Part shown: positions 1-64,000 of the stretch, piece by piece | Layout: every line of letters starts with the position of its first letter | Numbering within the stretch: position 1 is the stretch's first letter | IMG/VR virus record: IMGVR_UViG_3300023117_001979 | Direction: 5' to 3' (one strand) | Length of the DNA stretch: 64,000 nucleotides | DNA from: an uncultured virus (IMG/VR IMGVR_UViG_3300023117_001979) | Taxonomy: Duplodnaviria; Heunggongvirae; Uroviricota; Caudoviricetes | Made by a program: the position numbers and the translations under genes | The notes under the pieces: generated by a model | The model's input: only the letters and a program-made list of their open reading frames with translations | What the model was told of the DNA's origin: nothing | Databases searched by the model: none

Positions 1-279
1 CTTCAATACGACTTGATAGACGGAGTACAGGTTCCGCGCATTAGCTCAAGCTATAACCCGACTCAAACTTACACTCCTCGAAGAGCAAGAAAAGAATGGA
101 GCTCGATTGGTTTAGTAGGAAAACTCTATGTCAGGTCAGCTCAAGCATTAAACGCTGGGAGTAAGTGTAGTGCCAATTCTTCGGGTTATGCTGTAAGTGG
201 AAATGACTATCGCATTCTAAGAGTAATTAGGCAAGCTACATCGACTAACTATGGGATTATTGAAATTTTAATGAAGTGA
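1..279 (+). CDS. C-terminal end (partial) of tail spike/fibre with Peptidase_G2-like intramolecular chaperone domain
   Basis: Frame is open from base 1. YNPTQTYTPRRARKEWSSIGLVGKLYVR...GY...YRILRVI matches the Y-P---Y-PR--R-EW--vGl-Gkl-Vr pattern of Peptidase_G2/IMC domains. Confidence 0.65.
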   Translation, partial: LQYDLIDGVQVPRISSSYNPTQTYTPRRARKEWSSIGLVGKLYVRSAQALNAGSKCSANSSGYAVSGNDYRILRVIRQATSTNYGIIEILMK

Positions 280-283
280 TATT

Positions 284-580
284 ATGGCGTTGCAAATGCA
301 GAAATCGTTCCCCAAATATGGGTTTAGTGCCCCAAATGCATATTTGAAAATTGGTAATATGCAGGTTAATTCATACCCTGGAGGATGGAATGTATCTTTT
401 GAATTGAAGATGTACTTTAGCTCAACTGCAAAAGCAAACGGGAACGCACCAATAGAAATAAGCAGGCATGTAATGAATTATGCTACTAACAGTGCTAATC
501 AAGACCAATACAATATTGTCAAGGCAGCCTATGAGTATTTGAAAACTCTAAACGAATTTTCTGGCGCTTCTGATGTGTAA
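284..580 (+). CDS. small virion-associated hypothetical protein
   Basis: 98 aa. MAL...AYLKI...AYEYLKTLNEF.GA.DV resembles small proteins that follow fibre genes in aquatic viruses. Confidence 0.55.
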   Translation: MALQMQKSFPKYGFSAPNAYLKIGNMQVNSYPGGWNVSFELKMYFSSTAKANGNAPIEISRHVMNYATNSANQDQYNIVKAAYEYLKTLNEFSGASDV

Positions 581-622
581 TCGCCGTTTCCTTTATCTTC
601 ACCCCCAAGCTGATTAGCTATT

Positions 623-2173
623 ATGACAGTAACTGATGCGACGCAACAGACAAGCCAAAGTGCATTGTCTATGAACATTGAACACGCACAAGTAGTAGCC
701 AATACAGTTAGGAGTACACTTGGCCCGAAAGGACTAGACAAAATGCTTACCGATGCTGGTGGCCGTGTTACCATTACTAATGACGGTGCTACTATTCTTC
801 GTAATGTAAACTGGGTCTCACCAATTGCTAAGAAGATTGTTGAGGTTGCTCGTACCCAAGAAGAGCAGTGCTACGATGGGACGACTACGGCAATTATTTT
901 GACTGCTGAGTTGCTCAAGAAAGCAGAATTACTTCTTGAAAGCGGTGTTCATCCAACTACTATTGTTGAAGGTTATAGGACAGCAGCTTTGAAGAGTAAG
1001 GACTTCCTTACTGAGATGGTAATTGACCCTGATGAAGAAATGCTTCTTGCTATTGCAAAGACCGCTATGACCGGTAAAAGTGCAGAAGGTGAAAGGGATT
1101 TGTTGGCCAAACTTTGCTTAGAAGTCGTCGAAGCATCACGCCCTGAAGCAGTTCATATTATGACACGAACCGGCTCTCCTATTTCCGAATCATTTTCTCC
1201 TAACGGTATTGTCATCGGGCGACAAAAGTTTCATTCTGCTATGCCCACCGAGCTGACACATGTCAAAGTTGCACTTCTTGACGGCGGATTGGAATTGGAA
1301 GCCTTTGGGCAAGGAGTAAATTTGAACCTTGGCTCATATAGCGAGTCACTAGAATACCAAAAGGGCCGAAAAGAAGCCCTAAAGTCAATGGCTGACCATT
1401 TCATTAACTTGGGTGCAAACCTAGTCCTGGTAACGAAAAATATTGACCCATGGATTGCGGAGTACTTTGCTCGCCAAGGCGTTTTAGCTGCTCGTCGATG
1501 CGCTGCCTCTAACTTAGAAGCAGTTGCCCAAGCCACTGACGGTTTGATTGTATCAGGCTATGAAGATTTAGAAGAAAGCGACCTAGGTACTGCCGGTCGC
1601 CTTGAAGAGATTCTCCAAGAAGGCCAGCCACCATTTATGTTGCTTCACGATACTCCTAACAATGATGCCTCTTCTCTTGTTATTTGTGCGCCTACTGAAG
1701 AAGTAGCCAATGAAATCCGCCGAGCGATGGATGATGCTATGGGAGTAGTGTGGGTTGCTAAGAATGAAGGCAAAATTGTTCCTGGCGGTAGCGCTCCTCA
1801 AGTTGAAATGGCTAACCGGCTACGGACTTACGCTGCTTCTGTCGGTGGGCGTGAATCTTTGGCTGTCGAAGCGTTTGCTGATTCACTAGAAATTGTTCCT
1901 AGGACTCTTGCTGAAAATGCGGGCCTATCTCCTATTGACACCCTAATGGAGCTTAGGAAAGCACATAGCAACTCAGATGGAAAGACTTCTAGTATGAGTT
2001 ATGGGCTCAATGTATATACCGGGGAAGTTGTTGATATGCTCAAAGAGGGCGTGATTGAGCCCGAAAAGGTAGTCAGGCAGGCTATGGAGTCTGCTACTGA
2101 AACAGCAGTAATGGTTCTTCGCATTGATGATATTATTAGTGCAAAAGAACCCGAAATAGAAGATTTAGTGTGA
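623..2173 (+). CDS. ths: group II chaperonin (thermosome subunit)
   Basis: STLGPKGLDKML, TITNDGATIL, DGTTTA, VPGG, PRTLAENAGL, VIEP, ATETAVMVLRIDDII. Confidence 0.96.
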   Translation: MTVTDATQQTSQSALSMNIEHAQVVANTVRSTLGPKGLDKMLTDAGGRVTITNDGATILRNVNWVSPIAKKIVEVARTQEEQCYDGTTTAIILTAELLKKAELLLESGVHPTTIVEGYRTAALKSKDFLTEMVIDPDEEMLLAIAKTAMTGKSAEGERDLLAKLCLEVVEASRPEAVHIMTRTGSPISESFSPNGIVIGRQKFHSAMPTELTHVKVALLDGGLELEAFGQGVNLNLGSYSESLEYQKGRKEALKSMADHFINLGANLVLVTKNIDPWIAEYFARQGVLAARRCAASNLEAVAQATDGLIVSGYEDLEESDLGTAGRLEEILQEGQPPFMLLHDTPNNDASSLVICAPTEEVANEIRRAMDDAMGVVWVAKNEGKIVPGGSAPQVEMANRLRTYAASVGGRESLAVEAFADSLEIVPRTLAENAGLSPIDTLMELRKAHSNSDGKTSSMSYGLNVYTGEVVDMLKEGVIEPEKVVRQAMESATETAVMVLRIDDIISAKEPEIEDLV

Positions 2174-2174
2174 G

Positions 2175-2972
2175 ATGATAAAAATGCAAAGCGGAATACC
2201 AATCGGAACAAACCCTATTCTTGAAACTCTAATGTTCGGGAATGGGCAACAAGAAATGACAGATGAAATGCAAGAATATCGTGAAAGGCAAAAGGAGTCG
2301 GAGTTGCGACTCCTTGGAACCATGCTCTTTCAATCTATTTTGCTAGCATTTTGTATTCTATTGTATGTAAACTGGAGTTGGAGCCATTTTGATAGCTCCT
2401 ATGAGTCTGCTATCTTCTATGGCTTTGCAGGGTTTTCAGTACAAGCAGCATTTTACTTCATTTACCGTGCAGTCTTTGAAGACTCTAGCGACCATCGCCG
2501 CCAACTAAAGCGTATGCGCACTAAGAACCGCCAACGCATGGCTCACCTAAAATTCCAGCAAGAAAAGTCTCAGCTAGAAGCAGTACTCAACCAGCAAATG
2601 GGTATTTATCAAGCAAACCTAAATCAGGCTATGGCTGATAGTGTGATAACCCCAAAAGAATCGGAGGTGCTGGCGGGAAACTTGAGCGACATTCAAAACC
2701 TAATGGCTCAATTACAAGTGCTTCAACAAATGCAACAAACCCCGCAACAAACTCAACCAGTCCAACGCCAGCCAGTGACAGCCGAATCCTTGGGAATCGA
2801 CCGCCACCGAATCATGGGTATTCCAGTTGGACCGAAGCTGACTTTGGACTCTTCTTTACCGAAATCATCACCCGACTCGACCGTCTTGAATCTCACACCT
2901 CAAGGGACTCAAGACCAAATAGTAGTCGAAGAAGCAGCTCAGTTGGAACAAGCAGCAGAAACACTTCAGTGA
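2175..2972 (+). CDS. membrane protein (2 TM helices, coiled coil, Gln-rich tail)
   Basis: Hydrophobic segments LLGTMLFQSILLAFCILLYVNW and AIFYGFAGFSVQAAFYFIY. Confidence 0.75.
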   Translation: MIKMQSGIPIGTNPILETLMFGNGQQEMTDEMQEYRERQKESELRLLGTMLFQSILLAFCILLYVNWSWSHFDSSYESAIFYGFAGFSVQAAFYFIYRAVFEDSSDHRRQLKRMRTKNRQRMAHLKFQQEKSQLEAVLNQQMGIYQANLNQAMADSVITPKESEVLAGNLSDIQNLMAQLQVLQQMQQTPQQTQPVQRQPVTAESLGIDRHRIMGIPVGPKLTLDSSLPKSSPDSTVLNLTPQGTQDQIVVEEAAQLEQAAETLQ

Positions 2973-3056
2973 GGTGTATAGGAACCACTGCCAAAGGCGG
3001 GTTATGTTCAAGAATGGTAAAGGAAGGAGAAAGGTGTTGGCAACACAGGTGAGGGT

Positions 3057-3275
3057 ATGGGCGTAATTTTCCGCGATGACTATGATGACCAGCAAGAGTC
3101 ACTAATGAAAAGTATTGCAATCGGCAATACATGGCAATATCGAATTTTTAAAATTAAAGCACTTGTATGGGGTACTATTGCTTCCCTCACCACAGGTGGA
3201 GTCGCCTTACTTGTGGACTATGCAGTTTACAAGACAACAGACTATGCAAATATAATGTCTTGGCTATTGGGGTGA
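3057..3275 (+). CDS. small membrane protein
   Basis: 72 aa with a TM segment. AGGTGAGGG RBS-like sequence upstream. Confidence 0.65.
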   Translation: MGVIFRDDYDDQQESLMKSIAIGNTWQYRIFKIKALVWGTIASLTTGGVALLVDYAVYKTTDYANIMSWLLG

Positions 3276-3279
3276 TTTT

Positions 3280-4014
3280 TTGGTTGATGCTTTTAGTGCT
3301 GGCGTAATTGTCGTAGCACATGGCTTTTGGAAAGTCGTTGATTACGCAGGGCGTTTTGTTACTCATAATGTTGGGATTTATGGCGCAACACAAGCTGGTA
3401 AAACAACCCTAGACCAGCAGCTAATGACCGAAGGCTATGTTGAACCATTAGATGAAAGGCATCGCACCCATCACAAAAAGAAATGGCTTTCTAGGCACTA
3501 TCAATTGCCTAGCACCACGGCAAAAAGAGTAAGGTCAGAAGGACTATCCAAAACCGTTGTTTCTCGTGATATTGGTGGCCATACACAATACATGCCAATG
3601 TGGATTCAAGATATGTACCGACGGCGGGTGCAAACACTCGTAGTAGTCATAGACCATCGGCATTTACAAGACCGAAATAATACTGATAATCAATTAGCGG
3701 TAGGATATATTGTCGATTATCTAGCAAATGGGAGAAAGCCAAAGGGAATCGGGCTAATTGCCCGAATTAAAGCTAGAAAATGGCGACCAAAAAGAATTCT
3801 AATACTTGCAAACAAAGCAGACTTATGGCTAGACGAAGATGGTTACTCTCAATGGGAAAGAGGGCTAATTTCTGAGCACAGTATTTTTGAGCCATTTAAA
3901 GAAAGCTTATATCAACTCCAAAAGCTGCAGATACCAGTAAGGGTGGACGCTATGTCGGCAACCGTAGGCTGGAATGTCGAAGATGCTTTAATGAGGGGGT
4001 TTAACGACTTATGA
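3280..4014 (+). CDS. small Ras-superfamily (Arf/Roc-like) GTPase
   Basis: G1 GATQAGKT, G2 T (PSTT), G3 DIGG, G4 NKAD, G5 SA, in the correct order and spacing. TTG start after GGGGTGA. Confidence 0.85.
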   Translation: MVDAFSAGVIVVAHGFWKVVDYAGRFVTHNVGIYGATQAGKTTLDQQLMTEGYVEPLDERHRTHHKKKWLSRHYQLPSTTAKRVRSEGLSKTVVSRDIGGHTQYMPMWIQDMYRRRVQTLVVVIDHRHLQDRNNTDNQLAVGYIVDYLANGRKPKGIGLIARIKARKWRPKRILILANKADLWLDEDGYSQWERGLISEHSIFEPFKESLYQLQKLQIPVRVDAMSATVGWNVEDALMRGFNDL

Positions 4015-4766
4015 ATAGTGAAGAACGAATGACACAACTTATGGGACAGCTACCGCAGAACCGTGGTCTTGATTGGGACGCCGTTATGCCAGTAATTGAA
4101 TTTACTTTTAGTACACACCCTGACCCTGTAAAGGCTCGAAAGCAGAACATCAAAAAGGCGCTAAAGACGCTCAAACCTACTAAGCGAATCACTGGTTTCT
4201 TTGGCTATAAGTTTGCTAACGCACCTTTCCGTTGTGTAATTACTGGAGTGGATTGTCGCAATATGGACTATGGGGATTTGTTCAATCAATATTTCCGTGA
4301 CCCTAGTACAATGCAGCCACGACCCTTTAGGCCCTGGACCGGAGTCATGGATGGAAAAGGCCGTCAATTGAATGGGACATACTGCCCACAAGCCATGCAG
4401 CTCTATCATTTGCTTCAAGAATGGATTGAACAAGAAGAAGCTGAAAACGAGCGTGGCTTCTTCAAAGCTATGAAAAAGAAGGGGGTCAGCTTTGTACCAA
4501 TTAAGAAATCTCCAAAGAAACAAGAGTCGCCACTTATTGTAAAGTGGACTCCCGCATTCATTGAGGCTCAGCGTGATGGACTACCTATTATTCATTACAA
4601 GAACCCCATGACAGGTGAAAACGACATTACCATGATTGTTTTTGATAACCGATTACTAGCTAATACCATGCCTCAGAACACTACCTTGGGTAGTAACATG
4701 AGTGTTGAGCAATACTACAAGATGATTGAACAGGCAGCCCAGCAAGAAGAAAGTAACCCTCAATAA
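4011..4766 (+). CDS. hypothetical protein
   Basis: 251-aa ORF with ATGA overlap to the GTPase gene. Confidence 0.75.
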   Translation: MNSEERMTQLMGQLPQNRGLDWDAVMPVIEFTFSTHPDPVKARKQNIKKALKTLKPTKRITGFFGYKFANAPFRCVITGVDCRNMDYGDLFNQYFRDPSTMQPRPFRPWTGVMDGKGRQLNGTYCPQAMQLYHLLQEWIEQEEAENERGFFKAMKKKGVSFVPIKKSPKKQESPLIVKWTPAFIEAQRDGLPIIHYKNPMTGENDITMIVFDNRLLANTMPQNTTLGSNMSVEQYYKMIEQAAQQEESNPQ

Positions 4767-4795
4767 CACTAAAAACATTCAAGTGTAATTAGTGC

Positions 4796-5521
4796 TTGCC
4801 CTTACTTATGGGGCTATTTAACTCAAACACCGGCAACTCCCTGACACCTGCGGGACTCGGTGCTGGACCTAGTGACGCACAAAAACAACTATTTGCTAAT
4901 GCAGCTCAAGACTCAGGCCTAGCAGCTATGGGCATGGGTATGGTCGACCAAATGACTGGCGGCATGCAAAATGAAGACCAAGTGAAGCTACTTTACCAAC
5001 TAATGGCAGCTCACCCTAATCAGGTTTCCCTGTTCCTCCTTAGCTACCCTAATTTTTTAGCCGAGCTGATTAACACTATTGCCCTTGTAGTCAAGAAAGA
5101 AGTATTTACGCTTCTCAACTCGGACATGTTCCCAGGTATCAAGGCACAAGTTGATTCGCCTAACTACGCAGCTTACAGCTCAATTACTCAAGAAAATATC
5201 GACGCTCAGCTTGCTAAGGTCGTTCCTCCTCAGCAACTTCAAATGGAAGTTCAACAAAATGACATGATGGCTATGAATCTCATGAATGGTCACCAACAGC
5301 ACATGATGATGAATAACCAACAACAAATGTACCAGCAACAAATGTACCAACAACAAATGATGCAACAGCAAATGCCACAACGCCAAGGAATGGGGACTGC
5401 ACTAGCAGGCTTTGGTTCTTCTCTAATTCGTGGAAGTCTAGGTTTACCCCCTGCGCAACAGCAGACTACGGGGCAACCAATGATGGGGCAACCCATGACC
5501 GGCTATCCTCAACAATATTGA
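4796..5521 (+). CDS. Gln/Met/Gly-rich low-complexity protein (start may be ATG 4808)
   Basis: 241-aa ORF with QQMYQ repeats and a GQPM repeat tail. Confidence 0.75.
   Translation: MPLLMGLFNSNTGNSLTPAGLGAGPSDAQKQLFANAAQDSGLAAMGMGMVDQMTGGMQNEDQVKLLYQLMAAHPNQVSLFLLSYPNFLAELINTIALVVKKEVFTLLNSDMFPGIKAQVDSPNYAAYSSITQENIDAQLAKVVPPQQLQMEVQQNDMMAMNLMNGHQQHMMMNNQQQMYQQQMYQQQMMQQQMPQRQGMGTALAGFGSSLIRGSLGLPPAQQQTTGQPMMGQPMTGYPQQY
5321..5380 (+). repeat. 15-nt tandem coding repeat x4 (QQMYQ/QQMYQ/QQMMQ/QQMPQ)
   Basis: caacaaatgtaccag caacaaatgtaccaa caacaaatgatgcaa cagcaaatgccacaa. Confidence 0.9.
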
Positions 5522-5531
5522 GGGTGGTCAA

Positions 5532-8500
5532 ATGAGAGAGCTTGCTGACTATCAAGCGATGCCTAAGCGGGTAAGTCCGCTAATGCAAGAGATAGAAAGC
5601 ACAAAGGCTCTCCAAGATGAACAGATTACTCTAGCATATGCGGAAAAGGAATTACTTCTTTACTACATTAGCGGGGGTAATGTAACGCCCACGAAAACTA
5701 ATGTAGTGGACAAAGTTAGGGCTGAAGACCAAGACCTTAGAGGCTGGTTTACAGAAACTTATGGAGATTATTTTAATCACCTTACTAGCGCAGTTGAAAA
5801 TGGAAAAGCCCACAAAATTAGAGTTACACAAATAATTTCTGACTTCAATACAAATGACTATGGATTCACACTTAGAGCCGGAGCTGTAAACACATACCAT
5901 ATTGGGAAAATTGTCACTCATGCTAACAAAGTATATACTCATCGAAAAGAGGCGATAAATTACTCGACAAAACTTGCTACATCTTGTTCTAAACTACTTT
6001 TTAGTGGAGAGCCGCCCAATAATAATGTATTTGACATTCTTCACTCATCTATTCGTAATTGGTACGAAATTCAAGGTATTACGATTAGTCTCCCATTTGA
6101 AAAGTTATTGTCCAGTGGAAAAATAACCAGTGGAGATAAGCACATCAGCTATATTGCTACTGTTATTCTTTCACTATTTGACATGCACAAGTTTGCTATG
6201 GCTCCGGATAACTGGCACAACTTTGTATTGCCAAAGGCTGATGTAAACGGCTATACACCTGAAAACATCGCCAACATGCTCAATGCTATTGATGGAGTTG
6301 GAGAGCTAACTGCTAGTAACATTTACAACGAGCAGAGCAAAATGCAACAGGAGCTTAGAACTTTGCTAACTACCGTAGAAGAAGCAAAGAGCAAAGGCTG
6401 GCACGAACCACCCAAAGTGACCCAGGATTTGCTGAATAGTCTTCAAGAGACTTACAACAAGTGGATAGCCAATAGCAGTTTTGCAACACAAGAGGTAAAA
6501 GACAAATGGGCCACGGCTATGAATAATATTGAGGTCGGCGGTACTTTACCAAGAGGACTATGGTATCACGAAGCCGTTGAACAAGCAACCTCCTTCTTTG
6601 GAGGAAATAAAAGAATCGTTAAAACTGATGACCTTTACATCAATTATGATACATACATCAACTATTTTTCTAACTATGAACGAAAAAAATTGGAATTTGA
6701 GGCATTACAAACTCAACGAGAGGCAGCTATGGAAAGTGATGATATAGCTAACTTTCACAAACTAACAGCTATTGACATTTTGACTGCCTTGCCCGATGAA
6801 GAAGACGGTGTAGTAACCACATATAAGTCCAAGTGGGTTAGTTATGTCTATGCTCGTGTAAAGGCAGCTTATGGCTTATCCTATCAGACCTACAAGTTTG
6901 AATTAGGAAAAAATCTAGATGGCTCGCCAAAATATGCACAGTTTCCAGCTTTATATATCCCAAGTAGGTATGCTCAAAACATTACTAATAATGACTATGT
7001 TGACATTTCTAAAATCATTTACTTTTACGGAAAGGCCCTGATGGGTGTTTCACCGACAGCTTATTGGACTTCTAACTTGTCCTACCGACTGTTTATTCGA
7101 CAAGAAGGAAATGATAATACTGGAGTTTATTCAGTTGGTTACTTGTATGAAGCTAACATGAAAACTGGCGGAATTAAAAGTGACTATACTGTTATTGGTA
7201 AGGTTTCAGGAGAGATTGAATCAGCTATGGCGCTCTTAGGAGCTTTCTTACCTGATGTTCCATTATACAAGCCAGGCGAAAACCCACGGCTTACTGGCGA
7301 GCTAAAGTCATCCTATGAAGCACAAGTAAGTGACAACCCAGCGCTCAAAAGCTGGATTACTAACCCTAACAAGGGGCAGTTTAACTATGCCTATGTAACT
7401 AACAGCTCTTGGGACCCAGTATACCACTTAAATCCTAAATTACAAACTAGAAGTGCCACATATCTATTAGGTACACGAGGTGGAAAGTGGTATGAAAAAG
7501 TTTCAAACTCTAACCCAGCTATTGGAAATACACATACAGATTGGCTTAGAGCCACAACTTACAGCGGCTCAAAATTCAAAGGAATAAGCACATTCAAGCC
7601 TTCGCTGAAAACGCTTCGCTATGACCCCCTAGGTTCTTATCTTGACAGTCCTGAATTTTACAGCGCAAGAAACGCTGCGCAAGCAACTAAGCTGTTCCTT
7701 GTAGCATACCCATCAAGGGCCACTGAAAAGATTGTTGAGTTTATGAATTCTGTACCTAGCCGAATAGCAGACTTACTAAACCAGGCTACTAATATTGCAA
7801 ACAGCCCTTGGTATGAAAGGGGGTCAGCAGTAGCACAGTGGCGAAAGGCAACGCTCTTTGGTGGCTGGAATGCCATTGAAAGCAACTGGGCAGAAATTCC
7901 AAGAAAAAAATATGACCGCGTTCCAGGTTCTAGAAGTACCAATGAAACCTTTTACGACAAAAGGGCGTTCCTCGATATTATAGAGCCAATGGCTACTTTC
8001 CTATTTGACCGTACAGAATCTTTGTTCATTAAAGACCCCGCCACTCTTATTGAACGAGCTTATGCAAAGCTATTGCAAAGTAAGCCAGCACTACCAAAGG
8101 ATGTTAAGAGTGGCCTTCACTACTACAACATTACAAACTGCTATGATGTAACTGACTTCGGTGATGTTTACCATGACTATATGGCACTTCTTGGAGCTAT
8201 TACTTACTTTAACTCATACCACATGCTTCTTGATACTGGCACTGTAAGAACATACCCTGAATGGTGCAAGCCTTTCAAAGGCAGAATTGATGCACTCGTT
8301 ACCAGTGTCATTGGTAACGCCAGCCAGGTTATTATCTATGATACTGTCATTAATGATACCGAAGATGTTTCCAGTGTGCATCAAGTGTTGAATTCTCTTG
8401 GCACTCATGAAGGCATGACAGAAATGCCAGTCTTTGATATTCCCGAATTCCATGTCAAGTGGGTTTCAAGGGGACCTACTTCAAAAATCATAGACAATCC

Positions 8501-8924
8501 ATTTGCAGGTGGAATCCCTCAGGTTCCAGTAGGAGGTCTTGAAGCTCAAGCTTTCCCAGGACTAAACAATACCTATGGAGATGTATTTTACGAAGCTATC
8601 ACTAATACAGCGGTTCTCCAACCAGTATTCCGCCAGCAAATCACAAACATGTACATGTACTCTACTCTTAGGATTCCTGTCAACACCCGTGGAGTAAGCT
8701 CTAAAATTTACGGCATGCGCCCAGGGGCTACTTACTCATTCGACAGCCAAGCCGTATCTTCAGGCAAAATCAGAAACCTAAAAAGCGGTGGCTCCGGACA
8801 AGTGACATATACGGGACTAGCTGCTGGTAGTGGCTTAATCTTTATTGGCCTTATAGGAGCAACCATGCTACGGAACATAAACAACGAAAGAGCATTTTCT
8901 GACCAGCGGTGGAAAATTGAATGA
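5532..8924 (+). CDS. large (1130 aa) putative virion protein with C-terminal membrane anchor
   Basis: Long ORF. C-terminal TM GLAAGSGLIFIGLIGATML followed by basic residues. GAGGGTGG RBS. Confidence 0.75.
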   Translation: MRELADYQAMPKRVSPLMQEIESTKALQDEQITLAYAEKELLLYYISGGNVTPTKTNVVDKVRAEDQDLRGWFTETYGDYFNHLTSAVENGKAHKIRVTQIISDFNTNDYGFTLRAGAVNTYHIGKIVTHANKVYTHRKEAINYSTKLATSCSKLLFSGEPPNNNVFDILHSSIRNWYEIQGITISLPFEKLLSSGKITSGDKHISYIATVILSLFDMHKFAMAPDNWHNFVLPKADVNGYTPENIANMLNAIDGVGELTASNIYNEQSKMQQELRTLLTTVEEAKSKGWHEPPKVTQDLLNSLQETYNKWIANSSFATQEVKDKWATAMNNIEVGGTLPRGLWYHEAVEQATSFFGGNKRIVKTDDLYINYDTYINYFSNYERKKLEFEALQTQREAAMESDDIANFHKLTAIDILTALPDEEDGVVTTYKSKWVSYVYARVKAAYGLSYQTYKFELGKNLDGSPKYAQFPALYIPSRYAQNITNNDYVDISKIIYFYGKALMGVSPTAYWTSNLSYRLFIRQEGNDNTGVYSVGYLYEANMKTGGIKSDYTVIGKVSGEIESAMALLGAFLPDVPLYKPGENPRLTGELKSSYEAQVSDNPALKSWITNPNKGQFNYAYVTNSSWDPVYHLNPKLQTRSATYLLGTRGGKWYEKVSNSNPAIGNTHTDWLRATTYSGSKFKGISTFKPSLKTLRYDPLGSYLDSPEFYSARNAAQATKLFLVAYPSRATEKIVEFMNSVPSRIADLLNQATNIANSPWYERGSAVAQWRKATLFGGWNAIESNWAEIPRKKYDRVPGSRSTNETFYDKRAFLDIIEPMATFLFDRTESLFIKDPATLIERAYAKLLQSKPALPKDVKSGLHYYNITNCYDVTDFGDVYHDYMALLGAITYFNSYHMLLDTGTVRTYPEWCKPFKGRIDALVTSVIGNASQVIIYDTVINDTEDVSSVHQVLNSLGTHEGMTEMPVFDIPEFHVKWVSRGPTSKIIDNPFAGGIPQVPVGGLEAQAFPGLNNTYGDVFYEAITNTAVLQPVFRQQITNMYMYSTLRIPVNTRGVSSKIYGMRPGATYSFDSQAVSSGKIRNLKSGGSGQVTYTGLAAGSGLIFIGLIGATMLRNINNERAFSDQRWKIE

Positions 8925-8942
8925 AAGAAACTACTAAGATGA

Positions 8943-9203
8943 GTGACCCATTGGAGTGATATAATGCTGCATGACAAGTATATGAAAAATGGCCCTCAGG
9001 CCGGTTCAGGCTTTATTTTGCCTAAGTCAGGCAAAACTTTGCAGTGGTGGCTAGGTGCTGGACTAGTTTATGCTGGACTTGGCGCCCCTGGCGCTGGCAA
9101 AGTTATTAGAGAAATTGCAGCAATTATCGACAAGCCCCAATATTTTGCTAAAGTAGTATCTATGGGTGTAGGCGGCGTCTTAGTATTAAGTGCGTCGAGT
9201 TGA
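8943..9203 (+). CDS. small Gly-rich membrane protein
   Basis: Two hydrophobic Gly-rich segments. Confidence 0.6.
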   Translation: MTHWSDIMLHDKYMKNGPQAGSGFILPKSGKTLQWWLGAGLVYAGLGAPGAGKVIREIAAIIDKPQYFAKVVSMGVGGVLVLSASS

Positions 9204-9730
9204 TAATCATGAGAAATGCGAAAGAAGTTAAGGTAGTACATAGGTGGAGAGCAGACGATTTTGATGGGGAAATACCACTAAGCGGAGATGATGAAATGCT
9301 AGGTACTGCTATGAAAATGGCTAATGGAGTAGGTCAACTTTCAGGCATTGTCGAAGACTCTAAGCCTGCTATTCAAACTGCTGCGTGGCTTTCGTTTTAT
9401 GGTGGCGGAGGTCTTGTAGCTGGAAACACACTAGCTGCGTACTTAATCAGTGACAGTACTATTGACGCAGATGTGGACTTAAAGCGTATGTCCTACCGAC
9501 TTGGCTATTTGGCAGTTAGCGGTGTTGGTAACTGGTGGGCTAATGGAGTACCTTCAGGAGCAGGTGAATGGACTCGTGCAGTAGGAGTAGGCAGCGGAAG
9601 CTTCATTTTTTCTGTTAGGAGAGCACTTCAAAAGGGCTCCGTGAAAAATAAAATGCTATACGCTGGATTAGCAAGCTATGGTGTAGCAGCAATTTCATAT
9701 GGATGGAGTCGTAGTAAGTGGGGTAAGTAG
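9200..9730 (+). CDS. multi-pass Gly-rich membrane protein
   Basis: Several hydrophobic GxxxG-rich segments. Confidence 0.65.
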   Translation: MIIMRNAKEVKVVHRWRADDFDGEIPLSGDDEMLGTAMKMANGVGQLSGIVEDSKPAIQTAAWLSFYGGGGLVAGNTLAAYLISDSTIDADVDLKRMSYRLGYLAVSGVGNWWANGVPSGAGEWTRAVGVGSGSFIFSVRRALQKGSVKNKMLYAGLASYGVAAISYGWSRSKWGK

Positions 9731-10577
9731 TATGACGCAACATGAATATTTACTAAACCAATACAAGCCTCCTATTGGGGCTGAGCTTCCATATCCGGTT
9801 GACTCTCAGTTTCTAAATACAGTAAATGACCCATGGGAATTTCAGCCTGGCTACAATAAAACTGAACCAACTCCTACTGATAAAACTCTATGGGCACAAA
9901 GCGGCAACGATGTAGCGGCATACAAGACAGCATTCGTTAAGAAGTATGGTGCATTTAAGCTTCCTTTCATCGAGTCAACCATGATGGTCTCTCCTATCGA
10001 ATGGAAGACTGGTTATAGCGACGAGACCTCACAAGCCCTTACTCAGCTTGGACTAATGCAAGGAGAGGCAATAAAAATCAAAGATTCTATTGGAGTAATC
10101 AATAGCTCGATTCAACAGCTAGAGGGCCTTCTGTATGGGGTTCAGAAGGACCTAGTAAGTAAAAGAAGGCTTAGAAAAAACCGAGAATACATTGACTTGG
10201 CGCTAAAGGAAGCTCCTGAGATTGTCACTACTCTTGATAGTGATATTGATTCCTTAGAGAGTCTAGAGCTAGCTTATGGAAACCAACTGGCTCAACTCAA
10301 GGTCGATGCAAGGGTGCTAAACCAAGAGCTCAGTAGGATTCTCAATCAATACATGGACAACGCAGCCAAGCTGAATATCAATGACAACTTTGCTGCCGAA
10401 TTGAAGAAGGCCAGCGGTAGTGGGACAATAAGAGGAGCTGTGTTTGGTAGCTTGGGTGGTGTACTTGCTACTGGAGCTTTGGTATTTTTGATTGCTCAAT
10501 CTCGCCGCTCTCCCCGAAGAGTACGAAGTACTGCACGAGGAGCAAATGGCTTGTTCCTCAGAGCACCTAGGCCCTGA
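9699..10577 (+). CDS. coiled-coil protein with C-terminal TM anchor (start probably ATG 9732)
   Basis: Heptad-rich middle, GAVFGSLGGVLATGALVFLIA TM, Arg-rich tail. Confidence 0.7.
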   Translation: MDGVVVSGVSSMTQHEYLLNQYKPPIGAELPYPVDSQFLNTVNDPWEFQPGYNKTEPTPTDKTLWAQSGNDVAAYKTAFVKKYGAFKLPFIESTMMVSPIEWKTGYSDETSQALTQLGLMQGEAIKIKDSIGVINSSIQQLEGLLYGVQKDLVSKRRLRKNREYIDLALKEAPEIVTTLDSDIDSLESLELAYGNQLAQLKVDARVLNQELSRILNQYMDNAAKLNINDNFAAELKKASGSGTIRGAVFGSLGGVLATGALVFLIAQSRRSPRRVRSTARGANGLFLRAPRP

Positions 10578-11169
10578 AGCGACCTTCGTGTGTCTTGATG
10601 ATATTACGCACCTTTTGGTTAGAAAGGTTGACTCGTTGAGCAATCAAGGAGATAGGAAGGTCATTACCCTTCATAGTGAAAATTTGCTGAACAATAGGCC
10701 ACTGCTCATTAGCGACTAAGTTTCGATTTTCGTCATAGGTCATACCAAATGGTGGCCGACCTCCTTTCTTTTGTTTCATTCCTACTCTAATGGATTTTGA
10801 ACGAAGTCGTGAATAGTACTTAGATGAGTCTGCTATAACTTTGAGAGTTGCAATATTAATTTCTTCATAGTCCATAGTCGCAACAGCAATTGGGATTTTT
10901 TTAGTACCTAGGATTGCTAATTGGTCAGCAAGAATCGCACCTTTTCCGTGCCATTTTGCTATGTCATGAAAAATGACACCTGTCAGATTGTTATTATGGG
11001 CTAAAACCATCAAGTCATCCCAAGATTTCCCCTTTCCATATCCTTCGGAAAACAATTTCAACTCTTCTGTCCACCCGATGCTTCGAGCCTTTTCAATGCA
11101 AACTGGTAGCATTTCATCAACATCACCTGGGGCATCATGCGGCTTCCACAAAAATACTGCTTTCATCAA
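10567..11169 (-). CDS. resolvase/serine-recombinase-fold protein, probably catalytically inactive
   Basis: Resolvase-like helix E (SRLRSKSIRVGM), GGRPPFG, IVQQIF and C-terminal HTH. The N-terminal YxRxS catalytic motif is replaced by FLWKP. Confidence 0.6.
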   Translation of the reverse strand: MMKAVFLWKPHDAPGDVDEMLPVCIEKARSIGWTEELKLFSEGYGKGKSWDDLMVLAHNNNLTGVIFHDIAKWHGKGAILADQLAILGTKKIPIAVATMDYEEINIATLKVIADSSKYYSRLRSKSIRVGMKQKKGGRPPFGMTYDENRNLVANEQWPIVQQIFTMKGNDLPISLIAQRVNLSNQKVRNIIKTHEGRFRA

Positions 11170-11405
11170 ATATCACCTATCTGTACTTTCCAATAGTAAA
11201 AAAGAGCAACCATAGCTAAAATTACGAACATGATAAACTGAGTCACATGGTCTAGTAAGTAATTGTAGCCACTAACATAGATATAGTCCCAACCCAAGCC
11301 TTCTGTTGATGTTACGAAAGAAATTAGCCCAGCGATTGTGAGCAACCAAAAGAAAATAGAACGAATCATGTGGGTGTCCCATCCAAAATAAGGGTCCCAC
11401 ACCAT
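11166..11405 (-). CDS. small membrane protein (2 TM)
   Basis: 79 aa, two hydrophobic helices. Confidence 0.6.
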   Translation of the reverse strand: MVWDPYFGWDTHMIRSIFFWLLTIAGLISFVTSTEGLGWDYIYVSGYNYLLDHVTQFIMFVILAMVALFYYWKVQIGDI

Positions 11406-11407
11406 TC

Positions 11408-12343
11408 TTATTTTCCTCCAAAGTGAGCTTTACATTCGTCTTTAAAATCACAAAGATGACCACACCAACCGTAGTTAGTTGGTTCCCTGCAAGGCCACGG
11501 CTTGAAGCCCTTGTAGTCATTGTGAAGGTCCGTATCACGGACAAATGAGCGAAGCTGGTTGACGAGCGCATCATACTGGACCTGTGTCCTTACAGTCTTG
11601 GCACGGTAAGGAACCGATGCTTTAGGATTGTTCTTACGAACCCCGCTACCAGTAAAAATTTCTTCTTTAGGGATGACGATGTAGTCAAATTCAGTTGGTT
11701 TGCCGGTCAAATAGCCGTAAGCAGTGGCTTGTACTTGTCCATCAGCCTTGTCATCGGACCAGCCCCAACGAGGGTTAGGGTTAGAAGTCTTTAGGTCAGC
11801 TAACTTTGCAACAGGGCCATTTACATCAATTACCCAATCAATATAGCCACGAACATAGGTTTCAGGACCGCCTTCAGGCCCCCAATCAACTTGGCGGATA
11901 GCATCAACTTCGGTTTCAGTAACGGTCTTTGGGTCGAAGCCATCAATAGTACCGCCATCTTTTACCGTGTCATAGAATCCTTGAAACCAATGCATTGACT
12001 CTTCAAGAGCCTGCTGCTTTTGGTTATCAGTCATCTCATAGCCTTTCTTACTAAGAACAATTCCTTGAGCCCTGTCGATTTGGTCATCCCAAGCCATTTC
12101 AGCCATTAACTGATAATATTCGACTTCTCTAACTGTCCCCTTTGCCAAGTCGTTTAGCAAATGCTCAACGCCAGCGTGTACGGCGGTTCCTTGAGGTAGC
12201 CAAACTTTGCCAGCTTTCTTAATACCGAGAACATAGCGAAACCAAAAGGCCGCTGAACACTTAGACCATAGACTAAGTTTTGAAGGGCTGATGTGATTCT
12301 TTTCCCAGCGTAGCCCGTCTGCTCGCTTAAACAAATCAGCCAT
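11408..12343 (-). CDS. PD-(D/E)XK nuclease, Cas4/AddB/RecB-like
   Basis: HISPSKL..W.KC, GTAVH, RGYIDW, LADLKTS, Q.TAY, and C-terminal C...WCGHLCDFKDEC cysteine cluster. Confidence 0.85.
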   Translation of the reverse strand: MADLFKRADGLRWEKNHISPSKLSLWSKCSAAFWFRYVLGIKKAGKVWLPQGTAVHAGVEHLLNDLAKGTVREVEYYQLMAEMAWDDQIDRAQGIVLSKKGYEMTDNQKQQALEESMHWFQGFYDTVKDGGTIDGFDPKTVTETEVDAIRQVDWGPEGGPETYVRGYIDWVIDVNGPVAKLADLKTSNPNPRWGWSDDKADGQVQATAYGYLTGKPTEFDYIVIPKEEIFTGSGVRKNNPKASVPYRAKTVRTQVQYDALVNQLRSFVRDTDLHNDYKGFKPWPCREPTNYGWCGHLCDFKDECKAHFGGK

Positions 12344-12491
12344 TCAGCTCACCCGTCTGACTGCTCGCAAGCGTGTAGCCAATTGTAGTCAAGCCTTTGA
12401 TTTGACCAGCAAACTCCGCCAATTCTTTCTTAGTGCTAAAGGCGATTGTCGAAACAATAGCCCCGTTTTTTACGATGTGTAGTAACTTCAT
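12336..12491 (-). CDS. small hypothetical protein (51 aa, not in ORF track)
   Basis: Manual translation MKLLHIVKNGAIVSTIAFSTKKELAEFAGQIKGLTTIGYTLASSQTGELNG; its stop overlaps the start of the nuclease gene. Confidence 0.5.
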   Translation of the reverse strand: MKLLHIVKNGAIVSTIAFSTKKELAEFAGQIKGLTTIGYTLASSQTGELNG

Positions 12492-12547
12492 ATTCATACG
12501 GTTTCCTCATATCTGCCAGCTTCGCGCAGAATATAAAGGTACCCTTT

Positions 12548-13012
12548 CTATTGCTTATGTTGGTTGCAATACTGCTCTCCGGCCTTAGGGGTGCGGCCAC
12601 ATTGTCGACCACTTTTGTTAAGCCCCTGACAGCGGGACTCGTCATAGACTAGCTCATCGCTCTCATAGGTGTACACTTCAGGCTCTTCTTCAGCCATCAC
12701 TTCTTCGATTACATCCTCTTGCTCTTCAGGAGTCAATTCAACGGGTTCTTCAGGAGCATTGTCTGTGAAAATTTCCGCTTCAGGCACTCCATCCATTTCT
12801 GCGAACCCATCAAGAAAATCAGTTGCTACCTCATCGTCGGGGTATTCAAAGACTTCATCGTTTGTTAATGTGGAAGTCATAATAGGGTCGTCAGATGGGA
12901 ATGCAATTTCCTCTAGGGCTGTGATTAGATTACGGGCGTAGTGCCAAAATAAAACAACATACAAACCTAAGAGGGCAAGAATGCCTGTTAAGACTTCTTC
13001 GTTTTCAAACAA
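12548..13012 (-). CDS. N-terminal TM, acidic linker, C-terminal Cys/His zinc knuckle protein
   Basis: CQGLNKSGRQC...YCNQH at the C-terminus. Confidence 0.65.
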   Translation of the reverse strand: MFENEEVLTGILALLGLYVVLFWHYARNLITALEEIAFPSDDPIMTSTLTNDEVFEYPDDEVATDFLDGFAEMDGVPEAEIFTDNAPEEPVELTPEEQEDVIEEVMAEEEPEVYTYESDELVYDESRCQGLNKSGRQCGRTPKAGEQYCNQHKQ

Positions 13013-13190
13013 GTTTCATCCTCTCCTCTTGTTGGTTTTCTAAAGTTGACAAAAAAGCGTCAAGAATGCCAGGAGCAATTTCTCCATTCATGTATTGGCG
13101 ACTCCTCTTTGTCAAGTCCTTTAGTATTATACGATAGTGGTTGCACCACCATTCCAATTGTTTCTTTTCAAATTCTTTCAATTCATTCAT
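13005..13190 (-). CDS. hypothetical protein
   Basis: Abuts neighbouring minus-strand genes. Confidence 0.55.
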   Translation of the reverse strand: MNELKEFEKKQLEWWCNHYRIILKDLTKRSRQYMNGEIAPGILDAFLSTLENQQEERMKLV

Positions 13191-13414
13191 TAATAGCCCT
13201 CCATTTCTTTTATTTCTTCTCTTATTTCTTTGTGTTCTGCTTTCATATCTTCGATTTCCTCGCGCAATTCTTCTAAGCTATCCCGTTCAGCCAATAAAGC
13301 GGCTTTGCGACGGGTATATTCATCTATCTTTGCTCTAATTTTAGACGAAAGGGTCCACTCTTTTGAGCGTAGCCCGGACAAAGTTACCTTAGGCATGTGA
13401 TAAACTAGCTTCAT
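13190..13414 (-). CDS. small coiled-coil protein
   Basis: 74 aa, charged heptads. Confidence 0.6.
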   Translation of the reverse strand: MKLVYHMPKVTLSGLRSKEWTLSSKIRAKIDEYTRRKAALLAERDSLEELREEIEDMKAEHKEIREEIKEMEGY

Positions 13415-13433
13415 GGTGAATATAAAACTAATT

Positions 13434-13670
13434 TCAGCAGTCAGCGTATAGCGTTTCCATCAATTCCTTATCTCGGTCTGCATAAAAAATTTCATGCTCG
13501 CAACCATAGCAAATGGTTTTGTTACCGCGCATGACTAAGAAGTCTTGATTACTTTCATCGCAAAGCTCGCACTTCGACACCGACTCACTTCCTGTTAGAC
13601 AGAAATTGCATTCGTGCTTCGCCCTGCTCAATGGTCGCTTGTGGCGGCGGAAGCATGGGCATAAAGTCAT
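13434..13670 (-). CDS. small Cys-rich (zinc-binding) protein
   Basis: Four CxC/CxxC pairs. Confidence 0.5.
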   Translation of the reverse strand: MTLCPCFRRHKRPLSRAKHECNFCLTGSESVSKCELCDESNQDFLVMRGNKTICYGCEHEIFYADRDKELMETLYADC

Positions 13671-14279
13671 TCAAAGTTAGGGCTTTAATAGCGGGGTTGG
13701 GCAGTTTTGATTGCATGGAGTTAACGCTAACTGAGGGAAGCTTATCAACATTACTACTGACTCCGATTCTCCCATTCAAACCTCTTATTGGCCATTTTCG
13801 ATGCATCGGAAGCATGTTTCTTTCGACGACTTATATAGTGCTTAATTGCTAAATCTCGGCAAGGAAAGCATACGGCATATACGCCGAATACACTGGCCGC
13901 CCCACCGCAAATATCACATGGCTTTGTTCCCATGTTCCGACTTAGCTTCACTTTGAACAAGAAGGAATCGGTCAGATTATATCTTAGATACTCTTAGCTC
14001 AGTTTTGCGAAATATAGAATTCTGGAGAGTTTATTTCTGAATATTCCTACTAGTTTACTATCTGACATATGTCAGTTTGAAAAACAACGCACCTTTATTT
14101 TTTAGTGGACAATTATTTTTTCTCAAATTTATTTTTAGACTACTAAAAACGCTATACTGAACTTTGTATCAAATGTAAAAATTATTTTAATTTTAAGAAT
14201 ACTGACCTCGCCCCCCTTGGCGAGCTAAGTAAAAAAAGTAAAACTAAACATTAAACTAATGCAGTGTTGCGTTTTTTTC

Positions 14280-14579
14280 TTATTCTTCTTCTAATAAAAC
14301 GCCCACCACTCGATAAACTGATGACGGATAACGCTTGTTTATGCCTTTACTGAACCTTAAGTCCACAATTTCGATGAAATTTTCTTTCCTTAAGCGGTTC
14401 AAAGCCCCAGTAACAGTTTGCACAGTAATATTCCAGCGATAGTACGACCACATTTCTTTTTTGACATGTGGCAGCAAGTCACGAGCAGTAAAAGTTTCAT
14501 TTCCTTTCTTTATAACTGCATTCTTCGCAGCTTTGTACACTCGGCGTCGCTGGGCTAGAATATATTCTGAATCAGGCAT
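14280..14579 (-). CDS. winged-helix DNA-binding protein (start reassigned to MPDSEY)
   Basis: FTARDLL...TVQTVTGALNRLRKENFIEIV...SVYRV is a typical wHTH pattern. Confidence 0.6.
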   Translation of the reverse strand: MPDSEYILAQRRRVYKAAKNAVIKKGNETFTARDLLPHVKKEMWSYYRWNITVQTVTGALNRLRKENFIEIVDLRFSKGINKRYPSSVYRVVGVLLEEE

Positions 14580-14580
14580 T

Positions 14581-14808
14581 TTACTCACCCATATGGTAAC
14601 CACAGTACTTTTTCGAGCCAAACTTTCTCCAGTGCTTACAAGGCTTTTGTCCATATACACCAAATTTACTAGAAGCATGACACTTGTATTCTTCCGGTGG
14701 TTTTGTATTACGCCTGCAATAAGCACACACTGGATAGAAGCCTTTTTGCTCATACGAGCTTCTTAGGACATTGAATCGCTTATCACAAATTAAACATAGA
14801 AACTTCAT
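14581..14808 (-). CDS. small zinc-finger protein
   Basis: CxxC pairs plus C..C..CxxH. Confidence 0.55.
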   Translation of the reverse strand: MKFLCLICDKRFNVLRSSYEQKGFYPVCAYCRRNTKPPEEYKCHASSKFGVYGQKPCKHWRKFGSKKYCGYHMGE

Positions 14809-15015
14809 TTACTCACTGTCCCAGCTTTCCCAGTTATTGGTTACTGGCTCGTGCGTTTCTTCTTCGGGATATTTGTCAGCCGTATATTGCTTAGTAATCT
14901 GAGTCAAGACTAAGGTATTCAATCGCCCTATGGCGTTTGCCTTAGCGTTAATACGAATGACTACCCAAAAGGTAGCTAGAGAAATCAAAGCTGAAAAAAG
15001 ACCCCAATCAATCAT
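14809..15015 (-). CDS. small membrane protein
   Basis: N-terminal TM, GGAGGT RBS. Confidence 0.55.
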   Translation of the reverse strand: MIDWGLFSALISLATFWVVIRINAKANAIGRLNTLVLTQITKQYTADKYPEEETHEPVTNNWESWDSE

Positions 15016-15470
15016 GGGTCAACCTCCAAATAACAATCGAGACACTTGATATTGGTTACTACGACTGCCTTTGCGCGTTGCTCATCACGGCTAAATGGTG
15101 AAAGGGTCCAATGGTTGCGAACCCCTGTGAATTTGACCGCGTAATTACAAATGCGCTCAGACGCCCCCATAATACAATCAATACGGACTCTTCGTTCTAG
15201 GTTAGTGCAAATACAACCTCTTTCGATAATGCATTCCTTACACATAACACGCTCTTCTGTATCGTTTTCAACTTCGCCATCACAGTCTTTGCACATAAAC
15301 AAAGCACAATTCTTAGAAGTGCAATCTCCGATTAAGTGTTGGCCTTCATAGCCAGCATAATGAGGACACCAACAATCGCAGCTATCGCTTGAGTTATGGC
15401 CGCAGACTAGCTTTGGGTCATGATAGTCGTCATAAGACGACCAGCTCCAGTTGTCAGGATAATTTCTCAT
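15012..15470 (-). CDS. Cys-rich hypothetical protein
   Basis: 152 aa, multiple CxxC, AGGAGA RBS. Confidence 0.6.
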   Translation of the reverse strand: MRNYPDNWSWSSYDDYHDPKLVCGHNSSDSCDCWCPHYAGYEGQHLIGDCTSKNCALFMCKDCDGEVENDTEERVMCKECIIERGCICTNLERRVRIDCIMGASERICNYAVKFTGVRNHWTLSPFSRDEQRAKAVVVTNIKCLDCYLEVDP

Positions 15471-15745
15471 TTGAATATCTCCTTATGTCCACAGGTGTCG
15501 CAACCTAGCACCGAGCCTTTGTAGCTAACCCTAGAAGCATAGCTACCACCCTGCTTTATTTTTATCGCTTGAAGTTTTCCGTTGGAACAAGCAGGGCACT
15601 TTACAGTCATCGCATCGCCTCCTCAGACCCCCGTCAAGTGTTTCAGATTGGCCAGGCATTTGAAGCAGTGAACCTCTTTGGTGAAGTTATCACAACCCTC
15701 TGTTGCACATGGTGTAGAAATTGCACCGCACATCACTCTTCCTCC

Positions 15746-17479
15746 TCAATCACCTTCTAGCTTCAAGTTATCATAGAGGTAGCCCGCGAGCTCGTCACAG
15801 CGCTCTTTGATAGTAGCCGTAGTCCAGGCGATATGTCGCTTAGCGGTAATCTCTTTGTTTATTTTCAAGTCCGATTCTGCAAACACAGGCGCCTTGATAG
15901 CCCACCCTTTGTTGCCGATAGACATGTTTGACTTATCCAAAAGCAGTGTTAGGTTTCCGAGGTTGTTGAGCTTCGAGTTGTGTTCATCCCAATTGATGTG
16001 GCTCCAAGCTTGTTCATTTGCATAGGCCTTTGGGGTGATGTGTTCGACATGGTTCATGTCGTTAGCGCTTAGTCCCGGAGACTTATAGCCTTCGATTTTC
16101 CTTAGCAAAAATCGTGCCTGGTGGGTATTCAAGTCGTTTCGGTGGCGGAGGTTGTTTAGGAAAGTGTCTTTGCTGGCACTCTTGAAGGTTCGAGCCCTTT
16201 GCTTGATTGCTTGTACAGCGTCATTAGCGTTGCCGCTGGTCCACATCAAGTGAGCCCAGCGAACATACTCCGTCTTTAGGCCGTTAGCATCTTCCATACC
16301 AGCAAGCTTCGCATGGATATGAACAAACTCGATACAGGAGTAAAGCACCTTGCGGTGTGTCCTTCCTAGTACGGTATTGCTACCGGTGGCTTTCCAGGCA
16401 GCTAAGAGAGGAGCGAATTGATTTGATACGCGCATCTCAACAAGGTCGTTGTGACGGCCATCACCTGCTCGCTTATACTTCCATTCAGACCATTCTTCAC
16501 TAAAGTGGTCTAGCTCTTTGAAAATTTTCTCCCCAACATTAGAAGAACGGCTGAGGGGAGAAAGCATCTCTTCCCAGTGTGAAATGAGCCCTGACGAGGA
16601 AATCATCCTTCCTGTCTTTGCCTTGTAATAGTCGCCAAGCATGTAGCCGATTTCTTGTGGTTTCTGCTGGCAACGAGTATCAAAGTTGCCCCATAGCCCC
16701 ATGAACCGAGCTTCGTCGATTCCACGAGCAGTGAAAAACTCCATTAATGCTACTTTGACTAGGTCGGAAGCATCCAAATCCTTACCACGGCTGTTATGGG
16801 CCTTGAACATAATGAATGCCTCATTGAGTGAATCACAAGTAACCGAAGAAACATGTGAGTGGGCAAGCATATCCAGGTACCACCTCACGGCTTTCCTCTT
16901 TGCCTTCTCTTCATCATTATGGGGAGCTATCTCAGCTTGATACGCCTCTTCGATTGCTGCTAGTAGCCAGCGGTAACTTTTGTGAAGCCGGGGAAGACTT
17001 GGTCCCATAGCGTTACATTCAAAGTCAGGGTTGACTATCTCCATCAGTGAGGTTTCATCAAGTGCGTTAGACGAATGAATGAAGGGGCGTTGCTCATGAC
17101 GGTCCCAAAGAAGCTCCCGCGCATCTCTCCAATCGTCTTCCATTCCGTGGGTCTTGAAAAAATCTCTAAAGGCAGCTATCAAGGCAACGAAGGTAAGTGT
17201 CCTTTGCTGACCATCAATGAGGTCTAGCCGGTTTCCATTTGCATAAAGAATAGAGTTACCAAAATAGTGAACCCGTTGTGGGTTGTTATTCTTCATATGA
17301 AATACATGCTCGGTGAGGTCGCTCCATAGCGCCATTACTTCGTCATTACCCCAATCATAGCGGCGTTGAAAGCTAGGAATGTACAATGACTTCCTTTCAA
17401 TGAATTCCTTGATAGTGTTGCCCTTCGGGTCTTGTGGTGCGGTTCGTGTCATTGTGAAGCCTCCTTTGGTTTCAAACAA
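15746..17479 (-). CDS. gmrSD: GmrSD-like type IV restriction protein (DUF262 + DUF1524 HNH); start probably ATG 17452
   Basis: IPSFQRRYDW, IDGQQR, F...NSRG..L (DUF262); VEHITP, LGNLTLL...N (DUF1524). Confidence 0.88.
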   Translation of the reverse strand: MFETKGGFTMTRTAPQDPKGNTIKEFIERKSLYIPSFQRRYDWGNDEVMALWSDLTEHVFHMKNNNPQRVHYFGNSILYANGNRLDLIDGQQRTLTFVALIAAFRDFFKTHGMEDDWRDARELLWDRHEQRPFIHSSNALDETSLMEIVNPDFECNAMGPSLPRLHKSYRWLLAAIEEAYQAEIAPHNDEEKAKRKAVRWYLDMLAHSHVSSVTCDSLNEAFIMFKAHNSRGKDLDASDLVKVALMEFFTARGIDEARFMGLWGNFDTRCQQKPQEIGYMLGDYYKAKTGRMISSSGLISHWEEMLSPLSRSSNVGEKIFKELDHFSEEWSEWKYKRAGDGRHNDLVEMRVSNQFAPLLAAWKATGSNTVLGRTHRKVLYSCIEFVHIHAKLAGMEDANGLKTEYVRWAHLMWTSGNANDAVQAIKQRARTFKSASKDTFLNNLRHRNDLNTHQARFLLRKIEGYKSPGLSANDMNHVEHITPKAYANEQAWSHINWDEHNSKLNNLGNLTLLLDKSNMSIGNKGWAIKAPVFAESDLKINKEITAKRHIAWTTATIKERCDELAGYLYDNLKLEGD

Positions 17480-17734
17480 TCATCACATCGTTGCTGGGTT
17501 CCTTTTATTGTCGGTTGCGTGTATTTCTTTAGGCTCACATAGGTACCGCATTCGCGACACCATCGGCCAACTTCTGTTTTTATCTTCATTTTTATTCCTC
17601 CTCTTCGTTTAGAGAATCAAGGTCCCAGGGCTCGTGAGTATTGAGCCTAATGGGAAGGTAAGGTTCCTCAAAGGCATTAGCCATCATGCCAAACAGGAAA
17701 AGGATAATGACAAGCATGCAAAACAATTCTAAAC

Positions 17735-18094
17735 TCATTGAATACGCCTCCATTCGATAGGGCTTGAAGTGCCGTGCTTTACAAAGCATGGACTGACTTT
17801 GAGAATAAAATTCATGCCTTGTACATTAGGCAGGTGCTTAAGATTTCGATATGTACCTTCGCTTTGGCGACCGCCTATCCTTTGAATAGGGCCATTAGTA
17901 TCGGCTATTCGCCTAATAATTTCACGAGCTGTTACTATCTCGTCTAACTTGACTACTTCAAGCGCCCAAGGGATATACATTTCAGCAAGTCGCTGTGAGC
18001 GAGTTGGTCGTCGTGATTGTCCCATATGCAGCGATAAATAAGAGTAGGGTATAAACATTCCTTTCAGTAAGGGTAGGTTTTTGAAACCATGCAT
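17735..18094 (-). CDS. putative winged-helix protein (true start probably internal)
   Basis: IVTAREII...PNVQGMNFILK..P.F, similar in style to 31794..32105 and 53582..53827. Confidence 0.5.
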   Translation of the reverse strand: MHGFKNLPLLKGMFIPYSYLSLHMGQSRRPTRSQRLAEMYIPWALEVVKLDEIVTAREIIRRIADTNGPIQRIGGRQSEGTYRNLKHLPNVQGMNFILKVSPCFVKHGTSSPIEWRRIQ

Positions 18095-18140
18095 ACAAGT
18101 AATGGCGTTATCGGGTACTGAATAGAACCCCGTAGGAAAG

Positions 18141-18185
18141 GTGTATCATCGAGGTTTCTAATATCGGGGGGCCTCAACGATACAC
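18141..18185. repeat. 14-bp imperfect inverted repeat in the divergent intergenic region upstream of the recombinase
   Basis: GTGTATCATCGAGG (18141-18154) / CCTCAACGATACAC (18172-18185), 2 mismatches. Confidence 0.7.
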
Positions 18186-18215
18186 TTATACTCGCCCTGA
18201 AGCAGTAAATACACC

Positions 18216-19139
18216 ATGGAAACCCCCCATTATAGGGAGAAAATCGCCATTATTGCTCGTACAAGCACCCTGAAGCAAGAGAAGGGGCTGGAATCTCAGC
18301 TTGTAGCACTCAACTATGCCCTCGAAGCCGGGCTTTACCAAGAATACGACCTAATCACCCCTCCACCGCTAGGAAAGGATGGAGAACGAAAAGGTACCTT
18401 TTGGGAAAGGTACCCTTCCATTGAGGACAGCGATTTGAAAACCATGTTTGGGCATGGGGGCCAAGCTTGGTGTGTTGAGGATGTGTCAGGTTCTGTTTTC
18501 CATGCTCACCCTATCTATCTTGCTTGTCTTGACTATTGTAGGGAGAACAATATTCCTAATATTCTGTTTGAGCACTCTGACCGCCACTCTCGTGACACTG
18601 AAATGATTCTATCAGAAATTCGTCAGCGAAAGGCGGAGGGCATTTACTTCCATTACCTAAACTTCGGAGGTATGGACTTGTCCACCCCGGCTGGAAGGAT
18701 GATGCTTACTATGGGGGCTGCCTTTGCAGAATACTACCGTAATGATTTGAAATCAAAAACGATTCGTGGTATGAAGAACCTTGAGGAAAAAGGCATTTGG
18801 GCGGGGTCTCCACCATATGGGCTACGAGTCATCACCCAAAAAGAGGACAAAGAAAACTATGGGAAGCTGCTTTACAACCCAGCAGAAATGCGTTTTATTC
18901 TGGCGCTCTATGACCGCATTCTTCAACGACCAGGCATTTCTTATCGCCAGTTATCAAAGTGGGCTAATGACGATGGGTGGCGGACACGACGAGGTAAAAA
19001 CTGGACAGCTATGGGAATTCGGCGCATTATGACTTTCATGCTACCCTGGAAAGAAAATGGGGAAGATGATGATAACTGCGGGAAGTACTTCCTAAAAGAA
19101 ATGAGGGAAAACCCAAACCTAGATGGAGATAACTCTTAA
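18216..19139 (+). CDS. serine recombinase (resolvase + recombinase domain)
   Basis: IIARTST..Q catalytic Ser motif, DRHSRD, GRMMLTMGAAFAEY, G.WAGSPPYG, TRRGKNWT. Confidence 0.9.
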   Translation: METPHYREKIAIIARTSTLKQEKGLESQLVALNYALEAGLYQEYDLITPPPLGKDGERKGTFWERYPSIEDSDLKTMFGHGGQAWCVEDVSGSVFHAHPIYLACLDYCRENNIPNILFEHSDRHSRDTEMILSEIRQRKAEGIYFHYLNFGGMDLSTPAGRMMLTMGAAFAEYYRNDLKSKTIRGMKNLEEKGIWAGSPPYGLRVITQKEDKENYGKLLYNPAEMRFILALYDRILQRPGISYRQLSKWANDDGWRTRRGKNWTAMGIRRIMTFMLPWKENGEDDDNCGKYFLKEMRENPNLDGDNS

Positions 19140-19163
19140 GGGAATGTAGGAGGTACAAGTGTT

Positions 19164-19832
19164 ATGTGGGTTCATAGTGATGGAGTAGCACGAGATGTTG
19201 AAAGTGACTTCAAGGAAGCTTTGTTTCCTGGGGCCGCGTGTCTTATTCGCTCAGTGTTTGATGAATATGAAGCATACGAAGCTGAAAGTGTTTTTTCTGT
19301 TGATTTAATCAACCAAGCAAGCTTAGCTCAAAGAGCTATCTTTGCAGGGGAAGCCTTTCTAATGTTATTTGACCCTGCATGTGTTATTTCACCTCGCGCT
19401 ATGCATGAAGCCTTTGCTACTGAGTTTCTAATGCATACACTTTCACATATAGCCTGTGAAATTGAAGATGAGGTATTTGAGCTTCGCAAAGACATGTATC
19501 GAGTTATTGACAAGCACTTTACTCATAATCTGCGTTCTTGGAATTGTGAGGACTTAGAAGAATGGCAAGAAGCATTTGGCTGGATTGCCGAAATACTTGT
19601 TGGTAATCAAGACTTTGAATATGGCTCTATGTTGGGTCGCTTAGATGACTTAGGTGCTTCATTTATTGGAAAACTCTTTGCAGACTTGAACCAAAAGAAC
19701 GACTTGTACTTTGAAGCACATGAAAGTAAGCATATCGAGGCAAATATGACCCAAATAGTTCAAAAATGCGCTAAAATCATTGATTTTATTGAAAAGTACC
19801 AAAAAAGTGGAAATTTCCGCGCTCACCCCTAG
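19164..19832 (+). CDS. hypothetical protein
   Basis: 222-aa ORF with AGGAGGT RBS. Confidence 0.75.
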   Translation: MWVHSDGVARDVESDFKEALFPGAACLIRSVFDEYEAYEAESVFSVDLINQASLAQRAIFAGEAFLMLFDPACVISPRAMHEAFATEFLMHTLSHIACEIEDEVFELRKDMYRVIDKHFTHNLRSWNCEDLEEWQEAFGWIAEILVGNQDFEYGSMLGRLDDLGASFIGKLFADLNQKNDLYFEAHESKHIEANMTQIVQKCAKIIDFIEKYQKSGNFRAHP

Positions 19833-19870
19833 GTGGAAGGGGTAAAAACGAAAAAGTTGAAGGGGTAAAA

Positions 19871-20245
19871 ATGAAGCTAGACGCAAACACTCAAAAAATG
19901 ATAAACGATTGGTGGCGAGAACATGGGGACAAGATGCACAAGCCACTTTGGGGAGCCATTCGACTATCCTCGGCTAACACCCGTGAGCATAATCTCCGGG
20001 TCTGTCAAATTTGTTGCACATTGTTGGAGCAAGGTATTCCGTTTGCGACCGAAGTCCGATTGAATAATGGGGTTCGCCCTGACATAGTCGCCCCAACTCA
20101 TGTACTACCAATAATTGAAGTGCTTTGGTCTGAAACAAAGAAAGACTTCTTGGAAAAGAAGGCGAGCAAATACCCATCGTCTTTACAAAGGAAATGGATT
20201 CTTCATGATGCTAAAGAGGACTACAATGAGACTAGCATTTTTTGA
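19871..20245 (+). CDS. small PD-(D/E)XK-like endonuclease
   Basis: FATEV...RPDIV...IIEVL. Confidence 0.6.
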   Translation: MKLDANTQKMINDWWREHGDKMHKPLWGAIRLSSANTREHNLRVCQICCTLLEQGIPFATEVRLNNGVRPDIVAPTHVLPIIEVLWSETKKDFLEKKASKYPSSLQRKWILHDAKEDYNETSIF

Positions 20246-20254
20246 GGTGAGATA

Positions 20255-20566
20255 ATGTCAAATCTAAACAACAAGCAATATCGAAATACTCGGAGGGACT
20301 ATTATTATGATTCTCCGCAACAACAAGAAGAAGAAGTACGCTGGGGCTTACGACGAGCTGGAAGCTGGCCATCAGACTGGGCTCCACGAAGGACTTGTGA
20401 AATGTGCAAAAAGGAATTTAGGACTGATAATGAAGAAGGGTTTAGCAACTTCTTAGTGGATGTTTGTGCATTCTGTATTCAAAAGTTAGTCAAGAAAGAA
20501 AGGAGCCGGGTTAAGAACACTGATGTGCATATTGGCCGTCGAATTGACGAAATTCAAACCCAATAG
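20255..20566 (+). CDS. zinc-finger hypothetical protein
   Basis: CEMC...CAFC; GAGGTGA RBS. Confidence 0.65.
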   Translation: MSNLNNKQYRNTRRDYYYDSPQQQEEEVRWGLRRAGSWPSDWAPRRTCEMCKKEFRTDNEEGFSNFLVDVCAFCIQKLVKKERSRVKNTDVHIGRRIDEIQTQ

Positions 20567-20597
20567 GTTTATCTTCACTACTAATAGTGGTTTAATC

Positions 20598-21023
20598 ATG
20601 GCGAAGGAAGTACGCTACACATATACGGGAAAGGAAGTCGGTGGACTTCGAAAAATGGTAAGTGATGTTGTTGTTGTTGAAGAACAATGGATTAACGCAG
20701 CAAATCAGTTTTTTGCAAACGGCTATGCTCCCTTGCTTAAGTTTCCCAAAGCCTTGATTCGTCAAGAATGTGGAGAAGAATTGACCGATGCACAAGCTTG
20801 GATGCTTCTTCACCACCTCACTAACTCCGGTGTTCCTCTCGCTCTCCGTGATACCGAGGAAGACGAGAAGTCCCGCCCTGCTAAAGTCGCAGGCGCAGTG
20901 GCCGGAGTCGCTCTTGGAACCCTCGATACTGCCGTAAGTACCGTTACAACTCCGGTCTCTAAAGCAGCTCAAGCTTTGAAGAAAAATGAGCCTGAAGAGA
21001 CCGAATCGCCAGATTTGGAGTAA
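20598..21023 (+). CDS. hypothetical protein (start reassigned to MAKEV)
   Basis: In frame with ORF 20523..21023. Confidence 0.6.
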   Translation: MAKEVRYTYTGKEVGGLRKMVSDVVVVEEQWINAANQFFANGYAPLLKFPKALIRQECGEELTDAQAWMLLHHLTNSGVPLALRDTEEDEKSRPAKVAGAVAGVALGTLDTAVSTVTTPVSKAAQALKKNEPEETESPDLE

Positions 21024-21055
21024 TGTTCATAAGGTACTCTGATTAGTCTCAATTT

Positions 21056-21916
21056 ATGAGCGAATGTTGGAAGGTCCCTTTTTGGGAATACCAAGTGATG
21101 GCTGCGGGCCTCAAAGAAAGCGAGTATTCTGCTCACTGCTTTAACATAGAAGATGGTATGGTGATTTTCCGTACCAAAAGAGAGCGAAAGTTGCTAGAAG
21201 ATGTAATTTCATGGGCCAACGATGGTGTAATTCCTGAAAGGGAGGCTACGACCGGCGAGCCCAAGAAGAAAGTCGCAAAGGTGGGCGAAAAAACTGGTCC
21301 AAGCATTGGCCAATTGATTCTCAAGAACCCCCATATCATTACCAACCTTCGTGACAAAAACGGCGAATATCTCCAAGGGCTTTGTCCTTCTTGTGCTACG
21401 GTCAACAAAGACTCCGATGAAAACCACTTTTGGATTCATTCTGACTATGGTGGCTATGGTTGTGTTTCTGACTGTGAAACTAGCGATGTGACACGCGCCG
21501 TAGTGAAAATTATGTCTGATGCAGGCATCCTTGAATCTGACACATATCAAAAGCCAAGTAATGCTGAATTACTTGCGGTTCGGCCTATCGGCAAAGACCC
21601 ATTGTCAAAAGAGGCAGCGAACAATTCTGTAAAGAGCTTCACTAAGCAAGCAAAGCTAATTTTAGACCACATCCATAGTGCCAAAGATGGCGTGACTGAT
21701 GAAGAAGGTCAAGATACGCTGAATATCCCTGGAAATTCTTATCGCCCTGCCCGACTTTCGTTAGAAAGGCTTGGTTATATCACTCGTTCCGGAGAAACAC
21801 GCCCAACCCATTCAGGCTCAAGAGCCGCCGTTTGGATAGCAAAAATGTCACTAGAACAGGCTGAATTAGAATTTGAAATTAGGAATGAAGAAATAGTAGT
21901 GGAGGCATCTTCGTGA
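21056..21916 (+). CDS. zinc-ribbon (primase ZBD-like) plus winged-helix protein
   Basis: CPSC...GC...C and a C-terminal TDEE...YRPARLSLERLGYI.SGETRPT.SG.A.VW wHTH. Confidence 0.55.
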   Translation: MSECWKVPFWEYQVMAAGLKESEYSAHCFNIEDGMVIFRTKRERKLLEDVISWANDGVIPEREATTGEPKKKVAKVGEKTGPSIGQLILKNPHIITNLRDKNGEYLQGLCPSCATVNKDSDENHFWIHSDYGGYGCVSDCETSDVTRAVVKIMSDAGILESDTYQKPSNAELLAVRPIGKDPLSKEAANNSVKSFTKQAKLILDHIHSAKDGVTDEEGQDTLNIPGNSYRPARLSLERLGYITRSGETRPTHSGSRAAVWIAKMSLEQAELEFEIRNEEIVVEASS

Positions 21917-21992
21917 ACATGCCGACTGATGAATGCCAGTGTGAAAACCCTGGACCTCGTCATTCGGGATGCCACCCGACCAGCTGCGCTAG

Positions 21993-22397
21993 GTGCGGGG
22001 GTATCATCGAATGAGTGCTGTATTCCGACTAATGGACACCGTAATTGGGCGAAAGTGTGAGATTGAAGAATGCGTATGCGTTGCTGAGGAAAACGACCCC
22101 CGCTGCTATGACCATAGTGTTATGCGACTCATCGAGCCTTTGTTTGAGCACTTTGACGAACAATGTAGCTTTGGTGGAATAAATTGTACTGGAACCGCTA
22201 CCCACATGAATGAGCATGAGGTTAGCATGTGTGAAAACTGCTACAATGAATGGACCCGTTACCGGCGCATTCAGCGAGGTCGCCGCTATGAAGGTCGCAC
22301 TATCGGCCAGCTTGTTGGACCCCATAACGAATTGATAATGGAAGCACTGTGGACCCCAGTAGTGACATTAGTAGAAGAAGGAGATGAAACAGAATGA
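21993..22397 (+). CDS. Cys-rich hypothetical protein
   Basis: Multiple C/H ligands; overlaps the polB start. Confidence 0.55.
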   Translation: MRGYHRMSAVFRLMDTVIGRKCEIEECVCVAEENDPRCYDHSVMRLIEPLFEHFDEQCSFGGINCTGTATHMNEHEVSMCENCYNEWTRYRRIQRGRRYEGRTIGQLVGPHNELIMEALWTPVVTLVEEGDETE

Positions 22398-25135
22398 CGA
22401 ACATAGCAATTTGTGAGCAGAACCCAGGATATATGGGTCGAATGAACGATGGAAAAAGAGTAGCAGTAAGGTCGAGGGATGAACACGGCAACCGGAAGGT
22501 TGACTTCTATGAGGTCCCAGCGGAGTGCTACATTGATTTGAACAACTTCGCTGAGCGATACACTTGGGATGGTCAGAAGAGAGTTAAGTGCAACCCAGCT
22601 AAGGATGTTTTCGACCCTCTTTCGTTTCTTACACAGGACTGGCGTATGGACCGAGCAGGCATCATTGATGTTGAGCCAGGAAAGGGAAAGACCATTGAAA
22701 AGAAGCCTCTCGCTCGCATCACTTTCAATTCTCGTTCTGATTTGCGCAGGTTCCTAAAGGACTACACCCCTGTTTATGGCGCTGACCTTGCACAGGAGGA
22801 CATTTGCGCTATCAGGTATGAAACCGGAAACGAGGACTTTGAGCTACACAAGTGCTACTTTGATATTGAAGCTGTTCAGTTTAAGCGTGATGACCCACTT
22901 AAGGCAGAATGGTTGGTTGATTGGAAAAAAGAAATTTGGCACGACCAGCAAATGGTCAACTCTATTGTTGCTTACGATAACTGGTTGGACACTTACTTTG
23001 TCTTTGCCTGCCATCCTTCGTGGGATGAGGAAATCAACAGTGATACTGACGGGTCTCGACGCATTATCGAAAAGAAGCACAAGACTGAGAAAGCCATGCT
23101 TACCTCTTTTGCTGAATGGTTCTACAAAGCTGACTTCGATGTTATCACTGGATGGAACAGTGCGGGCTATGATATGTCTGTTCTTTACCACCGCATGGAG
23201 TCGCTTCGTGTGCCTCACTGCATGAATGGTGTTCACTTTGAGAACGGACTTATGCCTCGTGAAGTCTACGGTGGAGGTGCTATGTCTCCTTACGGTATCA
23301 TGGATGAGCCGTTTCACAAGGGTGGTCGTGAATACCTTTGGCAACAACAACCACTACGAGGGGTAGACCACCTTGACATGATGGTTGCATTCAAGCGTCT
23401 TTACAAAGACTCCACTAACAACGAATTGGTTTCTTCCCGTTTGGGTCGTGTTGCTCAATTCCTTGAATTGCGTGAAGGAAAGCTAGAATCTCCCGATTTC
23501 TATTCAAAAGACTATCACATTGGCTGGGAGGAATTCCGTAACTACAACATTCGGGATGTAGAATTGCTCGTGCAAATCGACGATGCCTGGAATGTAATCG
23601 GCTCTTACAAGACGGTGCAACAGCTAGTCGGTTGTCAGCTCCGCTCTACTTTCTATGCTACTGGACTTGCTCGTGTCATGTTCAACGAAGAAGCATACTG
23701 GAAGCAGCGAACCTATCCCTATGAGCATGAGTTTGAAGATGACGATGACGACCTTGAGGGTGCTATCGTTCTTGACCCCGAAGAATTGGACTCAGTCGGG
23801 CTACATGACTGGACTGTTATTCTTGACTTCGCCGGTCTATACCCCTCTATCATGTGTGCATACAACACATGTCATTCTTCTAAGGTGCGACCAGGAATGC
23901 CTCACTTAGATGATGATATGATAGGACATAATGGTGTTCGTTTCCGTAAGAACCCTGTTGGTGTTCTTCCCAAGATGGTTCTTCGTCTTGACGAGCAAAG
24001 GGATGAATACAAAGCGAAGCTGAAAGAAGCCGAAGCTGCTGGTGACAAGGTAGCAGCCCGAAAGTGGAACGCTATGCAGCTTTCAGTCAAGCGAATGAGG
24101 GCTTCTTTCTACGGAATCATGGCTTTCCCTAAGTTTTCCTGGTATGACCCTGATATTGCTAAGACCATCACTATGGGTGGTCGCAATGCACTTCTTTCTA
24201 TCAAGGCAAAGGCCGAAGAAGCAGGGTTCAAGGTTGTGTTCGGACACACTGACTCTATCTTCGTTACTATGCCTAAGGAGTGGACTCAGGAGAAGGTGTA
24301 TGAGGAATCTATCACCCTCGCTAAGCAATTGACTGACCATGTTCAAGCCCAATTACGGACTGACAAAGTCGTAGTTGAATTAGAGGCTATCATGGACAAA
24401 TATTTCATCGCTAAGAAAAATCGCTACGCTGGTCGTAAGGCGTGGGATGACAAGAAGGGTTTCCTCAACCTTGACTTCTCCGAAGACGGTTGGCCTGAGG
24501 TTTCCAGGAAAATGTCAGGCATGGAGGCGAAGCAAACCAACACTGCACCTGTTGGTCGTAACATTCAGTTGCAGACTTTGGGTCGTATTTTTAACGATGA
24601 ATCGCCAAGAGAAATCCAAGACAGCATTAAGAATCTTGTAGTTGATGTTCGAAATGGCAACATTGACGACAATGAATTAGTCGCAAATGCAAAGCTCAAC
24701 AAGTGGCTACCACATCATGTTGATTGGCACTGGGGCTATGAGAAAGAGTGTGATTGCGGAGAATGCCCCGAACCAAAAACTGGTGACCAGCGTGACGACG
24801 ATGATTCCTGCTATGCCAAGAAATTTTGGTCTGCTACCGCAGCATTGTTCCACAATGATGTTCTTTCTGACGACTCAAAGGGGTATGTGAAGCTCGATAA
24901 GGGTGATTCGTTTAGCTGGGTGCATGTTTGTGATGGGCCGACTGCGATTCCTAAGGATGGTTGGGTTGGTTTCTATGACCTAGAGCAAATTGCTGACTAT
25001 ACCCTGGATTACGCACTTTTGGCTGAGAAGCATGTAATCAAGAAGCTAGAGAACATCTACTTTGGTATGGGTTGGGACATTAACGAATTGTATGAAAAGA
25101 AGCGCTATTCTCTTGATGACTTCCTTTCAGCATAG
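22394..25135 (+). CDS. polB: family B DNA polymerase with 3'-5' exonuclease
   Basis: ExoI FDIE, ExoII GWNSAGYD, ExoIII YNIRDV; motif A DFAGLYPS, motif B K...SFYG, motif C GHTDS, KKNRY. Confidence 0.96.
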   Translation: MTNIAICEQNPGYMGRMNDGKRVAVRSRDEHGNRKVDFYEVPAECYIDLNNFAERYTWDGQKRVKCNPAKDVFDPLSFLTQDWRMDRAGIIDVEPGKGKTIEKKPLARITFNSRSDLRRFLKDYTPVYGADLAQEDICAIRYETGNEDFELHKCYFDIEAVQFKRDDPLKAEWLVDWKKEIWHDQQMVNSIVAYDNWLDTYFVFACHPSWDEEINSDTDGSRRIIEKKHKTEKAMLTSFAEWFYKADFDVITGWNSAGYDMSVLYHRMESLRVPHCMNGVHFENGLMPREVYGGGAMSPYGIMDEPFHKGGREYLWQQQPLRGVDHLDMMVAFKRLYKDSTNNELVSSRLGRVAQFLELREGKLESPDFYSKDYHIGWEEFRNYNIRDVELLVQIDDAWNVIGSYKTVQQLVGCQLRSTFYATGLARVMFNEEAYWKQRTYPYEHEFEDDDDDLEGAIVLDPEELDSVGLHDWTVILDFAGLYPSIMCAYNTCHSSKVRPGMPHLDDDMIGHNGVRFRKNPVGVLPKMVLRLDEQRDEYKAKLKEAEAAGDKVAARKWNAMQLSVKRMRASFYGIMAFPKFSWYDPDIAKTITMGGRNALLSIKAKAEEAGFKVVFGHTDSIFVTMPKEWTQEKVYEESITLAKQLTDHVQAQLRTDKVVVELEAIMDKYFIAKKNRYAGRKAWDDKKGFLNLDFSEDGWPEVSRKMSGMEAKQTNTAPVGRNIQLQTLGRIFNDESPREIQDSIKNLVVDVRNGNIDDNELVANAKLNKWLPHHVDWHWGYEKECDCGECPEPKTGDQRDDDDSCYAKKFWSATAALFHNDVLSDDSKGYVKLDKGDSFSWVHVCDGPTAIPKDGWVGFYDLEQIADYTLDYALLAEKHVIKKLENIYFGMGWDINELYEKKRYSLDDFLSA

Positions 25136-28100
25136 CGTTTTCCTATCTCTAGGTCTTTACCTGCGGTAATTGCTTCAACCATTCCATCTAGGTTGTCGAT
25201 AGTACCCATAATTGGGTGAACGCGTAGTGACTTTCCTGGGTCTTCTCCACCTATTCCACCTAGTAGTGAAGTAGAGTTAGCGACCATGTGTCCACTCTTT
25301 CCTAAGCCTGAAAGGTAACCTGTACTGCCCATATTATCAATCAAAGCATCAATGTAGCGAATGTCTAAGTCACCTAGCCCGGATTTACTATTCATCTGCT
25401 GGTTAAAAATTTCTTTAATACCCGCTAGAGCGGCTTCGAGACCAAAAGAATGAGCAATCCAAAAGGGGTCATTACACACGGTTAGGTACTCATCATAGTA
25501 CTCGCCAATTAACTCATATGCGTTCTCCATCATTGGGTTTGTTTTACCTGGCTTTGGCTTAGCGGGTCCTTTAATTACAATAGACCAACGCTCAGGACCA
25601 CCTGTTGGGTGAGCACCATGCTCACTAAATGCTCTTCCTCCGTTTATTAGGCCATGAATTTGATACTTGCCTAGTGACTCTTTCAATACAAGTAGGTATG
25701 AATCAATATCTAAGTATTCAGGAGTACCATGCGTTCTAACTCTTAGGCCCCCTTCTATTTCATTTACTGAAAACACTGGGCTATGACTGCTACCTTTGTA
25801 AGTCAAGTACTCTTTAACGAATTCCAAGTCCACTTCAAAGGTGTTTACTACTTCCATATCGAATACAATATCTATGGCTCGCTCATCAGATAGATACCTA
25901 AACACAGTCGCTATGTCATCTATGTAAAGTGTCGAACAGAAGTTAGCTAGCTTCTTAGCGTAATATTCATCATTGTATTCTTCTTTCAAAAAGTACTGCG
26001 TCACTGGTTGTTGAATGGCGGAGCGTGACAAATCTAGAATCTGAATAATACGGTCTGTTGTGGGCACTGTTCCTTTACCACCACCGTGAAACGCCCTAAG
26101 CCCAGCTTGTGTTACTGGTTCACCAACATTTGCAGCTCCTGTTGCACCAATCATTTCACCAGCGCGAGCTTTGCTTTCATTGTAATACTCGTAAGCGCGA
26201 GCAAAGTATTCAGCAGGGTTTTCAATTTCTCGCGCTTCGAATTCGGGGTCAATTTTTTCGCGCAGCCTTGACGAAATATTGAGGGGCAATCGTCCTAGCT
26301 TGGGAGTATTTTTGTACAGTGTTCCATCTTGACATGTGTCACATTCATCAAACAGTGTAATTCCATGCCTACACAGCTGTGACAAAAAGTGTGGCTGAAG
26401 TGAAAGTGAAAGTCCGTCTGAGTTATCGGGTCCTCGCGCATGGAATGGTTGAATCCCATCTTCACCAACTTGTAGCGACAAAACCTTGCCCAATCGCATA
26501 TTTACCAAATAGCCTCTATCGTCAATCATCAAGTTTTCAGATGCGCGCTTAAGTCGATGCTCAAGATAGCCCGACTTTTGAATCGCGCCCATTGATGATT
26601 CCATCGCGACGCGGCGGCCAGCGACAGACGCAAGGAAGTATTGTTCAGGAGAAAACCCAGTAGCATAAGAGTCCGGATTAAAGCCAAAAGCTTCTCCTGA
26701 GTAATCACCTTCTTTGAAGTGTGGCAGTAATCGACCTACCTTATTACCACTCATCAACCGGTTTCCACCTACTCTCACTTGCCCATATGCCCCTGACATT
26801 TGCTGAATGTTCAAATCACTAGCACGGGCCCCTGAAACAACTGCAATAGCCATTTGGTTTGCTGTACCTTGCAGCTCTTTGGTAAGTTTGATAATTTCAT
26901 CATCAAAGTCATTAGTGATATTTGCTACTTGCAATTCCATCCATGCAAGCGGGTCGTAAGTAAGCCAATGTCGGGAGTTTTCGGTGAAATAGTCATCAGG
27001 TAGGTTCTCTAGAGTCCTGTTAAAGAAAGCCTCAGTTATAACCCTAATTTTTTCATTCGCTTCGTCATAAAGTTGCTTCTTTTTCTCAATAAACTCAGGA
27101 GCGCTGAGCGATACATCCTCGATACCAATAGTATATCCGACATACAAATGAGCGGCGAAGAATAGACGATTTATGTGGTCAATGAAATCTGCTAGCATTC
27201 TAATGCCCAGCTCGTAATTAAAGTGATAAACAAAGGCAGCTCCTAGCACCATTGACCCGTTTTTGACACCCTTTGCATCAAGAGTACCATAGAGAAGCTT
27301 GCCGTTTTCTATTCTTGCTTCTGCTCCAGTTTTGTCTTTCCAAACACAATTAATTCCTTCGGGAATGAACATAGACACTACGGACTTGCCAGTGTAAAAC
27401 TTCTTGTAGTCAGGTTCGGGTAATGACTTGATGTAACTGAGGGTTCCTTCGTCATCTCTAGTGTACACTAGTCCGAGCATTTCAATGAGAGCCTTCTTCG
27501 AGAAGTAAACATACCCGTCTTTGTCGTAGCCGATTCCCCCTACTTTGTTGTAAGTACCATACGGCCCCTTGAACGACTTTTTGTCATCGTCTTCAAGCCG
27601 TTGATAGTCATTGTAAGAGATTTCTATTTCGTTGCCCTTCTTATCCTTGCCCCGATATACCAACTTGCTCTTGTTAGGGAAAGTAAGCAAGTAGGCACCT
27701 GATGTTTCGTCTTGGTCAGAGGCAATAGTAGGCCTACCATAGCGAGAGTGAATAATTTGCTTATTTACATCTAGAATATCTTTTGCTTCTTGGATAGCTT
27801 CGGGTGACTGTGGCACAAAGCAACGCATAGTATCGCCATCGTAGTCTGCGTTAAACGGCACACAAATAGTAGGGTTGAAACTAAATGCATGTTGTTTGAG
27901 CGGAACCACCTTGCCTGCCATTACATTCTGACGATGAAGAGCAGGGGCGCGGGTAAAAAGAATAATGTCGTGCTTTCTTAGCCCTCTATGAACAATATCG
28001 CCAATTTTGAGAGTGTCTGCTAAAATGGTGCGGAGGCTCTTTCCATACTCGTATCGATACTCTCGACGCGCCTGTTTGATTTCTTTTTCTTTACCTGCCT

Positions 28101-30111
28101 GGTCATCCCTACCACGATACTTGGCATTAATTCCTCTTAGAATCTCTTGATACCATACATTTTGTGCTTCAGGGTTTACCTGCCTCCCCAAAGAATCCAC
28201 TTCGAATGGGTCATAACGACTATTGGTTTCTTGTAATAGGCTAATTTTTCCTTTGCGAGCGCTCATCTTTTCAATATACTTGGCACCCCCAAAGTAGTTT
28301 TCAAAATCCCAACTATCGAGAGGTATTATTCCTTTTTTATCAGGTGGACAACCTTTCTTAACTGCTTCTCGCAAATCTTCGATATTTTCCTTTGTGACCC
28401 GCTCAGCAACAGTCATGCGAATACATGCTCCCATAGGAACACCGACTTCGTCTATTCTAAGCGAAGGGTTAGGAGTGATTACAGAATACATAGTATGCTC
28501 AGTGACTTTGGACTGGTTAATTCTTCGGATGTGGTTTTTCTTCTCCCCCGCTGGCTTAATGCGGTCATAAACGCCTTCTAGTGCTTCAGTTACTAGTCCA
28601 CTCCCGCCAAACTTTTGCTTTACAGCAGGTGTGCCAAACGGGCTTTGTGAAGTAAGAGCCTGAGTGCAGGCCTTGAACAAAGTACTCTCGCTACGAGCGA
28701 ATTTGGCTTGGTCCTCATACATGTCCAGGAGCTTCTGATTCACTCTTACAATGTTGATATACAGCTTGTCTAAGTCATTCATTTCTAAAGCACCATTAGG
28801 AGTTTCTTGTGGTGGGCGAACAGTGTTAGGTGCAATTGGAAATACATCCCAAAACAAGTAACTTGGGTGTGAGCGAGGTGCTCCTGTTAATTTGTCAACT
28901 TCAGTATTGAAGCTCAAAGCTAGAGCATGGTCGTTGGGGATTTTCTTCAAAGACTGGTAAACTACATCATATCGGTATACTTCTTTTCTTGGGAATTCAT
29001 CTTTTGCTCGTTCACCAGGCTTAGGAAAAAATTCTGCAGGCCGCCCAAATCCATATTGCATCTTAAACATGAGAATAGGGCTCTTTTCATCACAGTGCGG
29101 GCAGTGATTTACTTTCGTACTTAGGGGCGTCTTAACTGGGCCACCTTGGGCGATTTGATATGGCCCCAGGTCTCTTTTTGCTTCTCTGTAATAGTATTGG
29201 TAAGTTTCAGCAATAGACTTCCAAATAATGGCTGAGCCTTCCGGGCTAGTCATTTTGTTTTCATACATGACTTTCTTTGCTTGAGCAATTAATGGCTCTA
29301 AGTACTCGTCAGGCAAGACAACCTTGTGGCAATTTCGACATGTATATTTGAGAGTCTTTACTAAAGGCGAAGAATCAATATCACCGGTCAAGTAAAGGTA
29401 ATTAGGGACTGGGACTGCTAGCTTTATTCTTCCAAAGTGCCCTGGGCAGGAGTATTCCTTTGCCCCTTCTATGTTTGCAGTATGTCCACATGTGTAACAA
29501 GCATTACGCCCATGACTTCCAAGTCTTAAATCAGCTACCCCACCATGAATTGGTGCAGGTATGTCAGGAATCATCGTTTTACTTTGGCGCGGGGTTTCGT
29601 ATACTTCAGCATGGCGGATAACTCGGTCTCCACTTAGTAGCATAATTTCTTCAGGGCTCATCATATGATGATAGATTGCCCCTACTGCTTTTGATTCTTC
29701 ATGTAAGGTAGTGTTTGGATAAACTAGAAATCGAGCAGAAATTGGTCCTTCAATTACATAGCCTTCAAAATCAGTTTCAATCTGAACCCGGTCTGACACA
29801 TCTAGAATCTCAGTATATAGCCAATCTTCAGGTTCCGGGTCTCCGTTAAGGTAACCAGCTGTATCTTCAAAGGGCTTATTTGCTATTTTGCAGATAATTA
29901 GCGGCCCTACTTTACTTCGTAAGTTAGCGGCGTTTGGCGAAAGACGATACCACCGATATGCTTCACCTGAAGTCCTAGGAACCCATCGGATTGTGTCAAG
30001 ATTAAATTGAATGTATTTTTGGTTGTCTATCTCTTCTATTTCGTCTTTGCTAAAGAACCAATAAAACTCCTTAACTAGAGGAATTTCATTAGTGGTGTCT
30101 TGAATTACCAA
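25105..30111 (-). CDS. rpo1: DNA-directed RNA polymerase largest subunit (fused Rpo1N+Rpo1C / Rpb1-like)
   Basis: Clamp Zn sites CYTC...CPGHFG and CRNC...CPHC; RAPALHRQN; catalytic PFNADYDGD; SGARAS..NIQQM; bridge helix ...KSGYLEHRL; trigger loop GEPVTQAGLRAFHGGG. Confidence 0.95.
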   Translation of the reverse strand: MVIQDTTNEIPLVKEFYWFFSKDEIEEIDNQKYIQFNLDTIRWVPRTSGEAYRWYRLSPNAANLRSKVGPLIICKIANKPFEDTAGYLNGDPEPEDWLYTEILDVSDRVQIETDFEGYVIEGPISARFLVYPNTTLHEESKAVGAIYHHMMSPEEIMLLSGDRVIRHAEVYETPRQSKTMIPDIPAPIHGGVADLRLGSHGRNACYTCGHTANIEGAKEYSCPGHFGRIKLAVPVPNYLYLTGDIDSSPLVKTLKYTCRNCHKVVLPDEYLEPLIAQAKKVMYENKMTSPEGSAIIWKSIAETYQYYYREAKRDLGPYQIAQGGPVKTPLSTKVNHCPHCDEKSPILMFKMQYGFGRPAEFFPKPGERAKDEFPRKEVYRYDVVYQSLKKIPNDHALALSFNTEVDKLTGAPRSHPSYLFWDVFPIAPNTVRPPQETPNGALEMNDLDKLYINIVRVNQKLLDMYEDQAKFARSESTLFKACTQALTSQSPFGTPAVKQKFGGSGLVTEALEGVYDRIKPAGEKKNHIRRINQSKVTEHTMYSVITPNPSLRIDEVGVPMGACIRMTVAERVTKENIEDLREAVKKGCPPDKKGIIPLDSWDFENYFGGAKYIEKMSARKGKISLLQETNSRYDPFEVDSLGRQVNPEAQNVWYQEILRGINAKYRGRDDQAGKEKEIKQARREYRYEYGKSLRTILADTLKIGDIVHRGLRKHDIILFTRAPALHRQNVMAGKVVPLKQHAFSFNPTICVPFNADYDGDTMRCFVPQSPEAIQEAKDILDVNKQIIHSRYGRPTIASDQDETSGAYLLTFPNKSKLVYRGKDKKGNEIEISYNDYQRLEDDDKKSFKGPYGTYNKVGGIGYDKDGYVYFSKKALIEMLGLVYTRDDEGTLSYIKSLPEPDYKKFYTGKSVVSMFIPEGINCVWKDKTGAEARIENGKLLYGTLDAKGVKNGSMVLGAAFVYHFNYELGIRMLADFIDHINRLFFAAHLYVGYTIGIEDVSLSAPEFIEKKKQLYDEANEKIRVITEAFFNRTLENLPDDYFTENSRHWLTYDPLAWMELQVANITNDFDDEIIKLTKELQGTANQMAIAVVSGARASDLNIQQMSGAYGQVRVGGNRLMSGNKVGRLLPHFKEGDYSGEAFGFNPDSYATGFSPEQYFLASVAGRRVAMESSMGAIQKSGYLEHRLKRASENLMIDDRGYLVNMRLGKVLSLQVGEDGIQPFHARGPDNSDGLSLSLQPHFLSQLCRHGITLFDECDTCQDGTLYKNTPKLGRLPLNISSRLREKIDPEFEAREIENPAEYFARAYEYYNESKARAGEMIGATGAANVGEPVTQAGLRAFHGGGKGTVPTTDRIIQILDLSRSAIQQPVTQYFLKEEYNDEYYAKKLANFCSTLYIDDIATVFRYLSDERAIDIVFDMEVVNTFEVDLEFVKEYLTYKGSSHSPVFSVNEIEGGLRVRTHGTPEYLDIDSYLLVLKESLGKYQIHGLINGGRAFSEHGAHPTGGPERWSIVIKGPAKPKPGKTNPMMENAYELIGEYYDEYLTVCNDPFWIAHSFGLEAALAGIKEIFNQQMNSKSGLGDLDIRYIDALIDNMGSTGYLSGLGKSGHMVANSTSLLGGIGGEDPGKSLRVHPIMGTIDNLDGMVEAITAGKDLEIGKRYAERKSSRE

Positions 30112-30112
30112 A

Positions 30113-30550
30113 TCAACCCCTCGCTGCTGTATATGCTAGCCAATCCGCCATTTCATTTAACTCCGTGCCGACATGTGCCTTTACCCATTGGTACTGAGGC
30201 ACTCCATTTAGCTTATCTTCTAGCTTTCTTATTCTTGCTATTGCTTTAACTAAGTCGGGCTGCTTGATATTATAGTAGTCAGAAAGACCTTCAACTACCA
30301 TTTTAGAGTCACTGATGATTGTTATATGGACACTAGGGCCTAGATTTCTGGCTACTAAGTCCTCTAAAGCCAATTCGACTGCTAGGAATTCCGCCATATT
30401 ATTGGTAGTCACGCCGACATACTCTCCGTGTAGGTGAAGAATATTGCCAGTGATTTTTTCGACAATGACATAGCCAGCTCCGCATTCTCCTTTGCTATCA
30501 CGGTCACTGTCTTTGACGCAACTGCCGTCGGTCCAAACTTCATACTCCAT
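30113..30550 (-). CDS. rnhA: ribonuclease HI
   Basis: TDGSC, TNNMAE, SDSKMV, WVKAH, NEMADWLA. Confidence 0.93.
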   Translation of the reverse strand: MEYEVWTDGSCVKDSDRDSKGECGAGYVIVEKITGNILHLHGEYVGVTTNNMAEFLAVELALEDLVARNLGPSVHITIISDSKMVVEGLSDYYNIKQPDLVKAIARIRKLEDKLNGVPQYQWVKAHVGTELNEMADWLAYTAARG

Positions 30551-30817
30551 TCAAACACCCTTTATTACACGATACTTGACCTTTGTACGGGCTTCTTCTC
30601 TATCGCTATCTTCGGGGCTAAACTTACTTCGGACAACGGTTATCTTTACTACTGAGTCAATCGGCGTTTCTTCACCTTTCATTCGTAAGTGACTAAGCGC
30701 CGCGTCTTCATACATTAGGGCTGGCAGCTCTTCAATTTTAATTGAAAGAGCTTTCAAAACAGCATCTGCTTCTATGGGCGAAAGAACCTGGTGGTCGGGC
30801 ATCAAGTAGTGCATCAA
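30551..30817 (-). CDS. rpoH: RNA polymerase subunit H (Rpo5/Rpb5 C-terminal domain)
   Basis: HYLMPDHQVLS..E...L..L.I..EELP.L...D.A...VVKI...S...YRVI. Confidence 0.88.
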   Translation of the reverse strand: MMHYLMPDHQVLSPIEADAVLKALSIKIEELPALMYEDAALSHLRMKGEETPIDSVVKITVVRSKFSPEDSDREEARTKVKYRVIKGV

Positions 30818-31057
30818 CTAAGCGCAGGTACTTCCTCACCATGAATGTACTGCTCAATCTGCCCTATTTCATGACCAACTACTTTGGCACGATAGACAAT
30901 AAAAAGCGTTCCTAGGAAAATAAGAATATCACTGAAGACAAAACCAACTAGAATTGTCAATGACAAGTACAAAAAGCCCAAAATTGCTGCAACAACGAGA
31001 ATACGCTGACGAGACTTTAGGTCGTCTAACTCATAATGAATAAAGCTGGTATTGAAA

Positions 31058-31537
31058 TCACCAGTCTTCATCATTATCCCAGTCCCAGTCATCGTCGTCG
31101 TCGTCATCATCGTCGTCGTCATCGCTTTCTTCTTCGTCATCATCGAGACCGGCAAGAAGTCCATCTAAGTCATCGTCGTCATCGTCGTCGTCATCTGACA
31201 AAATGATAGCCTTTGCTTTCTTTGGCTTGTCTTCGCCAAGCTCTTCCCAATCAGGAATATTGTCATAGTCAAAGTCATCTTTCTCAGGAATCTTAAGCTC
31301 AGGACGCTTTTTCTTACCTTTAGACATAGCGGCTTGAACCATAGATGGCTTAGATTCTTCTCCATCCTCTTCATCTTCGGGCTCATCGAACTCGATGGCA
31401 CTTAGATTGAGGTCACTATTCTTTTTTAGAGCAAGAGTTGGTTCAACCCAGCTTTCTAGCTTTTTCATCGCTGATTCGTCATTCATAGCTTCAACTTCAA
31501 TAGTCAAGTAGTAGGTGAAAACCTGCTTTTCTGCCAT
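31058..31537 (-). CDS. protein with very acidic (poly-Asp) C-terminal tail
   Basis: 159 aa, two long Asp runs near the C-terminus. Confidence 0.7.
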   Translation of the reverse strand: MAEKQVFTYYLTIEVEAMNDESAMKKLESWVEPTLALKKNSDLNLSAIEFDEPEDEEDGEESKPSMVQAAMSKGKKKRPELKIPEKDDFDYDNIPDWEELGEDKPKKAKAIILSDDDDDDDDDLDGLLAGLDDDEEESDDDDDDDDDDDDWDWDNDEDW

Positions 31538-31584
31538 GAGTATGTATCAGCTTCATTCTGACCTTAAACCTAAGTATTGGTTTA

Positions 31585-31788
31585 ATGACTATGTATACTT
31601 TCACAAGCCTTATATGCACCGGGAAGATGCACATAGTAATGGGCACCGATGATGCCATGAGTGCTATTAGGGTTCGTAAGTACGATATTGACCGCCTAAA
31701 GCATTTTAAAATTAATAACGAGTCTATTTGGGAGACCTTGGCGAGGATTCTCAATGAATATCATCATAGCCAAGTTAACAAGGAGTAA
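31585..31788 (+). CDS. ribbon-helix-helix DNA-binding protein (start probably internal, MGTDD/MSAIR)
   Basis: SAIRVRKYDIDRLKHFK...ESIWETLARIL resembles archaeal RHH proteins. Confidence 0.6.
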   Translation: MTMYTFTSLICTGKMHIVMGTDDAMSAIRVRKYDIDRLKHFKINNESIWETLARILNEYHHSQVNKE

Positions 31789-31793
31789 TAGAA

Positions 31794-32105
31794 ATGGCAA
31801 AATTTGCGCGAACAGTGTCAAAAATCGAACAATGCTTTAGAGTTTATGAAGACTCCCTGGAAGTGGATGTTCTTTCCTTCCATCAAATTCGTGATTGGTA
31901 TAACGAGCAAACCAAGGATGGAATTACTTCTGCTCGCCTAATTAACCTCCTTCGCAAGCGTCCTCAGTTTGTTTGGCAACATACCGAGCGTAAAATTGGC
32001 TCAAATGAAACATTGACCTTTTGGTCTATGAACAAAGAAGTCAAGCTGCCTAACCCTGCAGATGGTTGGGTGGTTATTGAGCAGGCAGCTCCGCTATCGT
32101 GCTAG
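31794..32105 (+). CDS. putative winged-helix protein
   Basis: LSFHQIRDWYN..TK.G.TS.RLINLLRK.PQF. Confidence 0.6.
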   Translation: MAKFARTVSKIEQCFRVYEDSLEVDVLSFHQIRDWYNEQTKDGITSARLINLLRKRPQFVWQHTERKIGSNETLTFWSMNKEVKLPNPADGWVVIEQAAPLSC

Positions 32106-32135
32106 TAGTACTACCCTAAGAAGCGCTACAATATG
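32105..32135 (+). promoter_or_regulatory. bipartite element copy 1: GTAGTACTAC-N8-GCGCTACAATATG
   Basis: Identical architecture in 4 intergenic copies. Confidence 0.8.
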
Positions 32136-32180
32136 AAGCGAGGGAACTGCCCTCCTTCAAATATATTAGGAGGTAAAAAC

Positions 32181-32357
32181 ATGAATGAAGATTTTGTATT
32201 CGAAGGTGAAACTTACATTATCGTAGACAAAGTTCCGGAAAATGTTCAGCAAATGTGCCGTTATAGCACAGGAAGCGTGGACAACTATTTCATCGGAAAA
32301 AAGATGATTTTCTGGAAGTCTGCCGGTTGGAAGTTTTACACCACAACGAACCTGTGA
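32181..32357 (+). CDS. small hypothetical protein (MNEDF...)
   Basis: AGGAGGT RBS before ATG 32181. Confidence 0.6.
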   Translation: MNEDFVFEGETYIIVDKVPENVQQMCRYSTGSVDNYFIGKKMIFWKSAGWKFYTTTNL

Positions 32358-32439
32358 AATCTAACTCATCAGTTTGAACGCCAGACTAGCCACAAGGAGG
32401 GAGAAAAACCGGCTAGCAAAAGTGCGGTAAGCACAGGAT

Positions 32440-32682
32440 GTGAAGAAAATATCACAAAATGAAAAAACAAACGAAGAAGAGCTAGTTCCCTGTAAGGGGA
32501 TTATCTACATGTCAGTACAAGGCGGAAAGGATTTCTACGACCCATGCCCCCACAACAATAAGGTCCCAGTAGGGACTGAAAACGGGGGCGGAGAAACCTG
32601 TATCGAATGCAGGAAAGAAAACTCCCGTAGCTACATGAGCCGAACCCACATATCTGGCGGACGCCCAGTAGCACCTATTTGA
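32440..32682 (+). CDS. small Cys-containing hypothetical protein
   Basis: 80-aa ORF, C...C...CIEC. Confidence 0.5.
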   Translation: MKKISQNEKTNEEELVPCKGIIYMSVQGGKDFYDPCPHNNKVPVGTENGGGETCIECRKENSRSYMSRTHISGGRPVAPI

Positions 32683-32702
32683 AGGCACAAGAGCTCTTCT
32701 TT

Positions 32703-32779
32703 GTACCACATCCAGGTCACTGACCTGTCCAACCCGCCCCTGTGCGCCAAGGCTCGCAGGGGTGGCCAAGTGCGGTAAG
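32703..32779 (+). ncRNA. conserved three-way-junction RNA motif, copy A
   Basis: Homologous to 36780-36857, with a 10-bp stem of different sequence but the same pairing. Confidence 0.7.
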
Positions 32780-32796
32780 CACAAGCAAATGTCAAG

Positions 32797-32827
32797 GTAG
32801 TACTACCTTGGCGAGCGCTACAATATG
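32797..32827 (+). promoter_or_regulatory. bipartite element copy 2
   Basis: GTAGTACTAC cttggcga GCGCTACAATATG. Confidence 0.8.
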
Positions 32828-33230
32828 GAGCGAGGAGAAGACCTCGTATTCAATTAGGTGAAAAACTTGGATAGAACCCATGCTGTCAAGGAGGTTCTAG
32901 AAGGGATGTACGGAAAGCAGCGAGCATAACCTCGTCGTGAAACCGGTAGGAGGGCTTGTACCTCTGAGGTTGAATTTCCCGCATTCATATAGAATCTTCA
33001 AAGCATCAGTTTAGGGGCTCTTGGGTGAAATAGACCTGGAGCGACCCGTGACCCCGGTCAGAGACTATGCGGTTCAACAAACTCAGAATGTGCCACTCAG
33101 CGTAAAACCTGAGTCTGCACAGCCTACGGGCCGAGAAATAGACAAGCGAGTAGCCACGAAGCGTGGGACAAACAGTAGCTAGTTAGCCAATAGGCGATAT
33201 ACAGTTACTGATTGTGAATAGTAAACAACC

Positions 33231-33608
33231 CCCAACGGTGTTCGAGCCGACGGGGTTGGGATGGACTTAGAGTGGATTGCGCCGTAGATTCGGCTTAAAC
33301 TCAATGAAAATCCCGTTACAGAAACAACCAAAGCTGCCCTGAATTCAGTGCAGATGGTTGGAACTTTCCTTGGATGGAAGTACAATGTATGAATGCCGTC
33401 GCCTAAGTGCAGGGCCGCCACTTTCAATGGCCTGCTCAGAACGGATATGATGCTGGAATTGGGGTGAAATCCCAGTTATGAATGCATCTGTGCATGTATG
33501 CCTGACCATGGGGAACGATAGGAGAGGATGTTCACGCAACCTCTCCTATTAGCGAGGTAAAAATCGCCCAAGTCAAAAAAGTTAGCCCAACGGTGTTCGA
33601 GCCGACGG
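33231..33608 (+). repeat. 23-nt direct repeat CCCAACGGTGTTCGAGCCGACGG (33231-33253, 33586-33608)
   Basis: Exact match read from the sequence. Confidence 0.9.
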
Positions 33609-34250
33609 CTGCTTTGGCCTCTGCAACCGGTGAAGCGGACCGGAGGCCCCAAGACTTGGAATTAGGCTGTGGTAGCCAATCTTACATGTGAAAGCTGAGT
33701 CCGAGTAACCAACGGAACAATGAAGCTTTCAAGCAAGAAGCCGAATGCTTGCATTCGGCCTTCACATATCAGGAGGAAACCAAAAATTCTCCTGTATATA
33801 TGGGCACCAGGTGTATTCCTGGTGTACCGGGGGTCAGGTACATGTTTACCATGTCCTGGCTCCCAAGACCATATCAGTGAGTGGTGTAACTGATTGGAAG
33901 GTTGTTGGACAACCTGTATGGTATGCTAGCTTATGCTAGAAGTGCCTCCAACTAGAAGATTAAGTGCATTACGCACACACACAATTTACCACACTCGCCC
34001 GGACTCGATTTATCGAGTCTTTACATTATCTTGAGACTAAAATAGGGCTTAAGCCCGGCGAACCTATCACCGTAAGGATGGTGGGTAAAGTCGCACAGTA
34101 ATTTATTAGCTCTCTTCGGAGAGAAACAGAAATCCAGCTACCAGCCTCACGGCTGAGACTAATATACGCCCACATAAAGGGACCTCACCGGATAGAGCCG
34201 AGGGTCCTGTGGTGCGCGGAAGTTGGATGATAATGTAACTACAAAATATA

Positions 34251-34284
34251 CCAGGGTAGCGTTAAAACTGCCCTGGTTTTTTTT
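34251..34284 (+). terminator. hairpin + T8 terminator-like element
   Basis: CCAGGGTAG-cgttaaaa-CTGCCCTGG then TTTTTTTT. Confidence 0.8.
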
Positions 34285-34292
34285 GTATCAGT

Positions 34293-34301
34293 ATAAGCGT
34301 G
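34293..34301 (+). promoter_or_regulatory. ATAAGCGTG gene-start motif (first of about 27 ATAAG(C)GTG copies to 63946)
   Basis: Recurrent motif at gene starts in the right half of the window. Confidence 0.8.
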
Positions 34302-34526
34302 GACACTGGATTATTCAGGACCAATGTAGGTTTGACCTACTTCCGTCAAGCAAAGATGGAAAAACAACTTACAGACGAGCAGGTGCTTGAGCTGTACACA
34401 TCGATACTTCGTATCGAAGCCAACGCAATCCGCCAAATGGAAGAGATTGCTGGCACTGCCGACCAATGGCGGAAAGACCAGGCTGAGGCTAGTCATGCCT
34501 TGGCAAAACAACTCCGTGACCTCTAG
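34299..34526 (+). CDS. small coiled-coil hypothetical protein
   Basis: GTG start within the ATAAGCGTG motif. Confidence 0.6.
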   Translation: MDTGLFRTNVGLTYFRQAKMEKQLTDEQVLELYTSILRIEANAIRQMEEIAGTADQWRKDQAEASHALAKQLRDL

Positions 34527-34546
34527 TCGCGTGAATAAGTGTATCA

Positions 34547-36763
34547 GTGGAAGGTACTGTTGAGTACCGGAAGCAAAAGGTGAAAAAAATGAAAACCGAA
34601 ACGAAAACCGAAATGAAAACAACTTTGTTTGTTTTGGTCGCCCTGTTTCTGTCCATTGGCTTTGTGCTGATGGGCAGCTTGGGTGACTCAACAATCGAAG
34701 ACCGAACCGCTGACAACGACGAGCAAGTGCGTATCGTGAGTCCCCTCGCTATGCACTGGAGTCGATGGTCCGTCCGCAAGAAAGACGGAAACCAGCAAAA
34801 GAAGGAAGCATGGAGAACGGCCCGCTGCGGCCAATCCAAAACCCTTCTCCACTGGCGACAAGTCATGCTCCCAAGCAAGAACCGTCGCCGTGCTGGTACA
34901 GACCAACAGCTCAACGCTCAGCGTGTGCTGCGTCTTCAATCACCTTTCGATAGCGCTAAGAGGCTCGCTCAAGAGCTTCGTGTTGGCGTCATCGAAAACA
35001 ACGAAGGAATCCAGGAAGTTCTCAACCGAGAAGTCCGAGTGATTCTTGAGACAGAGACACGAGCAATTCGAGACCCGGCGATTCGCCTGGACTACCTGCT
35101 CCATGTCTTCACAACCTACGGGGCTGCGTTAGGTATGGTTTGCCGAGACAAAGGAGACCAAGAAACCCTGACGATTTTGCCTCACCACATCCGGAACGCC
35201 ATCACGAATGGCTGGCAGAACATGCCAAAAGCCGGTAATGCGGAACTGATTGTTAAGAAGTTCAAAAAGGGCCTGGTTACGCCAGGCCTTTACAGCTCTC
35301 TTTACTTGAGAAAGGGCACCCCAGCTCAAATTCTCATTGATAAGATGGTTGACGAACAACTTGACCACTACATTCAGAACAACTCCGTTTCCGAAGAAGA
35401 CCTTCGTGCGCAAGCAAATAAGGCTCTAAAGGAAATGGTTAGCATTCACACCAAGTTTATGAAAGGAGAAGTGGACATTAATTTGTTCCATGAATCCATT
35501 CCTGAGCAATTTAGTGCCCAAGTCTCGGCTTTCCGAGAGAAGGGTAACAACATGAATGCACTCAAAGAGGCAGGTATTGACAGTGAAAAACTTGCTCCGT
35601 ATGCGGAAGAGCTCAAAGCTCTTCAAGCGGAGTTTGTTACTTCATACCTGTCTTGGAAAAGGAGCTCAACCAAGAGCCGCGACGAGCACCACAAGGAGCT
35701 GCGCGCAACTCTTGAAGAGTCACATCTGAGCGAAATGCGTGAAAAGTACCATTCTTGGGAAATTCGCGTCACTCGCAAAGAAGGAAAGAAAGTCTATGTC
35801 ACCATGGAGTGGCATTTGACTCCCATGACACCAACCAAGTCAAGGGGCAAGAAAGGCGCTGAAGAGGTTGTTCCAAACAACCACATTGGTGCCCGATACC
35901 TTTTGGGTCCATCTAATGGAGTCAAAATGCCTCTCGATGTGAAAAGGGGTTATGTGCGCGGTGCAAGCAAGATTGAGAAGCACGGCGGACACCCTTACAC
36001 TGGTGACACCACATCCATGCAACTGATTCGCGCATCTTCCCACAAGGGTGAAGATGGTTACTTCGGGGTGCTTAAAAACCTCCCTCGTAACAAAGTGTTT
36101 CAGATTCAAGCACGGCGTGAAAACTTCAAACAGCTTTACACTATGATGAATGTTGTACTGGGCGCATGCCCGTTCAACCCTTCATGGAAACTTGCTGGCT
36201 TGTATTCAAACCCGAAGCTCGTTGAATCAAACGGGCAAGCGTTTTCTCCTAACCTCACCTCGTTTGAAGTGGGTACGAAGGACAAAAAATCGGGCAAGAA
36301 ATCAGGCCGAAAGAAGCTTGGACCAAATGCAAAGAAGAACCGTAACGCGGTTCGGAAGGCAGCCGAGATTCTTGACCAGCAAGATGAGCTCAATATGGCA
36401 GAAGAGGGATTAATCGACCTTTATCGACCCAACACAGACCTTGCCGAAATTGAAGCTAACCACAACAAGGAATTGCTTCGACTCTGGGAACTCCTTTACA
36501 AGGAAACTGTTACCAAGTTGAGGACACGACTGAAAGCCCAAGGCCTAACCGTCCGCGGCAAGAAAGACGAACTTGTTAAGCGTTTGATGGATGAGTTTGA
36601 GAAGGAACACCACCGTAACCAAGCTCAACGCTGGCTCGACGAAATGGACGCAAAGCACGGTGTCATAATCGAAGACGAAAATGATGATAGCAACGACGAC
36701 AACAACGACGACAGCATCATCTATGACGACGACGATGTGTGGCCTGACCGCTCCGACAACTGA
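34547..36763 (+). CDS. large basic protein with hydrophobic N-terminus and C-terminal SAP domain (start probably ATG 34589)
   Basis: TVTKLRTRLKAQGLTVRGKKDELVKRL is a SAP motif; AGGTGA RBS at 34578; N-terminal TLFVLVALFLSIGFVLM. Confidence 0.75.
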   Translation: MEGTVEYRKQKVKKMKTETKTEMKTTLFVLVALFLSIGFVLMGSLGDSTIEDRTADNDEQVRIVSPLAMHWSRWSVRKKDGNQQKKEAWRTARCGQSKTLLHWRQVMLPSKNRRRAGTDQQLNAQRVLRLQSPFDSAKRLAQELRVGVIENNEGIQEVLNREVRVILETETRAIRDPAIRLDYLLHVFTTYGAALGMVCRDKGDQETLTILPHHIRNAITNGWQNMPKAGNAELIVKKFKKGLVTPGLYSSLYLRKGTPAQILIDKMVDEQLDHYIQNNSVSEEDLRAQANKALKEMVSIHTKFMKGEVDINLFHESIPEQFSAQVSAFREKGNNMNALKEAGIDSEKLAPYAEELKALQAEFVTSYLSWKRSSTKSRDEHHKELRATLEESHLSEMREKYHSWEIRVTRKEGKKVYVTMEWHLTPMTPTKSRGKKGAEEVVPNNHIGARYLLGPSNGVKMPLDVKRGYVRGASKIEKHGGHPYTGDTTSMQLIRASSHKGEDGYFGVLKNLPRNKVFQIQARRENFKQLYTMMNVVLGACPFNPSWKLAGLYSNPKLVESNGQAFSPNLTSFEVGTKDKKSGKKSGRKKLGPNAKKNRNAVRKAAEILDQQDELNMAEEGLIDLYRPNTDLAEIEANHNKELLRLWELLYKETVTKLRTRLKAQGLTVRGKKDELVKRLMDEFEKEHHRNQAQRWLDEMDAKHGVIIEDENDDSNDDNNDDSIIYDDDDVWPDRSDN

Positions 36764-36779
36764 GTTCTGAACGACACAA

Positions 36780-36857
36780 GCACAACTCCCAGCTCACTGA
36801 GCTGTACAACGGGAGCAGGGGCGCCAAGGCTCCCCTGTTCCCCCCTGTGTAGGTAAG
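36780..36857 (+). ncRNA. conserved three-way-junction RNA motif, copy B
   Basis: Homologous to 32703-32779. Confidence 0.7.
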
Positions 36858-36963
36858 TCTCCAAGCCTGCCTAGGTCTTCGACCTGAGGCGAATACATTG
36901 ACCACTAGGTTTCCCCCCTTTGTTGGTCTTTGCTTGGCTTGTCATAAGTGAAATTGTATTAGC

Positions 36964-38721
36964 ATGAAACGAAAATTGTGCCTCTTGATTTTGAGCCTGC
37001 TACTGACCACCCCCTACATTACTGGAGGTGAGAATATTAATGGCTTCGCTGACGACACTGAAATCCCCAATGCGCACACGATGATGAAAGTCCGTGGACG
37101 CAAGAAGTGGAAGACTGTTACTGATGTTGCAAAACAGAAGAAAGCAGTCAACGCAGCTGCGCAACAAGCTTACCTTTCTTCACCCGAAGGCAAGGCTGAG
37201 CTTGCGGCTGCTTCCAAAGGAATTTCTCAGCGCAAGAAGCGCCTTATCTTGAAAGGCGACATTCCGTTTGCCCCGTCTATTGATGACCAACCTACATATT
37301 GGAAAGTCAACTCTTCCCTTCCTCGGAGGATTGATAGCTTCCAAAGTAACATTAGTTGGTTTGCGGGGTTCATTCGGAAAACACTGACAAATGCTGGGCT
37401 CAGTCGACGCCAAGCAAAGAAACTTGTCAAAGAGTATTTCCCAAGCAACCGAGCGATTCGCAAGGAAGCTGGGGAAACTAACAAAACTGCTGACGCACTC
37501 CGATACGAATATACGGTTCGTCAGATAGTACTTCACCGATACTTGAGGAATCATGTCAATGACTGGCGTGTTTCTCAAGTCAAATCTTTTAGAGAACAGC
37601 ACACAAAGGAGTGTGCAAAACTCGAACAACAATTGGTGATGATGGGAGGCTGGGAGTCTCCTGAAGATGTTCGCAAAAGCTATGACCATCGATTAAAGTC
37701 TGCTCTCACCCCAATGGTGAAGTATCAGGCTGGCGTGATGAAAGGCCTACAATTGGAAATGAAACAAATCCGAGAGTGGGCTGAAGTCAAAAATTATGCG
37801 ACCAAAGAAAATGTCCAATTATTGGGCAAAGTCCTAAAACAGTTAGAGGCAATACGCCTTGACCTCGATGTACTGCTTGAAAACGCAGTTAAGAAGAATA
37901 TGAAACTGACTAGGGCACAGGTACTTGCAGCGGCCAATAAAAAGGCAGCTGAAATCGAGCAACTTTGGAAGTCTCGCATTTCTGAAAAAAGAGCATCCAT
38001 CTTGCAAAAGCGAGATGAATACCTTGCGTCTGAAGACTACCGTACTCGAACTACTCTTCACTGGAAGATTAAGGAACACAAGTACACTATGAACGATTTT
38101 GATGATTTCATCAAACAATCACTGCGGATTCCCTATGATATGCTTTGCAATCTAGAGGAAAGCACACCGTGGACAAATTTTGAATCAAGCATAAACTGGA
38201 TAAAAGGTGAGCATGTTCTCACTGGCTTATTTACCAGGGCAGCTGAGTTTGACCTTGTCCACCACCCTGTACTCCTAAATAATGGAGTTACACCTTGGAG
38301 TCTCCGAGAGGCTCTAAGCATCAATGGTACATTCAACCAAAGCCAGCGGTTTATCTCTATTCCGCGTAGTACGGCTGAATTGGAAAAGATGACTTACCCC
38401 GAACTCACCTCATACGCGAAAGAGCGAGGAATCAAAACATGGGTTCGAGAATGGGTAGACGACAAAAGAACGGTTGTGCCAATGCCAGCTGACCAACTGG
38501 TCAGGGCTTGCGCTACGACTTTACACCTCGACTCTCCTAGGGACGGCCAAGTCCTTTACGAGCTAGGTATTCACTACAACGAAGTCTTTTCTGAATCTCA
38601 AATTTTCAAAAACAAGTGGGCTGGAGATGTTTACTCTTTCACTGCCCCTTCGGTTGAAGCCCATGCAAAGACAGTTATGGCTGAGAAGGTTGACCACTTA
38701 CTCAGCGACTTTGACTTCTGA
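36964..38721 (+). CDS. large basic helical protein with signal-like N-terminus and Rho-N/HEH-like motif
   Basis: MKRKLCLLILSLLL...; ELEKMTYPELTSYAKERGIK. Confidence 0.75.
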   Translation: MKRKLCLLILSLLLTTPYITGGENINGFADDTEIPNAHTMMKVRGRKKWKTVTDVAKQKKAVNAAAQQAYLSSPEGKAELAAASKGISQRKKRLILKGDIPFAPSIDDQPTYWKVNSSLPRRIDSFQSNISWFAGFIRKTLTNAGLSRRQAKKLVKEYFPSNRAIRKEAGETNKTADALRYEYTVRQIVLHRYLRNHVNDWRVSQVKSFREQHTKECAKLEQQLVMMGGWESPEDVRKSYDHRLKSALTPMVKYQAGVMKGLQLEMKQIREWAEVKNYATKENVQLLGKVLKQLEAIRLDLDVLLENAVKKNMKLTRAQVLAAANKKAAEIEQLWKSRISEKRASILQKRDEYLASEDYRTRTTLHWKIKEHKYTMNDFDDFIKQSLRIPYDMLCNLEESTPWTNFESSINWIKGEHVLTGLFTRAAEFDLVHHPVLLNNGVTPWSLREALSINGTFNQSQRFISIPRSTAELEKMTYPELTSYAKERGIKTWVREWVDDKRTVVPMPADQLVRACATTLHLDSPRDGQVLYELGIHYNEVFSESQIFKNKWAGDVYSFTAPSVEAHAKTVMAEKVDHLLSDFDF

Positions 38722-38785
38722 GCAAAAAGGGTGTGTTTAAGCTAAATCTCCATTTTCCCCTGGAGCTGCGGCTTGCCGATAAGTC

Positions 38786-39130
38786 ATGGTAAATGATAGC
38801 TTGATAGCGGAAACCAAACCGCTGAAAGAATTTCTGTTAGAGCAGATTAAAGCTAGTGTCCCTACCTACGAAAAAAGAATTCTTGGTTGGGGGGAACTAG
38901 CTACTGGTCTAGCAGTGGTTGTTAAGTTTCAACCACCAAAAAGCGAATTTAGCCTCAGTTCCATTACATCAGGAATTAGAGATGCTAGAGGTAGCTTGCG
39001 CAGTGAGCATACAATTCGAAGTTTGATAAAGTCGATGATGTTTTATCGTCTTATTGTTCAAACTAGCTATGCTAAGGGCGCTACTGCCTACCGTATTAAC
39101 TTTGAAATCCCAGGTGAGCTTTGTGCTTGA
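38786..39130 (+). CDS. putative winged-helix protein
   Basis: FSLSSI...SEHTIRSLIKSM...LIV...AYRIN. Confidence 0.55.
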   Translation: MVNDSLIAETKPLKEFLLEQIKASVPTYEKRILGWGELATGLAVVVKFQPPKSEFSLSSITSGIRDARGSLRSEHTIRSLIKSMMFYRLIVQTSYAKGATAYRINFEIPGELCA

Positions 39131-39371
39131 TAAAATTAAAAATGCCTGGAACAAGGTAATGTCTTCCACCCCTGTGGAAGAAGAGCTAAGCACTAACAAA
39201 GTTGACGATTGCGTTAACCTAGTTTTTGAAATGGCTAAACTCATGCAAATCGACCCGCAGCAAATCGTGGATGCTATGTATGAGCGATTAGAGGTCTTAA
39301 AGATGAAAGAACGATTTGACCCTGATATTGACGCAATTATGATATTGCATGGAGATAACCCCGATGCCTGA
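39054..39371 (+). CDS. hypothetical protein (start probably internal)
   Basis: Fills the gap between neighbours. Confidence 0.5.
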   Translation: MFKLAMLRALLPTVLTLKSQVSFVLDKIKNAWNKVMSSTPVEEELSTNKVDDCVNLVFEMAKLMQIDPQQIVDAMYERLEVLKMKERFDPDIDAIMILHGDNPDA

Positions 39372-39858
39372 TAGAACAGAAGATTTCGAGGCCATCTCTA
39401 ACGACGAGTGGTTTGACACTCATGTTTATCCTAAAATAAATAGGATAAGCCGAAGAGAAGATGGAATGTACTTTGTTGCTATATCCCAGTGTTGGGAAAG
39501 GCACAAGTATAACGATGAGTATGCTGGGCCTGTAAAATTGGCAGCATTTCCAAAAAAGGTTACAACGCCACAAAAATGGTTACCTAACTTCTCACATGCC
39601 GTCCGGTTTTGGCAAACGCTGAAAAATAAACTGGACAGTATCGGAGCTACTAATGCTCGTGTGGATATTCGCTTGTACCTTTCAGGTGCTAGCGGTCCCA
39701 AAGCCGCGTTACTTTACGCAATCGAGGACAATGTTTCTCGACAAGGCCTTCCTTACTTTGAAACTCCTTTCAATTGGGCAATTATTCCCATGGTTTGGAA
39801 TTCAGAAACAAGAAAATACGAGGAAGAGCCGACCATTTATTCTTACCCCAGTAGGTGA
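39349..39858 (+). CDS. hypothetical protein
   Basis: 169-aa ORF. Confidence 0.65.
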   Translation: MEITPMPDRTEDFEAISNDEWFDTHVYPKINRISRREDGMYFVAISQCWERHKYNDEYAGPVKLAAFPKKVTTPQKWLPNFSHAVRFWQTLKNKLDSIGATNARVDIRLYLSGASGPKAALLYAIEDNVSRQGLPYFETPFNWAIIPMVWNSETRKYEEEPTIYSYPSR

Positions 39859-39905
39859 GAGTAATAAGTGAACCGTGAAACGAAGTCACAATTTGGAGGA
39901 ATTTT

Positions 39906-40787
39906 ATGGTAAGAAAGAGACTCTTTCTTCACCCTACCTTTGACTGTTCTTTTGACCATGTTTGCAGGGAAGACTGCTACTTGTTAAACGATAAAACAGC
40001 TGATGAGAAAAAATTTCGCTTGCCTGATGAATACTGGGTTAATATTACTCGGTTAGCAGGCGAAAGTGGGTTTAAGGAGCTATCCTTACCAATTAATCCT
40101 CTTAGGGGCGTCACAGGCGTGAAAGACCCCTTGCACTGGTTGAGATTACTTGCTCCTGTTGCTAAGGAGTTTGAAATGGTAATCAATATAACCACTACTT
40201 TAGATGTTGCTCAAAAAATTGAGGAAACAGATATTGTCGACATTATTGCAATCTCAATTGACGATTATCGTACAGGAAAAGATTGGAATAAGCATGCCAA
40301 AAAGCTTGCAGCGCAAGTGGAAAGGCTACAAGGCTTTGGTATAGAAGTAAACTGTAACCTTAGCTATGACTCAGGTACTCAAATTAGCTTCTTGTTCAAT
40401 CGAGAAACACGAAGAAAATTCCTGGTCGAAACATTTGATTACACTACTGCCCTTTGGCCTAAACCGCTAAAGAAGGCAGGTATCAATACTATTGGAGCAG
40501 CGCGCCTAATTCAAAAAGGGCAGCGCAACGGCTCCGACTATCCTGACCTTATCGGTGAATCCGAAGGTTTCTTGGAAGATTATTGTATGTCCTTTGCGAG
40601 AGGAAATTCGAGTTGCGATGCTGGCTACGGTCAGTTATCTATCGATGCTTTTGGGCGGTTAGCTATCTGCCCTTACTCTCCTCACGGAGTTGATGTATCA
40701 ACACCTGAGAAATTTCAGGACTACCTAGTAAACACACTACCAAAGAACAAGGTAATCGAATCTTGTGATTTGATTGATGTTGAATAG
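39906..40787 (+). CDS. divergent radical-SAM-like protein with Twitch/SPASM-like C-terminus
   Basis: N-terminal CSFDHVCREDC, IAISID, CDAGYGQLSIDAFGRLAICPY. Confidence 0.6.
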   Translation: MVRKRLFLHPTFDCSFDHVCREDCYLLNDKTADEKKFRLPDEYWVNITRLAGESGFKELSLPINPLRGVTGVKDPLHWLRLLAPVAKEFEMVINITTTLDVAQKIEETDIVDIIAISIDDYRTGKDWNKHAKKLAAQVERLQGFGIEVNCNLSYDSGTQISFLFNRETRRKFLVETFDYTTALWPKPLKKAGINTIGAARLIQKGQRNGSDYPDLIGESEGFLEDYCMSFARGNSSCDAGYGQLSIDAFGRLAICPYSPHGVDVSTPEKFQDYLVNTLPKNKVIESCDLIDVE

Positions 40788-40845
40788 GGAAATAAGCGTG
40801 GTTGCTGTCTTGTGAGAATAGAACCGGGTACGCCCGCTCAAAAAG

Positions 40846-41391
40846 ATGCCACAGGACGAGCATAATACGACAAATATAACAGAGAGAACGCTTATTCCAC
40901 TCAAGAATGAGTGCTTTAAGAGAGACATTGAAACTGCTGAGCAACTGCTTTCTAACCAAGGCGAATTGCTCATGCGAGTTTTGCGAGAAAACCGCCCATA
41001 TTGGCGAGAGTGCCCTCACTGCGAGGCCTTTCTTAAGCCACAGCGGGACAAGAAAGTTGCAGACTGCGAGGAGCGAGGTTGGGTCCTACCTGACTTTGCT
41101 GTGCGCGGATATGCATTCCAGCGATTGGACGAGGTAGAGATAGTAGACGACGGAGTTGTCTGCAAGTTTCACCCTGACCATTATTTCGCTACACTTTCTG
41201 ACTTCTCCTCTATTTTTGCACCTAAGGTTGTCACTCCGACGACCGTTTGGGTGGATAGACTAAAGCGACCTGTTATTCAGAAGTCTAGAAACTGCATTGG
41301 TTTGAAGCACCCCCACTGTTCCATCTGTGGAATGTGTCATACTAACGCAAGGTCTCACGACCGTGGGCACCCTGGTACCCGCCGTTACTGA
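40846..41391 (+). CDS. Cys-rich hypothetical protein
   Basis: 181 aa; CPHC, CSIC..CH. Confidence 0.65.
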   Translation: MPQDEHNTTNITERTLIPLKNECFKRDIETAEQLLSNQGELLMRVLRENRPYWRECPHCEAFLKPQRDKKVADCEERGWVLPDFAVRGYAFQRLDEVEIVDDGVVCKFHPDHYFATLSDFSSIFAPKVVTPTTVWVDRLKRPVIQKSRNCIGLKHPHCSICGMCHTNARSHDRGHPGTRRY

Positions 41392-41416
41392 CTTCCCTTC
41401 GAGGACCAATCCTTGA

Positions 41417-41677
41417 TTGAATAAGCGTGGTTGCTGTCTTGTGCGAAGAATGTCACAAGACATGATTTTGATTGAGAAAGGAAAACTGATTAGGTTCGTA
41501 AAGGACCTGGTCGAGAGGAACAGCCAATGCTGTATAGACCAAATGTGCTGTCAGCACTACATTACCCACAAAGAGGAAATGGAAGACAGGGAGTACTACA
41601 ATACTCTACTCGAAGACTTCGGCCTTTCGCTTGAAGACTTTGAGTTCGACGAGCGTGGCTACTTTATCGAAGACTGA
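41417..41677 (+). CDS. small hypothetical protein (start probably ATG 41450 or 41462)
   Basis: Follows a motif copy at 41421. Confidence 0.55.
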   Translation: MNKRGCCLVRRMSQDMILIEKGKLIRFVKDLVERNSQCCIDQMCCQHYITHKEEMEDREYYNTLLEDFGLSLEDFEFDERGYFIED

Positions 41678-41802
41678 CCTCAATCCTGGACCGAAGCTTG
41701 ACTGTGGTTTGCCCGCCCACCGTCAATATTTAGGGCACACGACAGGTGCCAGTCCCCGGTACCTGTCTTCTAAGTGAATAAGCGTGTATAAGGTGAAAAA
41801 CC

Positions 41803-42150
41803 ATGGTAGAGCTAAAAGCAAACCAATTTTTACTCCGCTCAATAAATGTAAACGAGGTGGAGATAATGAAGGGAACGCACTGGTCTGAGACTCGCACCCT
41901 TCGAAGAAATGATGTTCTCGTACATAAGAGGACAGGACAACTTGCCCGTGTTGTCACGAGCGTGTATGGCTTCGACAATGACCGTCACCTTGGATATGGG
42001 GAAGTTTACAACATCGAGTATGTTGAATGTGTTAAAGGTGGGATGGAAACATGTTACCATTTGAAGCACAATTTTAATTCTAGCGGAATAGCTAGAGACT
42101 TTATATTCACTGAAGAACAGTGGCCTTACCCTTTAGAAGACGAGGAGTAA
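41803..42150 (+). CDS. hypothetical protein
   Basis: AGGTGA RBS. Confidence 0.65.
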   Translation: MVELKANQFLLRSINVNEVEIMKGTHWSETRTLRRNDVLVHKRTGQLARVVTSVYGFDNDRHLGYGEVYNIEYVECVKGGMETCYHLKHNFNSSGIARDFIFTEEQWPYPLEDEE

Positions 42151-42175
42151 GTAAATAAGCGTGTATTAGGAAACC

Positions 42176-42766
42176 ATGACTGAACAACAGTTTTATGGAC
42201 TATCCTTTACTTCACCAATTTTGGTGATAGGAAGAGGAGAACCTGGAGTAGGTAAAACTACTACTTTTCAAAAAATGAAAGAAGATATTGAGAAGGTCAA
42301 CCACCTTCGTGTCGGAATTTTTTCGACTGATAACATCTTCATTAACGCCGATGGCGAGTACGAATTTGTACCTTGGGCCATCGGAGCTGCACACATGTTT
42401 GAAAGCCATGAATTGATTTTATCAATGCGCGCTAGAGACTATGATGTGTACTTTTTGGATAACACTAACCTTCAACGCTGGGAGTACCTCTCCTATTTGC
42501 GTGAGGCCATGTATGAAAATTTCCGTGTGATGATTCTTGACCTTCGCGGTCAGGAAAACTACGGAAACATTCATGGTGTACCTGAAGATAAAGTTAAGCA
42601 GATGGCTGAGCTATCTGACAATCCATATCCCCCTCACATTGAATCATACTATGCAAAGAACCAAGAATACTATGACTGGGTTAAGATTACTGAAAGTGAC
42701 CCACGCATCATTCAAGGTTTGATTCTAATGCACTTAGGGGGAGGGCCTGTTGGACAAGATTCTTGA
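42176..42766 (+). CDS. P-loop kinase (AAA_33 / N4BP2-like polynucleotide kinase)
   Basis: RGEPGVGKTT, STD, AH, DNTNLQRWE, NIHGVP..KV..M. Confidence 0.8.
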   Translation: MTEQQFYGLSFTSPILVIGRGEPGVGKTTTFQKMKEDIEKVNHLRVGIFSTDNIFINADGEYEFVPWAIGAAHMFESHELILSMRARDYDVYFLDNTNLQRWEYLSYLREAMYENFRVMILDLRGQENYGNIHGVPEDKVKQMAELSDNPYPPHIESYYAKNQEYYDWVKITESDPRIIQGLILMHLGGGPVGQDS

Positions 42767-43445
42767 ACAACTACATGGCAACAAAAGCTTCCGTGTGAAG
42801 CATTGTCCTCCTGACAAATATGGAGAGTGGCAGCGAAAAGAGCATGAAGATTGGCAACGAAACGCCAAGCCTGAAACTGATTGCTGCTGCACAGATGTAA
42901 TTTATACCGCTGAAGAGTGGAGTAAAGAAAGCTTGCTAATGAGCGGCTTTGAATACGCATCTATTATCATAGCCAGTGCTAATACTAAGTGCTGGAAATG
43001 GGAACACGATATTGGCTCTTGGAAGTTCAGTCCTAAAATAGTCGGCACACATGGTAGTCGGCTCGAATATAGGCAAGTGGACCGAAATATGAGCGTAAGG
43101 AAAATTCGTGACTTAATCAAAATGGCGAGCCATAAGGAAGCGCATATGCTAGCTAGGGCTTCGCCGGAATTGCAAAAAACCTACAACAAGGGACATGTCA
43201 ACATTAGAGGTGTCCCGTTTCCTATAAATCGGCTAAGAAAGGCCCTCATGTACCAAGATGAAAATACCCTTTTCGACTTGACAGTTATTACTTACGGGCC
43301 CGATTGGAAAGAACGAGAAAAAGAAGCATGTTCAGTGCTTTTTATGCTGGGTGGACAACATCACATTTTAGTCCATTCTCAAAGTCACTCGTATACCAAG
43401 GAGTTGAAAGGTATGACCTCTATTGGTTATGACGCTTACGATTAG
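42750..43445 (+). CDS. hypothetical protein
   Basis: 231-aa ORF, GGGGGAGG RBS. Confidence 0.65.
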   Translation: MDKILEQLHGNKSFRVKHCPPDKYGEWQRKEHEDWQRNAKPETDCCCTDVIYTAEEWSKESLLMSGFEYASIIIASANTKCWKWEHDIGSWKFSPKIVGTHGSRLEYRQVDRNMSVRKIRDLIKMASHKEAHMLARASPELQKTYNKGHVNIRGVPFPINRLRKALMYQDENTLFDLTVITYGPDWKEREKEACSVLFMLGGQHHILVHSQSHSYTKELKGMTSIGYDAYD

Positions 43446-43454
43446 GTGAAATAA

Positions 43455-43787
43455 GTGGACAGAATTTGTAAATTATGCCGCATTACATTTGACTTCAAAG
43501 GTGGAAGTCTTTTGTGCTCGCTCTCATGCCAAGATGTGTATGAGCGCTTGCGAAACAACCTCTACTCTAGAACGGTAGCACCTGCAAAAAGCACGGTTGA
43601 CCGCCTAGAAACACAGACTAGGATAGCAAAGGAAGAACACCGCACTGCGGTTAGTACCCATAACGCTTTTTGTCAGTCTGACAACCCGCTTAAGTTTTTG
43701 ATAGAAACACTTGATGACGACACTTATCGGGCTGTTGTAAAAGAAATAGGAGATGATGTTCTTGCCTCAACTGAAAATTCGGATTGA
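43455..43787 (+). CDS. zinc-finger + coiled-coil protein
   Basis: CKLC...CSLSC; GTG start in ATAAGTG. Confidence 0.65.
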   Translation: MDRICKLCRITFDFKGGSLLCSLSCQDVYERLRNNLYSRTVAPAKSTVDRLETQTRIAKEEHRTAVSTHNAFCQSDNPLKFLIETLDDDTYRAVVKEIGDDVLASTENSD

Positions 43788-43862
43788 AACTGAAGAATAT
43801 ATCTATGAAGAATACTTTGAAGCTTGAGCTTCGAGTTTCTTTAGTCCTATAAGGTAGGTAAA

Positions 43863-44261
43863 ATGTCATTTGATATGCAACTAACCGTTACTGCCACTGG
43901 GTCGGATGTGTTTACACTCCTTCGTGCCCTTAATTTGGCAGGGCTGGAGCACCTCGTTGAGGAAGCCCCAGCTAAAGAAATTGTCGAGGTTTCTAACTTT
44001 GACAAATCTGATGGAATTGACTTGGATATGCTTCCAGGTACAGTTTCTTTTTCAAAGTCTCCTAAAAGGAAGAAGCGAAAGCGTCGTGCTCCGCTTACTG
44101 ACATTCAGAAGGCTAAAATCGAAGAGCTAGCACTGGCTAACAGTGCCGCAAAGATTGCGAAATGCCTCGATATTCCCTACAACACCGTTTGGGCGTTTGC
44201 GAGAGCAAACGATATTCAATTTGGTGTTAAAGAAAAAGGCGGAAGACCGCCTAAAAACTAA
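43863..44261 (+). CDS. C-terminal helix-turn-helix protein
   Basis: SAAKIAKCLDIPYNTVWAF; GGRPPK. Confidence 0.65.
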   Translation: MSFDMQLTVTATGSDVFTLLRALNLAGLEHLVEEAPAKEIVEVSNFDKSDGIDLDMLPGTVSFSKSPKRKKRKRRAPLTDIQKAKIEELALANSAAKIAKCLDIPYNTVWAFARANDIQFGVKEKGGRPPKN

Positions 44262-44294
44262 CTGCTTTCCTTAGTTTCTAGGGTAAGTATAAGC

Positions 44295-44624
44295 GTGGAT
44301 AAACAACCTAACACGACCCTTGCGGAGCTAGAAGAGCTTTGCACTGAATGGAATAGCCGTTCAGAAAAACCCTCAGCGGAGTACTTAACTTGGCTCCCTG
44401 AATTTCATGAAACAGTCGTAGAGGCTAGAGGAGGCTTGTTTGCTCTCTTCTTTGCTTACTGCGATTTAGATGAAGACAATGACCCGTCTAACGGAGTATA
44501 TCGTTGTCTTTATCCTCTCCTCCCGATAGGAAGCGGAGGCGTTGCTCTTATTACAAGGAACCCTGAAACCTTGGAGCACGAAGTTGAGAAGTTTTTGGCC
44601 CAAATACGCCATCAGCTCAGCTAA
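44295..44624 (+). CDS. hypothetical protein
   Basis: GTG start in ATAAGCGTG. Confidence 0.65.
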   Translation: MDKQPNTTLAELEELCTEWNSRSEKPSAEYLTWLPEFHETVVEARGGLFALFFAYCDLDEDNDPSNGVYRCLYPLLPIGSGGVALITRNPETLEHEVEKFLAQIRHQLS

Positions 44625-44632
44625 AAATAAGC

Positions 44633-45379
44633 GTGGAACAATTTACAAGCGACACGACCCTGGAGTATTTCTTAGAAAACAAGGAGAAGTTCATTCTCCC
44701 TGTTGATGAGACTCCGACGGACGAGCAAGTACTCAGTCTGTTAAACAACGCAGCCGTTACAATGAATTTTGAAAACGGTGACATTGATGGGATTGGATTT
44801 GATATTGACTCCCTGAAATTTATGCAAAACAACCCTCACCACATGGAGGGTCTACTCGTTAACCACATTGCCCTGATGCTTTACCGCCTCAGGTTCTTTG
44901 CTGACGAGCTAACTCCTCAAGAGTATGAAATCCTTGAGCGAGCCGTGTTTTGGAGCGACATTGGTAAGCAGGCAACTGCAAAACCAAAGAAACTGGAAGA
45001 CGGGACTGAAATCACGACTGCATACGGTCATGCTAAGAAGTCCTCAGAAATTCTCAGGTCCGCCCAAGGCCCTATATACCCAGCTATTGACTACTGGTGG
45101 TTCAAGCCTGTTAATTGGCTGGTGTGTGAGCACATGAATGCTCACAACCTAGAAAAGAACAAGGAAAAAACGGTTATACCTGATTTCCTTGTGCCTCAAA
45201 TCGAGGGACTAAAGCCCTGGGAATTCCCGGAGTGGGAGTACCTCGTTATACCCCACACTGCGGGTAAAGGATTCAACAAGCAAAGTTATGCTTGGATTAA
45301 CCGCAATCACAAGCTACTCCGTATTAAGGGTAAGCTAGACGAAGACGGTCGTATTTCCGACCTTTCTTTTAGTCTGTGA
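44633..45379 (+). CDS. HD-domain-like phosphohydrolase (degenerate HD: SD)
   Basis: HHMEG.L.NH, FWSDIGK, AYGHA..S, EHM. Confidence 0.6.
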   Translation: MEQFTSDTTLEYFLENKEKFILPVDETPTDEQVLSLLNNAAVTMNFENGDIDGIGFDIDSLKFMQNNPHHMEGLLVNHIALMLYRLRFFADELTPQEYEILERAVFWSDIGKQATAKPKKLEDGTEITTAYGHAKKSSEILRSAQGPIYPAIDYWWFKPVNWLVCEHMNAHNLEKNKEKTVIPDFLVPQIEGLKPWEFPEWEYLVIPHTAGKGFNKQSYAWINRNHKLLRIKGKLDEDGRISDLSFSL

Positions 45380-45394
45380 TATATAAGTGTGAAA

Positions 45395-45425
45395 GTAGTA
45401 CTACTTTCCCAAGCGCTACAATATG
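45395..45425 (+). promoter_or_regulatory. bipartite element copy 3
   Basis: GTAGTACTAC tttcccaa GCGCTACAATATG. Confidence 0.8.
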
Positions 45426-45427
45426 AG

Positions 45428-45920
45428 CCAGGGAGTGCATACTGCTCAGTATGTCCCCGTGCATTTATGCATATGGCCTGAGTAACGCTAGTGAAACATT
45501 AGTGATTAGTGATAAGTGAATAGGATAGAACAACTTGGACCGTGGCGGTAAACTGTCACCCATTCAAGTTATCCTTGAAATTGCCGCCTTTGCGAACCCC
45601 GATGCATTGGCGAAAGAGTAGGGCATTAGTGAATCAGGTTCTCAACCTGTGAAACTAATGAATTTCGAGACAAGTAAAATACGCTTTCCGAAGCGGTTTT
45701 GCCTGTTTTAAGGACTTGAAGTAACCACGACTCTAGCCGAGTTGACTCCGGGTTACTTCTCGTAGGCTCTCCTGCCCTAACGGGTAGAGAGATGGAGAAA
45801 TTTCAGCAAATAGCGACCTTGTTGCAACGAGTTAGCTGTTTGTACTGTGAAAACACTCTAATTTGGGCTTCACAGCCGATTTTCGAGTGTAAAACATGAA
45901 ATTAGCGTGGTGAACCAGAA
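45428..45920 (+). ncRNA. putative ~0.5 kb structured RNA 2a
   Basis: No ORF in the track; serial hairpins between element copies 3 and 4. Confidence 0.6.
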
Positions 45921-45928
45921 ATGTAGTA

Positions 45929-45959
45929 GTAGTACTACTTTGCTGGGCGCTACAACATG
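45929..45959 (+). promoter_or_regulatory. bipartite element copy 4
   Basis: GTAGTACTAC tttgctgg GCGCTACAACATG. Confidence 0.8.
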
Positions 45960-46884
45960 AACCGGGGGAGGAGTAATATCCAAACTCGGTTTTTTATTAG
46001 GCGTGGACAATGTGTGAAGGAGCAAGTACTTCGGGAAAGTGAATTCACACTAAGCTGACTCTGAGAGTCGGTAACGCTGATGATGCCCGACCTCCGTGCC
46101 TTCATGGCCTGTAACCGGAGGCGGGACTTCGACACATCGGGATGGCAGAAATACTGTGAGAGAGCAGTTAGATTGTCGCATGAGTAAGCAGCCGTCGCGC
46201 TGCAAGAGACTGTCAACTGGCAGTTTCGTAGACTGGAGACAGTTGCTCTAAGGGTGGAAGCAGTCAGAAGCTTCCTTGAGGGTAAACCATAATCCCTCTC
46301 CCTGTCCCGATAGTTAGACACGGTAAAGGCGGCGGTTTCGAAGACCAAAGCCTAGTGTTTGAAGGTGACTGAATGTGGGCAACTGAACTGCCCTAAAGTA
46401 CTGAGATGAAGCGGCTGGAGCAATCCGAAGCAAGGCAAGGAGTGGGTGACCACTTGAGCCTACAACAAATCTCAGGTCGGATGCAAGAAATTGTACTTTC
46501 TCATCATCCGTGGGAGTGCCAATGGCCCCCCTTCACCTTTCTAGTGTAGTAAACAAGCCGACCAAGATTAATTTTGGTTTCGGTGGATAATAGAAGCACG
46601 GCAATAAGGGCTAGTACCCGGAGTCGTGAACGACAGGAAAAGAGGAGAATACTCCTCCCTGGGACTACACACAAAGTGTGGAATTCTGATTCATTAAGCA
46701 GCATACGCAAGCTGTGAAGAAAGAATGAAACATAGGAATAGCTTTCCATTAACGATTGTATGCTGGGCGCAGCGCATGATTGGGATAGTGAAAATTGCGG
46801 ATTTATTCGTGATTCTTCCTACTTGCTACATTCCCCCCTGGGAATGAGCTAATAAGTCTTGAAATTGTAACGGAGGTCTGAAAA

Positions 46885-46968
46885 ATGGCCTCAAAACCGT
46901 TGAAAGACCTTTTCGATGAGCAGTCTGAATTATATGACAGCTTATTCGGAGATGACGCCAAGTTGTAA
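46885..46968 (+). CDS. 27-aa small ORF MASKPLKDLFDEQSELYDSLFGDDAKL
   Basis: GGAGGT RBS 7 nt upstream; manual translation. Confidence 0.45.
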   Translation: MASKPLKDLFDEQSELYDSLFGDDAKL

Positions 46969-46997
46969 AAATGACTTTGGCAATTCAAAAAATTCCT

Positions 46998-47033
46998 GGC
47001 GCATGTCTTACGGCATGCGCCTAAATTTTTTTT
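46998..47033 (+). terminator. hairpin + T tract
   Basis: GGCGCATGTC-ttac-GGCATGCGCC then taaaTTTTTTTT. Confidence 0.65.
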
Positions 47034-47057
47034 CTTATACTTGTACACAGGTCATTA

Positions 47058-47277
47058 CCTACGACCTCAATAAGTGGCACCACTGCGTCCCACCTGTGTT
47101 CAAGTGATGAAGTTGGGGTCGTAGGGAAGAGGGCAACAAAACCCCTGGACAGCTTTCCTGGGCGAGAATGAAATCGGGTCACCTAACCTGGTGGAGTTCT
47201 GACCTTAATGGATTACAAGACTTGTCTTGTTCCGGGACGCACGAGGCTTCACAACCTCGTGGGCTCTTGAACGCAGG
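47058..47277 (+). ncRNA. multiply pseudoknotted or switchable RNA element upstream of the DUF1257-like gene
   Basis: Three mutually crossing helices of 13, 8 and 12 bp. Confidence 0.6.
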
Positions 47278-47579
47278 GGTGTCACACCCAGTGTGGAAAC
47301 TGCCGTTTAGGCGGTTAAAACATTACAGACTACCTATTTGGTAGCTGTAAATTAATAATAAGATGCCTTTAGGCCGTGACCGAAGGTGTAGCAGGTACTC
47401 AGTTCTAATACAGGTACCTTTTATTTCATATTAAACATTAATATGGGGTAAAGAAGGTGGTTTAATATTGCCAAGGCTTTTTAGCCGAGGAGAACATGAA
47501 GCTATTGAGGGTGCAAACCCGTAACGAAAGTCAGATAGCAGGGTGGGATAGGCCACCTCCCATTAGGAACGGTAATAAT

Positions 47580-48128
47580 ATGAGTACAACTCAGAAAATT
47601 TCCATTAAGGGGCTCAAAATCGGTGAAGACCAATTTGAGCTTCTTGGCGAAACCGTCACTGAACTTGTCGGTGAAGCCGGAACAGTAACTATCAAAGAAA
47701 AAGGTAGTGAAGGACTCCTGATTAGGAGTCGACACCATGTGTCAGCAAATGCTAAGTTTGCTGACATTAAAATTCGTTTTCATGGTGCCAACTCAGATGT
47801 TGGTATCTATGTTGACGCAGATGGCCAAATTGGAATGGCCTGGGACGGATATGTGGTTCGTGGAAACGACCAAATGAAATCTGTCTTTGAAGGACGGTCT
47901 GACCGTCATACTTTTGAACGCAACTTGAACGCTATGTTCGTTGCAAAAACATTTGAAGAGACTGCAGTCCGTAAAGGATTCAGTACCTCAGGTGTTAAGC
48001 GTGTCTCACTCAAAGAAGAGAAAATGGGACAGTTTGAACTTGAGCTTGACACCGGTGGCCTTGGCTTCGGTGGCTTTGGAAACACAAATGAAAACACCAT
48101 GACTAACTCCCTACGAGGTGGTTTGTAA
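47580..48128 (+). CDS. DUF1257/Ycf35-like protein (start reassigned to MSTTQ)
   Basis: ADIKI...DVGI....G....WD.Y...LNAMF......A.RKGF pattern; next to a DUF2997-like gene. Confidence 0.6.
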   Translation: MSTTQKISIKGLKIGEDQFELLGETVTELVGEAGTVTIKEKGSEGLLIRSRHHVSANAKFADIKIRFHGANSDVGIYVDADGQIGMAWDGYVVRGNDQMKSVFEGRSDRHTFERNLNAMFVAKTFEETAVRKGFSTSGVKRVSLKEEKMGQFELELDTGGLGFGGFGNTNENTMTNSLRGGL

Positions 48129-48340
48129 TGGGTAAAATCAAAGTTATTGTAACTGAAGAAGGCGAAATTAAGATTGAAGCTAAAGAAGGGTTTGAAGGGA
48201 AGTCGTGCCAAGAGGCAATTGACTTCGTTATGCAAAACCTTCCAACTGGCTTTGCCTTTGAAGAGTTGGAGACTATCCGACATGGTAACTTTTCAGTAGT
48301 TGCAGAAAACCCAAAACAGGTTTACTTGCAAAAAGACTGA
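48128..48340 (+). CDS. DUF2997-like protein
   Basis: IKVIVTEEGEIKIEAKEGFEGKSCQEA. Confidence 0.75.
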   Translation: MGKIKVIVTEEGEIKIEAKEGFEGKSCQEAIDFVMQNLPTGFAFEELETIRHGNFSVVAENPKQVYLQKD

Positions 48341-48344
48341 ACCA

Positions 48345-50240
48345 ATAAGGAACGGTAAATATCCCTTGAGGGGGCGTCAGCCCCCAATGAAAAGAAAAAT
48401 TCTTTTCAGCCGCTGCGAGGAACACTTTCGTGTTCCTAGCCGCGTGATGAAAAGAATGACACATAATGCTAATAATGTCCTATGACAAAATATGCCGCGC
48501 TAAGGAACACGCAAGTGTTCCTCGCAGCGGCTGAAAAGTAGAAAACGAAACACAAGTATCGACACAGCGGTCGACAAAACTTCGACGAAGTTTACCCGAC
48601 GGTAATAGATACACTGTTTCTGAAATTATGATTGCTTTGATGCTTGAGGAGCTGAAGATGGAGATAAAAAGGTGCCAATCAGGTACCTGACACATATCAT
48701 CTCAAGTCTAGACCATAATATCCGCGGCTACCAATCTGAAAGATGGTGACCAAGATATTTGGAAATCTTTCCCAGAAGATTCCTGGACGGTACTGAGATT
48801 CCAAACTCTGGCTCTGATTAACTTTGAGACATGTCAAATGTCAGAATCCAATAATGCAAGCACTATAGCTTGCCATGGATGAATACGATACGGCTGGATT
48901 GTGGTGAGTAACCACAGTAAAATTTTGCCAGGGCACACACTCTGTGTTCTGTCTTGCCCAGTGGACCACAAGAAAGATGATTTCATGATGGCCAAGTTAA
49001 TCGAAACAAAAGGTCAACTTGCACCTGGTAATTGCCCGGTGTATGGAGAGAGCTCGCGAGGTTGCCACTGCGCAACTAAGCACTAAGAGTTACGACCGGC
49101 CTCTTCCTGAAGAGACAACTACTAGTATCAAAAAATCGTGTTACTGAAAAGCTATTCGAATAAAGAAAGACCACAGTGTCGCGACATTGCAGGTTAGTGC
49201 CACCATGGCACGACTACTGAACACCAATGTCTACAGAGACCTATTGGTCGTCGAAATGAGCCGAGCATCTATCTTGACATATGTCAGGATAGAGAACATT
49301 GAGTTCTAGTTTTGGTAAACCAGCTGGTAATACAAGCTGGAAATACAAAATAAAGATTCGAATAAAGAAATTCACTAAGTCTACTTGCGGAACCAGCGCT
49401 ATGGACAAGATGGTAACAGCAAGATGATTGCAAATAGCCAGTACTTGTAACCATAACACATGTCACGAGTTCTGAATTCACAATCGTGAAGATATTACTC
49501 AACTACAGTAGCTGCACCGCATAATCGATGGATAAATCAAAACATTAGCAAAATACATCTTAACTCCCGTTTTGGCACATGCCAAAACACTGGTAAAGAC
49601 TATTTGAGAGTGAGGGGGACCTTGGTCTATGAACCAAAGGTACCCCGAAACCGGTGTGAAAAAGACTCTGTCACTAATGCCTGCATGGCACGGTACAGAA
49701 CCTTTCGTTATCGAACCAGAGAAGAACTTCGGTTCCTCTAGTACCAACGCGGATTAGTGGTCCGCCTCTCACAGGGGCACCATTACGCAACTGAAATTCT
49801 AATCGATTAACGAAATAAAATCAGGTAACTAAACTTCCTAGAATTCTAAAGATACGACGAGTACTTGCAAAGAATGTAAACAGAGTTTACACACAGCAAT
49901 GTCGTCACAATAATTTAGAGCCCTGAGGACGAGGTTACTTAAATCCACCAAATTTCCCAACTGGAGTTGCTCCAGTAAACTGAGGAGCTAATAGATGCTC
50001 CAAATGTCCATACAAGGATATTCAGAAATTACTCTCGCGCGCTGAGGCGCCACTAAGAAAACTTGCAACACTGCAGCAGCGGCGTTGCAACTTCTTTGCC
50101 ACACATGGTCAGGTAGCTTGTACAAAGCATGCTGCCATGTAATAGATATACGACATGTGTCACGCATGGCGGGTCGATTTCACCCTTTCCTGTCCGGGAG
50201 GGTTGCCAATCGCCCGTGGTACCGATTCCGCCAGTTTGAA
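48345..50240 (+). ncRNA. putative ~1.9 kb hairpin-dense non-coding region 3
   Basis: Only short ORFs (82 aa or less) in any frame; many short palindromic hairpins. Confidence 0.55.
48402..48538. repeat. 26-bp perfect inverted repeat
   Basis: CTTTTCAGCCGCTGCGAGGAACACTT (48402-48427) / AAGTGTTCCTCGCAGCGGCTGAAAAG (48513-48538). Confidence 0.95.
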
Positions 50241-50260
50241 AATTGTATTAGGTAGGATAA

Positions 50261-52174
50261 ATGTCACAAGACAAAGTATACCAAAATTTCGTGGAAAAGA
50301 GAGCAAACCTCTCTAATACTTCACGACTTCTGCAACTGTGGAAAGCCACAGAACCAGGAGTAATTATTGAAACGCCAGAAATGGCCGAGACTGTAAGCGA
50401 AATTACTCGACTTGCAGCAACACCGGAAGCTCGTAATATTGCCCCTAAATGGCTTGGCGAGCGTCCTGAAGTGGTTAGAGTTTCTTTCTCTAACTACCCA
50501 CAAGAACTCCGTGTAATCGAGCCAACAATAACGAAGCTCGCTAACGGAAAACAAACGGTTACCTACACCAACCCAATTGAGGGTGATGGTGATTTTAACC
50601 CAATGGATGGCAACGCGAAAGTGATGCCTTACGGAGACCCAGTCGATGTGCCTGAAAACTTCTTGGAACCATTTCCAAAAAGCGCGCACACTAAGATTTT
50701 GGGTGCTTCGCAACGAGTTAAATTCCGAGCTAGGGCTGACCCTGAGAGCATTATTATGACTTTCTTGGAATCCCTTGACGAATTTGATTCACAAAAAAAT
50801 GGACGAGGACGAATTTATGTTGTCGAAGCCGCAGAAAATATGTTGACCCTGAAAACCATGGTCGAAATGCTGCGTGAAAAAATTGACATGTTCCGAAACC
50901 AGCAAACGACTGGTCTCGCGATTGTTCTTCTTGTTCCACTTGGATTCGATAAGATGCCTGACAGCATCAAAGAAAGTTTCTTCAGTATGAAGTGGGAGCG
51001 ACCCCATAAGACACACTGGCGTGACTTAATCCAATCATTCGCTGCGGCCAAAAATATGGTCATGGACGAAGATAGCAACGGAAACCCGATAGTGGGTGTT
51101 TCAGCTAAAAACCTAGAGCGTTGTGTCAGTGCTGTTACTGGTATGACTAAAGCTCGTGGTGAAGCTGCCTTGCTAATGTGTACTGCAAAGTACAACAAAA
51201 TTCTCCCTGAAGTAATTCTAAGAGAAAAGTCAAACCTGGTTAAAGACTACGGATTGACACTACACAACCCTGACCCTGATGAAGCGGTTGGGGGCATGCA
51301 ACAATACCACGAATGGTTAGCGGAAGAAATCGCATGTGCGACCCCGCTTGCTGCTGGATATGGACTTGTTGGTAATCGAATGGTTATCCTAGCAGGTCCT
51401 CCAGGTACGGGTAAGTCGCTTGGTGTAAAGGTGCTTGGCTCCATGACTGGTCGTCCAATTGTTCGACTAGCTGCAACTGACCTTCGTAAGAAGTATGTCG
51501 GTGACGGAGAAGCACGACTACAAATCGCCATTGACTTGGCGGGTAGCATGGACGGAATCATTTGGATTGATGAAGTCGAAAAGCTAGTACAAAACACATC
51601 AGCAGAACGAGATGGTGGCTCAAGTGCCTCCGTTCTCTCTATTTTGTTGACTGAGATTCAAGAGAATAAGTCGAACATTATGTTCGCATTTACAGCAAAC
51701 CGCGTCGAAATGCTCCCCCCGGAGTTTGTTGACCGTGCTGGTTCTCGATTTTACTTTGGCTATCCTACGCGTGAGGAGCAACTTGCGATTCTTCGCATTC
51801 ATATTGCTGCTATGCGTAGGTACGAGCCAGATAACCCTGAAGCCGATGAGCGTGGCTATGCTCGCCGGAACCCTGACGACTATCCATTCTTGGAAGAACT
51901 CCTGAAGTACACCGATGGATGTAACGGTCGCCAGATTGCGAATGCTGTTCAAGCAAGCTTCAAAATTGCGTTCACCACACACCAAGGTGAGCCAACAAAG
52001 GAAGACTTCGTAAAGGGTATCAATCGAAACGCTATGAATTCCACTCCCCAAAAGGAGTTGGAGCTTATTCGCGACAACTGTTTGGCTCGTGGTTTCATCC
52101 CAGCCAATTCCGAAACTGAAGAAGAAGCTGAGTCTGTCGACTTCGGTGAAGTAGGAATCGCAGGTCGTCTTTGA
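50261..52174 (+). CDS. Ycf46-like AAA+ ATPase
   Basis: VGGM, Walker A GPPGTGKS, KYVGDGE, Walker B IWIDEVEK, TANRVEMLPPE; inactive N-terminal AAA-like region. Confidence 0.88.
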   Translation: MSQDKVYQNFVEKRANLSNTSRLLQLWKATEPGVIIETPEMAETVSEITRLAATPEARNIAPKWLGERPEVVRVSFSNYPQELRVIEPTITKLANGKQTVTYTNPIEGDGDFNPMDGNAKVMPYGDPVDVPENFLEPFPKSAHTKILGASQRVKFRARADPESIIMTFLESLDEFDSQKNGRGRIYVVEAAENMLTLKTMVEMLREKIDMFRNQQTTGLAIVLLVPLGFDKMPDSIKESFFSMKWERPHKTHWRDLIQSFAAAKNMVMDEDSNGNPIVGVSAKNLERCVSAVTGMTKARGEAALLMCTAKYNKILPEVILREKSNLVKDYGLTLHNPDPDEAVGGMQQYHEWLAEEIACATPLAAGYGLVGNRMVILAGPPGTGKSLGVKVLGSMTGRPIVRLAATDLRKKYVGDGEARLQIAIDLAGSMDGIIWIDEVEKLVQNTSAERDGGSSASVLSILLTEIQENKSNIMFAFTANRVEMLPPEFVDRAGSRFYFGYPTREEQLAILRIHIAAMRRYEPDNPEADERGYARRNPDDYPFLEELLKYTDGCNGRQIANAVQASFKIAFTTHQGEPTKEDFVKGINRNAMNSTPQKELELIRDNCLARGFIPANSETEEEAESVDFGEVGIAGRL

Positions 52175-52228
52175 ACCTAACCTGGAATTAATTTTCCAAT
52201 ATAAGTGCAAGCCCAATGGGGCACATTG

Positions 52229-52254
52229 TCCAGCGTTAGCTGGATTTTTTTTTT
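52229..52254 (+). terminator. hairpin + T10 terminator-like element
   Basis: TCCAGC-gtta-GCTGGA then TTTTTTTTTT. Confidence 0.8.
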
Positions 52255-52260
52255 GTATAA

Positions 52261-52392
52261 GTGACTGAAAAACCCAGCACAACTACCGAAGATTTGGAAC
52301 TCAAACAAAAACTGAGTAAAATCTTTGAAAGTCCTGTTTATTTGTGGGACTTAACAACAAAGTCAGCGAGGTTGGTAATATGTCTAACCTAA
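52261..52392 (+). CDS. 43-aa small ORF (not in ORF track)
   Basis: GTG of ATAAGTG opens MTEKPSTTTEDLELKQKLSKIFESPVYLWDLTTKSARLVICLT. Confidence 0.4.
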   Translation: MTEKPSTTTEDLELKQKLSKIFESPVYLWDLTTKSARLVICLT

Positions 52393-53165
52393 CTGACCGA
52401 ACCGGCGATATAAGAATCGTCAGCGCGCCTAAAGAATTCGAAGCTTCTGAAATGTGGAAGGAGAGTTTTCAACAACTAGAAATCTTTATTGAAAATCTAG
52501 GGCGCATGAAATACATCGCCATCGAAGATTATGTTAACATTAATGTAAAACTCCGATGGAGAAAAATGCTGAAAAAGCTTGCAGATGATGATACTGTTTC
52601 ACTTCTAAAGCTGGGTGGCTTACAAGATGATAGAGTTGAGAGCCTAACCCTAATAAGAGCATTGAGTTTATCGCAACTGACAAAGTACTTTCTTACATTT
52701 TCTAGAAAAGTGTCTTACGATTGGTACTATGACAAATGCGTGAAAGGAATTAATGACTACACTCAAATGAGGGAGCGGCTCATAGGCTATGAAGAACATC
52801 TTGGCCTTCCTGAGCTAAAGCTACCTCACTATGATGAGTCAAAAGTGCTACCGTTTGTCAAAGAAGCGGTTGAAGCATTTACCCAGTGGCGCAATACCAT
52901 TTATGACCCAACAACTGCGGTAGTAAAACTGCTACCGATGAGGGCTATGGTGAATACATCTTACGGTGGAAACAAGTCCATATTAAACATAGACCAATCT
53001 ACTGACGGTGAAGTTACTGAAGAAGACCTCGCAATGTTAGATGTTTATGATACCGAAGAAATCATTGAAAAATTGAAAGAAATCGAGAAAAAATACGACA
53101 TTGAGAGCGCTTGGCATGTTAGCCAAGTTGCGCTACACGCGCTAAACGAGAAGTTTAATTCTTAG
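52344..53165 (+). CDS. hypothetical protein (start probably ATG 52380)
   Basis: 273-aa ORF, GAGGT RBS. Confidence 0.7.
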   Translation: MGLNNKVSEVGNMSNLTDRTGDIRIVSAPKEFEASEMWKESFQQLEIFIENLGRMKYIAIEDYVNINVKLRWRKMLKKLADDDTVSLLKLGGLQDDRVESLTLIRALSLSQLTKYFLTFSRKVSYDWYYDKCVKGINDYTQMRERLIGYEEHLGLPELKLPHYDESKVLPFVKEAVEAFTQWRNTIYDPTTAVVKLLPMRAMVNTSYGGNKSILNIDQSTDGEVTEEDLAMLDVYDTEEIIEKLKEIEKKYDIESAWHVSQVALHALNEKFNS

Positions 53166-53178
53166 ACTGATTGTATAA

Positions 53179-53589
53179 GTGGACCAACAAATGGAAAACC
53201 TATTGTCTTGGTTTGAAGAAACCAAGGAAGAGCAGAAGGTCATCGAGGCCCGAAGAAAAGCTCTTGAAAAACAAATTTTAGACCTTGCTAAGGAAAAAGG
53301 CATTTGCGGTGTAGTCCCATTTGACTATGCTGGCCGATATTTTGAAGCAAGCCTGAATATTGACAGAATACGAACCAAACTTCCAAGCAAAAAGGAAGTT
53401 ATTGAGCAATTCCGTAAAATGCTGCCTGAAGGTAAGCAAACTGCAGAAGAGGCTCAAAAGTTATACGATTCACTTACAAGTGAGGCTAGTATGACTGATT
53501 CAGTTACTATCAAAGCAGTTGACCCTCCTAAGGAAGTCATCGAAGCTAAAGTAACACAATTACAAGAAGAATTGAACGCTGGTGAGTAA
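53179..53589 (+). CDS. coiled-coil hypothetical protein
   Basis: GTG start in ATAAGTG. Confidence 0.7.
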   Translation: MDQQMENLLSWFEETKEEQKVIEARRKALEKQILDLAKEKGICGVVPFDYAGRYFEASLNIDRIRTKLPSKKEVIEQFRKMLPEGKQTAEEAQKLYDSLTSEASMTDSVTIKAVDPPKEVIEAKVTQLQEELNAGE

Positions 53590-53827
53590 AATGCCAGCGG
53601 TATCGTTCAAGCAGCGTATTGCTAGAATCCTTCTTGATAGTGATAAGCCACTAACTGCTAACCAGGTTCTAGCTAATTGGACTGCTAGAATTGCTCCTAC
53701 GCGAGGAAAGGTATCTATGATAATGTCTTCTCACAAGGAGTTTGTCGCAGTTGATTCCCCCAAAGGCCAACCAATTTCTTATACTCATATTGACCACCGC
53801 ATGCTTGCAAGTGGTGAAGAAGAGTAA
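53582..53827 (+). CDS. small winged-helix protein
   Basis: ILLDSDKPLTANQV...PTRGKVSMIM...EF. Confidence 0.6.
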   Translation: MSKMPAVSFKQRIARILLDSDKPLTANQVLANWTARIAPTRGKVSMIMSSHKEFVAVDSPKGQPISYTHIDHRMLASGEEE

Positions 53828-53830
53828 GTA

Positions 53831-54163
53831 TTGAGTAGCAAAAGAAAGCAAAGTAAATCAACTACATGCTCCTGGGGCGATATAGTGCTTACTACTAAAC
53901 AACTAGAATTTGCCAAACGGCAAACACTGAAAGAGCTCAAATCTTTGAATCTTTTTGTTAAGAACGGTGTAAACTTACACTCTACTGGCTCAGCAGAAGA
54001 AAAAAATGCTGATACGGAGTTAGTAAGGACAGCACTGCAAAGTATTGAAAACATGGATATAACTCAGTCTAGTGTAGCCATCTTAATTTCTGCTTTACAC
54101 CGCTTAGGTGTGGAAGCAAAGCTAGATGCTATCTTTGACTTAGAAGATTTGACTCCTGTATAA
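53831..54163 (+). CDS. hypothetical protein
   Basis: 110-aa ORF. Confidence 0.6.
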   Translation: MSSKRKQSKSTTCSWGDIVLTTKQLEFAKRQTLKELKSLNLFVKNGVNLHSTGSAEEKNADTELVRTALQSIENMDITQSSVAILISALHRLGVEAKLDAIFDLEDLTPV

Positions 54164-54322
54164 GTGCGGAAAGATACACAACCACACAAAATTCGCAAAG
54201 ATTATGCGGCTAGGCTTGAAGCCTGGCGAACAAAACAAACGCAGCTAGCAGACTACAATAAAGAAATGTCTCGTGCTAAACAGCGTACTCTTACAGATTT
54301 TTTCCCTGAACCTGAAGAGTGA
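54164..54322 (+). CDS. 52-aa protein with C-terminal PIP box (not in ORF track)
   Basis: GTG of ATAAGTG opens MRKDTQPHKIRKDYAARLEAWRTKQTQLADYNKEMSRAKQRTLTDFFPEPEE and exactly fills the intergenic gap. Confidence 0.7.
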   Translation: MRKDTQPHKIRKDYAARLEAWRTKQTQLADYNKEMSRAKQRTLTDFFPEPEE

Positions 54323-54325
54323 TAA

Positions 54326-55018
54326 GTGGCCAAAATTAAAATGGACCCGATTACTGGTAATATTACCCATATCGATGGAGTACAATTACTGGTTCCAATA
54401 TCAATGATAGATTGGACAAAGGCGACTCAGACTTATACTTCTTCATGTATTGAATACATAGAAGAAAGCTACAAAGCACAAGAAAAATGGAACAGTGCTA
54501 TTGGTGATTCTGAGATACTTAGTCTAGTCAAAAAGCATGTTGGAAAAGAAATTCTTGAAAGATTACAAGAAGAAAAGGGCTTTAGCTTGGTTATCGTCAG
54601 ACCTACTGAAAAGTGGGAAGAGCCAGGTTATGAAGAGCCTCAAGCAGAAGGATTGGTCAATTTAAACGACCTTAGACGAGTTGAGATAATTTGTATCGCA
54701 ACTGACCTTCTAAAAACTAAAGTACGCCGTCAAAAAACTAGCATAAACAATGCTACTAAACGGCGTCAACTTGCTATTTCTGTTGAAGAAATACAAGCAG
54801 AATGCAGAAAACAGTTGAGTTTCCCAACGAAAACTGTCTCTAGAGTCAAGGGCGTTAAGGGTTCTGAAGAACCTCATGACACTGATAATATTGATGAATT
54901 TTATCTAGAGAGCATTCCCGATATTCTTATTCAGGAAGGATGGAAACGGTATACAACTGAAAACTCCTTCGTACCCGAAGTAAACAATCACCCTTTTTGG
55001 GGGTCTTTGGATGAGTAA
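54326..55018 (+). CDS. hypothetical protein
   Basis: GTG start in ATAAGTG. Confidence 0.7.
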   Translation: MAKIKMDPITGNITHIDGVQLLVPISMIDWTKATQTYTSSCIEYIEESYKAQEKWNSAIGDSEILSLVKKHVGKEILERLQEEKGFSLVIVRPTEKWEEPGYEEPQAEGLVNLNDLRRVEIICIATDLLKTKVRRQKTSINNATKRRQLAISVEEIQAECRKQLSFPTKTVSRVKGVKGSEEPHDTDNIDEFYLESIPDILIQEGWKRYTTENSFVPEVNNHPFWGSLDE

Positions 55019-55433
55019 GATTTGCACCATTAGAGGGTGCAGAAGAAAGGTTCCTTCATTCATTAAAAATAATCCTAAGGGCGAGCCGCTTTGTGCAGTT
55101 CATCATGGGTTACAAGTTAGAATGGAAGAAGATAGAATCACTTGTACTATTATTGATTGTACAAGCATGGCTTATTCAGGCGGTCTGTGCAAAAATCATA
55201 GCCACAGCCCGCGTGAACCCCGTATGGACTTAACAAAGTGGCATACAGAAACAAGACAGGACAAACTAAAGCTGACTCTAGGTAATGTACTTAGAAACAA
55301 GCGTCCTTTGCACTTGCTACAAATGAACGACTTCAATTGTCTTTATTGTAATGGAGATGCTCATAGCTCTCTTGGCGCAAGTCCCCCTCATTGTTGCCCA
55401 GTTTGCTGGGCGAAGATTGAAAAAATTAATTGA
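55011..55433 (+). CDS. Cys/His-rich zinc-finger protein
   Basis: Repeated CxxxxC...CxxH units. Confidence 0.65.
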   Translation: MSKICTIRGCRRKVPSFIKNNPKGEPLCAVHHGLQVRMEEDRITCTIIDCTSMAYSGGLCKNHSHSPREPRMDLTKWHTETRQDKLKLTLGNVLRNKRPLHLLQMNDFNCLYCNGDAHSSLGASPPHCCPVCWAKIEKIN

Positions 55434-55440
55434 GGAATAA

Positions 55441-55665
55441 GTGTTGATGACAATAATTCAACTCATTGTGTTTACCAGTATTGCTCTTGGCTTACAGCAC
55501 CTGTTGTACAAATATCAGGTGCTAGGCACATACACTAGCTGGTATCACCGCATCAAGCACCGAGGTGCTGGATGGGAATATTGGAGGAACCTGGTTATCC
55601 TATGGATAGCATTGGTACTCTCTACTGAAATTACCTACATCATAGGGTTGAGGCTTTATGGTTAA
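55441..55665 (+). CDS. small membrane protein
   Basis: Two TM segments; GTG start in ATAAGTG. Confidence 0.65.
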   Translation: MLMTIIQLIVFTSIALGLQHLLYKYQVLGTYTSWYHRIKHRGAGWEYWRNLVILWIALVLSTEITYIIGLRLYG

Positions 55666-56188
55666 GGAAATTGAAGGAATTGTAAGTCCACCCACCGTAG
55701 TGTGGGACAGGTATACTGACAACTCGTTACGAACCAATAGCTTGGGAAATATCCCTGACGGTGAGTATCGCGTAGTTGATGAGTTTATTTGTAATTTTGA
55801 AAAGACTTACACACCCGGAGGCGATAATGACTGGAAAGAAGGAGATGCTCCTTGCCAGTACATCTATTCCGATACGCGAGTTACTGTCAGGTCAGGAATG
55901 TTTGACCTAGGACAACTTTTACAAGCCGCTGAAGAGCTAAAGACAAAATCCCACTATTGGGGTGTTTATCTTGAAATCGCTAAGTTTGTAAGGAGGCCTC
56001 GTGGTTCTGCTCCTAGTGAGTGGAATAACTGTAAAGACCAAAACATGCCGGGAGCTACTCGGCGTGATGGAACAGTTATACCTCCGTCTGTCATTGTAAG
56101 ATGCAAGCGCAATCGATACAACGAAATGACAGAAGAAGAAAAACAAATGTGGGCCGAAGGCCTCATTTACATCGCATGGGGGAGCTAA
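55658..56188 (+). CDS. hypothetical protein
   Basis: 176-aa ORF. Confidence 0.65.
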   Translation: MVKEIEGIVSPPTVVWDRYTDNSLRTNSLGNIPDGEYRVVDEFICNFEKTYTPGGDNDWKEGDAPCQYIYSDTRVTVRSGMFDLGQLLQAAEELKTKSHYWGVYLEIAKFVRRPRGSAPSEWNNCKDQNMPGATRRDGTVIPPSVIVRCKRNRYNEMTEEEKQMWAEGLIYIAWGS

Positions 56189-56192
56189 CCTC

Positions 56193-56501
56193 ATGTCAGA
56201 ACCTCAAATTGTAAGAGGGTCTTGGCCATATGGAGTGGTTGAGATGGATGACGGAAGAATTTTCGTCAAAGTAATAAATTTCCCTGTAACCGATGATTCG
56301 GGATATGCAGGTGAAAGTATGTGGGTCATTTTGACTGAAGGAGATGAATTTAATGGGGTTGGTACACTAAACAACCAGCCTCGACACTCTTCTATCGAAC
56401 TTGGCTCATACATTCGATTCGCGGGTGGTACAGAAACCACAGAGCCGCGTTTTGTTCAGGTGGTAGCTTACCCACCTACTCAAGGTGAGAACCATGAGTG
56501 A
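56193..56501 (+). CDS. small beta-rich protein (DUF2314-like)
   Basis: GESMWV......GVGTLNNQP......G..I.F. Confidence 0.5.
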   Translation: MSEPQIVRGSWPYGVVEMDDGRIFVKVINFPVTDDSGYAGESMWVILTEGDEFNGVGTLNNQPRHSSIELGSYIRFAGGTETTEPRFVQVVAYPPTQGENHE

Positions 56502-56910
56502 AAGAATCGACTTGACTCAATTTGAAGGGTTAGGAGACTGGGAGGTTGTACCTCAACCAGATGGTGAATACGCTATCGTAACAGGAAGAGATAATTCCTC
56601 CTTGGAAGAAGCGAATACTATCGCCAAACTACCTACTTTAATTGCTGAGTTGAAGAGATGTTATGACTTGATTGACAAGTTTCACTTTATGTATGGAGAC
56701 TCTTTTGAAGAGTCTTTTTGGATTGCGACATGCAAGCCGGATGGCGAAGGCCAGTGCAGTGTGACTGTCAACTCATATGAAATTCTCATGCAAATGGTAG
56801 CCGCCAATGTGGTGGAAATACCAGAATATAGTCATGACCACACAGAACTCATTCTTTTAGAATGCGAGTGTGGTGTGACTCATGAAGAATGGCTTGAAAG
56901 TAAAAACTGA
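56485..56910 (+). CDS. hypothetical protein (start probably ATG 56494)
   Basis: AGGTGA RBS; IAKLPTLIAELKRCY motif. Confidence 0.65.
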   Translation: MRTMSERIDLTQFEGLGDWEVVPQPDGEYAIVTGRDNSSLEEANTIAKLPTLIAELKRCYDLIDKFHFMYGDSFEESFWIATCKPDGEGQCSVTVNSYEILMQMVAANVVEIPEYSHDHTELILLECECGVTHEEWLESKN

Positions 56911-56919
56911 AGGCTATAA

Positions 56920-57636
56920 GTGTCACCATGGAATATTGTTGATAACGATTTGGAGATTCTAAGACATGAGGATTGCCTCGGTGCTCTTGGTTTCTTCGAG
57001 TTCCTCCTAAGTGAGGGACTAAATGAGAACGATGTAATACCAAGTAATCATCGTGAAAACTTCTATCAAGTTGGTAGGGGTGATAGAGTACCATTTTTGG
57101 TAGTGAGCAACAACCTAAGCAAAACTGTTGCCCCCGAAGTTATTCGAGGTTTTGATAACCTCTTTCAAGAAGGGGTAAATCTAACAGGAGCTATGCTTAC
57201 TTCTGATGATACTCACAAAGAGCTCAAGAGAAAATTTGAGCAACGGGAGTTCCAGCCTGGTCAAGAAATGATTGAAAAGGGACTCCTAGTAGAGTGCATT
57301 TTTTGGTATAGGGCGCGTCAACTAAGGACTCGTCGACCAAACTTGAAGCACACTGAGATTTTCGCCACTGTAAATGGTGAAATGGAAATTCTCAAAGAAG
57401 ATATGAAGAATTTCATTGATTTTACAATTCAAACATCAATGATGAGCTTCGTTAATTATCTCGAATCGCATGGCTATGAAGGAACTGATGCTAATGCGAT
57501 TAAGGTCACTATTGTAACTCTTCATTCTCAAGCAGGCGTGATTGTTCACCCTGAAGAAGATGCAGAAATGCTTCGTGAAAACGAAAGAAAGGCTGCCAAG
57601 AAGAAGAAGACTTACTTTGACCCCTCATTCATGTGA
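56920..57636 (+). CDS. hypothetical protein
   Basis: GTG start in ATAAGTG. Confidence 0.7.
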   Translation: MSPWNIVDNDLEILRHEDCLGALGFFEFLLSEGLNENDVIPSNHRENFYQVGRGDRVPFLVVSNNLSKTVAPEVIRGFDNLFQEGVNLTGAMLTSDDTHKELKRKFEQREFQPGQEMIEKGLLVECIFWYRARQLRTRRPNLKHTEIFATVNGEMEILKEDMKNFIDFTIQTSMMSFVNYLESHGYEGTDANAIKVTIVTLHSQAGVIVHPEEDAEMLRENERKAAKKKKTYFDPSFM

Positions 57637-57643
57637 GGTATAA

Positions 57644-58435
57644 GTGGGACTAGAAATTAACCTACAATTTACTGCAAAATCCGTGGCGGAGCTTAGAGAA
57701 CAGCTGACAGCTGCTTTGAGTGAGCTCAACGGAAGCGCAGTGGTGGAAACACCAAACAAGGCTACGAAAACCGAGAGGCCTAGTGCTGAGACTCCTAAAA
57801 AGGAAAAGAAGCCTAAAAGGCCTAAGAAAACGGTAAGGCGACCTAAAGCGCCAAAGGCTAGCTTAGAATGTAAAAGCTGCAAAGCAACGAGCACCCCTCA
57901 ATGGCGCCGTAAAACGGCTCCTGAAGGGCCTCTTTGTAATGCATGTCACATGAAGCTATACAAAGCTGAAAGAGCGGCCAAAAATAGCCCAAAAGAGAGT
58001 AGTGCAGAACGGTCTAGGCGGATTCGCCAAGAAAAGATTGGGTCTGCAGCTGCCTCAAAAAAGAAAAACAAACCTAAGGTAGAGAAGCTAGAGTTTGAAC
58101 CTGCTGAAAAAATCGAAGCGGATATGTCCACTGAAGCATTTTACTTGTGGGCCCAGTCATACTTGCCAGGAATGGTGATGCGTGACAAAACCTTCCTTGT
58201 TGCTTCTAAGGTCATTGAGACCTGGTTTACTACCCTAAGGCCACAGTCTGAATATGACAAGTGGTGTCTTAAAAATTTACAAACATTTACTGATGAAACT
58301 CGTAAGATGTTTGAAGTTTACCAAAAGGTACACCCTACCATTTTGATGATTCAAGATGCCGGGGACAATGTTGTACTTATGGTGAATAACCCGTCGGCCC
58401 TGACTTTTTCAAAGTTAGAAGGCCTACTGGAGTGA
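57644..58435 (+). CDS. GATA-type zinc-finger protein
   Basis: CKSC-KATSTPQWRRKTAPEGPL-CNAC (CX2CX18CX2C with TPxWR and LCNAC), flanked by Lys-rich segments. Confidence 0.85.
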   Translation: MGLEINLQFTAKSVAELREQLTAALSELNGSAVVETPNKATKTERPSAETPKKEKKPKRPKKTVRRPKAPKASLECKSCKATSTPQWRRKTAPEGPLCNACHMKLYKAERAAKNSPKESSAERSRRIRQEKIGSAAASKKKNKPKVEKLEFEPAEKIEADMSTEAFYLWAQSYLPGMVMRDKTFLVASKVIETWFTTLRPQSEYDKWCLKNLQTFTDETRKMFEVYQKVHPTILMIQDAGDNVVLMVNNPSALTFSKLEGLLE

Positions 58436-58439
58436 TTTT

Positions 58440-58787
58440 ATGACTGAAGAAGAGGAAATCGAAGTTTATTTCCCTAAAGGTGAACACTTAGGTGTTCACA
58501 TAGAATCCCCTGGAGCAGCCCTTTTGATGGTTACTCCTCTAGAGGGTGAGCGTTTCAGTCAAAGATTCGTAGTGTTGCTCCATTTTGGCGAAAACACATA
58601 CAAGCTTGTACTTTCATGGTCCCCTTCCCGCGCAGGGGAGGAACGCATTCCATGGGGGACTTTAGATGGGAAGGAAATCGACCCAACTAAGCACCCACTA
58701 TTTGGAACGAAAAATGAACAAGCTGGTTTATATCACAAAACTCTTCCACCGGGCTGTTATGTAGTCCGAGAAGAAATCAAGGTATGA
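58440..58787 (+). CDS. hypothetical protein
   Basis: GGAGTGA RBS. Confidence 0.65.
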   Translation: MTEEEEIEVYFPKGEHLGVHIESPGAALLMVTPLEGERFSQRFVVLLHFGENTYKLVLSWSPSRAGEERIPWGTLDGKEIDPTKHPLFGTKNEQAGLYHKTLPPGCYVVREEIKV

Positions 58788-58794
58788 CCAATAA

Positions 58795-58992
58795 GTGAGT
58801 AACGAAAGTACTTTACAAACTAGTCTGCTAGAGGCTTCAAACGAAAACAATCGTCAATTGAAGCGAATTGCAGATAGCTTGGAAGAACTCCTTTCAATGA
58901 TAAAGGGCGTTCAACCAGCTGAACTTGCGAAAAAGGCAAAGGAGCACAAAAAAGCTCAATCAAATCTGAAAAGGAGGCGAAATAATGAGTGA
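58795..58992 (+). CDS. small coiled-coil protein
   Basis: GTG start in ATAAGTG; LKRIADSLEEL. Confidence 0.65.
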   Translation: MSNESTLQTSLLEASNENNRQLKRIADSLEELLSMIKGVQPAELAKKAKEHKKAQSNLKRRRNNE

Positions 58993-60295
58993 CGAATTAT
59001 TACAAATGGCCCAAAGTTTGGGTTGTTCACCTACATTCGTTGAATTTGAAATGCTCCCGGTTACCTATTCGCAAATTGTACTGGTGGCGGGTCTGATTAT
59101 TACTGACTCTCACCAACAAACTGGACCTAATTATGATGCCAACCAGCGTACAAGGTTTGACCTTTGTACTGAAGTAGGTGATAATGGTCTTGCGATTATC
59201 TTCAACAACCATAACGGTGGTACTACTGGAGAAATCGTTTTCGACGCGCCAAAGTTTAGGCGTTCAAGTCGACACATAATTAATGCTCAAATTGACATGT
59301 CGCCAGGAGACTTTAGGCCTATGGTTCGTAACCGAAGGGCCACTTTATCTATTGGTGACATGGGCTTGATTATTAGCAGTACCGATGACAATGAAATGCT
59401 ACAAAAATACGGTCAACGAGCGGTTCGACGCTATGGTTATCGTAATTACAACAATCGTAGTCACTTTACTAGTCTAGGATTTAATGTAAACTGCAACCAA
59501 GGAATTCAAATTCAATATTCTTGGAACAAAAATGAGCATGTTTATGGCTGGTCAAATAATACAGGTCACGCACAAACTACGGTTATTCCGTTCTTTGGAA
59601 CAGAAAAGCCGACTAGAATTGAGCCTGTATTTGAAGCCAAATTCCCTTATGACACATTTAAAAAAATGTTGAACAGTTCGGGAAGAGCCAAAGATAGTGG
59701 TGGAGCTCTTTATTGGAGCTACAACCCTAAAACAAAGAAAATGTACACTGTTGGCGCATATGCTAACGGTGAAATTTCAAAAGAAGGTCGTACATACAAT
59801 ACTTCAGCTTGGGTACATAACAGTGTAACTGAGCTAATTGCAGGGACAATTCCCTACCGGCCTTTTGGTGAAGCAATTGTAAACCGATACAAAACAGCTA
59901 CCCATGCTGGATTTGGCATGGATGCACATGGTCGGCAGTACATTTGTATTTACTACCCATGGGGTCATATTCGATATAACCATATTACTTTTTCACATGG
60001 TGTAATCGAAGATGAGTCTGTGAGTGATATTTCGGGGCCAAAGGTCTCGTTAGAAAAGAATGCACCTGCGTTCTTTGAAAACTACGATTTATCATTTGAG
60101 TACTCGCCTTATACCGCATCTGAGGAATTATTTCTCAACAAGTGGTACGCAGTATTCAACGAATACCAAGAAGAGCAACTTTCGCGGCCTAAACTGCCGA
60201 AAAAAGGTGAAATTCTTCAATGGTATATTTGTTTTTGTCAGAATGGAGATGTTACTGATGAGGACGCACTGCTAGCTCAGAAAATTTTGAGCTGA
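58985..60295 (+). CDS. hypothetical protein (436 aa)
   Basis: AGGAGG RBS; long ORF. Confidence 0.75.
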   Translation: MSDELLQMAQSLGCSPTFVEFEMLPVTYSQIVLVAGLIITDSHQQTGPNYDANQRTRFDLCTEVGDNGLAIIFNNHNGGTTGEIVFDAPKFRRSSRHIINAQIDMSPGDFRPMVRNRRATLSIGDMGLIISSTDDNEMLQKYGQRAVRRYGYRNYNNRSHFTSLGFNVNCNQGIQIQYSWNKNEHVYGWSNNTGHAQTTVIPFFGTEKPTRIEPVFEAKFPYDTFKKMLNSSGRAKDSGGALYWSYNPKTKKMYTVGAYANGEISKEGRTYNTSAWVHNSVTELIAGTIPYRPFGEAIVNRYKTATHAGFGMDAHGRQYICIYYPWGHIRYNHITFSHGVIEDESVSDISGPKVSLEKNAPAFFENYDLSFEYSPYTASEELFLNKWYAVFNEYQEEQLSRPKLPKKGEILQWYICFCQNGDVTDEDALLAQKILS

Positions 60296-60302
60296 GCTAT
60301 AA

Positions 60303-60707
60303 GTGGCTGAAAAATTGCTAAAAATTGGATGGAGGCATTCTGATGAGTTATGGAAAAATATTTCCGACGAGTCAAGGCCTGCAATCCGTGAGTTTGTTGC
60401 TGTTATAGCAAATATCAAACCACTAAGAACAAGCGAAGATATTGAGGAGTTACTTGCAAAAGAGCTCCCTGATTTTTTTGACCAACGATTTAAACAGCTA
60501 ACTGCTCGTACTACACACCCATTTTGGAGTGGGAACGGGGAGTTTAGTACTGTGACCAACCGCATCCTTTACCTGGGCCTTATCAATGAAAATATTGACA
60601 AGGAGATAGGAATTTTCAACATCATTATGCTACAAGACATTGTGTCTGCGGCTTTGGTGCGATATAACGAACACATTATGCGGATGGATTTGGATGTCAC
60701 TGGATAG
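60303..60707 (+). CDS. hypothetical protein
   Basis: GTG start in ATAAGTG. Confidence 0.7.
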   Translation: MAEKLLKIGWRHSDELWKNISDESRPAIREFVAVIANIKPLRTSEDIEELLAKELPDFFDQRFKQLTARTTHPFWSGNGEFSTVTNRILYLGLINENIDKEIGIFNIIMLQDIVSAALVRYNEHIMRMDLDVTG

Positions 60708-61203
60708 GTTAAATGAAGCCTTTACAGACGAAGTACCTCCATCCCAGGTCATAGTTAACACCACAACTTACATTCGAAGCGAATATTTCAAAGACGGGTC
60801 GAGAGTTTTCTTCAGCCCGCTTGACTTCGCGTTGAATGGTCCAAAAGAAGGAACGATAATGGAAAGAGACTGCCCAAGCATGGGCTTATGCAAAGTAAAG
60901 GTGCTGAGTAAGCATTATGAGCATAATTCTGAAACCCCGTCCTTCGTGGAATGTCTCGTTACTAAAAATAGTCGAGAATACAAAGTGTGGCTCATTGTTA
61001 GAGCTACACCGACCGTTATTGATAAATTTCGATTCCAATACATGGCAAGGATGCCTAATCACAATTTTGCTATTATTCCTGACTATGTACTTGAAAACAA
61101 ACTGCCGAAAAATCCCCACACTCCCTACAATGATGCGAGCTTTGGGTTCGCCGCAGTTACTGGAATTTCCATTGGAACACGAATCCCTGAGGATTTAACA
61201 TGA
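60640..61203 (+). CDS. hypothetical protein (start probably ATG 60694)
   Basis: ORF overlapping both neighbours by a few bases. Confidence 0.6.
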   Translation: MCLRLWCDITNTLCGWIWMSLDRLNEAFTDEVPPSQVIVNTTTYIRSEYFKDGSRVFFSPLDFALNGPKEGTIMERDCPSMGLCKVKVLSKHYEHNSETPSFVECLVTKNSREYKVWLIVRATPTVIDKFRFQYMARMPNHNFAIIPDYVLENKLPKNPHTPYNDASFGFAAVTGISIGTRIPEDLT

Positions 61204-61664
61204 CAATGAAAGATGATAACGAAAGAATTTTGGAGTTAATCCAAGAGCGAATGAAAGTAGGCGTAAAGCGCTACGGACATGGTCTCAAAAAAGAAGATGA
61301 CACAACGCAATATGGCACTAAGACTGATTCTTGGACCGAAATGGGACTAGAAGAGGCTCTTGACTTGTCTATTTACTTGTCAACACAATTGCTTAGAATC
61401 CTCGACCGAGAGGCTAAGCAAAATGTTGCTATGATAAAAGAAGCGAATGTTGTCATGAGAAAAAAAATACAACGGTATGAAATGATTCATGCAGAAGCTA
61501 TTCAAGACGAAACCATGCCTCACCCACACGAATGTACTTGTGGGGGAGATACGGGCTGTCAAATGATAAAGCCTGGCTGCTTGAATATTCGATTTCATGA
61601 AGCGGATATTTGTGACAAAGATTGTCACATCTGTCAGAATCCTGACGACTTCCCGCTTCTTTAA
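61200..61664 (+). CDS. all-alpha NTP pyrophosphohydrolase-like (MazG-like) protein with Cys-rich tail
   Basis: ER..VG.KRYG..L...W....LEEALD..IY pattern common in viral proteins. Confidence 0.45.
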   Translation: MTMKDDNERILELIQERMKVGVKRYGHGLKKEDDTTQYGTKTDSWTEMGLEEALDLSIYLSTQLLRILDREAKQNVAMIKEANVVMRKKIQRYEMIHAEAIQDETMPHPHECTCGGDTGCQMIKPGCLNIRFHEADICDKDCHICQNPDDFPLL

Positions 61665-61672
61665 GCCAATAA

Positions 61673-62152
61673 GTGTTACCTCGTATCACAAACCATATTA
61701 CCCGTTTGTGGGGCCACAGGAAAAATGTCACTGATGACAGTAATCCTGGGCAAATGAAGAGTGTTGAAGTTAGTGAAGTCAAAATCACTGAACAAACGCT
61801 CGCTAACTTGAAGGAAGCAGTAAATCGAGCTGAAGAACGAATTGCTGCTTGTCGAAAGCGCTTCGGAAAAGAAGCACTAGAGGACATGGACCGTCGCTAT
61901 GCTGAACGGAAAAATCCTCTCCCAAAGGAAGAGCAAGATGCACTATCTAAGGCACTTCCTAGGCTGCAATTGTGGCCTAGTAACCGACAAGGTGAACATC
62001 AATTGAAGATTTTTGCTTTTGAGGTAAATGACATGGACCCTGCAACTGAACCTAGTAAGCCTATTCTTGACGCTACTAAAAAATCAGTTGAAAGTAACCT
62101 ACCTGACGAAAGGAAAGGTGGCTTCGACGGTCTAGGTTCACTCTTTGGGTGA
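61673..62152 (+). CDS. hypothetical protein
   Basis: GTG start in ATAAGTG. Confidence 0.65.
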   Translation: MLPRITNHITRLWGHRKNVTDDSNPGQMKSVEVSEVKITEQTLANLKEAVNRAEERIAACRKRFGKEALEDMDRRYAERKNPLPKEEQDALSKALPRLQLWPSNRQGEHQLKIFAFEVNDMDPATEPSKPILDATKKSVESNLPDERKGGFDGLGSLFG

Positions 62153-62160
62153 ACATATAA

Positions 62161-63930
62161 GTGGAAGAATTTGATATTTTTCTTAACTACCCTAACTTGT
62201 TTCAGAGCAATGTGAGGCCTAGCAACTGTGTTATTGGAACTATTCCAGTGACTCGTATGGCCGCTATGCTTGGACAAGAAAGGAGCGAAAGCGAAATAGT
62301 TGCAGCCCCCGTTGAAGAAGATAGTTACTATCTTTCTTGGGGTTCTGCCGCAGATGGACAACACCGATGGCAAAACCGTGGCTCAAAAGCCTGTGTAAGA
62401 ACCTTAGGTCCCATTAAAAGGTTAGAAAATGATAGTTACCAATTTAAGGTATTAACCCAATTGGGAATAACTAAGGCAAGTGACTCTGGCTACTATTATG
62501 GTAGTCACAATAACAAAAATGCGTTTGGCGATATAGTCTGCCGAGACCGAATTAACCAAATATGGCTTGATTGCGTCCCTGGACTAGAAGATGCTATGAA
62601 AGAATTTGTAAGAAATGCTCACACACGAAGAGAGAGACCACCTTTGGCAGGTTCAACTCCGGGCTCTATTACAATTCATAATAACGGTGAAGATACTTGT
62701 AGGGTTGCTATTACTATCACTTCTGAGCAAGCAGCTATTTTGAGTCAAAGGTTGACTCAAGAATATACTTCGCTAAAAGATGAAAAAATGAGTGAATACA
62801 CATTAATTACTCATGAAAGGCTAGGAATGAATTCGGGTAAAATCCCTTATCGTTACAACAGGCCTGAACAATATAGGAATGAATATTTTCGTAGTGAGTC
62901 CTATGACCGTATGAACATTAAAACGCTCATAGTGAAACAAGATGGAAAGAAGCGCAAAGCTGGGCATTCTGAATCGCTCGGTATTATTGGGCTTTCTCAC
63001 GGCGAAAGAAAACAAAATTTTCCTATTGACCTATACTACAATGAAGAGCAAGAAGTAAGTCTTGAAGCTGTGTTATCATTTAAGCAGTATTCCATTGTAG
63101 TGTCTGTTGACAGAACCGGAAGAACCCAGATTTCGTCTACACGAAACATGGTTTTTCTGCCATATGTTAGCGGACTCGTGCTTGTAGCAAAGCCGAAAAA
63201 AATAACCCCTGGTGCTACTTTTCAGAGTGAGCTTCTTACTAGAGTCCTTGACCAAACTAAGAAGCGACAAATCAAGGGTGGATATAGAGGACCTTATCAA
63301 GGTCTATCTAAACTAACATACGGAGAAGAGACTTTGTTTCAAGTACGCTTTGCAAGTGGACTTAAAGCAATTGCCAGCGGGGAACCAATTAAGAAATTTA
63401 AGCTGGATATTCCCCCTCGACTTCCTCTCAGTATGGAAGACTATGTCGAAATCGAAAGGCCAATGACCAATATCAAACCGATTGAAGTTGGGCATTTGAA
63501 CCTATACCGTATTTCTGAATCGCCTAGAAAGCTGGTTACAGGAGAAATCCTTAGTGACTTACAGCTACCTAGTATGCCTGATTTTATGCTAGCTATTGAC
63601 ACCGACATTCGTATCGAAAGTAACGACGAATATGTTGGTGGTAGCGAGTGCTCAGGCGATTGTCAACATGAGAATGTCAACATGCCTATTCCTCCTGGCC
63701 TTTATGTGGTCAAAAAGAAAGAGCGATGTGTAATTTCTCACGACCCTGGGCGACCAGAGTACAATGTTGGATTTGGAAGCATTTGTAATGATGGTATTAC
63801 GATTCGACGCCTACTATCACAACTAAACATTCACTATGACCAATTTAGAGGGAACATGGTTGGGGACGGCACAAAGGTTCAGGAAACTGACCTGTCTGTT
63901 TCTGCTGGTTCTTTGCTTGGTCGTTTCTAG
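62161..63930 (+). CDS. hypothetical protein (589 aa)
   Basis: GTG start in ATAAGTG; long ORF. Confidence 0.75.
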   Translation: MEEFDIFLNYPNLFQSNVRPSNCVIGTIPVTRMAAMLGQERSESEIVAAPVEEDSYYLSWGSAADGQHRWQNRGSKACVRTLGPIKRLENDSYQFKVLTQLGITKASDSGYYYGSHNNKNAFGDIVCRDRINQIWLDCVPGLEDAMKEFVRNAHTRRERPPLAGSTPGSITIHNNGEDTCRVAITITSEQAAILSQRLTQEYTSLKDEKMSEYTLITHERLGMNSGKIPYRYNRPEQYRNEYFRSESYDRMNIKTLIVKQDGKKRKAGHSESLGIIGLSHGERKQNFPIDLYYNEEQEVSLEAVLSFKQYSIVVSVDRTGRTQISSTRNMVFLPYVSGLVLVAKPKKITPGATFQSELLTRVLDQTKKRQIKGGYRGPYQGLSKLTYGEETLFQVRFASGLKAIASGEPIKKFKLDIPPRLPLSMEDYVEIERPMTNIKPIEVGHLNLYRISESPRKLVTGEILSDLQLPSMPDFMLAIDTDIRIESNDEYVGGSECSGDCQHENVNMPIPPGLYVVKKKERCVISHDPGRPEYNVGFGSICNDGITIRRLLSQLNIHYDQFRGNMVGDGTKVQETDLSVSAGSLLGRF

Positions 63931-63943
63931 TTGAGATATATAA

Positions 63944-64000
63944 GTGACTGATGAAAATTCAGAACAAATTGATGCTAACTCCCAGGAGGGAGTAGTATTC
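63944..64000 (+). CDS. 5' end of next gene (partial, MTDENSEQIDANSQEGVVF...)
   Basis: GTG of ATAAGTG opens a frame that runs off the window. Confidence 0.55.
   Translation, partial: MTDENSEQIDANSQEGVVF

Follow-up and report, generated by a model that had tools for sequence, protein, structure and literature searches.

The window analysed here, the whole 64-kb stretch of DNA under study, is part of a 135.7-kb contig, the other 71 kb of which lay outside the analysis. It encodes a thermosome, or group II chaperonin (623-2173; PF00118, E 3e-137), whose nearest PDB chains are archaeal thermosomes, a Resolvase recognised by a domain match (18216-19139), and a family B DNA polymerase (PolB; 22394-25135; PF00136, E 2e-35), next to which two RNA polymerase subunit genes flank an RNase H gene on the minus strand (30113..30550; PF00075, E 1.7e-17; phrog_531). 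From about 32 kb onward a plus-strand block carries two recurrent short motifs, and it holds replication genes rather than late structural ones. Candidate nucleic-acid-binding partners had been proposed, and the SAP domain of a 738-aa protein (34547..36763, plus strand; PF02037, E 6e-6) and a GATA-type zinc finger protein (57644..58435, plus strand; PF00320, E 8.9e-8) were recovered, whereas the proposed HEH-like domain drew no match from Pfam. The element also encodes a clamp-fold protein. A tRNA scan of the window returned none, an Atlas search with orphan proteins of 436 and 585 aa was empty, and PDB sequence searches with four orphan proteins gave no match. By its gene set the window belongs, as far as sequence can tell, to an element of the magrovirus group D type, which is virus-like and which the literature links to marine group II archaea. 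The available part of Philosof et al. (2017, PMC5434244) lists PolB, thermosome and resolvase as well as 'DNA-dependent RNA polymerase A' for group D, and the window shares all four, together with the lack of a recognisable capsid module, a marine origin and contigs in the range of 110-140 kb, while its Rpo5, clamp-fold protein and RNA islands go beyond the group D description in the published text that was available.

The polymerase genes reported in the earlier note were confirmed. A fused Rpo1 (A'+A''; 1668 aa; 25105..30111, minus strand) matches five of five Pfam Rpb1 domains (1-5; E 2e-32 to 4e-13), has archaeal Rpo1N chains as its nearest PDB relatives (4qiw_A, E 3e-80), and retains an intact catalytic NADYDGD motif, with N754-D760 invariant across 24 clade members. 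An Rpo5/RpoH-like subunit with the Rpb5 C-terminal domain (PF01191, Rpb5_C; E 1.7e-9) is encoded at 30551..30817 on the same strand. The polymerase gene of group D is not new in itself, because RNA polymerase A has stood in print for this group since 2017 (PMC5434244, in the part available). GenBank phage records held none with this Rpo1; a single-protein Rpo1 scan of IMG/VR yielded no relative that was borne out, and an Rpo1 profile scan of the same database reached only a clade at 30-34% identity. Both recurrent motifs are absent near the rpo1 of that clade, and they are limited to the clade with at least ~46% Rpo1 identity.

That limitation, together with the presence of Rpo1 and Rpo5 with an intact active-site motif and the 71 kb of contig outside the window, is what would be expected of a fully autonomous transcription system, in which Rpo2 and other subunits are encoded elsewhere on the element and the enzyme reads both motifs. 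We consider such autonomy, which the earlier note had proposed, unlikely. No Rpo2 or Rpb2 domain was found in the 64-kb window, and a 1130-aa orphan is not Rpo2-like (hhalign probability 0.4% against a host Rpo2; 0 matches of its profile to PDB). Rpo2 was likewise not found in ~88 kb of a close relative (contigs C12, C15 and C21 of MAG G003, whose sole Rpb2 lies in the host operon on contig C1), in the distant relative G002 (complete at 140 kb, with terminal repeats and CheckV 100%), or in G001. Since 64 kb of the 135.7-kb contig were examined, Rpo2 may sit beyond the window; given that none has been found so far, we infer that the polymerase is most likely a hybrid of element-encoded Rpo1 and Rpo5 with host subunits.

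The shorter of the two motifs, ATAA(GC)GTG, occurs in 27 copies on the plus strand (34293..63946), either right at the start of a gene or a short way upstream of it. Matches to ATAAG[CT]G on the plus strand number 27, all within 34293-63940, vs 6 on the minus strand, and ATAAGYGTG was matched 8 times vs 0.81 expected. The strand bias is conserved, with ATAAGTG found 118 times in relatives vs 10 on the opposite strand, and the motif 30 times vs 1 on contig C21 of G003. In 10 of the 27 copies the GTG of the motif directly opens an ORF of at least 100 aa, and in 15 of them one of at least 43 aa, while a further copy (63944) reaches the window end, where its ORF is cut; on C21 the GTG directly opens an ORF in 15 of 30 copies. 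For the gene starting at 44633, 7 relatives keep the N-terminus VEQFT.DTTLEYF from codon 2 onward, and the DNA upstream is unalignable. Many genes have their true start codon in the GTG of the motif.

Intergenic spacers are often <15 nt, no TATA/BRE-like box was found before ATAA(GC)GTG, sigma-70-like promoters were at the expected level (27 vs 26.3), and genes in 1-32 kb had no common upstream motif by eye. In poxvirus late genes (TAAATG) and T4 late genes (TATAAATA), a short initiator specific to the virus overlaps the start codon, and late transcription of T4 is activated by its clamp. The element resembles these systems in having a motif of 7-9 nt at nearly every gene of the block, overlapping the start codon, and in encoding polymerase parts and a clamp-fold protein; unlike them, the block holds replication genes, and the motif is a putative promoter that may act in RNA. 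A rival reading, to which we give a considerable chance somewhat short of even, is that ATAA(GC)GTG is an RNA-level signal, for cleavage or translation re-initiation within long polycistronic transcripts, and not a promoter or initiator; a cut at AUAA|GUG would then free leaderless mRNAs as well as mature RNAs. Consistent with this, 140 motif instances revealed no additional conserved position and no conserved upstream element, genes that precede the motif have their stop codons 0-8 nt ahead of it, and deep RNA contigs of 5897 and 6210 nt span many motif sites. However, as a weak hint, in the three shallower runs 14 of the 16 listed contigs in 34.5-45 kb cross no motif site and 9 of the 16 have their left end 9-54 nt past a motif or the beginning of a gene; no candidate endonuclease was identified.

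The second motif is a 31-nt bipartite element, GTAGTACTAC-N8-GCGCTACAAYATG, of which one half is a perfect 10-nt palindrome and the other a fixed 13-mer. It occurs in four exact copies (E1-E4), all on the plus strand of the window; at up to 1 mismatch the palindrome was matched 7 times vs 1.06 expected, a count reached by 0 of 100 shuffles. The proposal of two recurrent cis-motifs therefore stands, since both far exceed chance by these counts (7 vs 1.06; 8 vs 0.81) and both are conserved in relatives. A search of IMG/VR with the bipartite pattern gave 0 matches, and marine metagenome contigs supplied 60 distinct copies. Over their 10+13 positions these carry 2 bits of information content, and behind them come a purine-rich start and then a hairpin, which is more stable than in shuffled sequences (MFE -13.9 vs -8.0 kcal/mol). 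In 14 distinct metagenome contigs, as well as on contig C15 of G003, E elements lie ~2 kb upstream of a fused rpo1.

The four copies differ in what stands behind them. E1 (32105..32135) overlaps the TAG stop of the ORF at 31794-32105 and is followed by a small gene of 58 aa (32181..32357, plus strand) with a strong ribosome-binding site, AGGAGGT, which is probably coding, a status that we infer because the set examined held no non-identical homologue. E2 (32797..32827) precedes a variable ORF-poor RNA segment that appears to be cassette cargo (32828..33872, plus strand), which contains two copies of a 23-nt repeat and differs in length among relatives (~166 nt in L151, ~350-930 nt in others). 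E3 (45395..45425), with ATAAGTGTG 12 nt upstream, is followed by a conserved hairpin region (45426..45510, plus strand; 81-94% identity in 15 non-identical relatives; 3 triplet vs 25 other indels) and by a site of variable-length insertions at ~45507; E4 (45929..45959) is followed by a hairpin and a T6 run at 45960-45995. The claim that RNA segments start right after the element thus applies to E2, E3 and E4, and neither to E1, which is followed by a protein gene, nor to the third ORF-poor block, which lacks an element.

These junctions also mark the limits of homology, which stops at 32131-32159, the 3' edge of E1, in 20 distinct contigs, and at 45963-45971, the 3' edge of E4, in 12 contigs; variable cassettes that differ in length and content begin exactly where homology breaks. 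PeSLs of T4-like phages are, in the available part of their description, motifs in which terminator and promoter are combined and through which cassettes are exchanged (PMC4122927), and the element resembles them as a repeated, conserved, composite motif at the borders of hypervariable segments; it is unlike them in its largely non-coding RNA cargo, its structure of palindrome plus fixed 13-mer, and its archaeal host. One could accordingly read it chiefly as a DNA recombination junction of this kind, or as an RNA processing or dimerisation hairpin, and not as an RNA promoter, a view that we regard as rather unlikely. The flanks of its perfect 10-nt palindrome are weakly complementary (3.83 vs 3.31 ± 0.12), and RNA contigs bridge E1-E4 (31898-33960, 32176-33150 and 39870-46079), so that the element is transcribed through and may act in RNA. 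A role as a general terminator does not fit, because a run of at least five T lies within 80 nt of the element in only 5 of the 60 copies. Against a pure junction or processing signal, the invariant 13-nt half ending in ATATG and the purine-rich start resemble a fixed initiation region, and summed RNA depth rises downstream of E2, E3 and E4, although this is a hint only; junction and promoter roles are, moreover, mutually compatible.

Three ORF-poor blocks lie in the plus-strand block, at 32.1-34.5, 45.4-47.5 and 48.3-50.3 kb, with real or likely small genes inside or near them (32181-32357, 32440-32682, 46885-46968 and 48128-48340). All six frames of each block carry all three stop types, and alternative genetic codes were rejected for this reason; a six-frame ORF-gap measure was uninformative. 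The earlier note had described ~5 kb of ORF-poor, heavily base-paired sequence; the blocks themselves were borne out, and conserved pairing was found for ~1.2 kb of them and not for the variable parts. Within this ~1.2 kb there are, on comparative sequence grounds, at least four conserved, structured non-coding RNAs, which we call R1-R4.

R1 (33873..34249, plus strand) was aligned across 16 sequences (alignment A2) at 74-93% identity, compared with 67-76% for flanking genes, and R2 (45534..45925, plus strand), preceded by a tandem ATAAGTG, across 14 sequences (A3). R1 contains 123 predicted pairs, of which 97.1% are paired across the alignment, with compensatory change at 31 pairs vs 17.0 ± 2.1 in shuffles (0/500) and 4-10 when slid; for R2 the figures are 127 pairs, 97.0% paired, and 29 compensatory pairs vs 13.7 ± 2.1 (0/500) and 3-8 when slid, with the caveat that the structures were built from the same alignments in which the pairs were counted and that relatedness inflates the shuffle test. 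R3 (46675..46860) comprises helices 3-10 and R4 (47046..47300) helices 17-27 of a third alignment (A4), both on the plus strand; an ATAAGTG (47070) sits in the loop of a covarying R4 hairpin, in which 3 of 13 pairs of helix 17 have changed on both sides. Within that caveat, covariation among homologues, one of the checks that the earlier note had set, is strong in R1-R4. Substitutions are spread almost evenly over codon positions (R1, 245/237/221; R2, 146/139/150; R3, 124/113/104; R4, 103/98/84), unlike four coding controls with strong third-position bias, and indels are rarely triplets (6 vs 82 other, 0 vs 63, 3 vs 37 and 1 vs 57, respectively). Between R3 and R4 lie a 27-aa ORF conserved as protein (46885..46968, plus strand; in 9 of 9 aligned relatives, substitutions 28/20/43) and an intrinsic-terminator-like hairpin with a T8 run (46998..47031, plus strand), the first-listed site of the terminator scan and conserved in 9/9. 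A similar hairpin and T-run at the end of unit 1 (34250..34285, plus strand) is among the two top-listed plus-strand sites of the scan, and its stem covaries, with one pair being GC in 8 sequences and AU in 7 (helix 16).

R1 was seen only on element contigs; among 201 genomes of the order to which G003 belongs, a single one carried it, and there it lay on the element contig alone. Complementary targets of its invariant loop were sought: the window returned only R1 itself, and G003 returned the R1 homologue and one match with 2 mismatches, a control pattern also giving one match. No Rfam family, GOLLD and ROOL included, matched the window or 20 related loci at gathering score, and 32000-34600 gave 0 matches at E values up to 1. 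Below gathering score, two tandem manA-like folds were detected on the plus strand at 46119-46308 and 46341-46539 (RF01745; 29.9 and 33.7 bits, E 6e-5 and 4.5e-6, vs a gathering score of 55.2 bits), aligned over model positions 1-192 of 192 with several non-canonical pairs. The cargo that holds them is shared with L133 (fold at 30.9 bits) and L144 (32.2 bits) only, giving 3 homologous sequences in all. In the part of Weinberg et al. (2010, PMC2864571) available, manA RNA is marine and virus-borne, with cyanophages and gamma-proteobacteria as carriers; the folds here share the marine, virus-borne setting and are full-length tandem matches repeated in two relatives, but they score at 30-34 bits, and neither sits in the 5' UTR of a gene for sugars, nucleotides or photosynthesis.

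The third block (48341..50260, plus strand) is hypervariable, and any structure in it is putative. It showed no arrays, no informative repeats and no alignable relative. Together with the unalignable middle of unit 1, and with MFE z-scores that do not set the blocks apart from coding DNA (-13.4 and -5.2 vs -8.7 for a coding control), it would fit the view that nothing in the ORF-poor blocks has a function of its own, the blocks being spacers, long UTRs or the remains of decayed genes. We hold this to be highly improbable overall, and for R1-R4 it is already unlikely: these RNAs covary and are more conserved than neighbouring genes. Even the third block stays the same in place, size and want of ORFs between the window and five further syntenic relatives, where it spans 1.5-2.1 kb with no stop-to-stop ORF >125 aa and almost no mutual similarity.

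The blocks are represented in RNA libraries. The RNA data are assembled contigs, which cannot show starts, ends, strand or expression rank, and within that limit 24 runs contain the stretch 31800-34800, RNA contigs at 48360-50231 and 48471-50122 cover the third block, and contigs over 45.7-47.7 kb reach ~2-350x the depth of flanking genes, mostly in 45.7-46.3 kb. For 45675-46341, summed contig depth in four runs was 10320, 1058, 24004 and 305, vs roughly 66-127, 23-144, 23-199 and 0.8-12 in gene bins of the same runs; separate contigs of one run had a depth of 1122 over 46132-47133 vs 127 and 66 for neighbours. The bin 33669-34335 was almost without cover in run X4. An adapter-tagged left end at 45534, the first position of R2, was seen in 2 of 4 runs, and the adapter-tagged left ends observed (45534, 46013, 47584 and 33025) do not fall at the motif G. 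The large RNAs, which had been proposed as major dedicated transcripts, are real, conserved, non-coding and deeply covered in RNA libraries; that R1-R4 are far more abundant than flanking mRNAs is a hint only.

Taken together, we consider a hybrid polymerase, two private signals and exchangeable cassettes carrying R1-R4 to be, as one explanation, probably correct, with appreciable room for doubt. The element would supply a fused Rpo1, catalytically intact by motif, and Rpo5 to a polymerase completed by host subunits, and its plus-strand block (32-64 kb and beyond) would be punctuated by the two signals. ATAA(GC)GTG would mark the 5' border of single expression units, with about half of its copies providing the GTG start of an mRNA without room for a Shine-Dalgarno sequence; its position and start-codon use are observed, while the border itself could arise by initiation or cleavage. 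The 31-nt GTAGTACTAC-N8-GCGCTACAATATG, followed by a stable covarying hairpin, would head exchangeable cassettes, acting both as a recombination junction and as a strong promoter or leader specific to the element. R1-R4 lie behind and between the two signals, under stronger sequence constraint than neighbouring genes, and two units end at terminator-like hairpins with T-runs. The weakly complementary palindrome flanks and the R4 hairpin around ATAAGTG favour recognition at the RNA level over promoters. Our best guess for R1-R4 is a putative role in trans, in which the RNAs would serve proteins of the element or the host as scaffolds or decoys. A bolder version, which we rate as a long shot, is that element Rpo1 (with Rpo5) is swapped into the host polymerase; the hybrid would ignore TATA/BRE and start at a minimal initiator, ATAA|GTG, to give leaderless GUG mRNAs, the 31-nt element would yield very large amounts of modular structured RNAs, and their shared self-complementary GUAGUACUAC loop would pair these RNAs into higher-order RNA/RNP assemblies needed for propagation. 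If true, such assemblies could explain the absence of recognisable capsid genes.

GOLLD, ROOL and OLE, large structured non-coding RNAs of phages and bacteria, are ornate in shape, strongly conserved, of unknown function, carried by viruses and highly expressed, and the present set resembles them; here there are instead several shorter RNAs (190-390 nt), arranged as cassettes behind a shared 31-nt element, on an archaeal element. The available parts of PMC5434244 and of Xu et al. (2023, PMC10160649) mention no non-coding RNAs, promoters or motifs for group D, and a literature search, with subscription journals and supplements outside its reach, found no report on group D non-coding RNAs, promoters or polymerase biology; nor did we find the bipartite element, the ATAA(GC)GTG signal, R1-R4 or their RNA-library depth in print.

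Magroviruses of group D abound in the ocean, and their nature, as viruses, plasmids or some other kind of element, is still unsettled after nine years. The window gives this group a concrete anatomy of expression that can be tested: two invariant signals with which any metagenome can be searched, at least four new RNA families that covariation supports, and a hint that R1-R4 dominate the transcript pool of the element. To our knowledge, virus-borne large structured RNAs have so far come mainly from bacteria and phages, and an archaeal set of exchangeable RNA cassettes would widen this class. A virus that brings only the largest polymerase subunit would, furthermore, represent an unusual takeover of host transcription.

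On the pattern of their sequence changes, four conserved segments clearly qualify as structured non-coding RNAs: R1 (33873-34249), R2 (45534-45925), R3 (~46675-46860) and R4 (47046-47300). R1 is 74-93% identical among 16 sequences, compared with 67-76% for the flanking genes. Covariation among homologues, which the earlier note had set as a test of its large structured RNAs, was present in all four in excess of shuffled and slid controls. With structures built by RNAalifold from the same alignments as the pair counts, and with kinship of the sequences inflating the shuffle test, both sides had changed at 31 of 123 pairs in R1 (97.1% of cells paired), versus 17.0 ± 2.1 in shuffles (0/500) and 4-10 with partners slid; at 29 of 127 pairs in R2 (97.0% paired), versus 13.7 ± 2.1 and 3-8; and at 47 of 191 pairs (91.5% paired) in the alignment covering R3 and R4 jointly (A4), versus 26.4 ± 3.1 and 10-15. 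Independent agreement came from substitutions that were flat across codon positions (R1 245/237/221, R2 146/139/150, R3 124/113/104, R4 103/98/84) and from overwhelmingly non-triplet indels, while four coding controls had a two- to five-fold third-position excess. Units terminate at 34250-34277 and 46998-47021, which rank first among the region's listed + strand sites with a hairpin and T-run. No Rfam family matched the window or related loci at its gathering score, and the only sub-threshold matches were a tandem pair of manA-like folds, both full-length (46119-46539; 29.9 and 33.7 bits, threshold 55.2), which recur in both relatives sharing that cargo. By BLAST, R1 was found in 1/201 genomes of the order of G003, an archaeal MAG holding a close relative, and there on the element contig only, so that R1 is not a host RNA.

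The stretch 31800-34800 is contained in 24 metatranscriptome runs, of which four (X1, X4, X10 and X20) were compared over 31001-51000. Transcription of the ORF-poor regions, likewise proposed as a test, is hinted at by RNA contigs with raised depth over 45675-47675: in these assembled contigs, which do not show ends or strand and gauge level poorly, summed depth over 45675-46341 was 10320 (X1), 1058 (X4), 24004 (X10) and 305 (X20), versus ~66-127, 23-144, 23-199 and 0.8-12 in the respective gene bins, and the bins at 46342-47675 were raised too. Separate contigs of X1 stepped from 1122 (46132-47133) to 127 and 66 in their neighbors, which uniform DNA carry-over cannot produce. Adapter-joined contig ends mark recurrent fragment ends, on the left at 45534 (two runs), 46013, 47584 and 33025, and on the right at 33446, 33538 and 36780; their single adapter orientation would, assuming dUTP libraries, indicate + strand RNA.

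The earlier claim of about 5 kb of ORF-poor, heavily paired sequence stood in part: there are three ORF-poor blocks, and R1-R4 covary, but small ORFs lie inside, and folding z-scores of the third block (48341-50260; -13.4 and -5.2) were no better than that of a coding control (-8.7). The blocks are not uniform, dividing outside their small ORFs into conserved and variable parts, and stop-codon reassignment was rejected as an explanation, since none opens them. Behind the first bipartite element are a 58-aa ORF that has an AGGAGGT site and, after it, what may be an 80-aa zinc-ribbon ORF, and a 27-aa ORF at 46885-46968 is kept as protein in 9/9 relatives. Unit 1, in the first block (32.1-34.5 kb), has a variable middle at 32828-33872; within this unit, an exact 23-nt repeat (33231-33253 and 33586-33608) contains GTTCGAGCC, T-loop-like by eye, and an exact 16-nt repeat (32420-32435 and 32768-32783) carries the hairpin AAGTGCGGTAAGCACA, with a variant inside R1. 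Flanking the third block, at 47580-48340 and 50261-52174, are an orphan protein of 182 aa, a 70-aa protein resembling DUF2997 (48128-48340; 22.9 bits against a gathering score of 24.1) and an AAA ATPase of 637 aa with weak clamp-loader PHROG matches. In five further syntenic relatives this block is 1.5-2.1 kb long, ORF-poor and mutually unalignable; in the window, a 43-nt inverted repeat (48402-48538; 91% complementary, 51-nt loop) stands at the start of this hypervariable block. A further stretch, 13005-13960 (-), looks ORF-poor at 80 aa, yet contains four short ORFs of 61-78 aa on the minus strand, two of them with cysteine pairs.

Both recurrent motifs that the earlier note had placed in the 32-64 kb block were recovered there. 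The bipartite element E, GTAGTACTAC-N8-GCGCTACAAYATG, has four copies, all on the + strand with the spacer fixed at 8 nt: E1 (32105), E2 (32797), E3 (45395) and E4 (45929). Scanning public metagenome contigs with its first 27 positions gave 77 stretches, and both halves are invariant in the 60 distinct copies that had enough flank. A purine-rich run follows ATATG, and the 45 nt 3' of E fold at -13.9 versus -8.0 kcal/mol in shuffles. E as a general terminator was ruled out, because a T-run lies within 80 nt behind it in only 5/60 copies. The relatives' alignment to the window ends at the 3' edge of E, with 20 distinct contigs breaking off at 32131-32159 and 12 at 45963-45971, and the cargo behind it varies in length and content in a cassette-like manner; E2 lies ~166 nt from R1 in the related locus L151, versus 1040 nt in the window. 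E is probably a strong element-specific promoter or leader, doubling as a recombination junction. The main rival to the promoter reading is that E acts at the RNA level: the flanks of its palindrome are weakly complementary, and RNA contigs read through and bridge each of E1-E4, placing the elements in RNA.

The second motif, ATAA(GC)GTG, has 27 + strand copies, all within 34293-63940 and none earlier on that strand, and six on the minus strand. Across 59 related loci, no 7-mer is more strand-asymmetric than ATAAGTG (118 vs 10), and over 40 kb of G003 contig C21 the motif counts are 30 vs 1, with 15/30 opening ORFs that reach 100 aa or more. In the window, its GTG directly opens at least 100 aa in 10/27 copies and at least 43 aa in 15/27, one further copy (63944) running off the window's end. 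The gene at 44633 keeps its N-terminus from codon 2 in seven relatives, with synonymous changes, and the DNA 5' of the motif is unalignable, so that GTG is the real start with no Shine-Dalgarno possible before it; judged by this conservation, the motif GTG is shown to serve as a start codon. Other copies have an ATG with a Shine-Dalgarno-like sequence 10-54 nt downstream. Across 140 distinct instances, information is limited to -4 to +2, and no upstream AT-rich box is present. ATAA(GC)GTG would form the 5' border of expression units, giving leaderless GUG mRNAs; 14/16 listed contigs at 34.5-45 kb in the three shallower runs cross no such site. Action at the RNA level is the main rival to initiation here as well, with ATAAGTG presented in the loop of R4's covarying hairpin and RNA contigs reading through motif sites.

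The block carrying ATAA(GC)GTG was rejected as a late structural block, given a sliding-clamp-fold protein and replication-type genes there. The former, a 436-aa orphan (58985-60295, +) conserved in 25 relatives, is predicted to adopt this fold (AF2 pLDDT 79, pTM 0.75), with Foldseek matching PCNA, 9-1-1 and beta clamp at E 2.5e-9 as well as viral clamps; sequence searches did not recognize it. The close relative's block also holds primase-like, HNH, SAP and RNase H genes. Three contigs of this relative, C12 (9.7 kb), C15 (36.5 kb) and C21 (44.9 kb), are binned in G003, and the thermosome it encodes shares 89% identity with that of the window, versus ≤42-44% for other copies in G003, G004 and G005. 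Past the window's end, C21:20001-40000 (L165) carries genes for two proteins resembling the primase small subunit, an MCM helicase, an HNH protein and a Rad52-like protein, along with a second SAP protein and a second RNase H; families of capsid, portal or terminase proteins were not recognized in it.

The window further encodes a group II chaperonin closest to archaeal thermosomes (623-2173), a family B DNA polymerase (22394-25135), a PD-(D/E)XK nuclease, a serine recombinase and a GmrSD-type (DUF262/DUF1524) nuclease (15746-17479, -), a type usually serving defense against modified DNA. At its opening (1-279, +) lies a C-terminal Peptidase_G2/pre-neck-appendage domain, typical of phage tail-spike proteins, which hints at virion genes upstream. 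The earlier note was correct that Rpo1 and Rpo5 are present: a minus-strand operon ends with genes for Rpb5_C (30551-30817), RNase H (30113-30550) and, at 25105-30111, a protein of 1668 aa that has all five Rpb1 domains and is nearest to archaeal Rpo1N chains (4qiw_A, E 3e-80). This protein continues through the A'' part, as a rule a separate gene in archaea, and is thus a fused form. Among 5.8 billion proteins, 172 matched it at E ≤1e-10; the best 26 (30-89% identity) are all fused and lie on contigs as long as 135,841 bases, and NADYDGD is without variation in 24 aligned sequences. Philosof et al. 2017 (PMC5434244) report the same gene set for magrovirus group D, so this claim was already in print, and neither the element class nor its RNAP A gene is new. 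Xu et al. 2023 (PMC10160649) describe group D as devoid of structural genes, enriched in the cellular size fraction and possibly plasmid-like.

No Rpo2 was found in the 64-kb window (part of a 135.7-kb contig), in C12, C15 and C21 of the close relative (~88 kb after overlap), in G002 (a distant relative of 140 kb that has terminal repeats, CheckV estimate 100%) or in G001. A 1130-aa orphan family was rejected as Rpo2 (PDB profile search, 0 matches; hhalign against host Rpo2, probability 0.4%), and the sole Rpb2 of G003 sits in the host rpo operon on contig C1. The absence of Rpo2 from the places searched makes a hybrid polymerase of element Rpo1/Rpo5 with host subunits more likely. Fused Rpo1 may, by sequence matches, also occur in some DPANN cells, as three MAG contigs labelled Aenigmatarchaeota and Nanohaloarchaea (L152, L153, L154) match residues 136-1677 in one continuous 3.4-3.6 kb stretch at 24-32% identity.

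In the literature searched, with subscription journals and supplements outside its scope, the available text yielded no mention of group D RNAs or motifs. Structured RNAs borne by viruses, start signals specific to a virus and cassette junctions are all known kinds, of which we rate the findings as variants with several unusual features. In the working that we propose, the viral Rpo1/Rpo5 would redirect the host enzyme to E and ATAA(GC)GTG, and R1-R4 may serve as trans-acting scaffolds or decoys.

What the first reader, a model, noticed from the sequence alone, without database searches (positions are those of the whole stretch)
25105..30817. Divergent fused Rpo1 with Rpo5, and RNase H in the position of rpoB
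Seen: one 1668-aa ORF with both A' and A'' motifs (NADYDGD instead of NADFDGD, trigger-loop His retained), an N-terminal extension of roughly 130 aa and several insertions. Gene order is rpoH-rnhA-rpo1. Known: the archaeal operon is rpoH-rpoB-rpoA'-rpoA''; Rpo1 is split in Euryarchaeota/Thermoplasmatota but unsplit in eukaryotes and some archaea. Multisubunit RNAPs are typical of giant eukaryotic viruses and some jumbo phages, not of described archaeal viruses to my knowledge. Inference: a virus-specific archaeal-type RNAP; the second-largest subunit should be elsewhere in the genome or borrowed from the host.
Basis: partly seen in the sequence, partly recalled or inferred. Interest (0 to 1): 0.86.

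Follow-up and report, generated by a model that had tools for sequence, protein, structure and literature searches.

The report
Archaeal virus-like element's partial RNA polymerase
A large marine archaeal virus-like element carries its own largest RNA polymerase subunit and a small partner subunit but apparently no second-largest subunit, which suggests that it rebuilds its host's polymerase instead of bringing a whole one.

Summary
Window 25105-30111(-) is one 1668-aa ORF with Rpb1 domains 1-5, NADYDGD, a bridge helix and a trigger-loop His. RNase HI and an Rpb5-C/RpoH homologue abut it upstream; family B DNA polymerase converges on it downstream. This order holds in 48 of 49 (upstream) and 45 of 45 (downstream) related loci with enough flank.

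The window is 64 kb of a 135.7-kb metagenome contig. Its thermosome, resolvase, PolB and RNAP A match the 'magrovirus group D' of Philosof et al. 2017, whose nature was left open. So an RNAP A gene here is already in print; I found no description of the fusion, the Rpo5 partner or the missing Rpo2.

No Rpo2 was found in a closed 140-kb relative, in three other records of 101-110 kb, or in 1.46 Mb of family DNA, by HMM, tblastn, motif and profile-profile tests. The window's own clade was seen only in part.

The Rpo1 family is monophyletic on a long stem outside the sampled archaeal clade, but an AU test does not reject sisterhood with Poseidoniales-like Rpo1 (p 0.235).

Best model, inferred: Rpo1 and Rpo5 replace the host's A'/A'' and H on host Rpo2, giving an element-specific polymerase. 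A highly conserved ~420-nt structured RNA lies 3 kb away.

The parts
25105..30111 (-). Fused Rpo1 (A'+A'' in one 1668-aa protein). It has a ~140-aa conserved N-terminal extension, NADYDGD, a bridge helix, a trigger loop with His, clamp Zn motifs, and an extra C-x-H-x7-C-x2-C motif (1247-1260) at the A'/A'' junction.
   Evidence: Pfam Rpb1 domains 1-5. PDB best hit is archaeal Rpo1N at 3e-80. Alignment to host A' and A''. Motifs. Family invariants.
30113..30550 (-). Type 1 RNase H (145 aa), between rpo5 and rpo1 where cellular operons have rpoB.
   Evidence: Pfam PF00075 at 1.7e-17. PDB RNase H hits down to 1.5e-13. Found on the same strand within 1.2 kb upstream of rpo1 in 48 of 49 loci.
30551..30817 (-). 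Rpo5/RpoH homologue (88 aa), C-terminal Rpb5 domain only.
   Evidence: Pfam PF01191 at 1.3e-9, above the cut-off. The homologue in the closed relative G001 scores 1.7e-12. Upstream of rpo1 in 48 of 49 loci.
30814..31164 (-). Small predicted membrane protein of the same operon. Its listed 5' part overlaps the acidic tail of the upstream gene in another frame, so the true start is probably further in.
   Evidence: Homologues in 25 of 84 records. No significant Pfam match.
31058..31537 (-). First gene of the operon: a 159-aa protein with a folded N-terminal part and a long poly-Asp/Glu tail. Function unknown.
   Evidence: Homologues in 66 of 84 records, always directly upstream of rpo5. A profile search of the PDB gave only compositional matches.
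31794..32105 (+). Divergently oriented conserved 103-aa protein. Function unknown.
   Evidence: Homologues in 63 of 84 records at the same place. Nothing in Pfam or the PDB.
22394..25135 (+). Family B DNA polymerase, convergent with rpo1 with a 31-nt overlap.
   Evidence: Pfam PF00136 at 2e-35 and PF03104. Convergent PolB within 600 nt in 45 of 45 loci with at least 3 kb of flank.
623..2173 (+). Archaeal-type group II chaperonin (thermosome subunit), a hallmark of 'magrovirus group D'.
   Evidence: Pfam PF00118 at 2.6e-137. Archaeal thermosomes score 290-405 bits against at most 255 for CCT. Identity to cellular Thermoplasmatota is 42-46%.
18216..19139 (+). Serine recombinase/resolvase, another group D hallmark.
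   Evidence: Pfam PF00239 at 1.5e-18. Conserved in 5 of 5 long records.
33887..34310 (+). Conserved structured non-coding RNA candidate of about 420 nt, ending in a GC hairpin plus a T8 run. It lies in a 1.85-kb ORF-free stretch.
   Evidence: DNA identity to relatives is 81-91%. RNAalifold gives 119 pairs, 14 with compensatory changes. No Rfam match. RNA-library contigs have depth 597-1350 here.

Best explanation
The locus is the conserved transcription module of a ~135-140 kb marine archaeal virus-like element of the kind called 'magrovirus group D'. The module is one tightly packed operon: an acidic protein, a small membrane protein, Rpo5/RpoH, RNase HI and a fused Rpo1. It converges on the element's PolB gene.

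Rpo1 keeps all sequence features of an active largest subunit. The element encodes no second-largest subunit and no other polymerase subunit.

The most likely mechanism is inferred, not shown. Rpo1 and Rpo5 form the 'Rpo1 sub-assembly' and dock onto the host's Rpo2 and its Rpo3/10/11/12 platform. They displace host A'/A'' and H and so create a chimeric polymerase dedicated to the element. Such an enzyme could, for instance, resist whatever the element does to host transcription, or respond to its own factors.

The gene order looks like a captured cellular rpoH-rpoB-rpoA'-rpoA'' operon in which rpoB was lost and replaced by rnh, and A'/A'' were fused.

The confidence given (0.45) is for the subunit-swap mechanism. 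That the locus is a group D-type Rpo5-RNase H-Rpo1 module I hold at about 0.9.
For: Shown:
- Domain content and motifs of Rpo1.
- 54 of 54 full-length family members keep NAD[YF]DGD, 46 with Y and 8 with F.
- The Rpo5-RNaseH-Rpo1 order holds in 48 of 49 loci and convergent PolB in 45 of 45, across clades whose Rpo1 proteins are only 30% identical.
- A cellular MAG shows the canonical rpoH-rpoB-rpoA'-rpoA'' operon for comparison.

Rpo2 was not found in any of these tests:
- PF00562 in six frames found nothing in a closed (55-nt end overlap, CheckV 100%) 140,336-bp relative, in records of 110 and 105.5 kb, or on the family's 101-kb contig in a bacterial MAG. That MAG's only hit was its own bacterial gene on another contig. 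All 14 control genomes were positive.
- Three further records of 46-65 kb had no match.
- Pfam on the closed genome's ORFs of at least 60 aa gave no Rpb2 domain.
- tblastn with a cellular Rpo2 against 1.46 Mb of family DNA gave no hit better than E 2.7, while Rpo1N hit 86 subjects.
- The GDKFASRHGQKG-type motif is absent from both the window and the closed genome.
- hhalign of an Rpo2 domain 6-7 profile against 115 ORF clusters gave a best probability of 25.9%.
- RpoN and RpoP were not found either.

RNA-library contigs with 0 mismatches lie on rpo1.

From recalled knowledge: Rpb5 belongs to the Rpb1 assembly intermediate, and plant Pol IV/V are built by swapping paralogous largest and Rpb5-type subunits.
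Against: - No binding, assembly or activity was tested.
- The closed genome without Rpo2 belongs to a distant clade (Rpo1 30% identical). In the window's own clade I saw only 64 of 135.7 kb, plus a 36-kb contig and one more contig of a relative.
- The element's Rpo1 is only 25-40% identical to the putative host's in local stretches. That is a lot of divergence for a protein that must fit a conserved host Rpo2.
- The profile tests used shallow alignments of 1-5 sequences, and several conserved proteins of 900-2200 aa have no assigned fold.
- The host is not established. Co-binning with a euryarchaeal MAG and archaeal-type genes are weak evidence. The thermosome is about equally distant (42-46%) from all sampled Thermoplasmatota.
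- RNA-library contigs may contain DNA, so expression of rpo1 is not proven.
Confidence: 0.45

Rival explanations
1. The element has a complete polymerase of its own. A second-largest subunit exists but is too diverged or too split to be recognised, as in phiKZ-type or crAss-type phage polymerases, or it lies in parts I could not read.
For: - About 85% of the ORFs have no family match.
- Several conserved proteins of 900-2200 aa are unassigned.
- 72 kb of the window's contig could not be read.
- The hhalign profiles were shallow.
Against: Rpo1 and Rpo5 are easily recognised (E 1e-80 to archaeal structures), so a co-evolving partner would be expected to be recognisable too. All four kinds of test were negative on a closed genome. 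Even a loosened form of the basic motif of the second barrel was absent from the closed genome; it matched once in the window, in an ORF-free stretch.
Confidence: 0.2
2. The module serves replication rather than gene expression. A polymerase containing this Rpo1 makes transcripts at the origin, RNase H trims them into primers for the neighbouring PolB, or the RNase H clears R-loops. This is the logic of ColE1 and mitochondrial priming.
For: RNase H sits inside the operon in 48 of 49 loci, and PolB converges on it in 45 of 45.
Against: The closed relative has two archaeo-eukaryotic primases and an MCM helicase, so priming is otherwise provided for. This model still needs a second large subunit. 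It is compatible with the best explanation rather than exclusive of it.
Confidence: 0.12
3. Rpo1 and Rpo5 act as a decoy or regulator. They soak up host subunits or factors to shut off host transcription and do not polymerise RNA themselves.
For: No partner subunit is encoded. Archaeal viruses are known to target host RNAP with inhibitors (abstract of PMC9501531, seen in the listing).
Against: A decoy would not need its catalytic residues. Yet 54 of 54 members keep the Asp triad, and the bridge helix and trigger-loop His are kept by most. A 1668-aa protein is also a costly decoy.
Confidence: 0.08
4. It is not an archaeal element at all. It is a virus of a marine eukaryote, or a piece of an unknown cell's genome.
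For: - Rpo1 is unsplit, as in eukaryotes and giant viruses.
- The family lies outside the archaeal clade in both trees.
- SAP, GATA, SWIB and a weak Arf-like match occur.
Against: - The thermosome is of archaeal type, and there is an Rpb5-C-only RpoH.
- Coding density is 90-91%, and the operon genes abut or overlap.
- A relative is binned with a euryarchaeal MAG, and another member is named 'Poseidoniales archaeon' by its source.
- The closed 140-kb map has no tRNA, rRNA or ribosomal protein genes.
- Unsplit Rpo1 also occurs in Bathyarchaeota and Korarchaeota.
Confidence: 0.06

Closest known systems
'Magrovirus group D' (Philosof et al. 2017, PMC5434244; Xu et al. 2023, PMC10160649)
   Same: [quoted passage not shown] No recognised capsid block. 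Marine or brackish origin.
   Different: The passages I saw give one sentence on the polymerase. They do not mention the A'/A'' fusion, the Rpo5 partner, the RNase H, the conserved operon, the lack of Rpo2 in a closed genome, the ~140-kb closed map or the structured RNA. I read passages only, not the supplements.
Cellular archaeal rpoH-rpoB-rpoA'-rpoA'' operon
   Same: rpoH lies upstream of rpoA on the same strand. The Rpo1 domain order, catalytic motif and Zn motifs match.
   Different: rpoB is missing and a 145-aa RNase H stands in its place. A' and A'' are fused. There is a ~140-aa N-terminal extension and family-specific inserts. Identity is 25-40% in local stretches.
Multisubunit RNAPs of giant viruses (Nucleocytoviricota) and of jumbo or mReC phages (Weinheimer and Aylward 2020, PMC7481178)
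   Same: A mobile element carries its own homologue of the largest RNAP subunit, and that homologue forms a deep separate clade.
   Different: Those viruses encode both large subunits. The mReC enzymes group with Bacteria. Here only Rpo1 and Rpo5 are present, and they are of archaeal/eukaryotic type.
Plant Pol IV / Pol V (recalled, not checked here)
   Same: A specialised polymerase is made by exchanging the largest subunit, and in Pol V an Rpb5-type subunit, while sharing the other subunits.
   Different: That is a cellular paralogue system that also has its own second-largest subunit. It is offered only as an analogy for subunit exchange.

Membership tests
Largest subunit of multisubunit RNAP (Rpo1/Rpb1/beta') | Rpb1 domains 1-5 in order | tested here: met
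   All five Pfam domains score above their cut-offs. PDB best hit is archaeal Rpo1N at 3e-80.
Largest subunit of multisubunit RNAP (Rpo1/Rpb1/beta') | Catalytic NADFDGD Asp triad, bridge helix and trigger loop | tested here: met
   NADYDGD at 754-760. All 54 full-length members keep NAD[YF]DGD. The trigger-loop regex with FH matched 38 of 54. The bridge helix is recognisable but diverged. Residue roles are recalled knowledge.
Largest subunit of multisubunit RNAP (Rpo1/Rpb1/beta') | Works with a co-encoded or co-resident second-largest subunit (Rpo2) | tested here: not met
   No Rpo2 was found in the element's relatives. A host Rpo2 exists in a MAG that co-bins a relative, but its use by the element is inferred.
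Archaeal rpoH-rpoB-rpoA operon | rpoB between rpoH and rpoA; A' and A'' as separate genes in Euryarchaeota and Thermoplasmatota | tested here: not met
   The order here is rpo5-rnh-rpo1 with one fused ORF. The canonical operon was seen in the MAG G005.
Rpo5/RpoH (Rpb5 C-terminal domain) | Pfam PF01191 above the gathering score | tested here: met
   38.1 bits against 23.5. The relative's copy scores 47.4 bits.
RNase H type 1 | PF00075 match and the four acidic active-site residues | tested here: met
   PF00075 scores 64.3 bits. D8, E54, D81 and D136 stand in the expected motifs. E54, D81 and D136 align to acidic residues of 3u3g. The residue roles are recalled.
Magrovirus group D | PolB + thermosome + resolvase + RNAP A of archaeal type, with no recognised morphogenetic block | tested here: met
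   All four genes are in the window. No capsid, portal or terminase match in Pfam or PHROGs. The definition is taken from the passage seen. I built no PolB tree.
Tailed viruses (Caudoviricetes) | HK97-fold capsid protein, portal, large terminase | tested here: inconclusive
   None was recognised by Pfam or PHROGs in the window or the closed relative. The one hint is a Peptidase_G2/IMC fibre-type C-terminus at window 13-279 (3.2e-14).
Jelly-roll capsid viruses with FtsK/HerA-type packaging ATPase | Jelly-roll major capsid protein plus a small P-loop ATPase in one conserved block | tested here: inconclusive
   A 242-aa ATPase gives weak AAA_22, DUF87 and TraG matches. The most conserved 328-aa protein was modelled at pLDDT 77.3. 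Its best match is Z 4.9 to the SPV1 capsid protein, followed by many jelly-roll capsids at Z 3-4. Foldseek found nothing at E <= 0.001.

The most novel reading that the evidence does not exclude
A large archaeal virus-like element takes over transcription by subunit replacement. It supplies only the Rpo1+Rpo5 sub-assembly, which docks onto host Rpo2 and the assembly platform to make a chimeric, element-specific RNA polymerase. I know of no virus or plasmid described as doing this. The Rpo1 lineage would also be old: it has a long stem and lies outside the sampled Archaea, Eukarya and giant-virus set in the free trees. The abundant structured RNA next to the module could be part of the same takeover.
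Probability: 0.4. Interest if true: 0.9.

Novelty: new variant of a known kind. Interest (0 to 1): 0.72.

Why it matters
A review abstract states that archaeal viruses encode no RNA polymerase of their own and depend wholly on the host enzyme (PMC5569661, listing). This element family is abundant in marine metagenomes. There are 59 Rpo1 clusters at 90% identity and 253 clusters of its most conserved protein.

A conserved Rpo1+Rpo5 pair without Rpo2 would be the first case of a mobile element re-equipping a host multisubunit polymerase with its own catalytic subunit. That makes a concrete question testable by reconstitution: can an archaeal RNAP core accept a foreign largest subunit?

It also bears on how giant viruses and eukaryotic Pol I-V acquired distinct largest subunits, and on what 'magrovirus group D' is.

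Tried and rejected
- No whole genome is held for the window. The window's full contig and other metagenome records are not held for whole-record search, so 72 kb of the contig stayed unread.
- The first IMG/VR scan with the single protein found nothing. The alignment found 8 loci.
- The GTDB genome scan gave only 2 family members among 80 loci; the rest were bacterial beta'.
- The 'shorter' protein search returned mostly fragments.
- P0001 was too long for the representative search. Residues 130-1230 were sent instead.

Leads on unassigned proteins that gave nothing:
- ESM Atlas on a 1118-aa ORF of the relative gave only weak phage-fibre-like leads (0.87).
- ESM Atlas on the Rpo1 N-terminal extension gave nothing (0.76).
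- Profiles of ORF103 and ORF159 against the PDB gave nothing usable.

Structure:
- A model of the 328-aa protein from 3 sequences was useless (pLDDT 30.8).
- With 66 sequences it was usable, but fold searches were inconclusive.

Trees:
- MAFFT --auto and the C20 mixture tree did not finish. LG+G4 was used instead.
- Two rows of the 202-row tree (L190, L198) are probably not Rpo1 and sit on a 2.3-long branch. They were left out of the 74-row tree.
- An insertion shared with Poseidoniales-like Rpo1 was looked for. The two inserts lie about 10 residues apart and are unrelated, so they give no shared derived character.

Host and Rpo2:
- The thermosome gave no host signal beyond 'archaeal'.
- The 328-aa protein is not in the MAG G005, so that MAG holds only part of an element.
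- A scan of IMG/VR with an Rpo2 profile found 565 relatives. The 80 listed are on other contigs, mostly giant-virus bins. 485 were not listed, so this says little.

Other:
- A first hhalign script timed out.
- No earlier findings of this scan bear on the window.
- Complex prediction was not used. A pass for textbook pairs would not have changed my odds.
Full report
**1. What is there**

The minus strand of window 25105-31537 carries a tightly packed gene row. Its genes, in order of transcription, are:
- a 159-aa protein with a long poly-Asp/Glu tail (31058-31537);
- a small hydrophobic protein (30814-31164);
- an 88-aa Rpb5-C/RpoH homologue (30551-30817; PF01191, 1.3e-9);
- a 145-aa type 1 RNase H (30113-30550; PF00075, 1.7e-17);
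- a 1668-aa protein with Rpb1 domains 1 to 5 (25105-30111).

The rnh start abuts the rpo5 stop. One base separates the rnh stop from the rpo1 start. The 3' end of rpo1 overlaps a convergent family B DNA polymerase gene (22394-25135) by 31 nt.

Against solved structures, the best matches of the large protein are archaeal Rpo1N chains (3e-80), then eukaryotic Pol II, III and I, then bacterial beta'.

I compared it with a canonical operon in an archaeal MAG: rpoH 208 aa, rpoB 1240 aa, rpoA' 1034 aa, rpoA'' 526 aa. Residues 205-1227 match A' and residues 1301-1657 match A''. The protein is a true A'+A'' fusion with about 140 extra residues at the N-terminus.

It has NADYDGD at 754-760, a recognisable though diverged bridge helix, and a trigger loop with Leu and His kept. 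The clamp Zn motifs are invariant in the family, and so is an additional Cys/His motif at the junction. An insertion of 31-162 aa sits in domain 2, where cellular proteins have about 25 residues.

**2. What the contig is**

The window is part of a metagenome contig of 135,676 bp (L010, 100% identity). No whole genome is held for it.

The window has no tRNA and no Rfam match. Coding density is about 90%. Few ORFs have a family match:
- an archaeal-type thermosome subunit;
- a serine recombinase;
- GmrSD and PD-(D/E)XK nucleases;
- an AAA ATPase;
- SAP and GATA domains.

[quoted passage not shown] 2017 list for their tentative 'magrovirus group D'. [quoted passage not shown]

Two later papers repeat that group D lacks a capsid gene. 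One adds that it is enriched in the cellular size fraction and may be plasmid-like (passages seen). Searches for more on its polymerase found nothing. I did not see any supplements.

**3. The family**

The protein database holds 59 clusters of near-full-length or partial relatives (28-89% identity, E <= 1e-156). They sit on marine contigs whose longest lengths cluster at 117-144 kb. The next hit is eukaryotic Rpb1 at 6e-61.

In 84 related records the neighbours recur: Rpo5 in 69, RNase H in 72, PolB in 60, the acidic protein in 66 and the divergent 103-aa protein in 63. Many of these records are fragments.

Counting only loci with enough flank gives a sharper picture:
- RNase H and Rpo5 both lie just upstream of rpo1 in 48 of 49.
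- PolB converges on rpo1 in 45 of 45.

All 54 full-length members keep NAD[YF]DGD. The module is therefore old within the family and under purifying selection.

**4. The missing Rpo2**

One IMG/VR relative (G001, 140,336 bp) is classed as having direct terminal repeats and as 100% complete. Its last 55 nt equal its first 55 nt, so the map closes. It shares 18 ORFs in the same order with the window, although its Rpo1 is only 30% identical.

The tests for Rpo2 were all negative:
- **Six-frame HMM.** PF00562 (Rpb2 domain 6) gave no candidate in G001, in two further records of 110 and 105.5 kb, or on the family's 101-kb contig in a bacterial MAG. That MAG's only hit was its own bacterial rpoB on another contig. 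All 14 control genomes were positive. Three more partial records were also negative.
- **Pfam on ORFs.** The ORFs of at least 60 aa of G001 show Rpb5_C, two RNase H, PolB, MCM, two AEP primases, thermosome, resolvase, SWIB and others, but no Rpb2 domain and no TBP, TFB or other RNAP subunit.
- **Small subunits.** RpoN and RpoP models found nothing in G001 or G002.
- **tblastn.** The MAG's Rpo2 against 1.46 Mb of family DNA gave nothing better than E 2.7. Its Rpo1N hit 86 subjects.
- **Motif.** The universal GDKFASRHGQKG-type motif is absent.
- **Profile-profile.** An Rpo2 domain 6-7 profile against 115 ORF clusters of at least 200 aa gave at most 25.9% probability over 40 columns.

There are limits to this. 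The closed genome is from a distant clade. In the window's own clade I saw only this window, a 36-kb contig and one further contig. The profiles were shallow. Large conserved proteins remain unassigned.

**5. Origin**

Two trees were built on the A'-homologous part:
- FastTree, 202 rows by 782 columns.
- IQ-TREE LG+G4, 74 rows by 784 columns.

In both, the family is one clade with full support on a stem of 0.8-0.9. It lies outside a fully supported clade of all sampled archaeal sequences. That clade includes 28 Thermoplasmatota and sequences that their sources name Bathyarchaeota, Korarchaeota and Nanosalina. The family also lies outside the Pol II-like and Pol III-like groups.

No bacterial outgroup was used. 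The site-heterogeneous model did not finish, and long-branch effects are likely. An AU test does not reject a tree that joins the family with the Poseidoniales-like sequences (delta lnL 28.5, p 0.235). The data therefore exclude a recent capture but do not decide between an ancient separate lineage and a fast-evolving derivative of a host gene. No shared insertion supports the latter.

**6. Virus or plasmid**

Nothing decisive was found. The hints for a particle are:
- The window begins with the C-terminal end of a protein bearing a Peptidase_G2/IMC autoproteolytic domain of the kind found on phage fibres and spikes (3.2e-14).
- Three long records share a conserved block with a small HerA/FtsK-like P-loop ATPase next to the most conserved protein of the family. 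That protein is 328 aa, 59-61% identical between clades, and has 253 database clusters, all unnamed.
- A model of that protein (pLDDT 77.3, pTM 0.75) is a beta-sandwich. Its best structural match is the capsid protein of Sulfolobus polyhedral virus 1, at only Z 4.9, followed by many jelly-roll capsid proteins at Z 3-4. Foldseek gives nothing at E <= 0.001.

This is a lead, not evidence.

**7. Host**

Evidence for an archaeal host is indirect:
- The thermosome is archaeal in type (archaeal chains 290-405 bits, CCT at most 255).
- RpoH has only the Rpb5 C-terminal domain.
- MCM and archaeo-eukaryotic primases are present.
- A 70%-identical relative, and an 89%-identical thermosome, lie on two contigs of a euryarchaeal MAG that also has its own split rpoA.
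- Another member is labelled 'Poseidoniales archaeon' by its source, though others are labelled Flavobacteriales or 'bacterium'.

The thermosome is 42-46% identical to those of all sampled Thermoplasmatota, so it points to no particular host.

**8. Expression**

Of 24 listed public runs that hold the stretch, 6 are RNA libraries. Contigs from four of them were laid on 25105-34600 with 0 mismatches.
- Pieces on rpo1 have depth 3-12.
- Pieces on 31.7-34.3 kb have depth 185-1350.

Contig depth is a crude measure, and DNA can be present in RNA libraries. Transcription of rpo1 is therefore not proven. The hundred-fold contrast within single runs does argue that the 31.7-34.3-kb region is abundant as RNA.

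**9. Mechanism**

An Rpo1 cannot polymerise alone, because the active centre lies between the barrels of the two large subunits (established knowledge). Three facts are shown:
- Rpo1 is conserved and catalytically intact in sequence.
- It is always paired with Rpo5.
- No Rpo2 or platform subunit was found in a closed genome.

The simplest reading is that Rpo1 and Rpo5 join host Rpo2 and the host's small subunits. Rpb5 belongs to the Rpb1 assembly intermediate in eukaryotes, and plant Pol IV/V show that exchanging the largest and an Rpb5-type subunit makes a specialised enzyme (both recalled). The gene order reads like a cellular rpoH-rpoB-rpoA operon from which rpoB was lost. All steps from 'encodes' to 'assembles with host subunits' are inference. 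I put this model at about 0.45.

The role of RNase H inside the operon is open. R-loop removal, primer processing for the adjacent PolB, or simple co-regulation are all possible.

**10. Verdict**

The polymerase gene of this element type was already mentioned in print in 2017. The fused architecture, the conserved Rpo5-RNase H-Rpo1 operon, the apparent absence of Rpo2 in a closed genome, and the neighbouring abundant structured RNA are, as far as my searches reach, undescribed.

Noticed in passing
window 33887-34310 (+), within the ORF-free stretch 32700-34550: A ~420-nt segment is 81-91% identical at DNA level in relatives whose Rpo1 proteins are about 70% identical. RNAalifold on 7 sequences gives 119 pairs, 14 with compensatory changes. 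There are UUCG-type loops, G-U pairs that fit only the + strand, and a terminal GC hairpin plus T8. No Rfam match. RNA-library contigs over 33680-34237 have depth 597-1350, against 3-12 on rpo1. It is likely a novel abundant structured RNA of the element.
   Followed up: partly
window 32766-32840, 45385-45432, 45929-45967: A 40-70-nt motif is repeated in the ORF-free stretches of the window and is shared with relatives (80-92% identity). It may be a promoter or regulatory repeat.
   Followed up: no
window 45380-47500 and 48340-50260: Two further ~2-kb stretches have no convincing ORF in an otherwise 90% coding window. The second has a 138-nt imperfect inverted repeat at 48402-48538.
   Followed up: no
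window 13-279 (+): This is the C-terminal end of a protein that runs off the window start. It has a Peptidase_G2/IMC autoproteolytic domain (PF11962, 3.2e-14), as on phage tail fibres and spikes. It hints at a virion fibre.
   Followed up: partly
G001 (L164:3204-4190, + strand) and homologues in G002 and G004 C22; outside the window: A 328-aa protein is the most conserved protein of the family (59-61% identity between clades, 253 database clusters, all unnamed). Its model is a beta-sandwich with weak likeness to jelly-roll capsid proteins (best Z 4.9, SPV1). It sits in a conserved block with a small HerA/FtsK-like ATPase and is a possible capsid protein.
   Followed up: partly
window 15746-17479 (-): A GmrSD-type (DUF262/DUF1524) restriction endonuclease homologue of 577 aa lies on the element. 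It may be a defence or counter-defence gene.
   Followed up: no
window 31058-31537 (-): The first gene of the rpo operon ends in about 60 residues of almost pure Asp/Glu and is conserved in 66 of 84 records. The tail could mimic nucleic acid. RNA contigs show length variants in this repeat at 31088-31192.
   Followed up: partly
window 57644-58435 (+), 34547-36763 (+), 3280-4014 (+): Domains more usual in eukaryotes occur: a GATA zinc finger (8.9e-8), SAP (6e-6) and a marginal Arf-like GTPase match (4.7e-5). The closed relative also has SWIB.
   Followed up: no
P0195 (1355 aa): A single unnamed protein on a 4.3-kb contig branches between the family and all other Rpo1/Rpb1 sequences, on a 1.2-long branch, in both trees. 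It could be a further deep lineage or a long-branch artefact.
   Followed up: no

Follow-up and report, generated by a model that had tools for sequence, protein, structure and literature searches.

What do two copies of a conserved RNA double hairpin do in the tails of two different messages, those of p80 and p738, of a single mobile genome? The window analysed here, the whole stretch of 64,000 nucleotides, comes from an uncultivated marine archaeal mobile element that is associated with marine group II archaea, and its contig matches the description of 'magrovirus group D' (archaeal-type PolB, thermosome, resolvase, RNA polymerase A). The literature on this group leaves its nature open (viruses, plasmids or something else), and almost nothing is known of its gene expression. 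The initial annotation had described the two copies as a three-way-junction RNA with a covarying 10-bp stem, each placed just after a stop codon. We find instead a tandem of two hairpins, in which the first hairpin (H1) and the linker are nearly invariant and the second hairpin (H2) joins a lower stem of free sequence to a conserved C(YAAG)G cap.

Table 1 Features of the double-hairpin locus, in window coordinates.
Feature	Position	Strand	Description
16-nt direct repeat, left	32420..32435	+	AAGTGCGGTAAGCACA, hairpin GUGC-GGUAA-GCAC; left bound of p80 + copy A cassette
p80	32440..32682	+	80-aa ORFan; copy A in its 3′ UTR
Copy A	32703..32779	+	as delimited in the initial annotation
Copy A H1	32713-32727	+	6 bp, loop ACU
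Copy A linker	32728-32733	+	UCCAAC
Copy A H2	32734-32765	+	10-bp variable lower stem and conserved apex
16-nt direct repeat, right	32768..32783	+	overlaps the 3′ end first given for copy A
Promoter-like repeated element	32797..32835	+	18-nt palindrome CAAGGTAGTACTACCTTG (from 32793), then GCGCTACAATATG
ORF-free, highly expressed RNA locus	32840..34285	+	context, outside the motif
p738	34547..36763	+	hypervariable, SAP domain; copy B in its 3′ UTR
Copy B	36780..36857	+	as delimited in the initial annotation
Copy B H1	36790-36804	+	
Copy B linker	36805-36810	+	UACAAC
Copy B H2	36811-36842	+	
T-rich tract	36910..36939	+	RNA contigs of two runs end inside, at 36933 and 36935

Architecture of the double hairpin

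The sequences of both copies are exactly as first read. H1 carries a compensatory G-C to C-G swap (CAGGUC-ACU-GACCUG in A, CAGCUC-ACU-GAGCUG in B), and the 10-bp lower stems of H2 are unrelated in sequence between the copies and paired in both, as had been claimed. The 6-nt linker and the apex GCGCCAAGGCUC are common to A and B; in copy A this apex consists of G-C, C.U, G-C and C-G with the loop CAAG. In all four members of the family the linker is CA-rich, single-stranded and 6-7 nt long, and the H2 loops (CAAG, CAAG, UAAG and CAAG) are each closed by a C-G pair, which fits a YNMG-type stable tetraloop cap, a class defined as Y-N-(A/C)-G closed by C-G. The four members share one two-hairpin fold with 75 pairs in total, four of them G-U. 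The G-U pairs of the window copies, two in A and one in B, become A-C mismatches on the opposite strand and thus favour the + strand, again as first noted.

This structure is real, strand-specific and far beyond chance in both copies. The fold z-score is -4.0 for each copy on the + strand and -1.6 and -0.5 on the - strand, and in a ranking of 60-nt windows of the + strand by stability both copies come in the top three, at -33.7 and -35.3 kcal/mol (background mean -10.8 kcal/mol, sd 4.4). The 21-nt pattern of H1 plus linker matches twice in 64 kb, where 0.01 matches are expected. Pairing on three distinct sequences holds in 98.6% of 69 cells; shuffles give 80%, none of 500 reaches the observed value, and pairing falls to 33-52% when the partners are slid. 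Nine of the ten pairs in the lower stem of H2 are changed on both sides, whereas five of the six H1 pairs never vary (Fisher p about 0.008, by our own arithmetic on pair counts from an alignment that was fitted to the structure; the known distinct members number only four). This contrast points to a sequence-specific constraint on H1.

The three-way junction is not supported. Its 4-bp closing helix comprises two invariant pairs, two that vary on one side only and none changed on both sides, and it is absent from copy B of L008, a related locus. The helix also competes with another hairpin: the nucleotides of its 3′ strand serve, in copy A, as the 5′ arm of a separately recurring GUGC-GGUAA-GCAC hairpin (AAGUGC-GGUAA-GCACA), which the minimum-energy fold of the copy favours, and whose stem is altered yet still paired in two further loci, L010 and L015 (GUAUUG...CAGUAC). 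The 16-mer that encodes this hairpin had already been seen to recur upstream of copy A, where we find it again (Table 1), and directly 3′ of copy B lies GUGUAGGUAAG, a degenerate half of it.

Homologues and known families

Model R1 matches L008 at both syntenic positions (452-534, E 2e-10; 4216-4278, E 0.22) and also a copy in L016 that is identical to the L008 B match. Model R2 lifts the B-type copy to E 0.0014 and weakly aligns modules of L004 (E 1e-4) and L005 (E 0.036) to the same layout. Homologues keep the pairings, the long stem being once more rewritten in L008 and still paired. A search with Rfam 15 (4227 models) gave no match at the gathering threshold in the whole window; at E≤10 the interval 31500-37500 returned one match only, an unrelated snoRNA outside the element, and each copy scanned alone returned only miRNA-precursor-like and similar generic hairpins (9-19 bits against thresholds of 40-100). 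No Rfam ribozyme family appeared at E≤10, with the copies scanned singly too, in agreement with the earlier comparison by eye. The proposal of a novel cis-acting RNA is supported by the lack of an Rfam family, by a structure that compensatory changes preserve among orthologues and paralogues alike, and by the position of both copies in transcribed 3′ UTRs.

Other classes were rejected on their own grounds. For the known self-cleaving ribozymes no model matched, and the sole candidate junction helix is the non-compensatory one described above. A bacterial-type intrinsic terminator is refuted by the terminator scan, which lists neither copy on the + strand, and by the sequence after H2 (CCAAGUGCGG in A, CCCCCUGUGU in B), which has no U-run in either copy. 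Nor is the element an archaeal oligo-T termination site: the T-rich tract in which the p738 RNA contigs end lies outside it, with the ends 76-78 nt 3′ of copy B, and no such tract follows copy A. As a recoding signal (read-through or SECIS-like) the element fails because its shared nucleotides are read in different frames in the two copies; the frames are open through both window copies, and in L008 B the frame is closed after 10 codons, before the element. The core-site consensus of integron attC sites is RYYYAAC / GTTRRRY, and by eye no complementary GTTRRRY follows the RYYYAAC-like linker of copy A; the cassette joints, moreover, lie in the 16-mer.

Transcription and message ends

The RNA data are assembled contigs of four metatranscriptome runs, a form that cannot give strand, true ends or levels. 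Both copies lie within transcribed 3′ UTRs. Contigs bridge copy B in four of four runs and copy A in two of four, which shows that the uncut form is present and is compatible with a cut form beside it. The p738 contigs span 34557/34567 to 36933/36935, which places copy B inside the 3′ UTR and makes the T-rich tract the apparent 3′ end of the mRNA; since they begin at 34557-34567, p738 likely starts at the ATG at 34590. Another hairpin and the T-rich end follow copy B 20-90 nt further on, and a simple 'last barrier' role therefore misfits this copy. One RNA contig (32438-32779) stops at the end of copy A, and contig depth rises from 13-44 to 473-536 between 32779 and 32925, which places copy A at a unit boundary. 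Across the promoter-like element the rise is 12- to 35-fold.

The placement of each copy just after a TGA stands as far as distance is concerned, with offsets of 20 nt (A) and 16 nt (B); TGA itself is unremarkable here, because it is the commonest stop in the window (it closes 32 of the 59 ORFs that reach 100 aa or more). H1 starts 26-30 nt from the stop codon in the window copies and 40 nt from it in L008 B. Window-wide, no stop-codon hairpin rule emerged (best 50-nt fold within 120 nt of a stop, on average -14.8 kcal/mol, vs -13.5 kcal/mol for coding controls; p = 0.051), and the function of the element would therefore be specific to a few genes.

The cassette and its variants

p80 and copy A form a 348-nt cassette between exact 16-nt direct repeats. 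L003 represents the empty site with a single repeat, L004 holds another cassette there with flanking repeats of about 50 nt, and in other lineages the site is occupied by different multi-hairpin modules; the segment holding copy B is likewise swapped among close relatives. The window and L008 each carry p80, copy A and copy B, and their p80 plus copy A block is 87% identical, while their p738 proteins are only 39% identical. L002, with 82-93% nucleotide identity to L008 around these sites, is without both copies, and another gene replaces p80. The 115 nt 5′ of the promoter-like element are folded in all ten loci (z≤-2.0 in eight) and hold one to three hairpins that differ in sequence; in most loci a hairpin with a GGUAA loop comes next. 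p80 is very rare, with two other clusters among 5.8 billion proteins, and its invariant residues (C18, C36-P-H38, C54-x2-C57) are zinc-ribbon-like. It has no Pfam or PHROG match, and its AlphaFold model is unusable (mean pLDDT 48).

Possible functions

The data show the structure and its covariation, its transcription, its place in 3′ UTRs and its cassette setting. From these we infer that the element stabilises or insulates messages and that it has a binding partner, and we tentatively favour a cis-acting 3′-UTR boundary or stability module read by a putative sequence-specific factor. The + strand RNA would fold into a short, near-invariant H1, a CA-rich linker of 6-7 nt and a long, very stable H2, in whose lower stem pairing alone would be required and whose tip would form the C(YAAG)G tetraloop cap. 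The module would mark the end of a protein-coding unit, just 5′ of the next promoter. As a 3′-end boundary it may block 3′-to-5′ decay, and perhaps read-through, leaving the upstream message with a defined and stable tail, and H1, the linker and the H2 tip could together form the surface that the putative factor reads. Among the functions listed in the initial annotation, a stability or processing signal and a protein-binding site remain live and a ribozyme comes last; compared with it, a signal for stability or recognition at the end of the message is the more likely.

The partner might be p80 itself, a putative RNA binder whose targets would be H1, the linker and the tip of H2, both in the 3′ UTR of its own message and in that of p738, the whole forming a small cassette-borne post-transcriptional regulon. 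We consider this rather unlikely, although p80 and the motif co-occur in the window and L008 and are missing together from L002, the p80 plus copy A block is conserved despite the divergence of p738, H1 appears to be constrained in sequence, and the Cys/His ligands are kept in so rare a protein. The co-occurrence, however, is essentially one contrast, that of L008 with L002, two mosaic loci with further cassette differences between them, and neither the family searches nor the structure model lend p80 such a role. A broader version is more speculative again: p80 and the element would be a tiny mobile post-transcriptional control cassette, p80 reading hairpin, linker and tetraloop on its own and the p738 messages, in an integron-like array of small gene cassettes directly upstream of an abundant, ultra-conserved structured RNA of about 420-560 nt, within a plasmid-like archaeal element that has its own RNA polymerase.

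Endonucleolytic processing, in which an RNase of the host or the element cuts the linker or the adjoining GGUAA hairpin to separate cistrons and make mature 3′ ends, is improbable. It has an analogue in the histone mRNA stem-loop with its CPSF73-type cleavage, the linker is single-stranded and CA-rich in every member, the RNA contigs are interrupted in two runs near the first 16-mer hairpin (ending at 32411/32416 and resuming at 32438/32462), and the second 16-mer contains the end of one contig (32779); yet contigs bridge both copies, the breaks, at a depth of only 3-44, may reflect noise in coverage, and no adapter-supported fragment end lies inside either copy. We regard action at the DNA level, as a folded or palindromic recombination site for cassette exchange similar to attC, as slightly less probable than processing. 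The cassette between direct repeats, its empty site, the L004 cassette and the swapped copy B segment would suit such a site, as would a structure kept at an ORF 3′ end with a stem of free sequence, and the window encodes a serine recombinase (18216-19139). Against this, the cassette boundaries fall in the 16-mer and not in H1 or H2, G-U pairs and fold asymmetry favour one RNA strand, no joined form was found among the contigs, and the linker has no GTTRRRY-type partner by eye against the consensus. Least of all do we expect a new class of small self-cleaving ribozyme. The element is compact and conserved, has conserved unpaired nucleotides and matches no known family, and a new class would escape such searches; but it has no multi-helix junction or pseudoknot backed by covariation, just 6-7 nt of it are both conserved and single-stranded, assembled RNA is continuous through both copies, and the H2 tip resembles a plain stable tetraloop cap.

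Comparison with known systems

Plastid 3′ stem-loops and bacterial REP-type elements are 3′-UTR hairpins of processed mRNAs that define and protect mature 3′ ends and are not terminators. The element resembles these 3′ inverted-repeat stabilisers in having stable 3′-UTR hairpins whose stems may vary if paired; it differs in that one hairpin, the linker and the tip of the other hairpin are conserved, in that it occurs at only two genes, and in being archaeal-type. The put sites of HK022 and the boxA/boxB nut sites of lambda are two-hairpin phage RNAs that occur in two copies per genome and act in cis on transcript or polymerase. They share with the element a tandem of hairpins of about 60-70 nt, duplication within one mobile genome and covarying stems, and the adjoining GUGC-GGUAA-GCAC hairpin is reminiscent of small boxB-type hairpins with a pentaloop. 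However, put and nut lie just after promoters, at the operon start, whereas the element follows stop codons at the unit end, and there is no sequence similarity.

Rfam small ribozymes (hammerhead, twister, twister-sister, pistol, hatchet, HDV-like) are alike in size and in a non-coding site in a mobile genome, but the element matches none at E≤10, lacks a supported junction or pseudoknot and lies in uncut RNA contigs. Integron attC sites function as folded single-stranded DNA, carry paired inverse core sites and depend on an integron integrase. The element shares with them a place at the 3′ end of gene cassettes that can be swapped and a structure that is kept while its sequence varies; unlike in attC, the cassette joints fall in the 16-mer, RNA is the form favoured by the G-U pairs, and we saw no integrase of that type. 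In Mimivirus, a 'hairpin rule' governs mRNA 3′-end formation. Common to both are a large DNA genome, a multisubunit RNA polymerase encoded by the element itself and hairpins after stop codons, but here the hairpins are not a genome-wide rule and the apparent RNA end lies well past the element.

Taken by itself, the double hairpin, with its four members, is a modest result. The locus, however, offers concrete RNA signals, namely a structured 3′-UTR module with what would be a clear recognition surface and a recurring punctuation hairpin, together with a promoter-like element that recurs, a site of cassette insertion and a very abundant conserved RNA, and this context could open the way to learning how a widespread companion of marine archaea expresses its genes. 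The ORF-free abundant RNA beside the double hairpin is the more striking find. Its conserved, structured core (33873-34292, about 420 nt) has no family match and shows 84-91% identity across relatives. The abundant species begins at about 33680 and reaches 34227-34239, and a terminator-like hairpin with T8 is found at 34250-34285.

A tandem of two hairpins on the + strand

The two copies of the RNA element, copy A in the 3′ UTR of p80 (an 80-aa zinc-ribbon-like ORFan) and copy B in that of p738 (a 738-aa SAP-domain protein), match exactly the sequences reported in the initial annotation. On the + strand both copies adopt a common layout, in which a short hairpin (H1; 6 bp, 3-nt loop) is followed by a 6-nt linker and a long hairpin (H2). 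The 10-bp lower stems of H2 are unrelated in sequence, and the tip is identical, consisting of a G-C pair, a C.U mismatch, G-C and C-G pairs and the loop CAAG. With a C-G closing pair and either CAAG or UAAG as its sequence, the loop fits the YNMG class of stable tetraloops. The fold z-score is −4.0 on the + strand, with values of −1.6 and −0.5 on the − strand, and in a ranking of + strand 60-nt windows by stability both copies fall in the top three. The H1 and linker pattern occurs twice in 64 kb (0.01 expected). The G-U pairs favour the + strand, as had been proposed, with all three becoming A-C mismatches when read on the other strand. Both copies are indeed preceded by a TGA stop codon, which carries no weight because TGA ends 32 of the 59 long ORFs here.

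The same annotation described a three-way junction, and this is not borne out. The helix that would close it fails on three counts: its pairs are invariant or altered on one side (0 of 4 changed on both sides), it is absent from the L008 counterpart of copy B, and its 3′ strand in copy A is the first arm of a separate GUGC-GGUAA-GCAC hairpin. The element is a tandem of hairpins. The separate hairpin corresponds to the recurring 16-mer and stands alone at 32420, in agreement with the recurrence first noticed by eye; its counterparts in L010/L015 and L019 have an altered stem with the pairing retained.

Different constraints on the two hairpins

A covariance model built from the two copies, a search that the initial annotation had suggested, places the element at both syntenic positions of L008, a related metagenome contig, with the pairings kept. 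The weaker of these matches improves to E 0.0014 with a model rebuilt from three sequences. No further full match was found at other loci in the 214,101 bases searched, and scans for the loop word and the H1 pattern agree, giving four distinct members.

Since the alignment is structure-fitted and the sample of four members is very small, all figures for pairing and covariation are upper bounds: the proportion of paired cells in the three best sequences is 98.6% (69 cells), compared with 80% in shuffled controls, none of 500 attaining that value, and 33–52% with slid partners. Independent folding of each core yields the same two hairpins. The covarying 10-bp stem seen in the initial pair holds up, with 9 of 10 lower-stem pairs of H2 altered on both sides, and in each pairwise comparison of the four members 4–8 of the first nine H2 pairs differ on both sides and still pair. 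Within H1, five of the six pairs never vary and the sixth is a G-C to C-G swap. H1 and the linker are kept in sequence, whereas H2 keeps pairing only, and this contrast in invariant pairs (5/6 against 1/10; Fisher p about 0.008) argues for something that reads H1 and the linker.

The RNA was called novel, and no Rfam family matches it at gathering scores. At E<=10 over 6 kb the sole match is an unrelated snoRNA outside the element, and each copy scanned alone gives sub-threshold generic hairpin matches only. No DNA match to 32000–37000 exists among GenBank phages, the viral contigs searched contain neither the motif pattern nor the p738 protein, and the p738 alignment finds no match in genome contigs. 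Nor is the motif found in G001, the one genome that contains a relative, where its absence weighs little (about 1.2 Mb, completeness unstated).

Gene cassettes and end-modules

The p80 gene and copy A form a 348-nt unit between exact 16-nt direct repeats beginning at 32420 and 32768. The related contig L003 represents an empty site, in which the alignments of its left and right flanks share 21 nt surrounding one 16-mer. L008 carries the same cassette at 87% nucleotide identity, whereas its p738 is merely 39% identical. L002, which is 82–93% identical to L008 around the p80 and copy B sites, has a different gene at the p80 site and a plain hairpin in place of copy B, while L004 has another small gene between repeats of about 50 nt that each end in the 16-mer. 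Swappable small-gene cassettes are joined at the 16-nt hairpin AAGTGCGGTAAGCACA.

Coordinates of the element and associated features
Feature	Position	Strand	Remark
Copy A	32703-32779	+	3′ UTR of p80
Copy B	36780-36857	+	3′ UTR of p738
L008 copy after p80 homologue	452-534		E 2e-10
L008 copy after p738 homologue	4216-4278		E 0.22; L016 sequence identical
16-nt hairpin AAGTGCGGTAAGCACA	window 32420-32435, 32768-32783; L003 5737-5750; L004 36 and 578
Promoter-like copies	32105-32143, 32797-32835, 45395-45425, 45929-45959	+	repeat
Terminator-like hairpin + T8	34250-34285		end of ORF-free stretch

At all ten loci compared, the 115 nt upstream of the promoter-like element are folded (z <= −2.0 in eight) into one to three hairpins of differing sequence, with a GGUAA-loop hairpin after them at most loci. 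These folded stretches, together with a weak alignment of the L004 and L005 modules to the layout of the element under the rebuilt model, make the motif one sequence family in a class of multi-hairpin end-modules. Modules of this class stand at the end of small gene units, with a strong promoter downstream.

Downstream of the p738 stop in L002, L003, L004, L006, L008, L012 and L013 lies a different conserved 3′-UTR module, GAGGCUACCAUGCCCUAGAAGCAUGUGAAGUUUUAAC, which is absent from the window. Its enclosing arms differ between loci and look complementary, and it includes a Shine-Dalgarno-like AGGAGG and an AUG-CCC-UAG mini-frame.

Transcription and possible roles of the element

The stretch is present in nine RNA runs and many DNA runs. 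Expression was read from the contigs of four metatranscriptome runs, in which strand, true ends and levels are not strictly readable, and gaps and low-depth coverage breaks are weak hints only. RNA contigs cover both copies. The p738 RNA starts at 34557–34567, supported by an adapter-tagged fragment end at 34567, and ends at 36933 and 36935 in two runs, in a T-rich tract 76–78 nt beyond copy B, which places copy B inside the 3′ UTR. Upstream, contig depth rises from 13–44 in the p80 region to 473–536 from 32925 onward (two runs), so a strong start must lie between. The repeated element at 32797–32835 falls exactly at this inferred start, and depth increases 12- to 35-fold across it. This promoter-like element, GTAGTACTAC-N7-RGCGCTACAAYATG, is kept in most relatives.

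We tentatively favour a cis-acting 3′-UTR boundary or stability module with a sequence-specific partner. General comparators for such an element are put/nut sites, histone 3′ ends, attC sites, plastid 3′ repeats, the Mimivirus hairpin rule and YNMG tetraloops. That the element is instead an operator for p80 is unlikely; it is suggested by the co-occurrence of motif and p80, which comes from one contrast. A processing site is distinctly unlikely, its one hint being the low-depth contig breaks around the 16-mer: in one run such a contig spans 32438–32779, starting 2 nt upstream of the p80 GTG and reaching the last base of copy A. RNA contigs bridge copy A in two of four runs, and copy B is uncut in the assembled RNA of all four.

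It is very unlikely that the copies are DNA-level sites of cassette recombination, as the joints fall in the 16-mer and the G-U pairs are strand-specific. We give almost no credence to a new ribozyme. Stop-codon read-through or SECIS-like recoding was rejected, and a genome-wide rule of hairpins after stops is unsupported. Two candidate pairing partners were also discarded: GUUGGACA in the conserved RNA described below is complementary by eye to the copy A linker and shows no covariation with copy B or L008, and the H2 tip is complementary to CCUUGGCG of the promoter-like element, a sequence also present in L002, which is without the motif.

An abundant ORF-free RNA between the copies

From copy A to p738, about 1.5 kb is ORF-free under the standard code and three altered codes (TGA=W, TAG=Q and TAA=Q each leave 32780–34290 closed). 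This RNA seems a more remarkable object in the interval than the double hairpin. Its core of about 420 nt (33873–34292) is 84–91% identical in ten full-length relatives, with the flanking protein at 26–39%, and the consensus fold contains 110 pairs, 14 of them compensatory, including two long-range helices. Contig depth reaches 295–1350, compared with 59–215 for p738 in the same runs, and adapter-tagged fragment ends at 33680, 34227 and 34239 suggest that an abundant RNA of about 550 nt stops short of the terminator hairpin.

The variable 5′ part of this highly expressed locus (32840–33870) is reduced to about 165 nt in L019. In the window this part includes two exact copies of a 23-nt repeat, CCCAACGGTGTTCGAGCCGACGG (33231 and 33586), whose closing stems differ, and its most stable hairpin pair lies at 33805–33864. 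Rfam has no credible match to the ORF-free RNA. The conserved RNA has some likeness to the conserved regions of RNase P, but at E<=10 it is matched by none of the RNase P models. The conserved RNA begins with a box C/D-like GUGAUGA...CUGA that could be a kink-turn; this was likewise set aside, as the GA is not kept in the window or L002. A 35-mer of the conserved RNA finds nothing in the viral contigs searched, Tandem Repeats Finder detects no repeats in 32700–34400, self-blast of the region reveals no paralogue in the window, and a literature search returned no paper pairing 'magrovirus' with 'non-coding' or 'noncoding'.

The carrier and other structured regions

The window encodes a thermosome most closely related, among solved structures, to archaeal ones, an unsplit RNA polymerase large subunit of 1668 aa nearest archaeal Rpo1N/A′, and a family-B DNA polymerase (PolB) nearest those of haloarchaeal tailed viruses, along with a serine recombinase, RNase H and GmrSD. 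In its account of 'magrovirus group D', PMC5434244 lists DNA polymerase, thermosome, resolvase and RNA polymerase A, reports no genes for morphogenesis and leaves the nature of the group undetermined. Elsewhere the group is described as lacking the MCP, as being enriched in the cellular fraction and as possibly resembling plasmids (PMC11706807, PMC10160649). The window fits the description in these accounts. L019 is a syntenic contig in a genome bin titled 'MAG: Methanobacteriota archaeon', with amino acid identities of 93% for PolB and 70% for RpoA.

A search of 5.8 billion proteins places p738 relatives in five other clusters only, and 17 related loci occur in metagenome contigs besides the window's own. 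The p80 predicted structure is too poor for a fold search (mean pLDDT 48). p738 (34547–36763) and the next protein (585 aa, 36964–38721) are hypervariable with hydrophobic N-termini; they share 31% and 26% identity with the corresponding proteins of L019, in contrast to PolB (93%) and RNase H (82%) on the same contigs.

Elsewhere in the window, 45380–47496 (about 2.1 kb) has no + strand ORF above 63 aa, carries two promoter-like copies and stable hairpins at 47236–47349, and may be another non-coding RNA locus. The ORF-poor stretch 48129–50260 contains similar long hairpins with opposite arm order (48400–48459 and 48475–48534) and more at 50045–50223. Within the − strand coding region 31075–31204, an acidic GAC/GAT repeat tract, RNA contigs have loose ends and one 62-nt skip, which are probably repeat-driven assembly variants. 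Between two + strand genes, the intergenic sequence at 21913–22017 folds into a very stable structure, with −32.7 kcal/mol in 60 nt.
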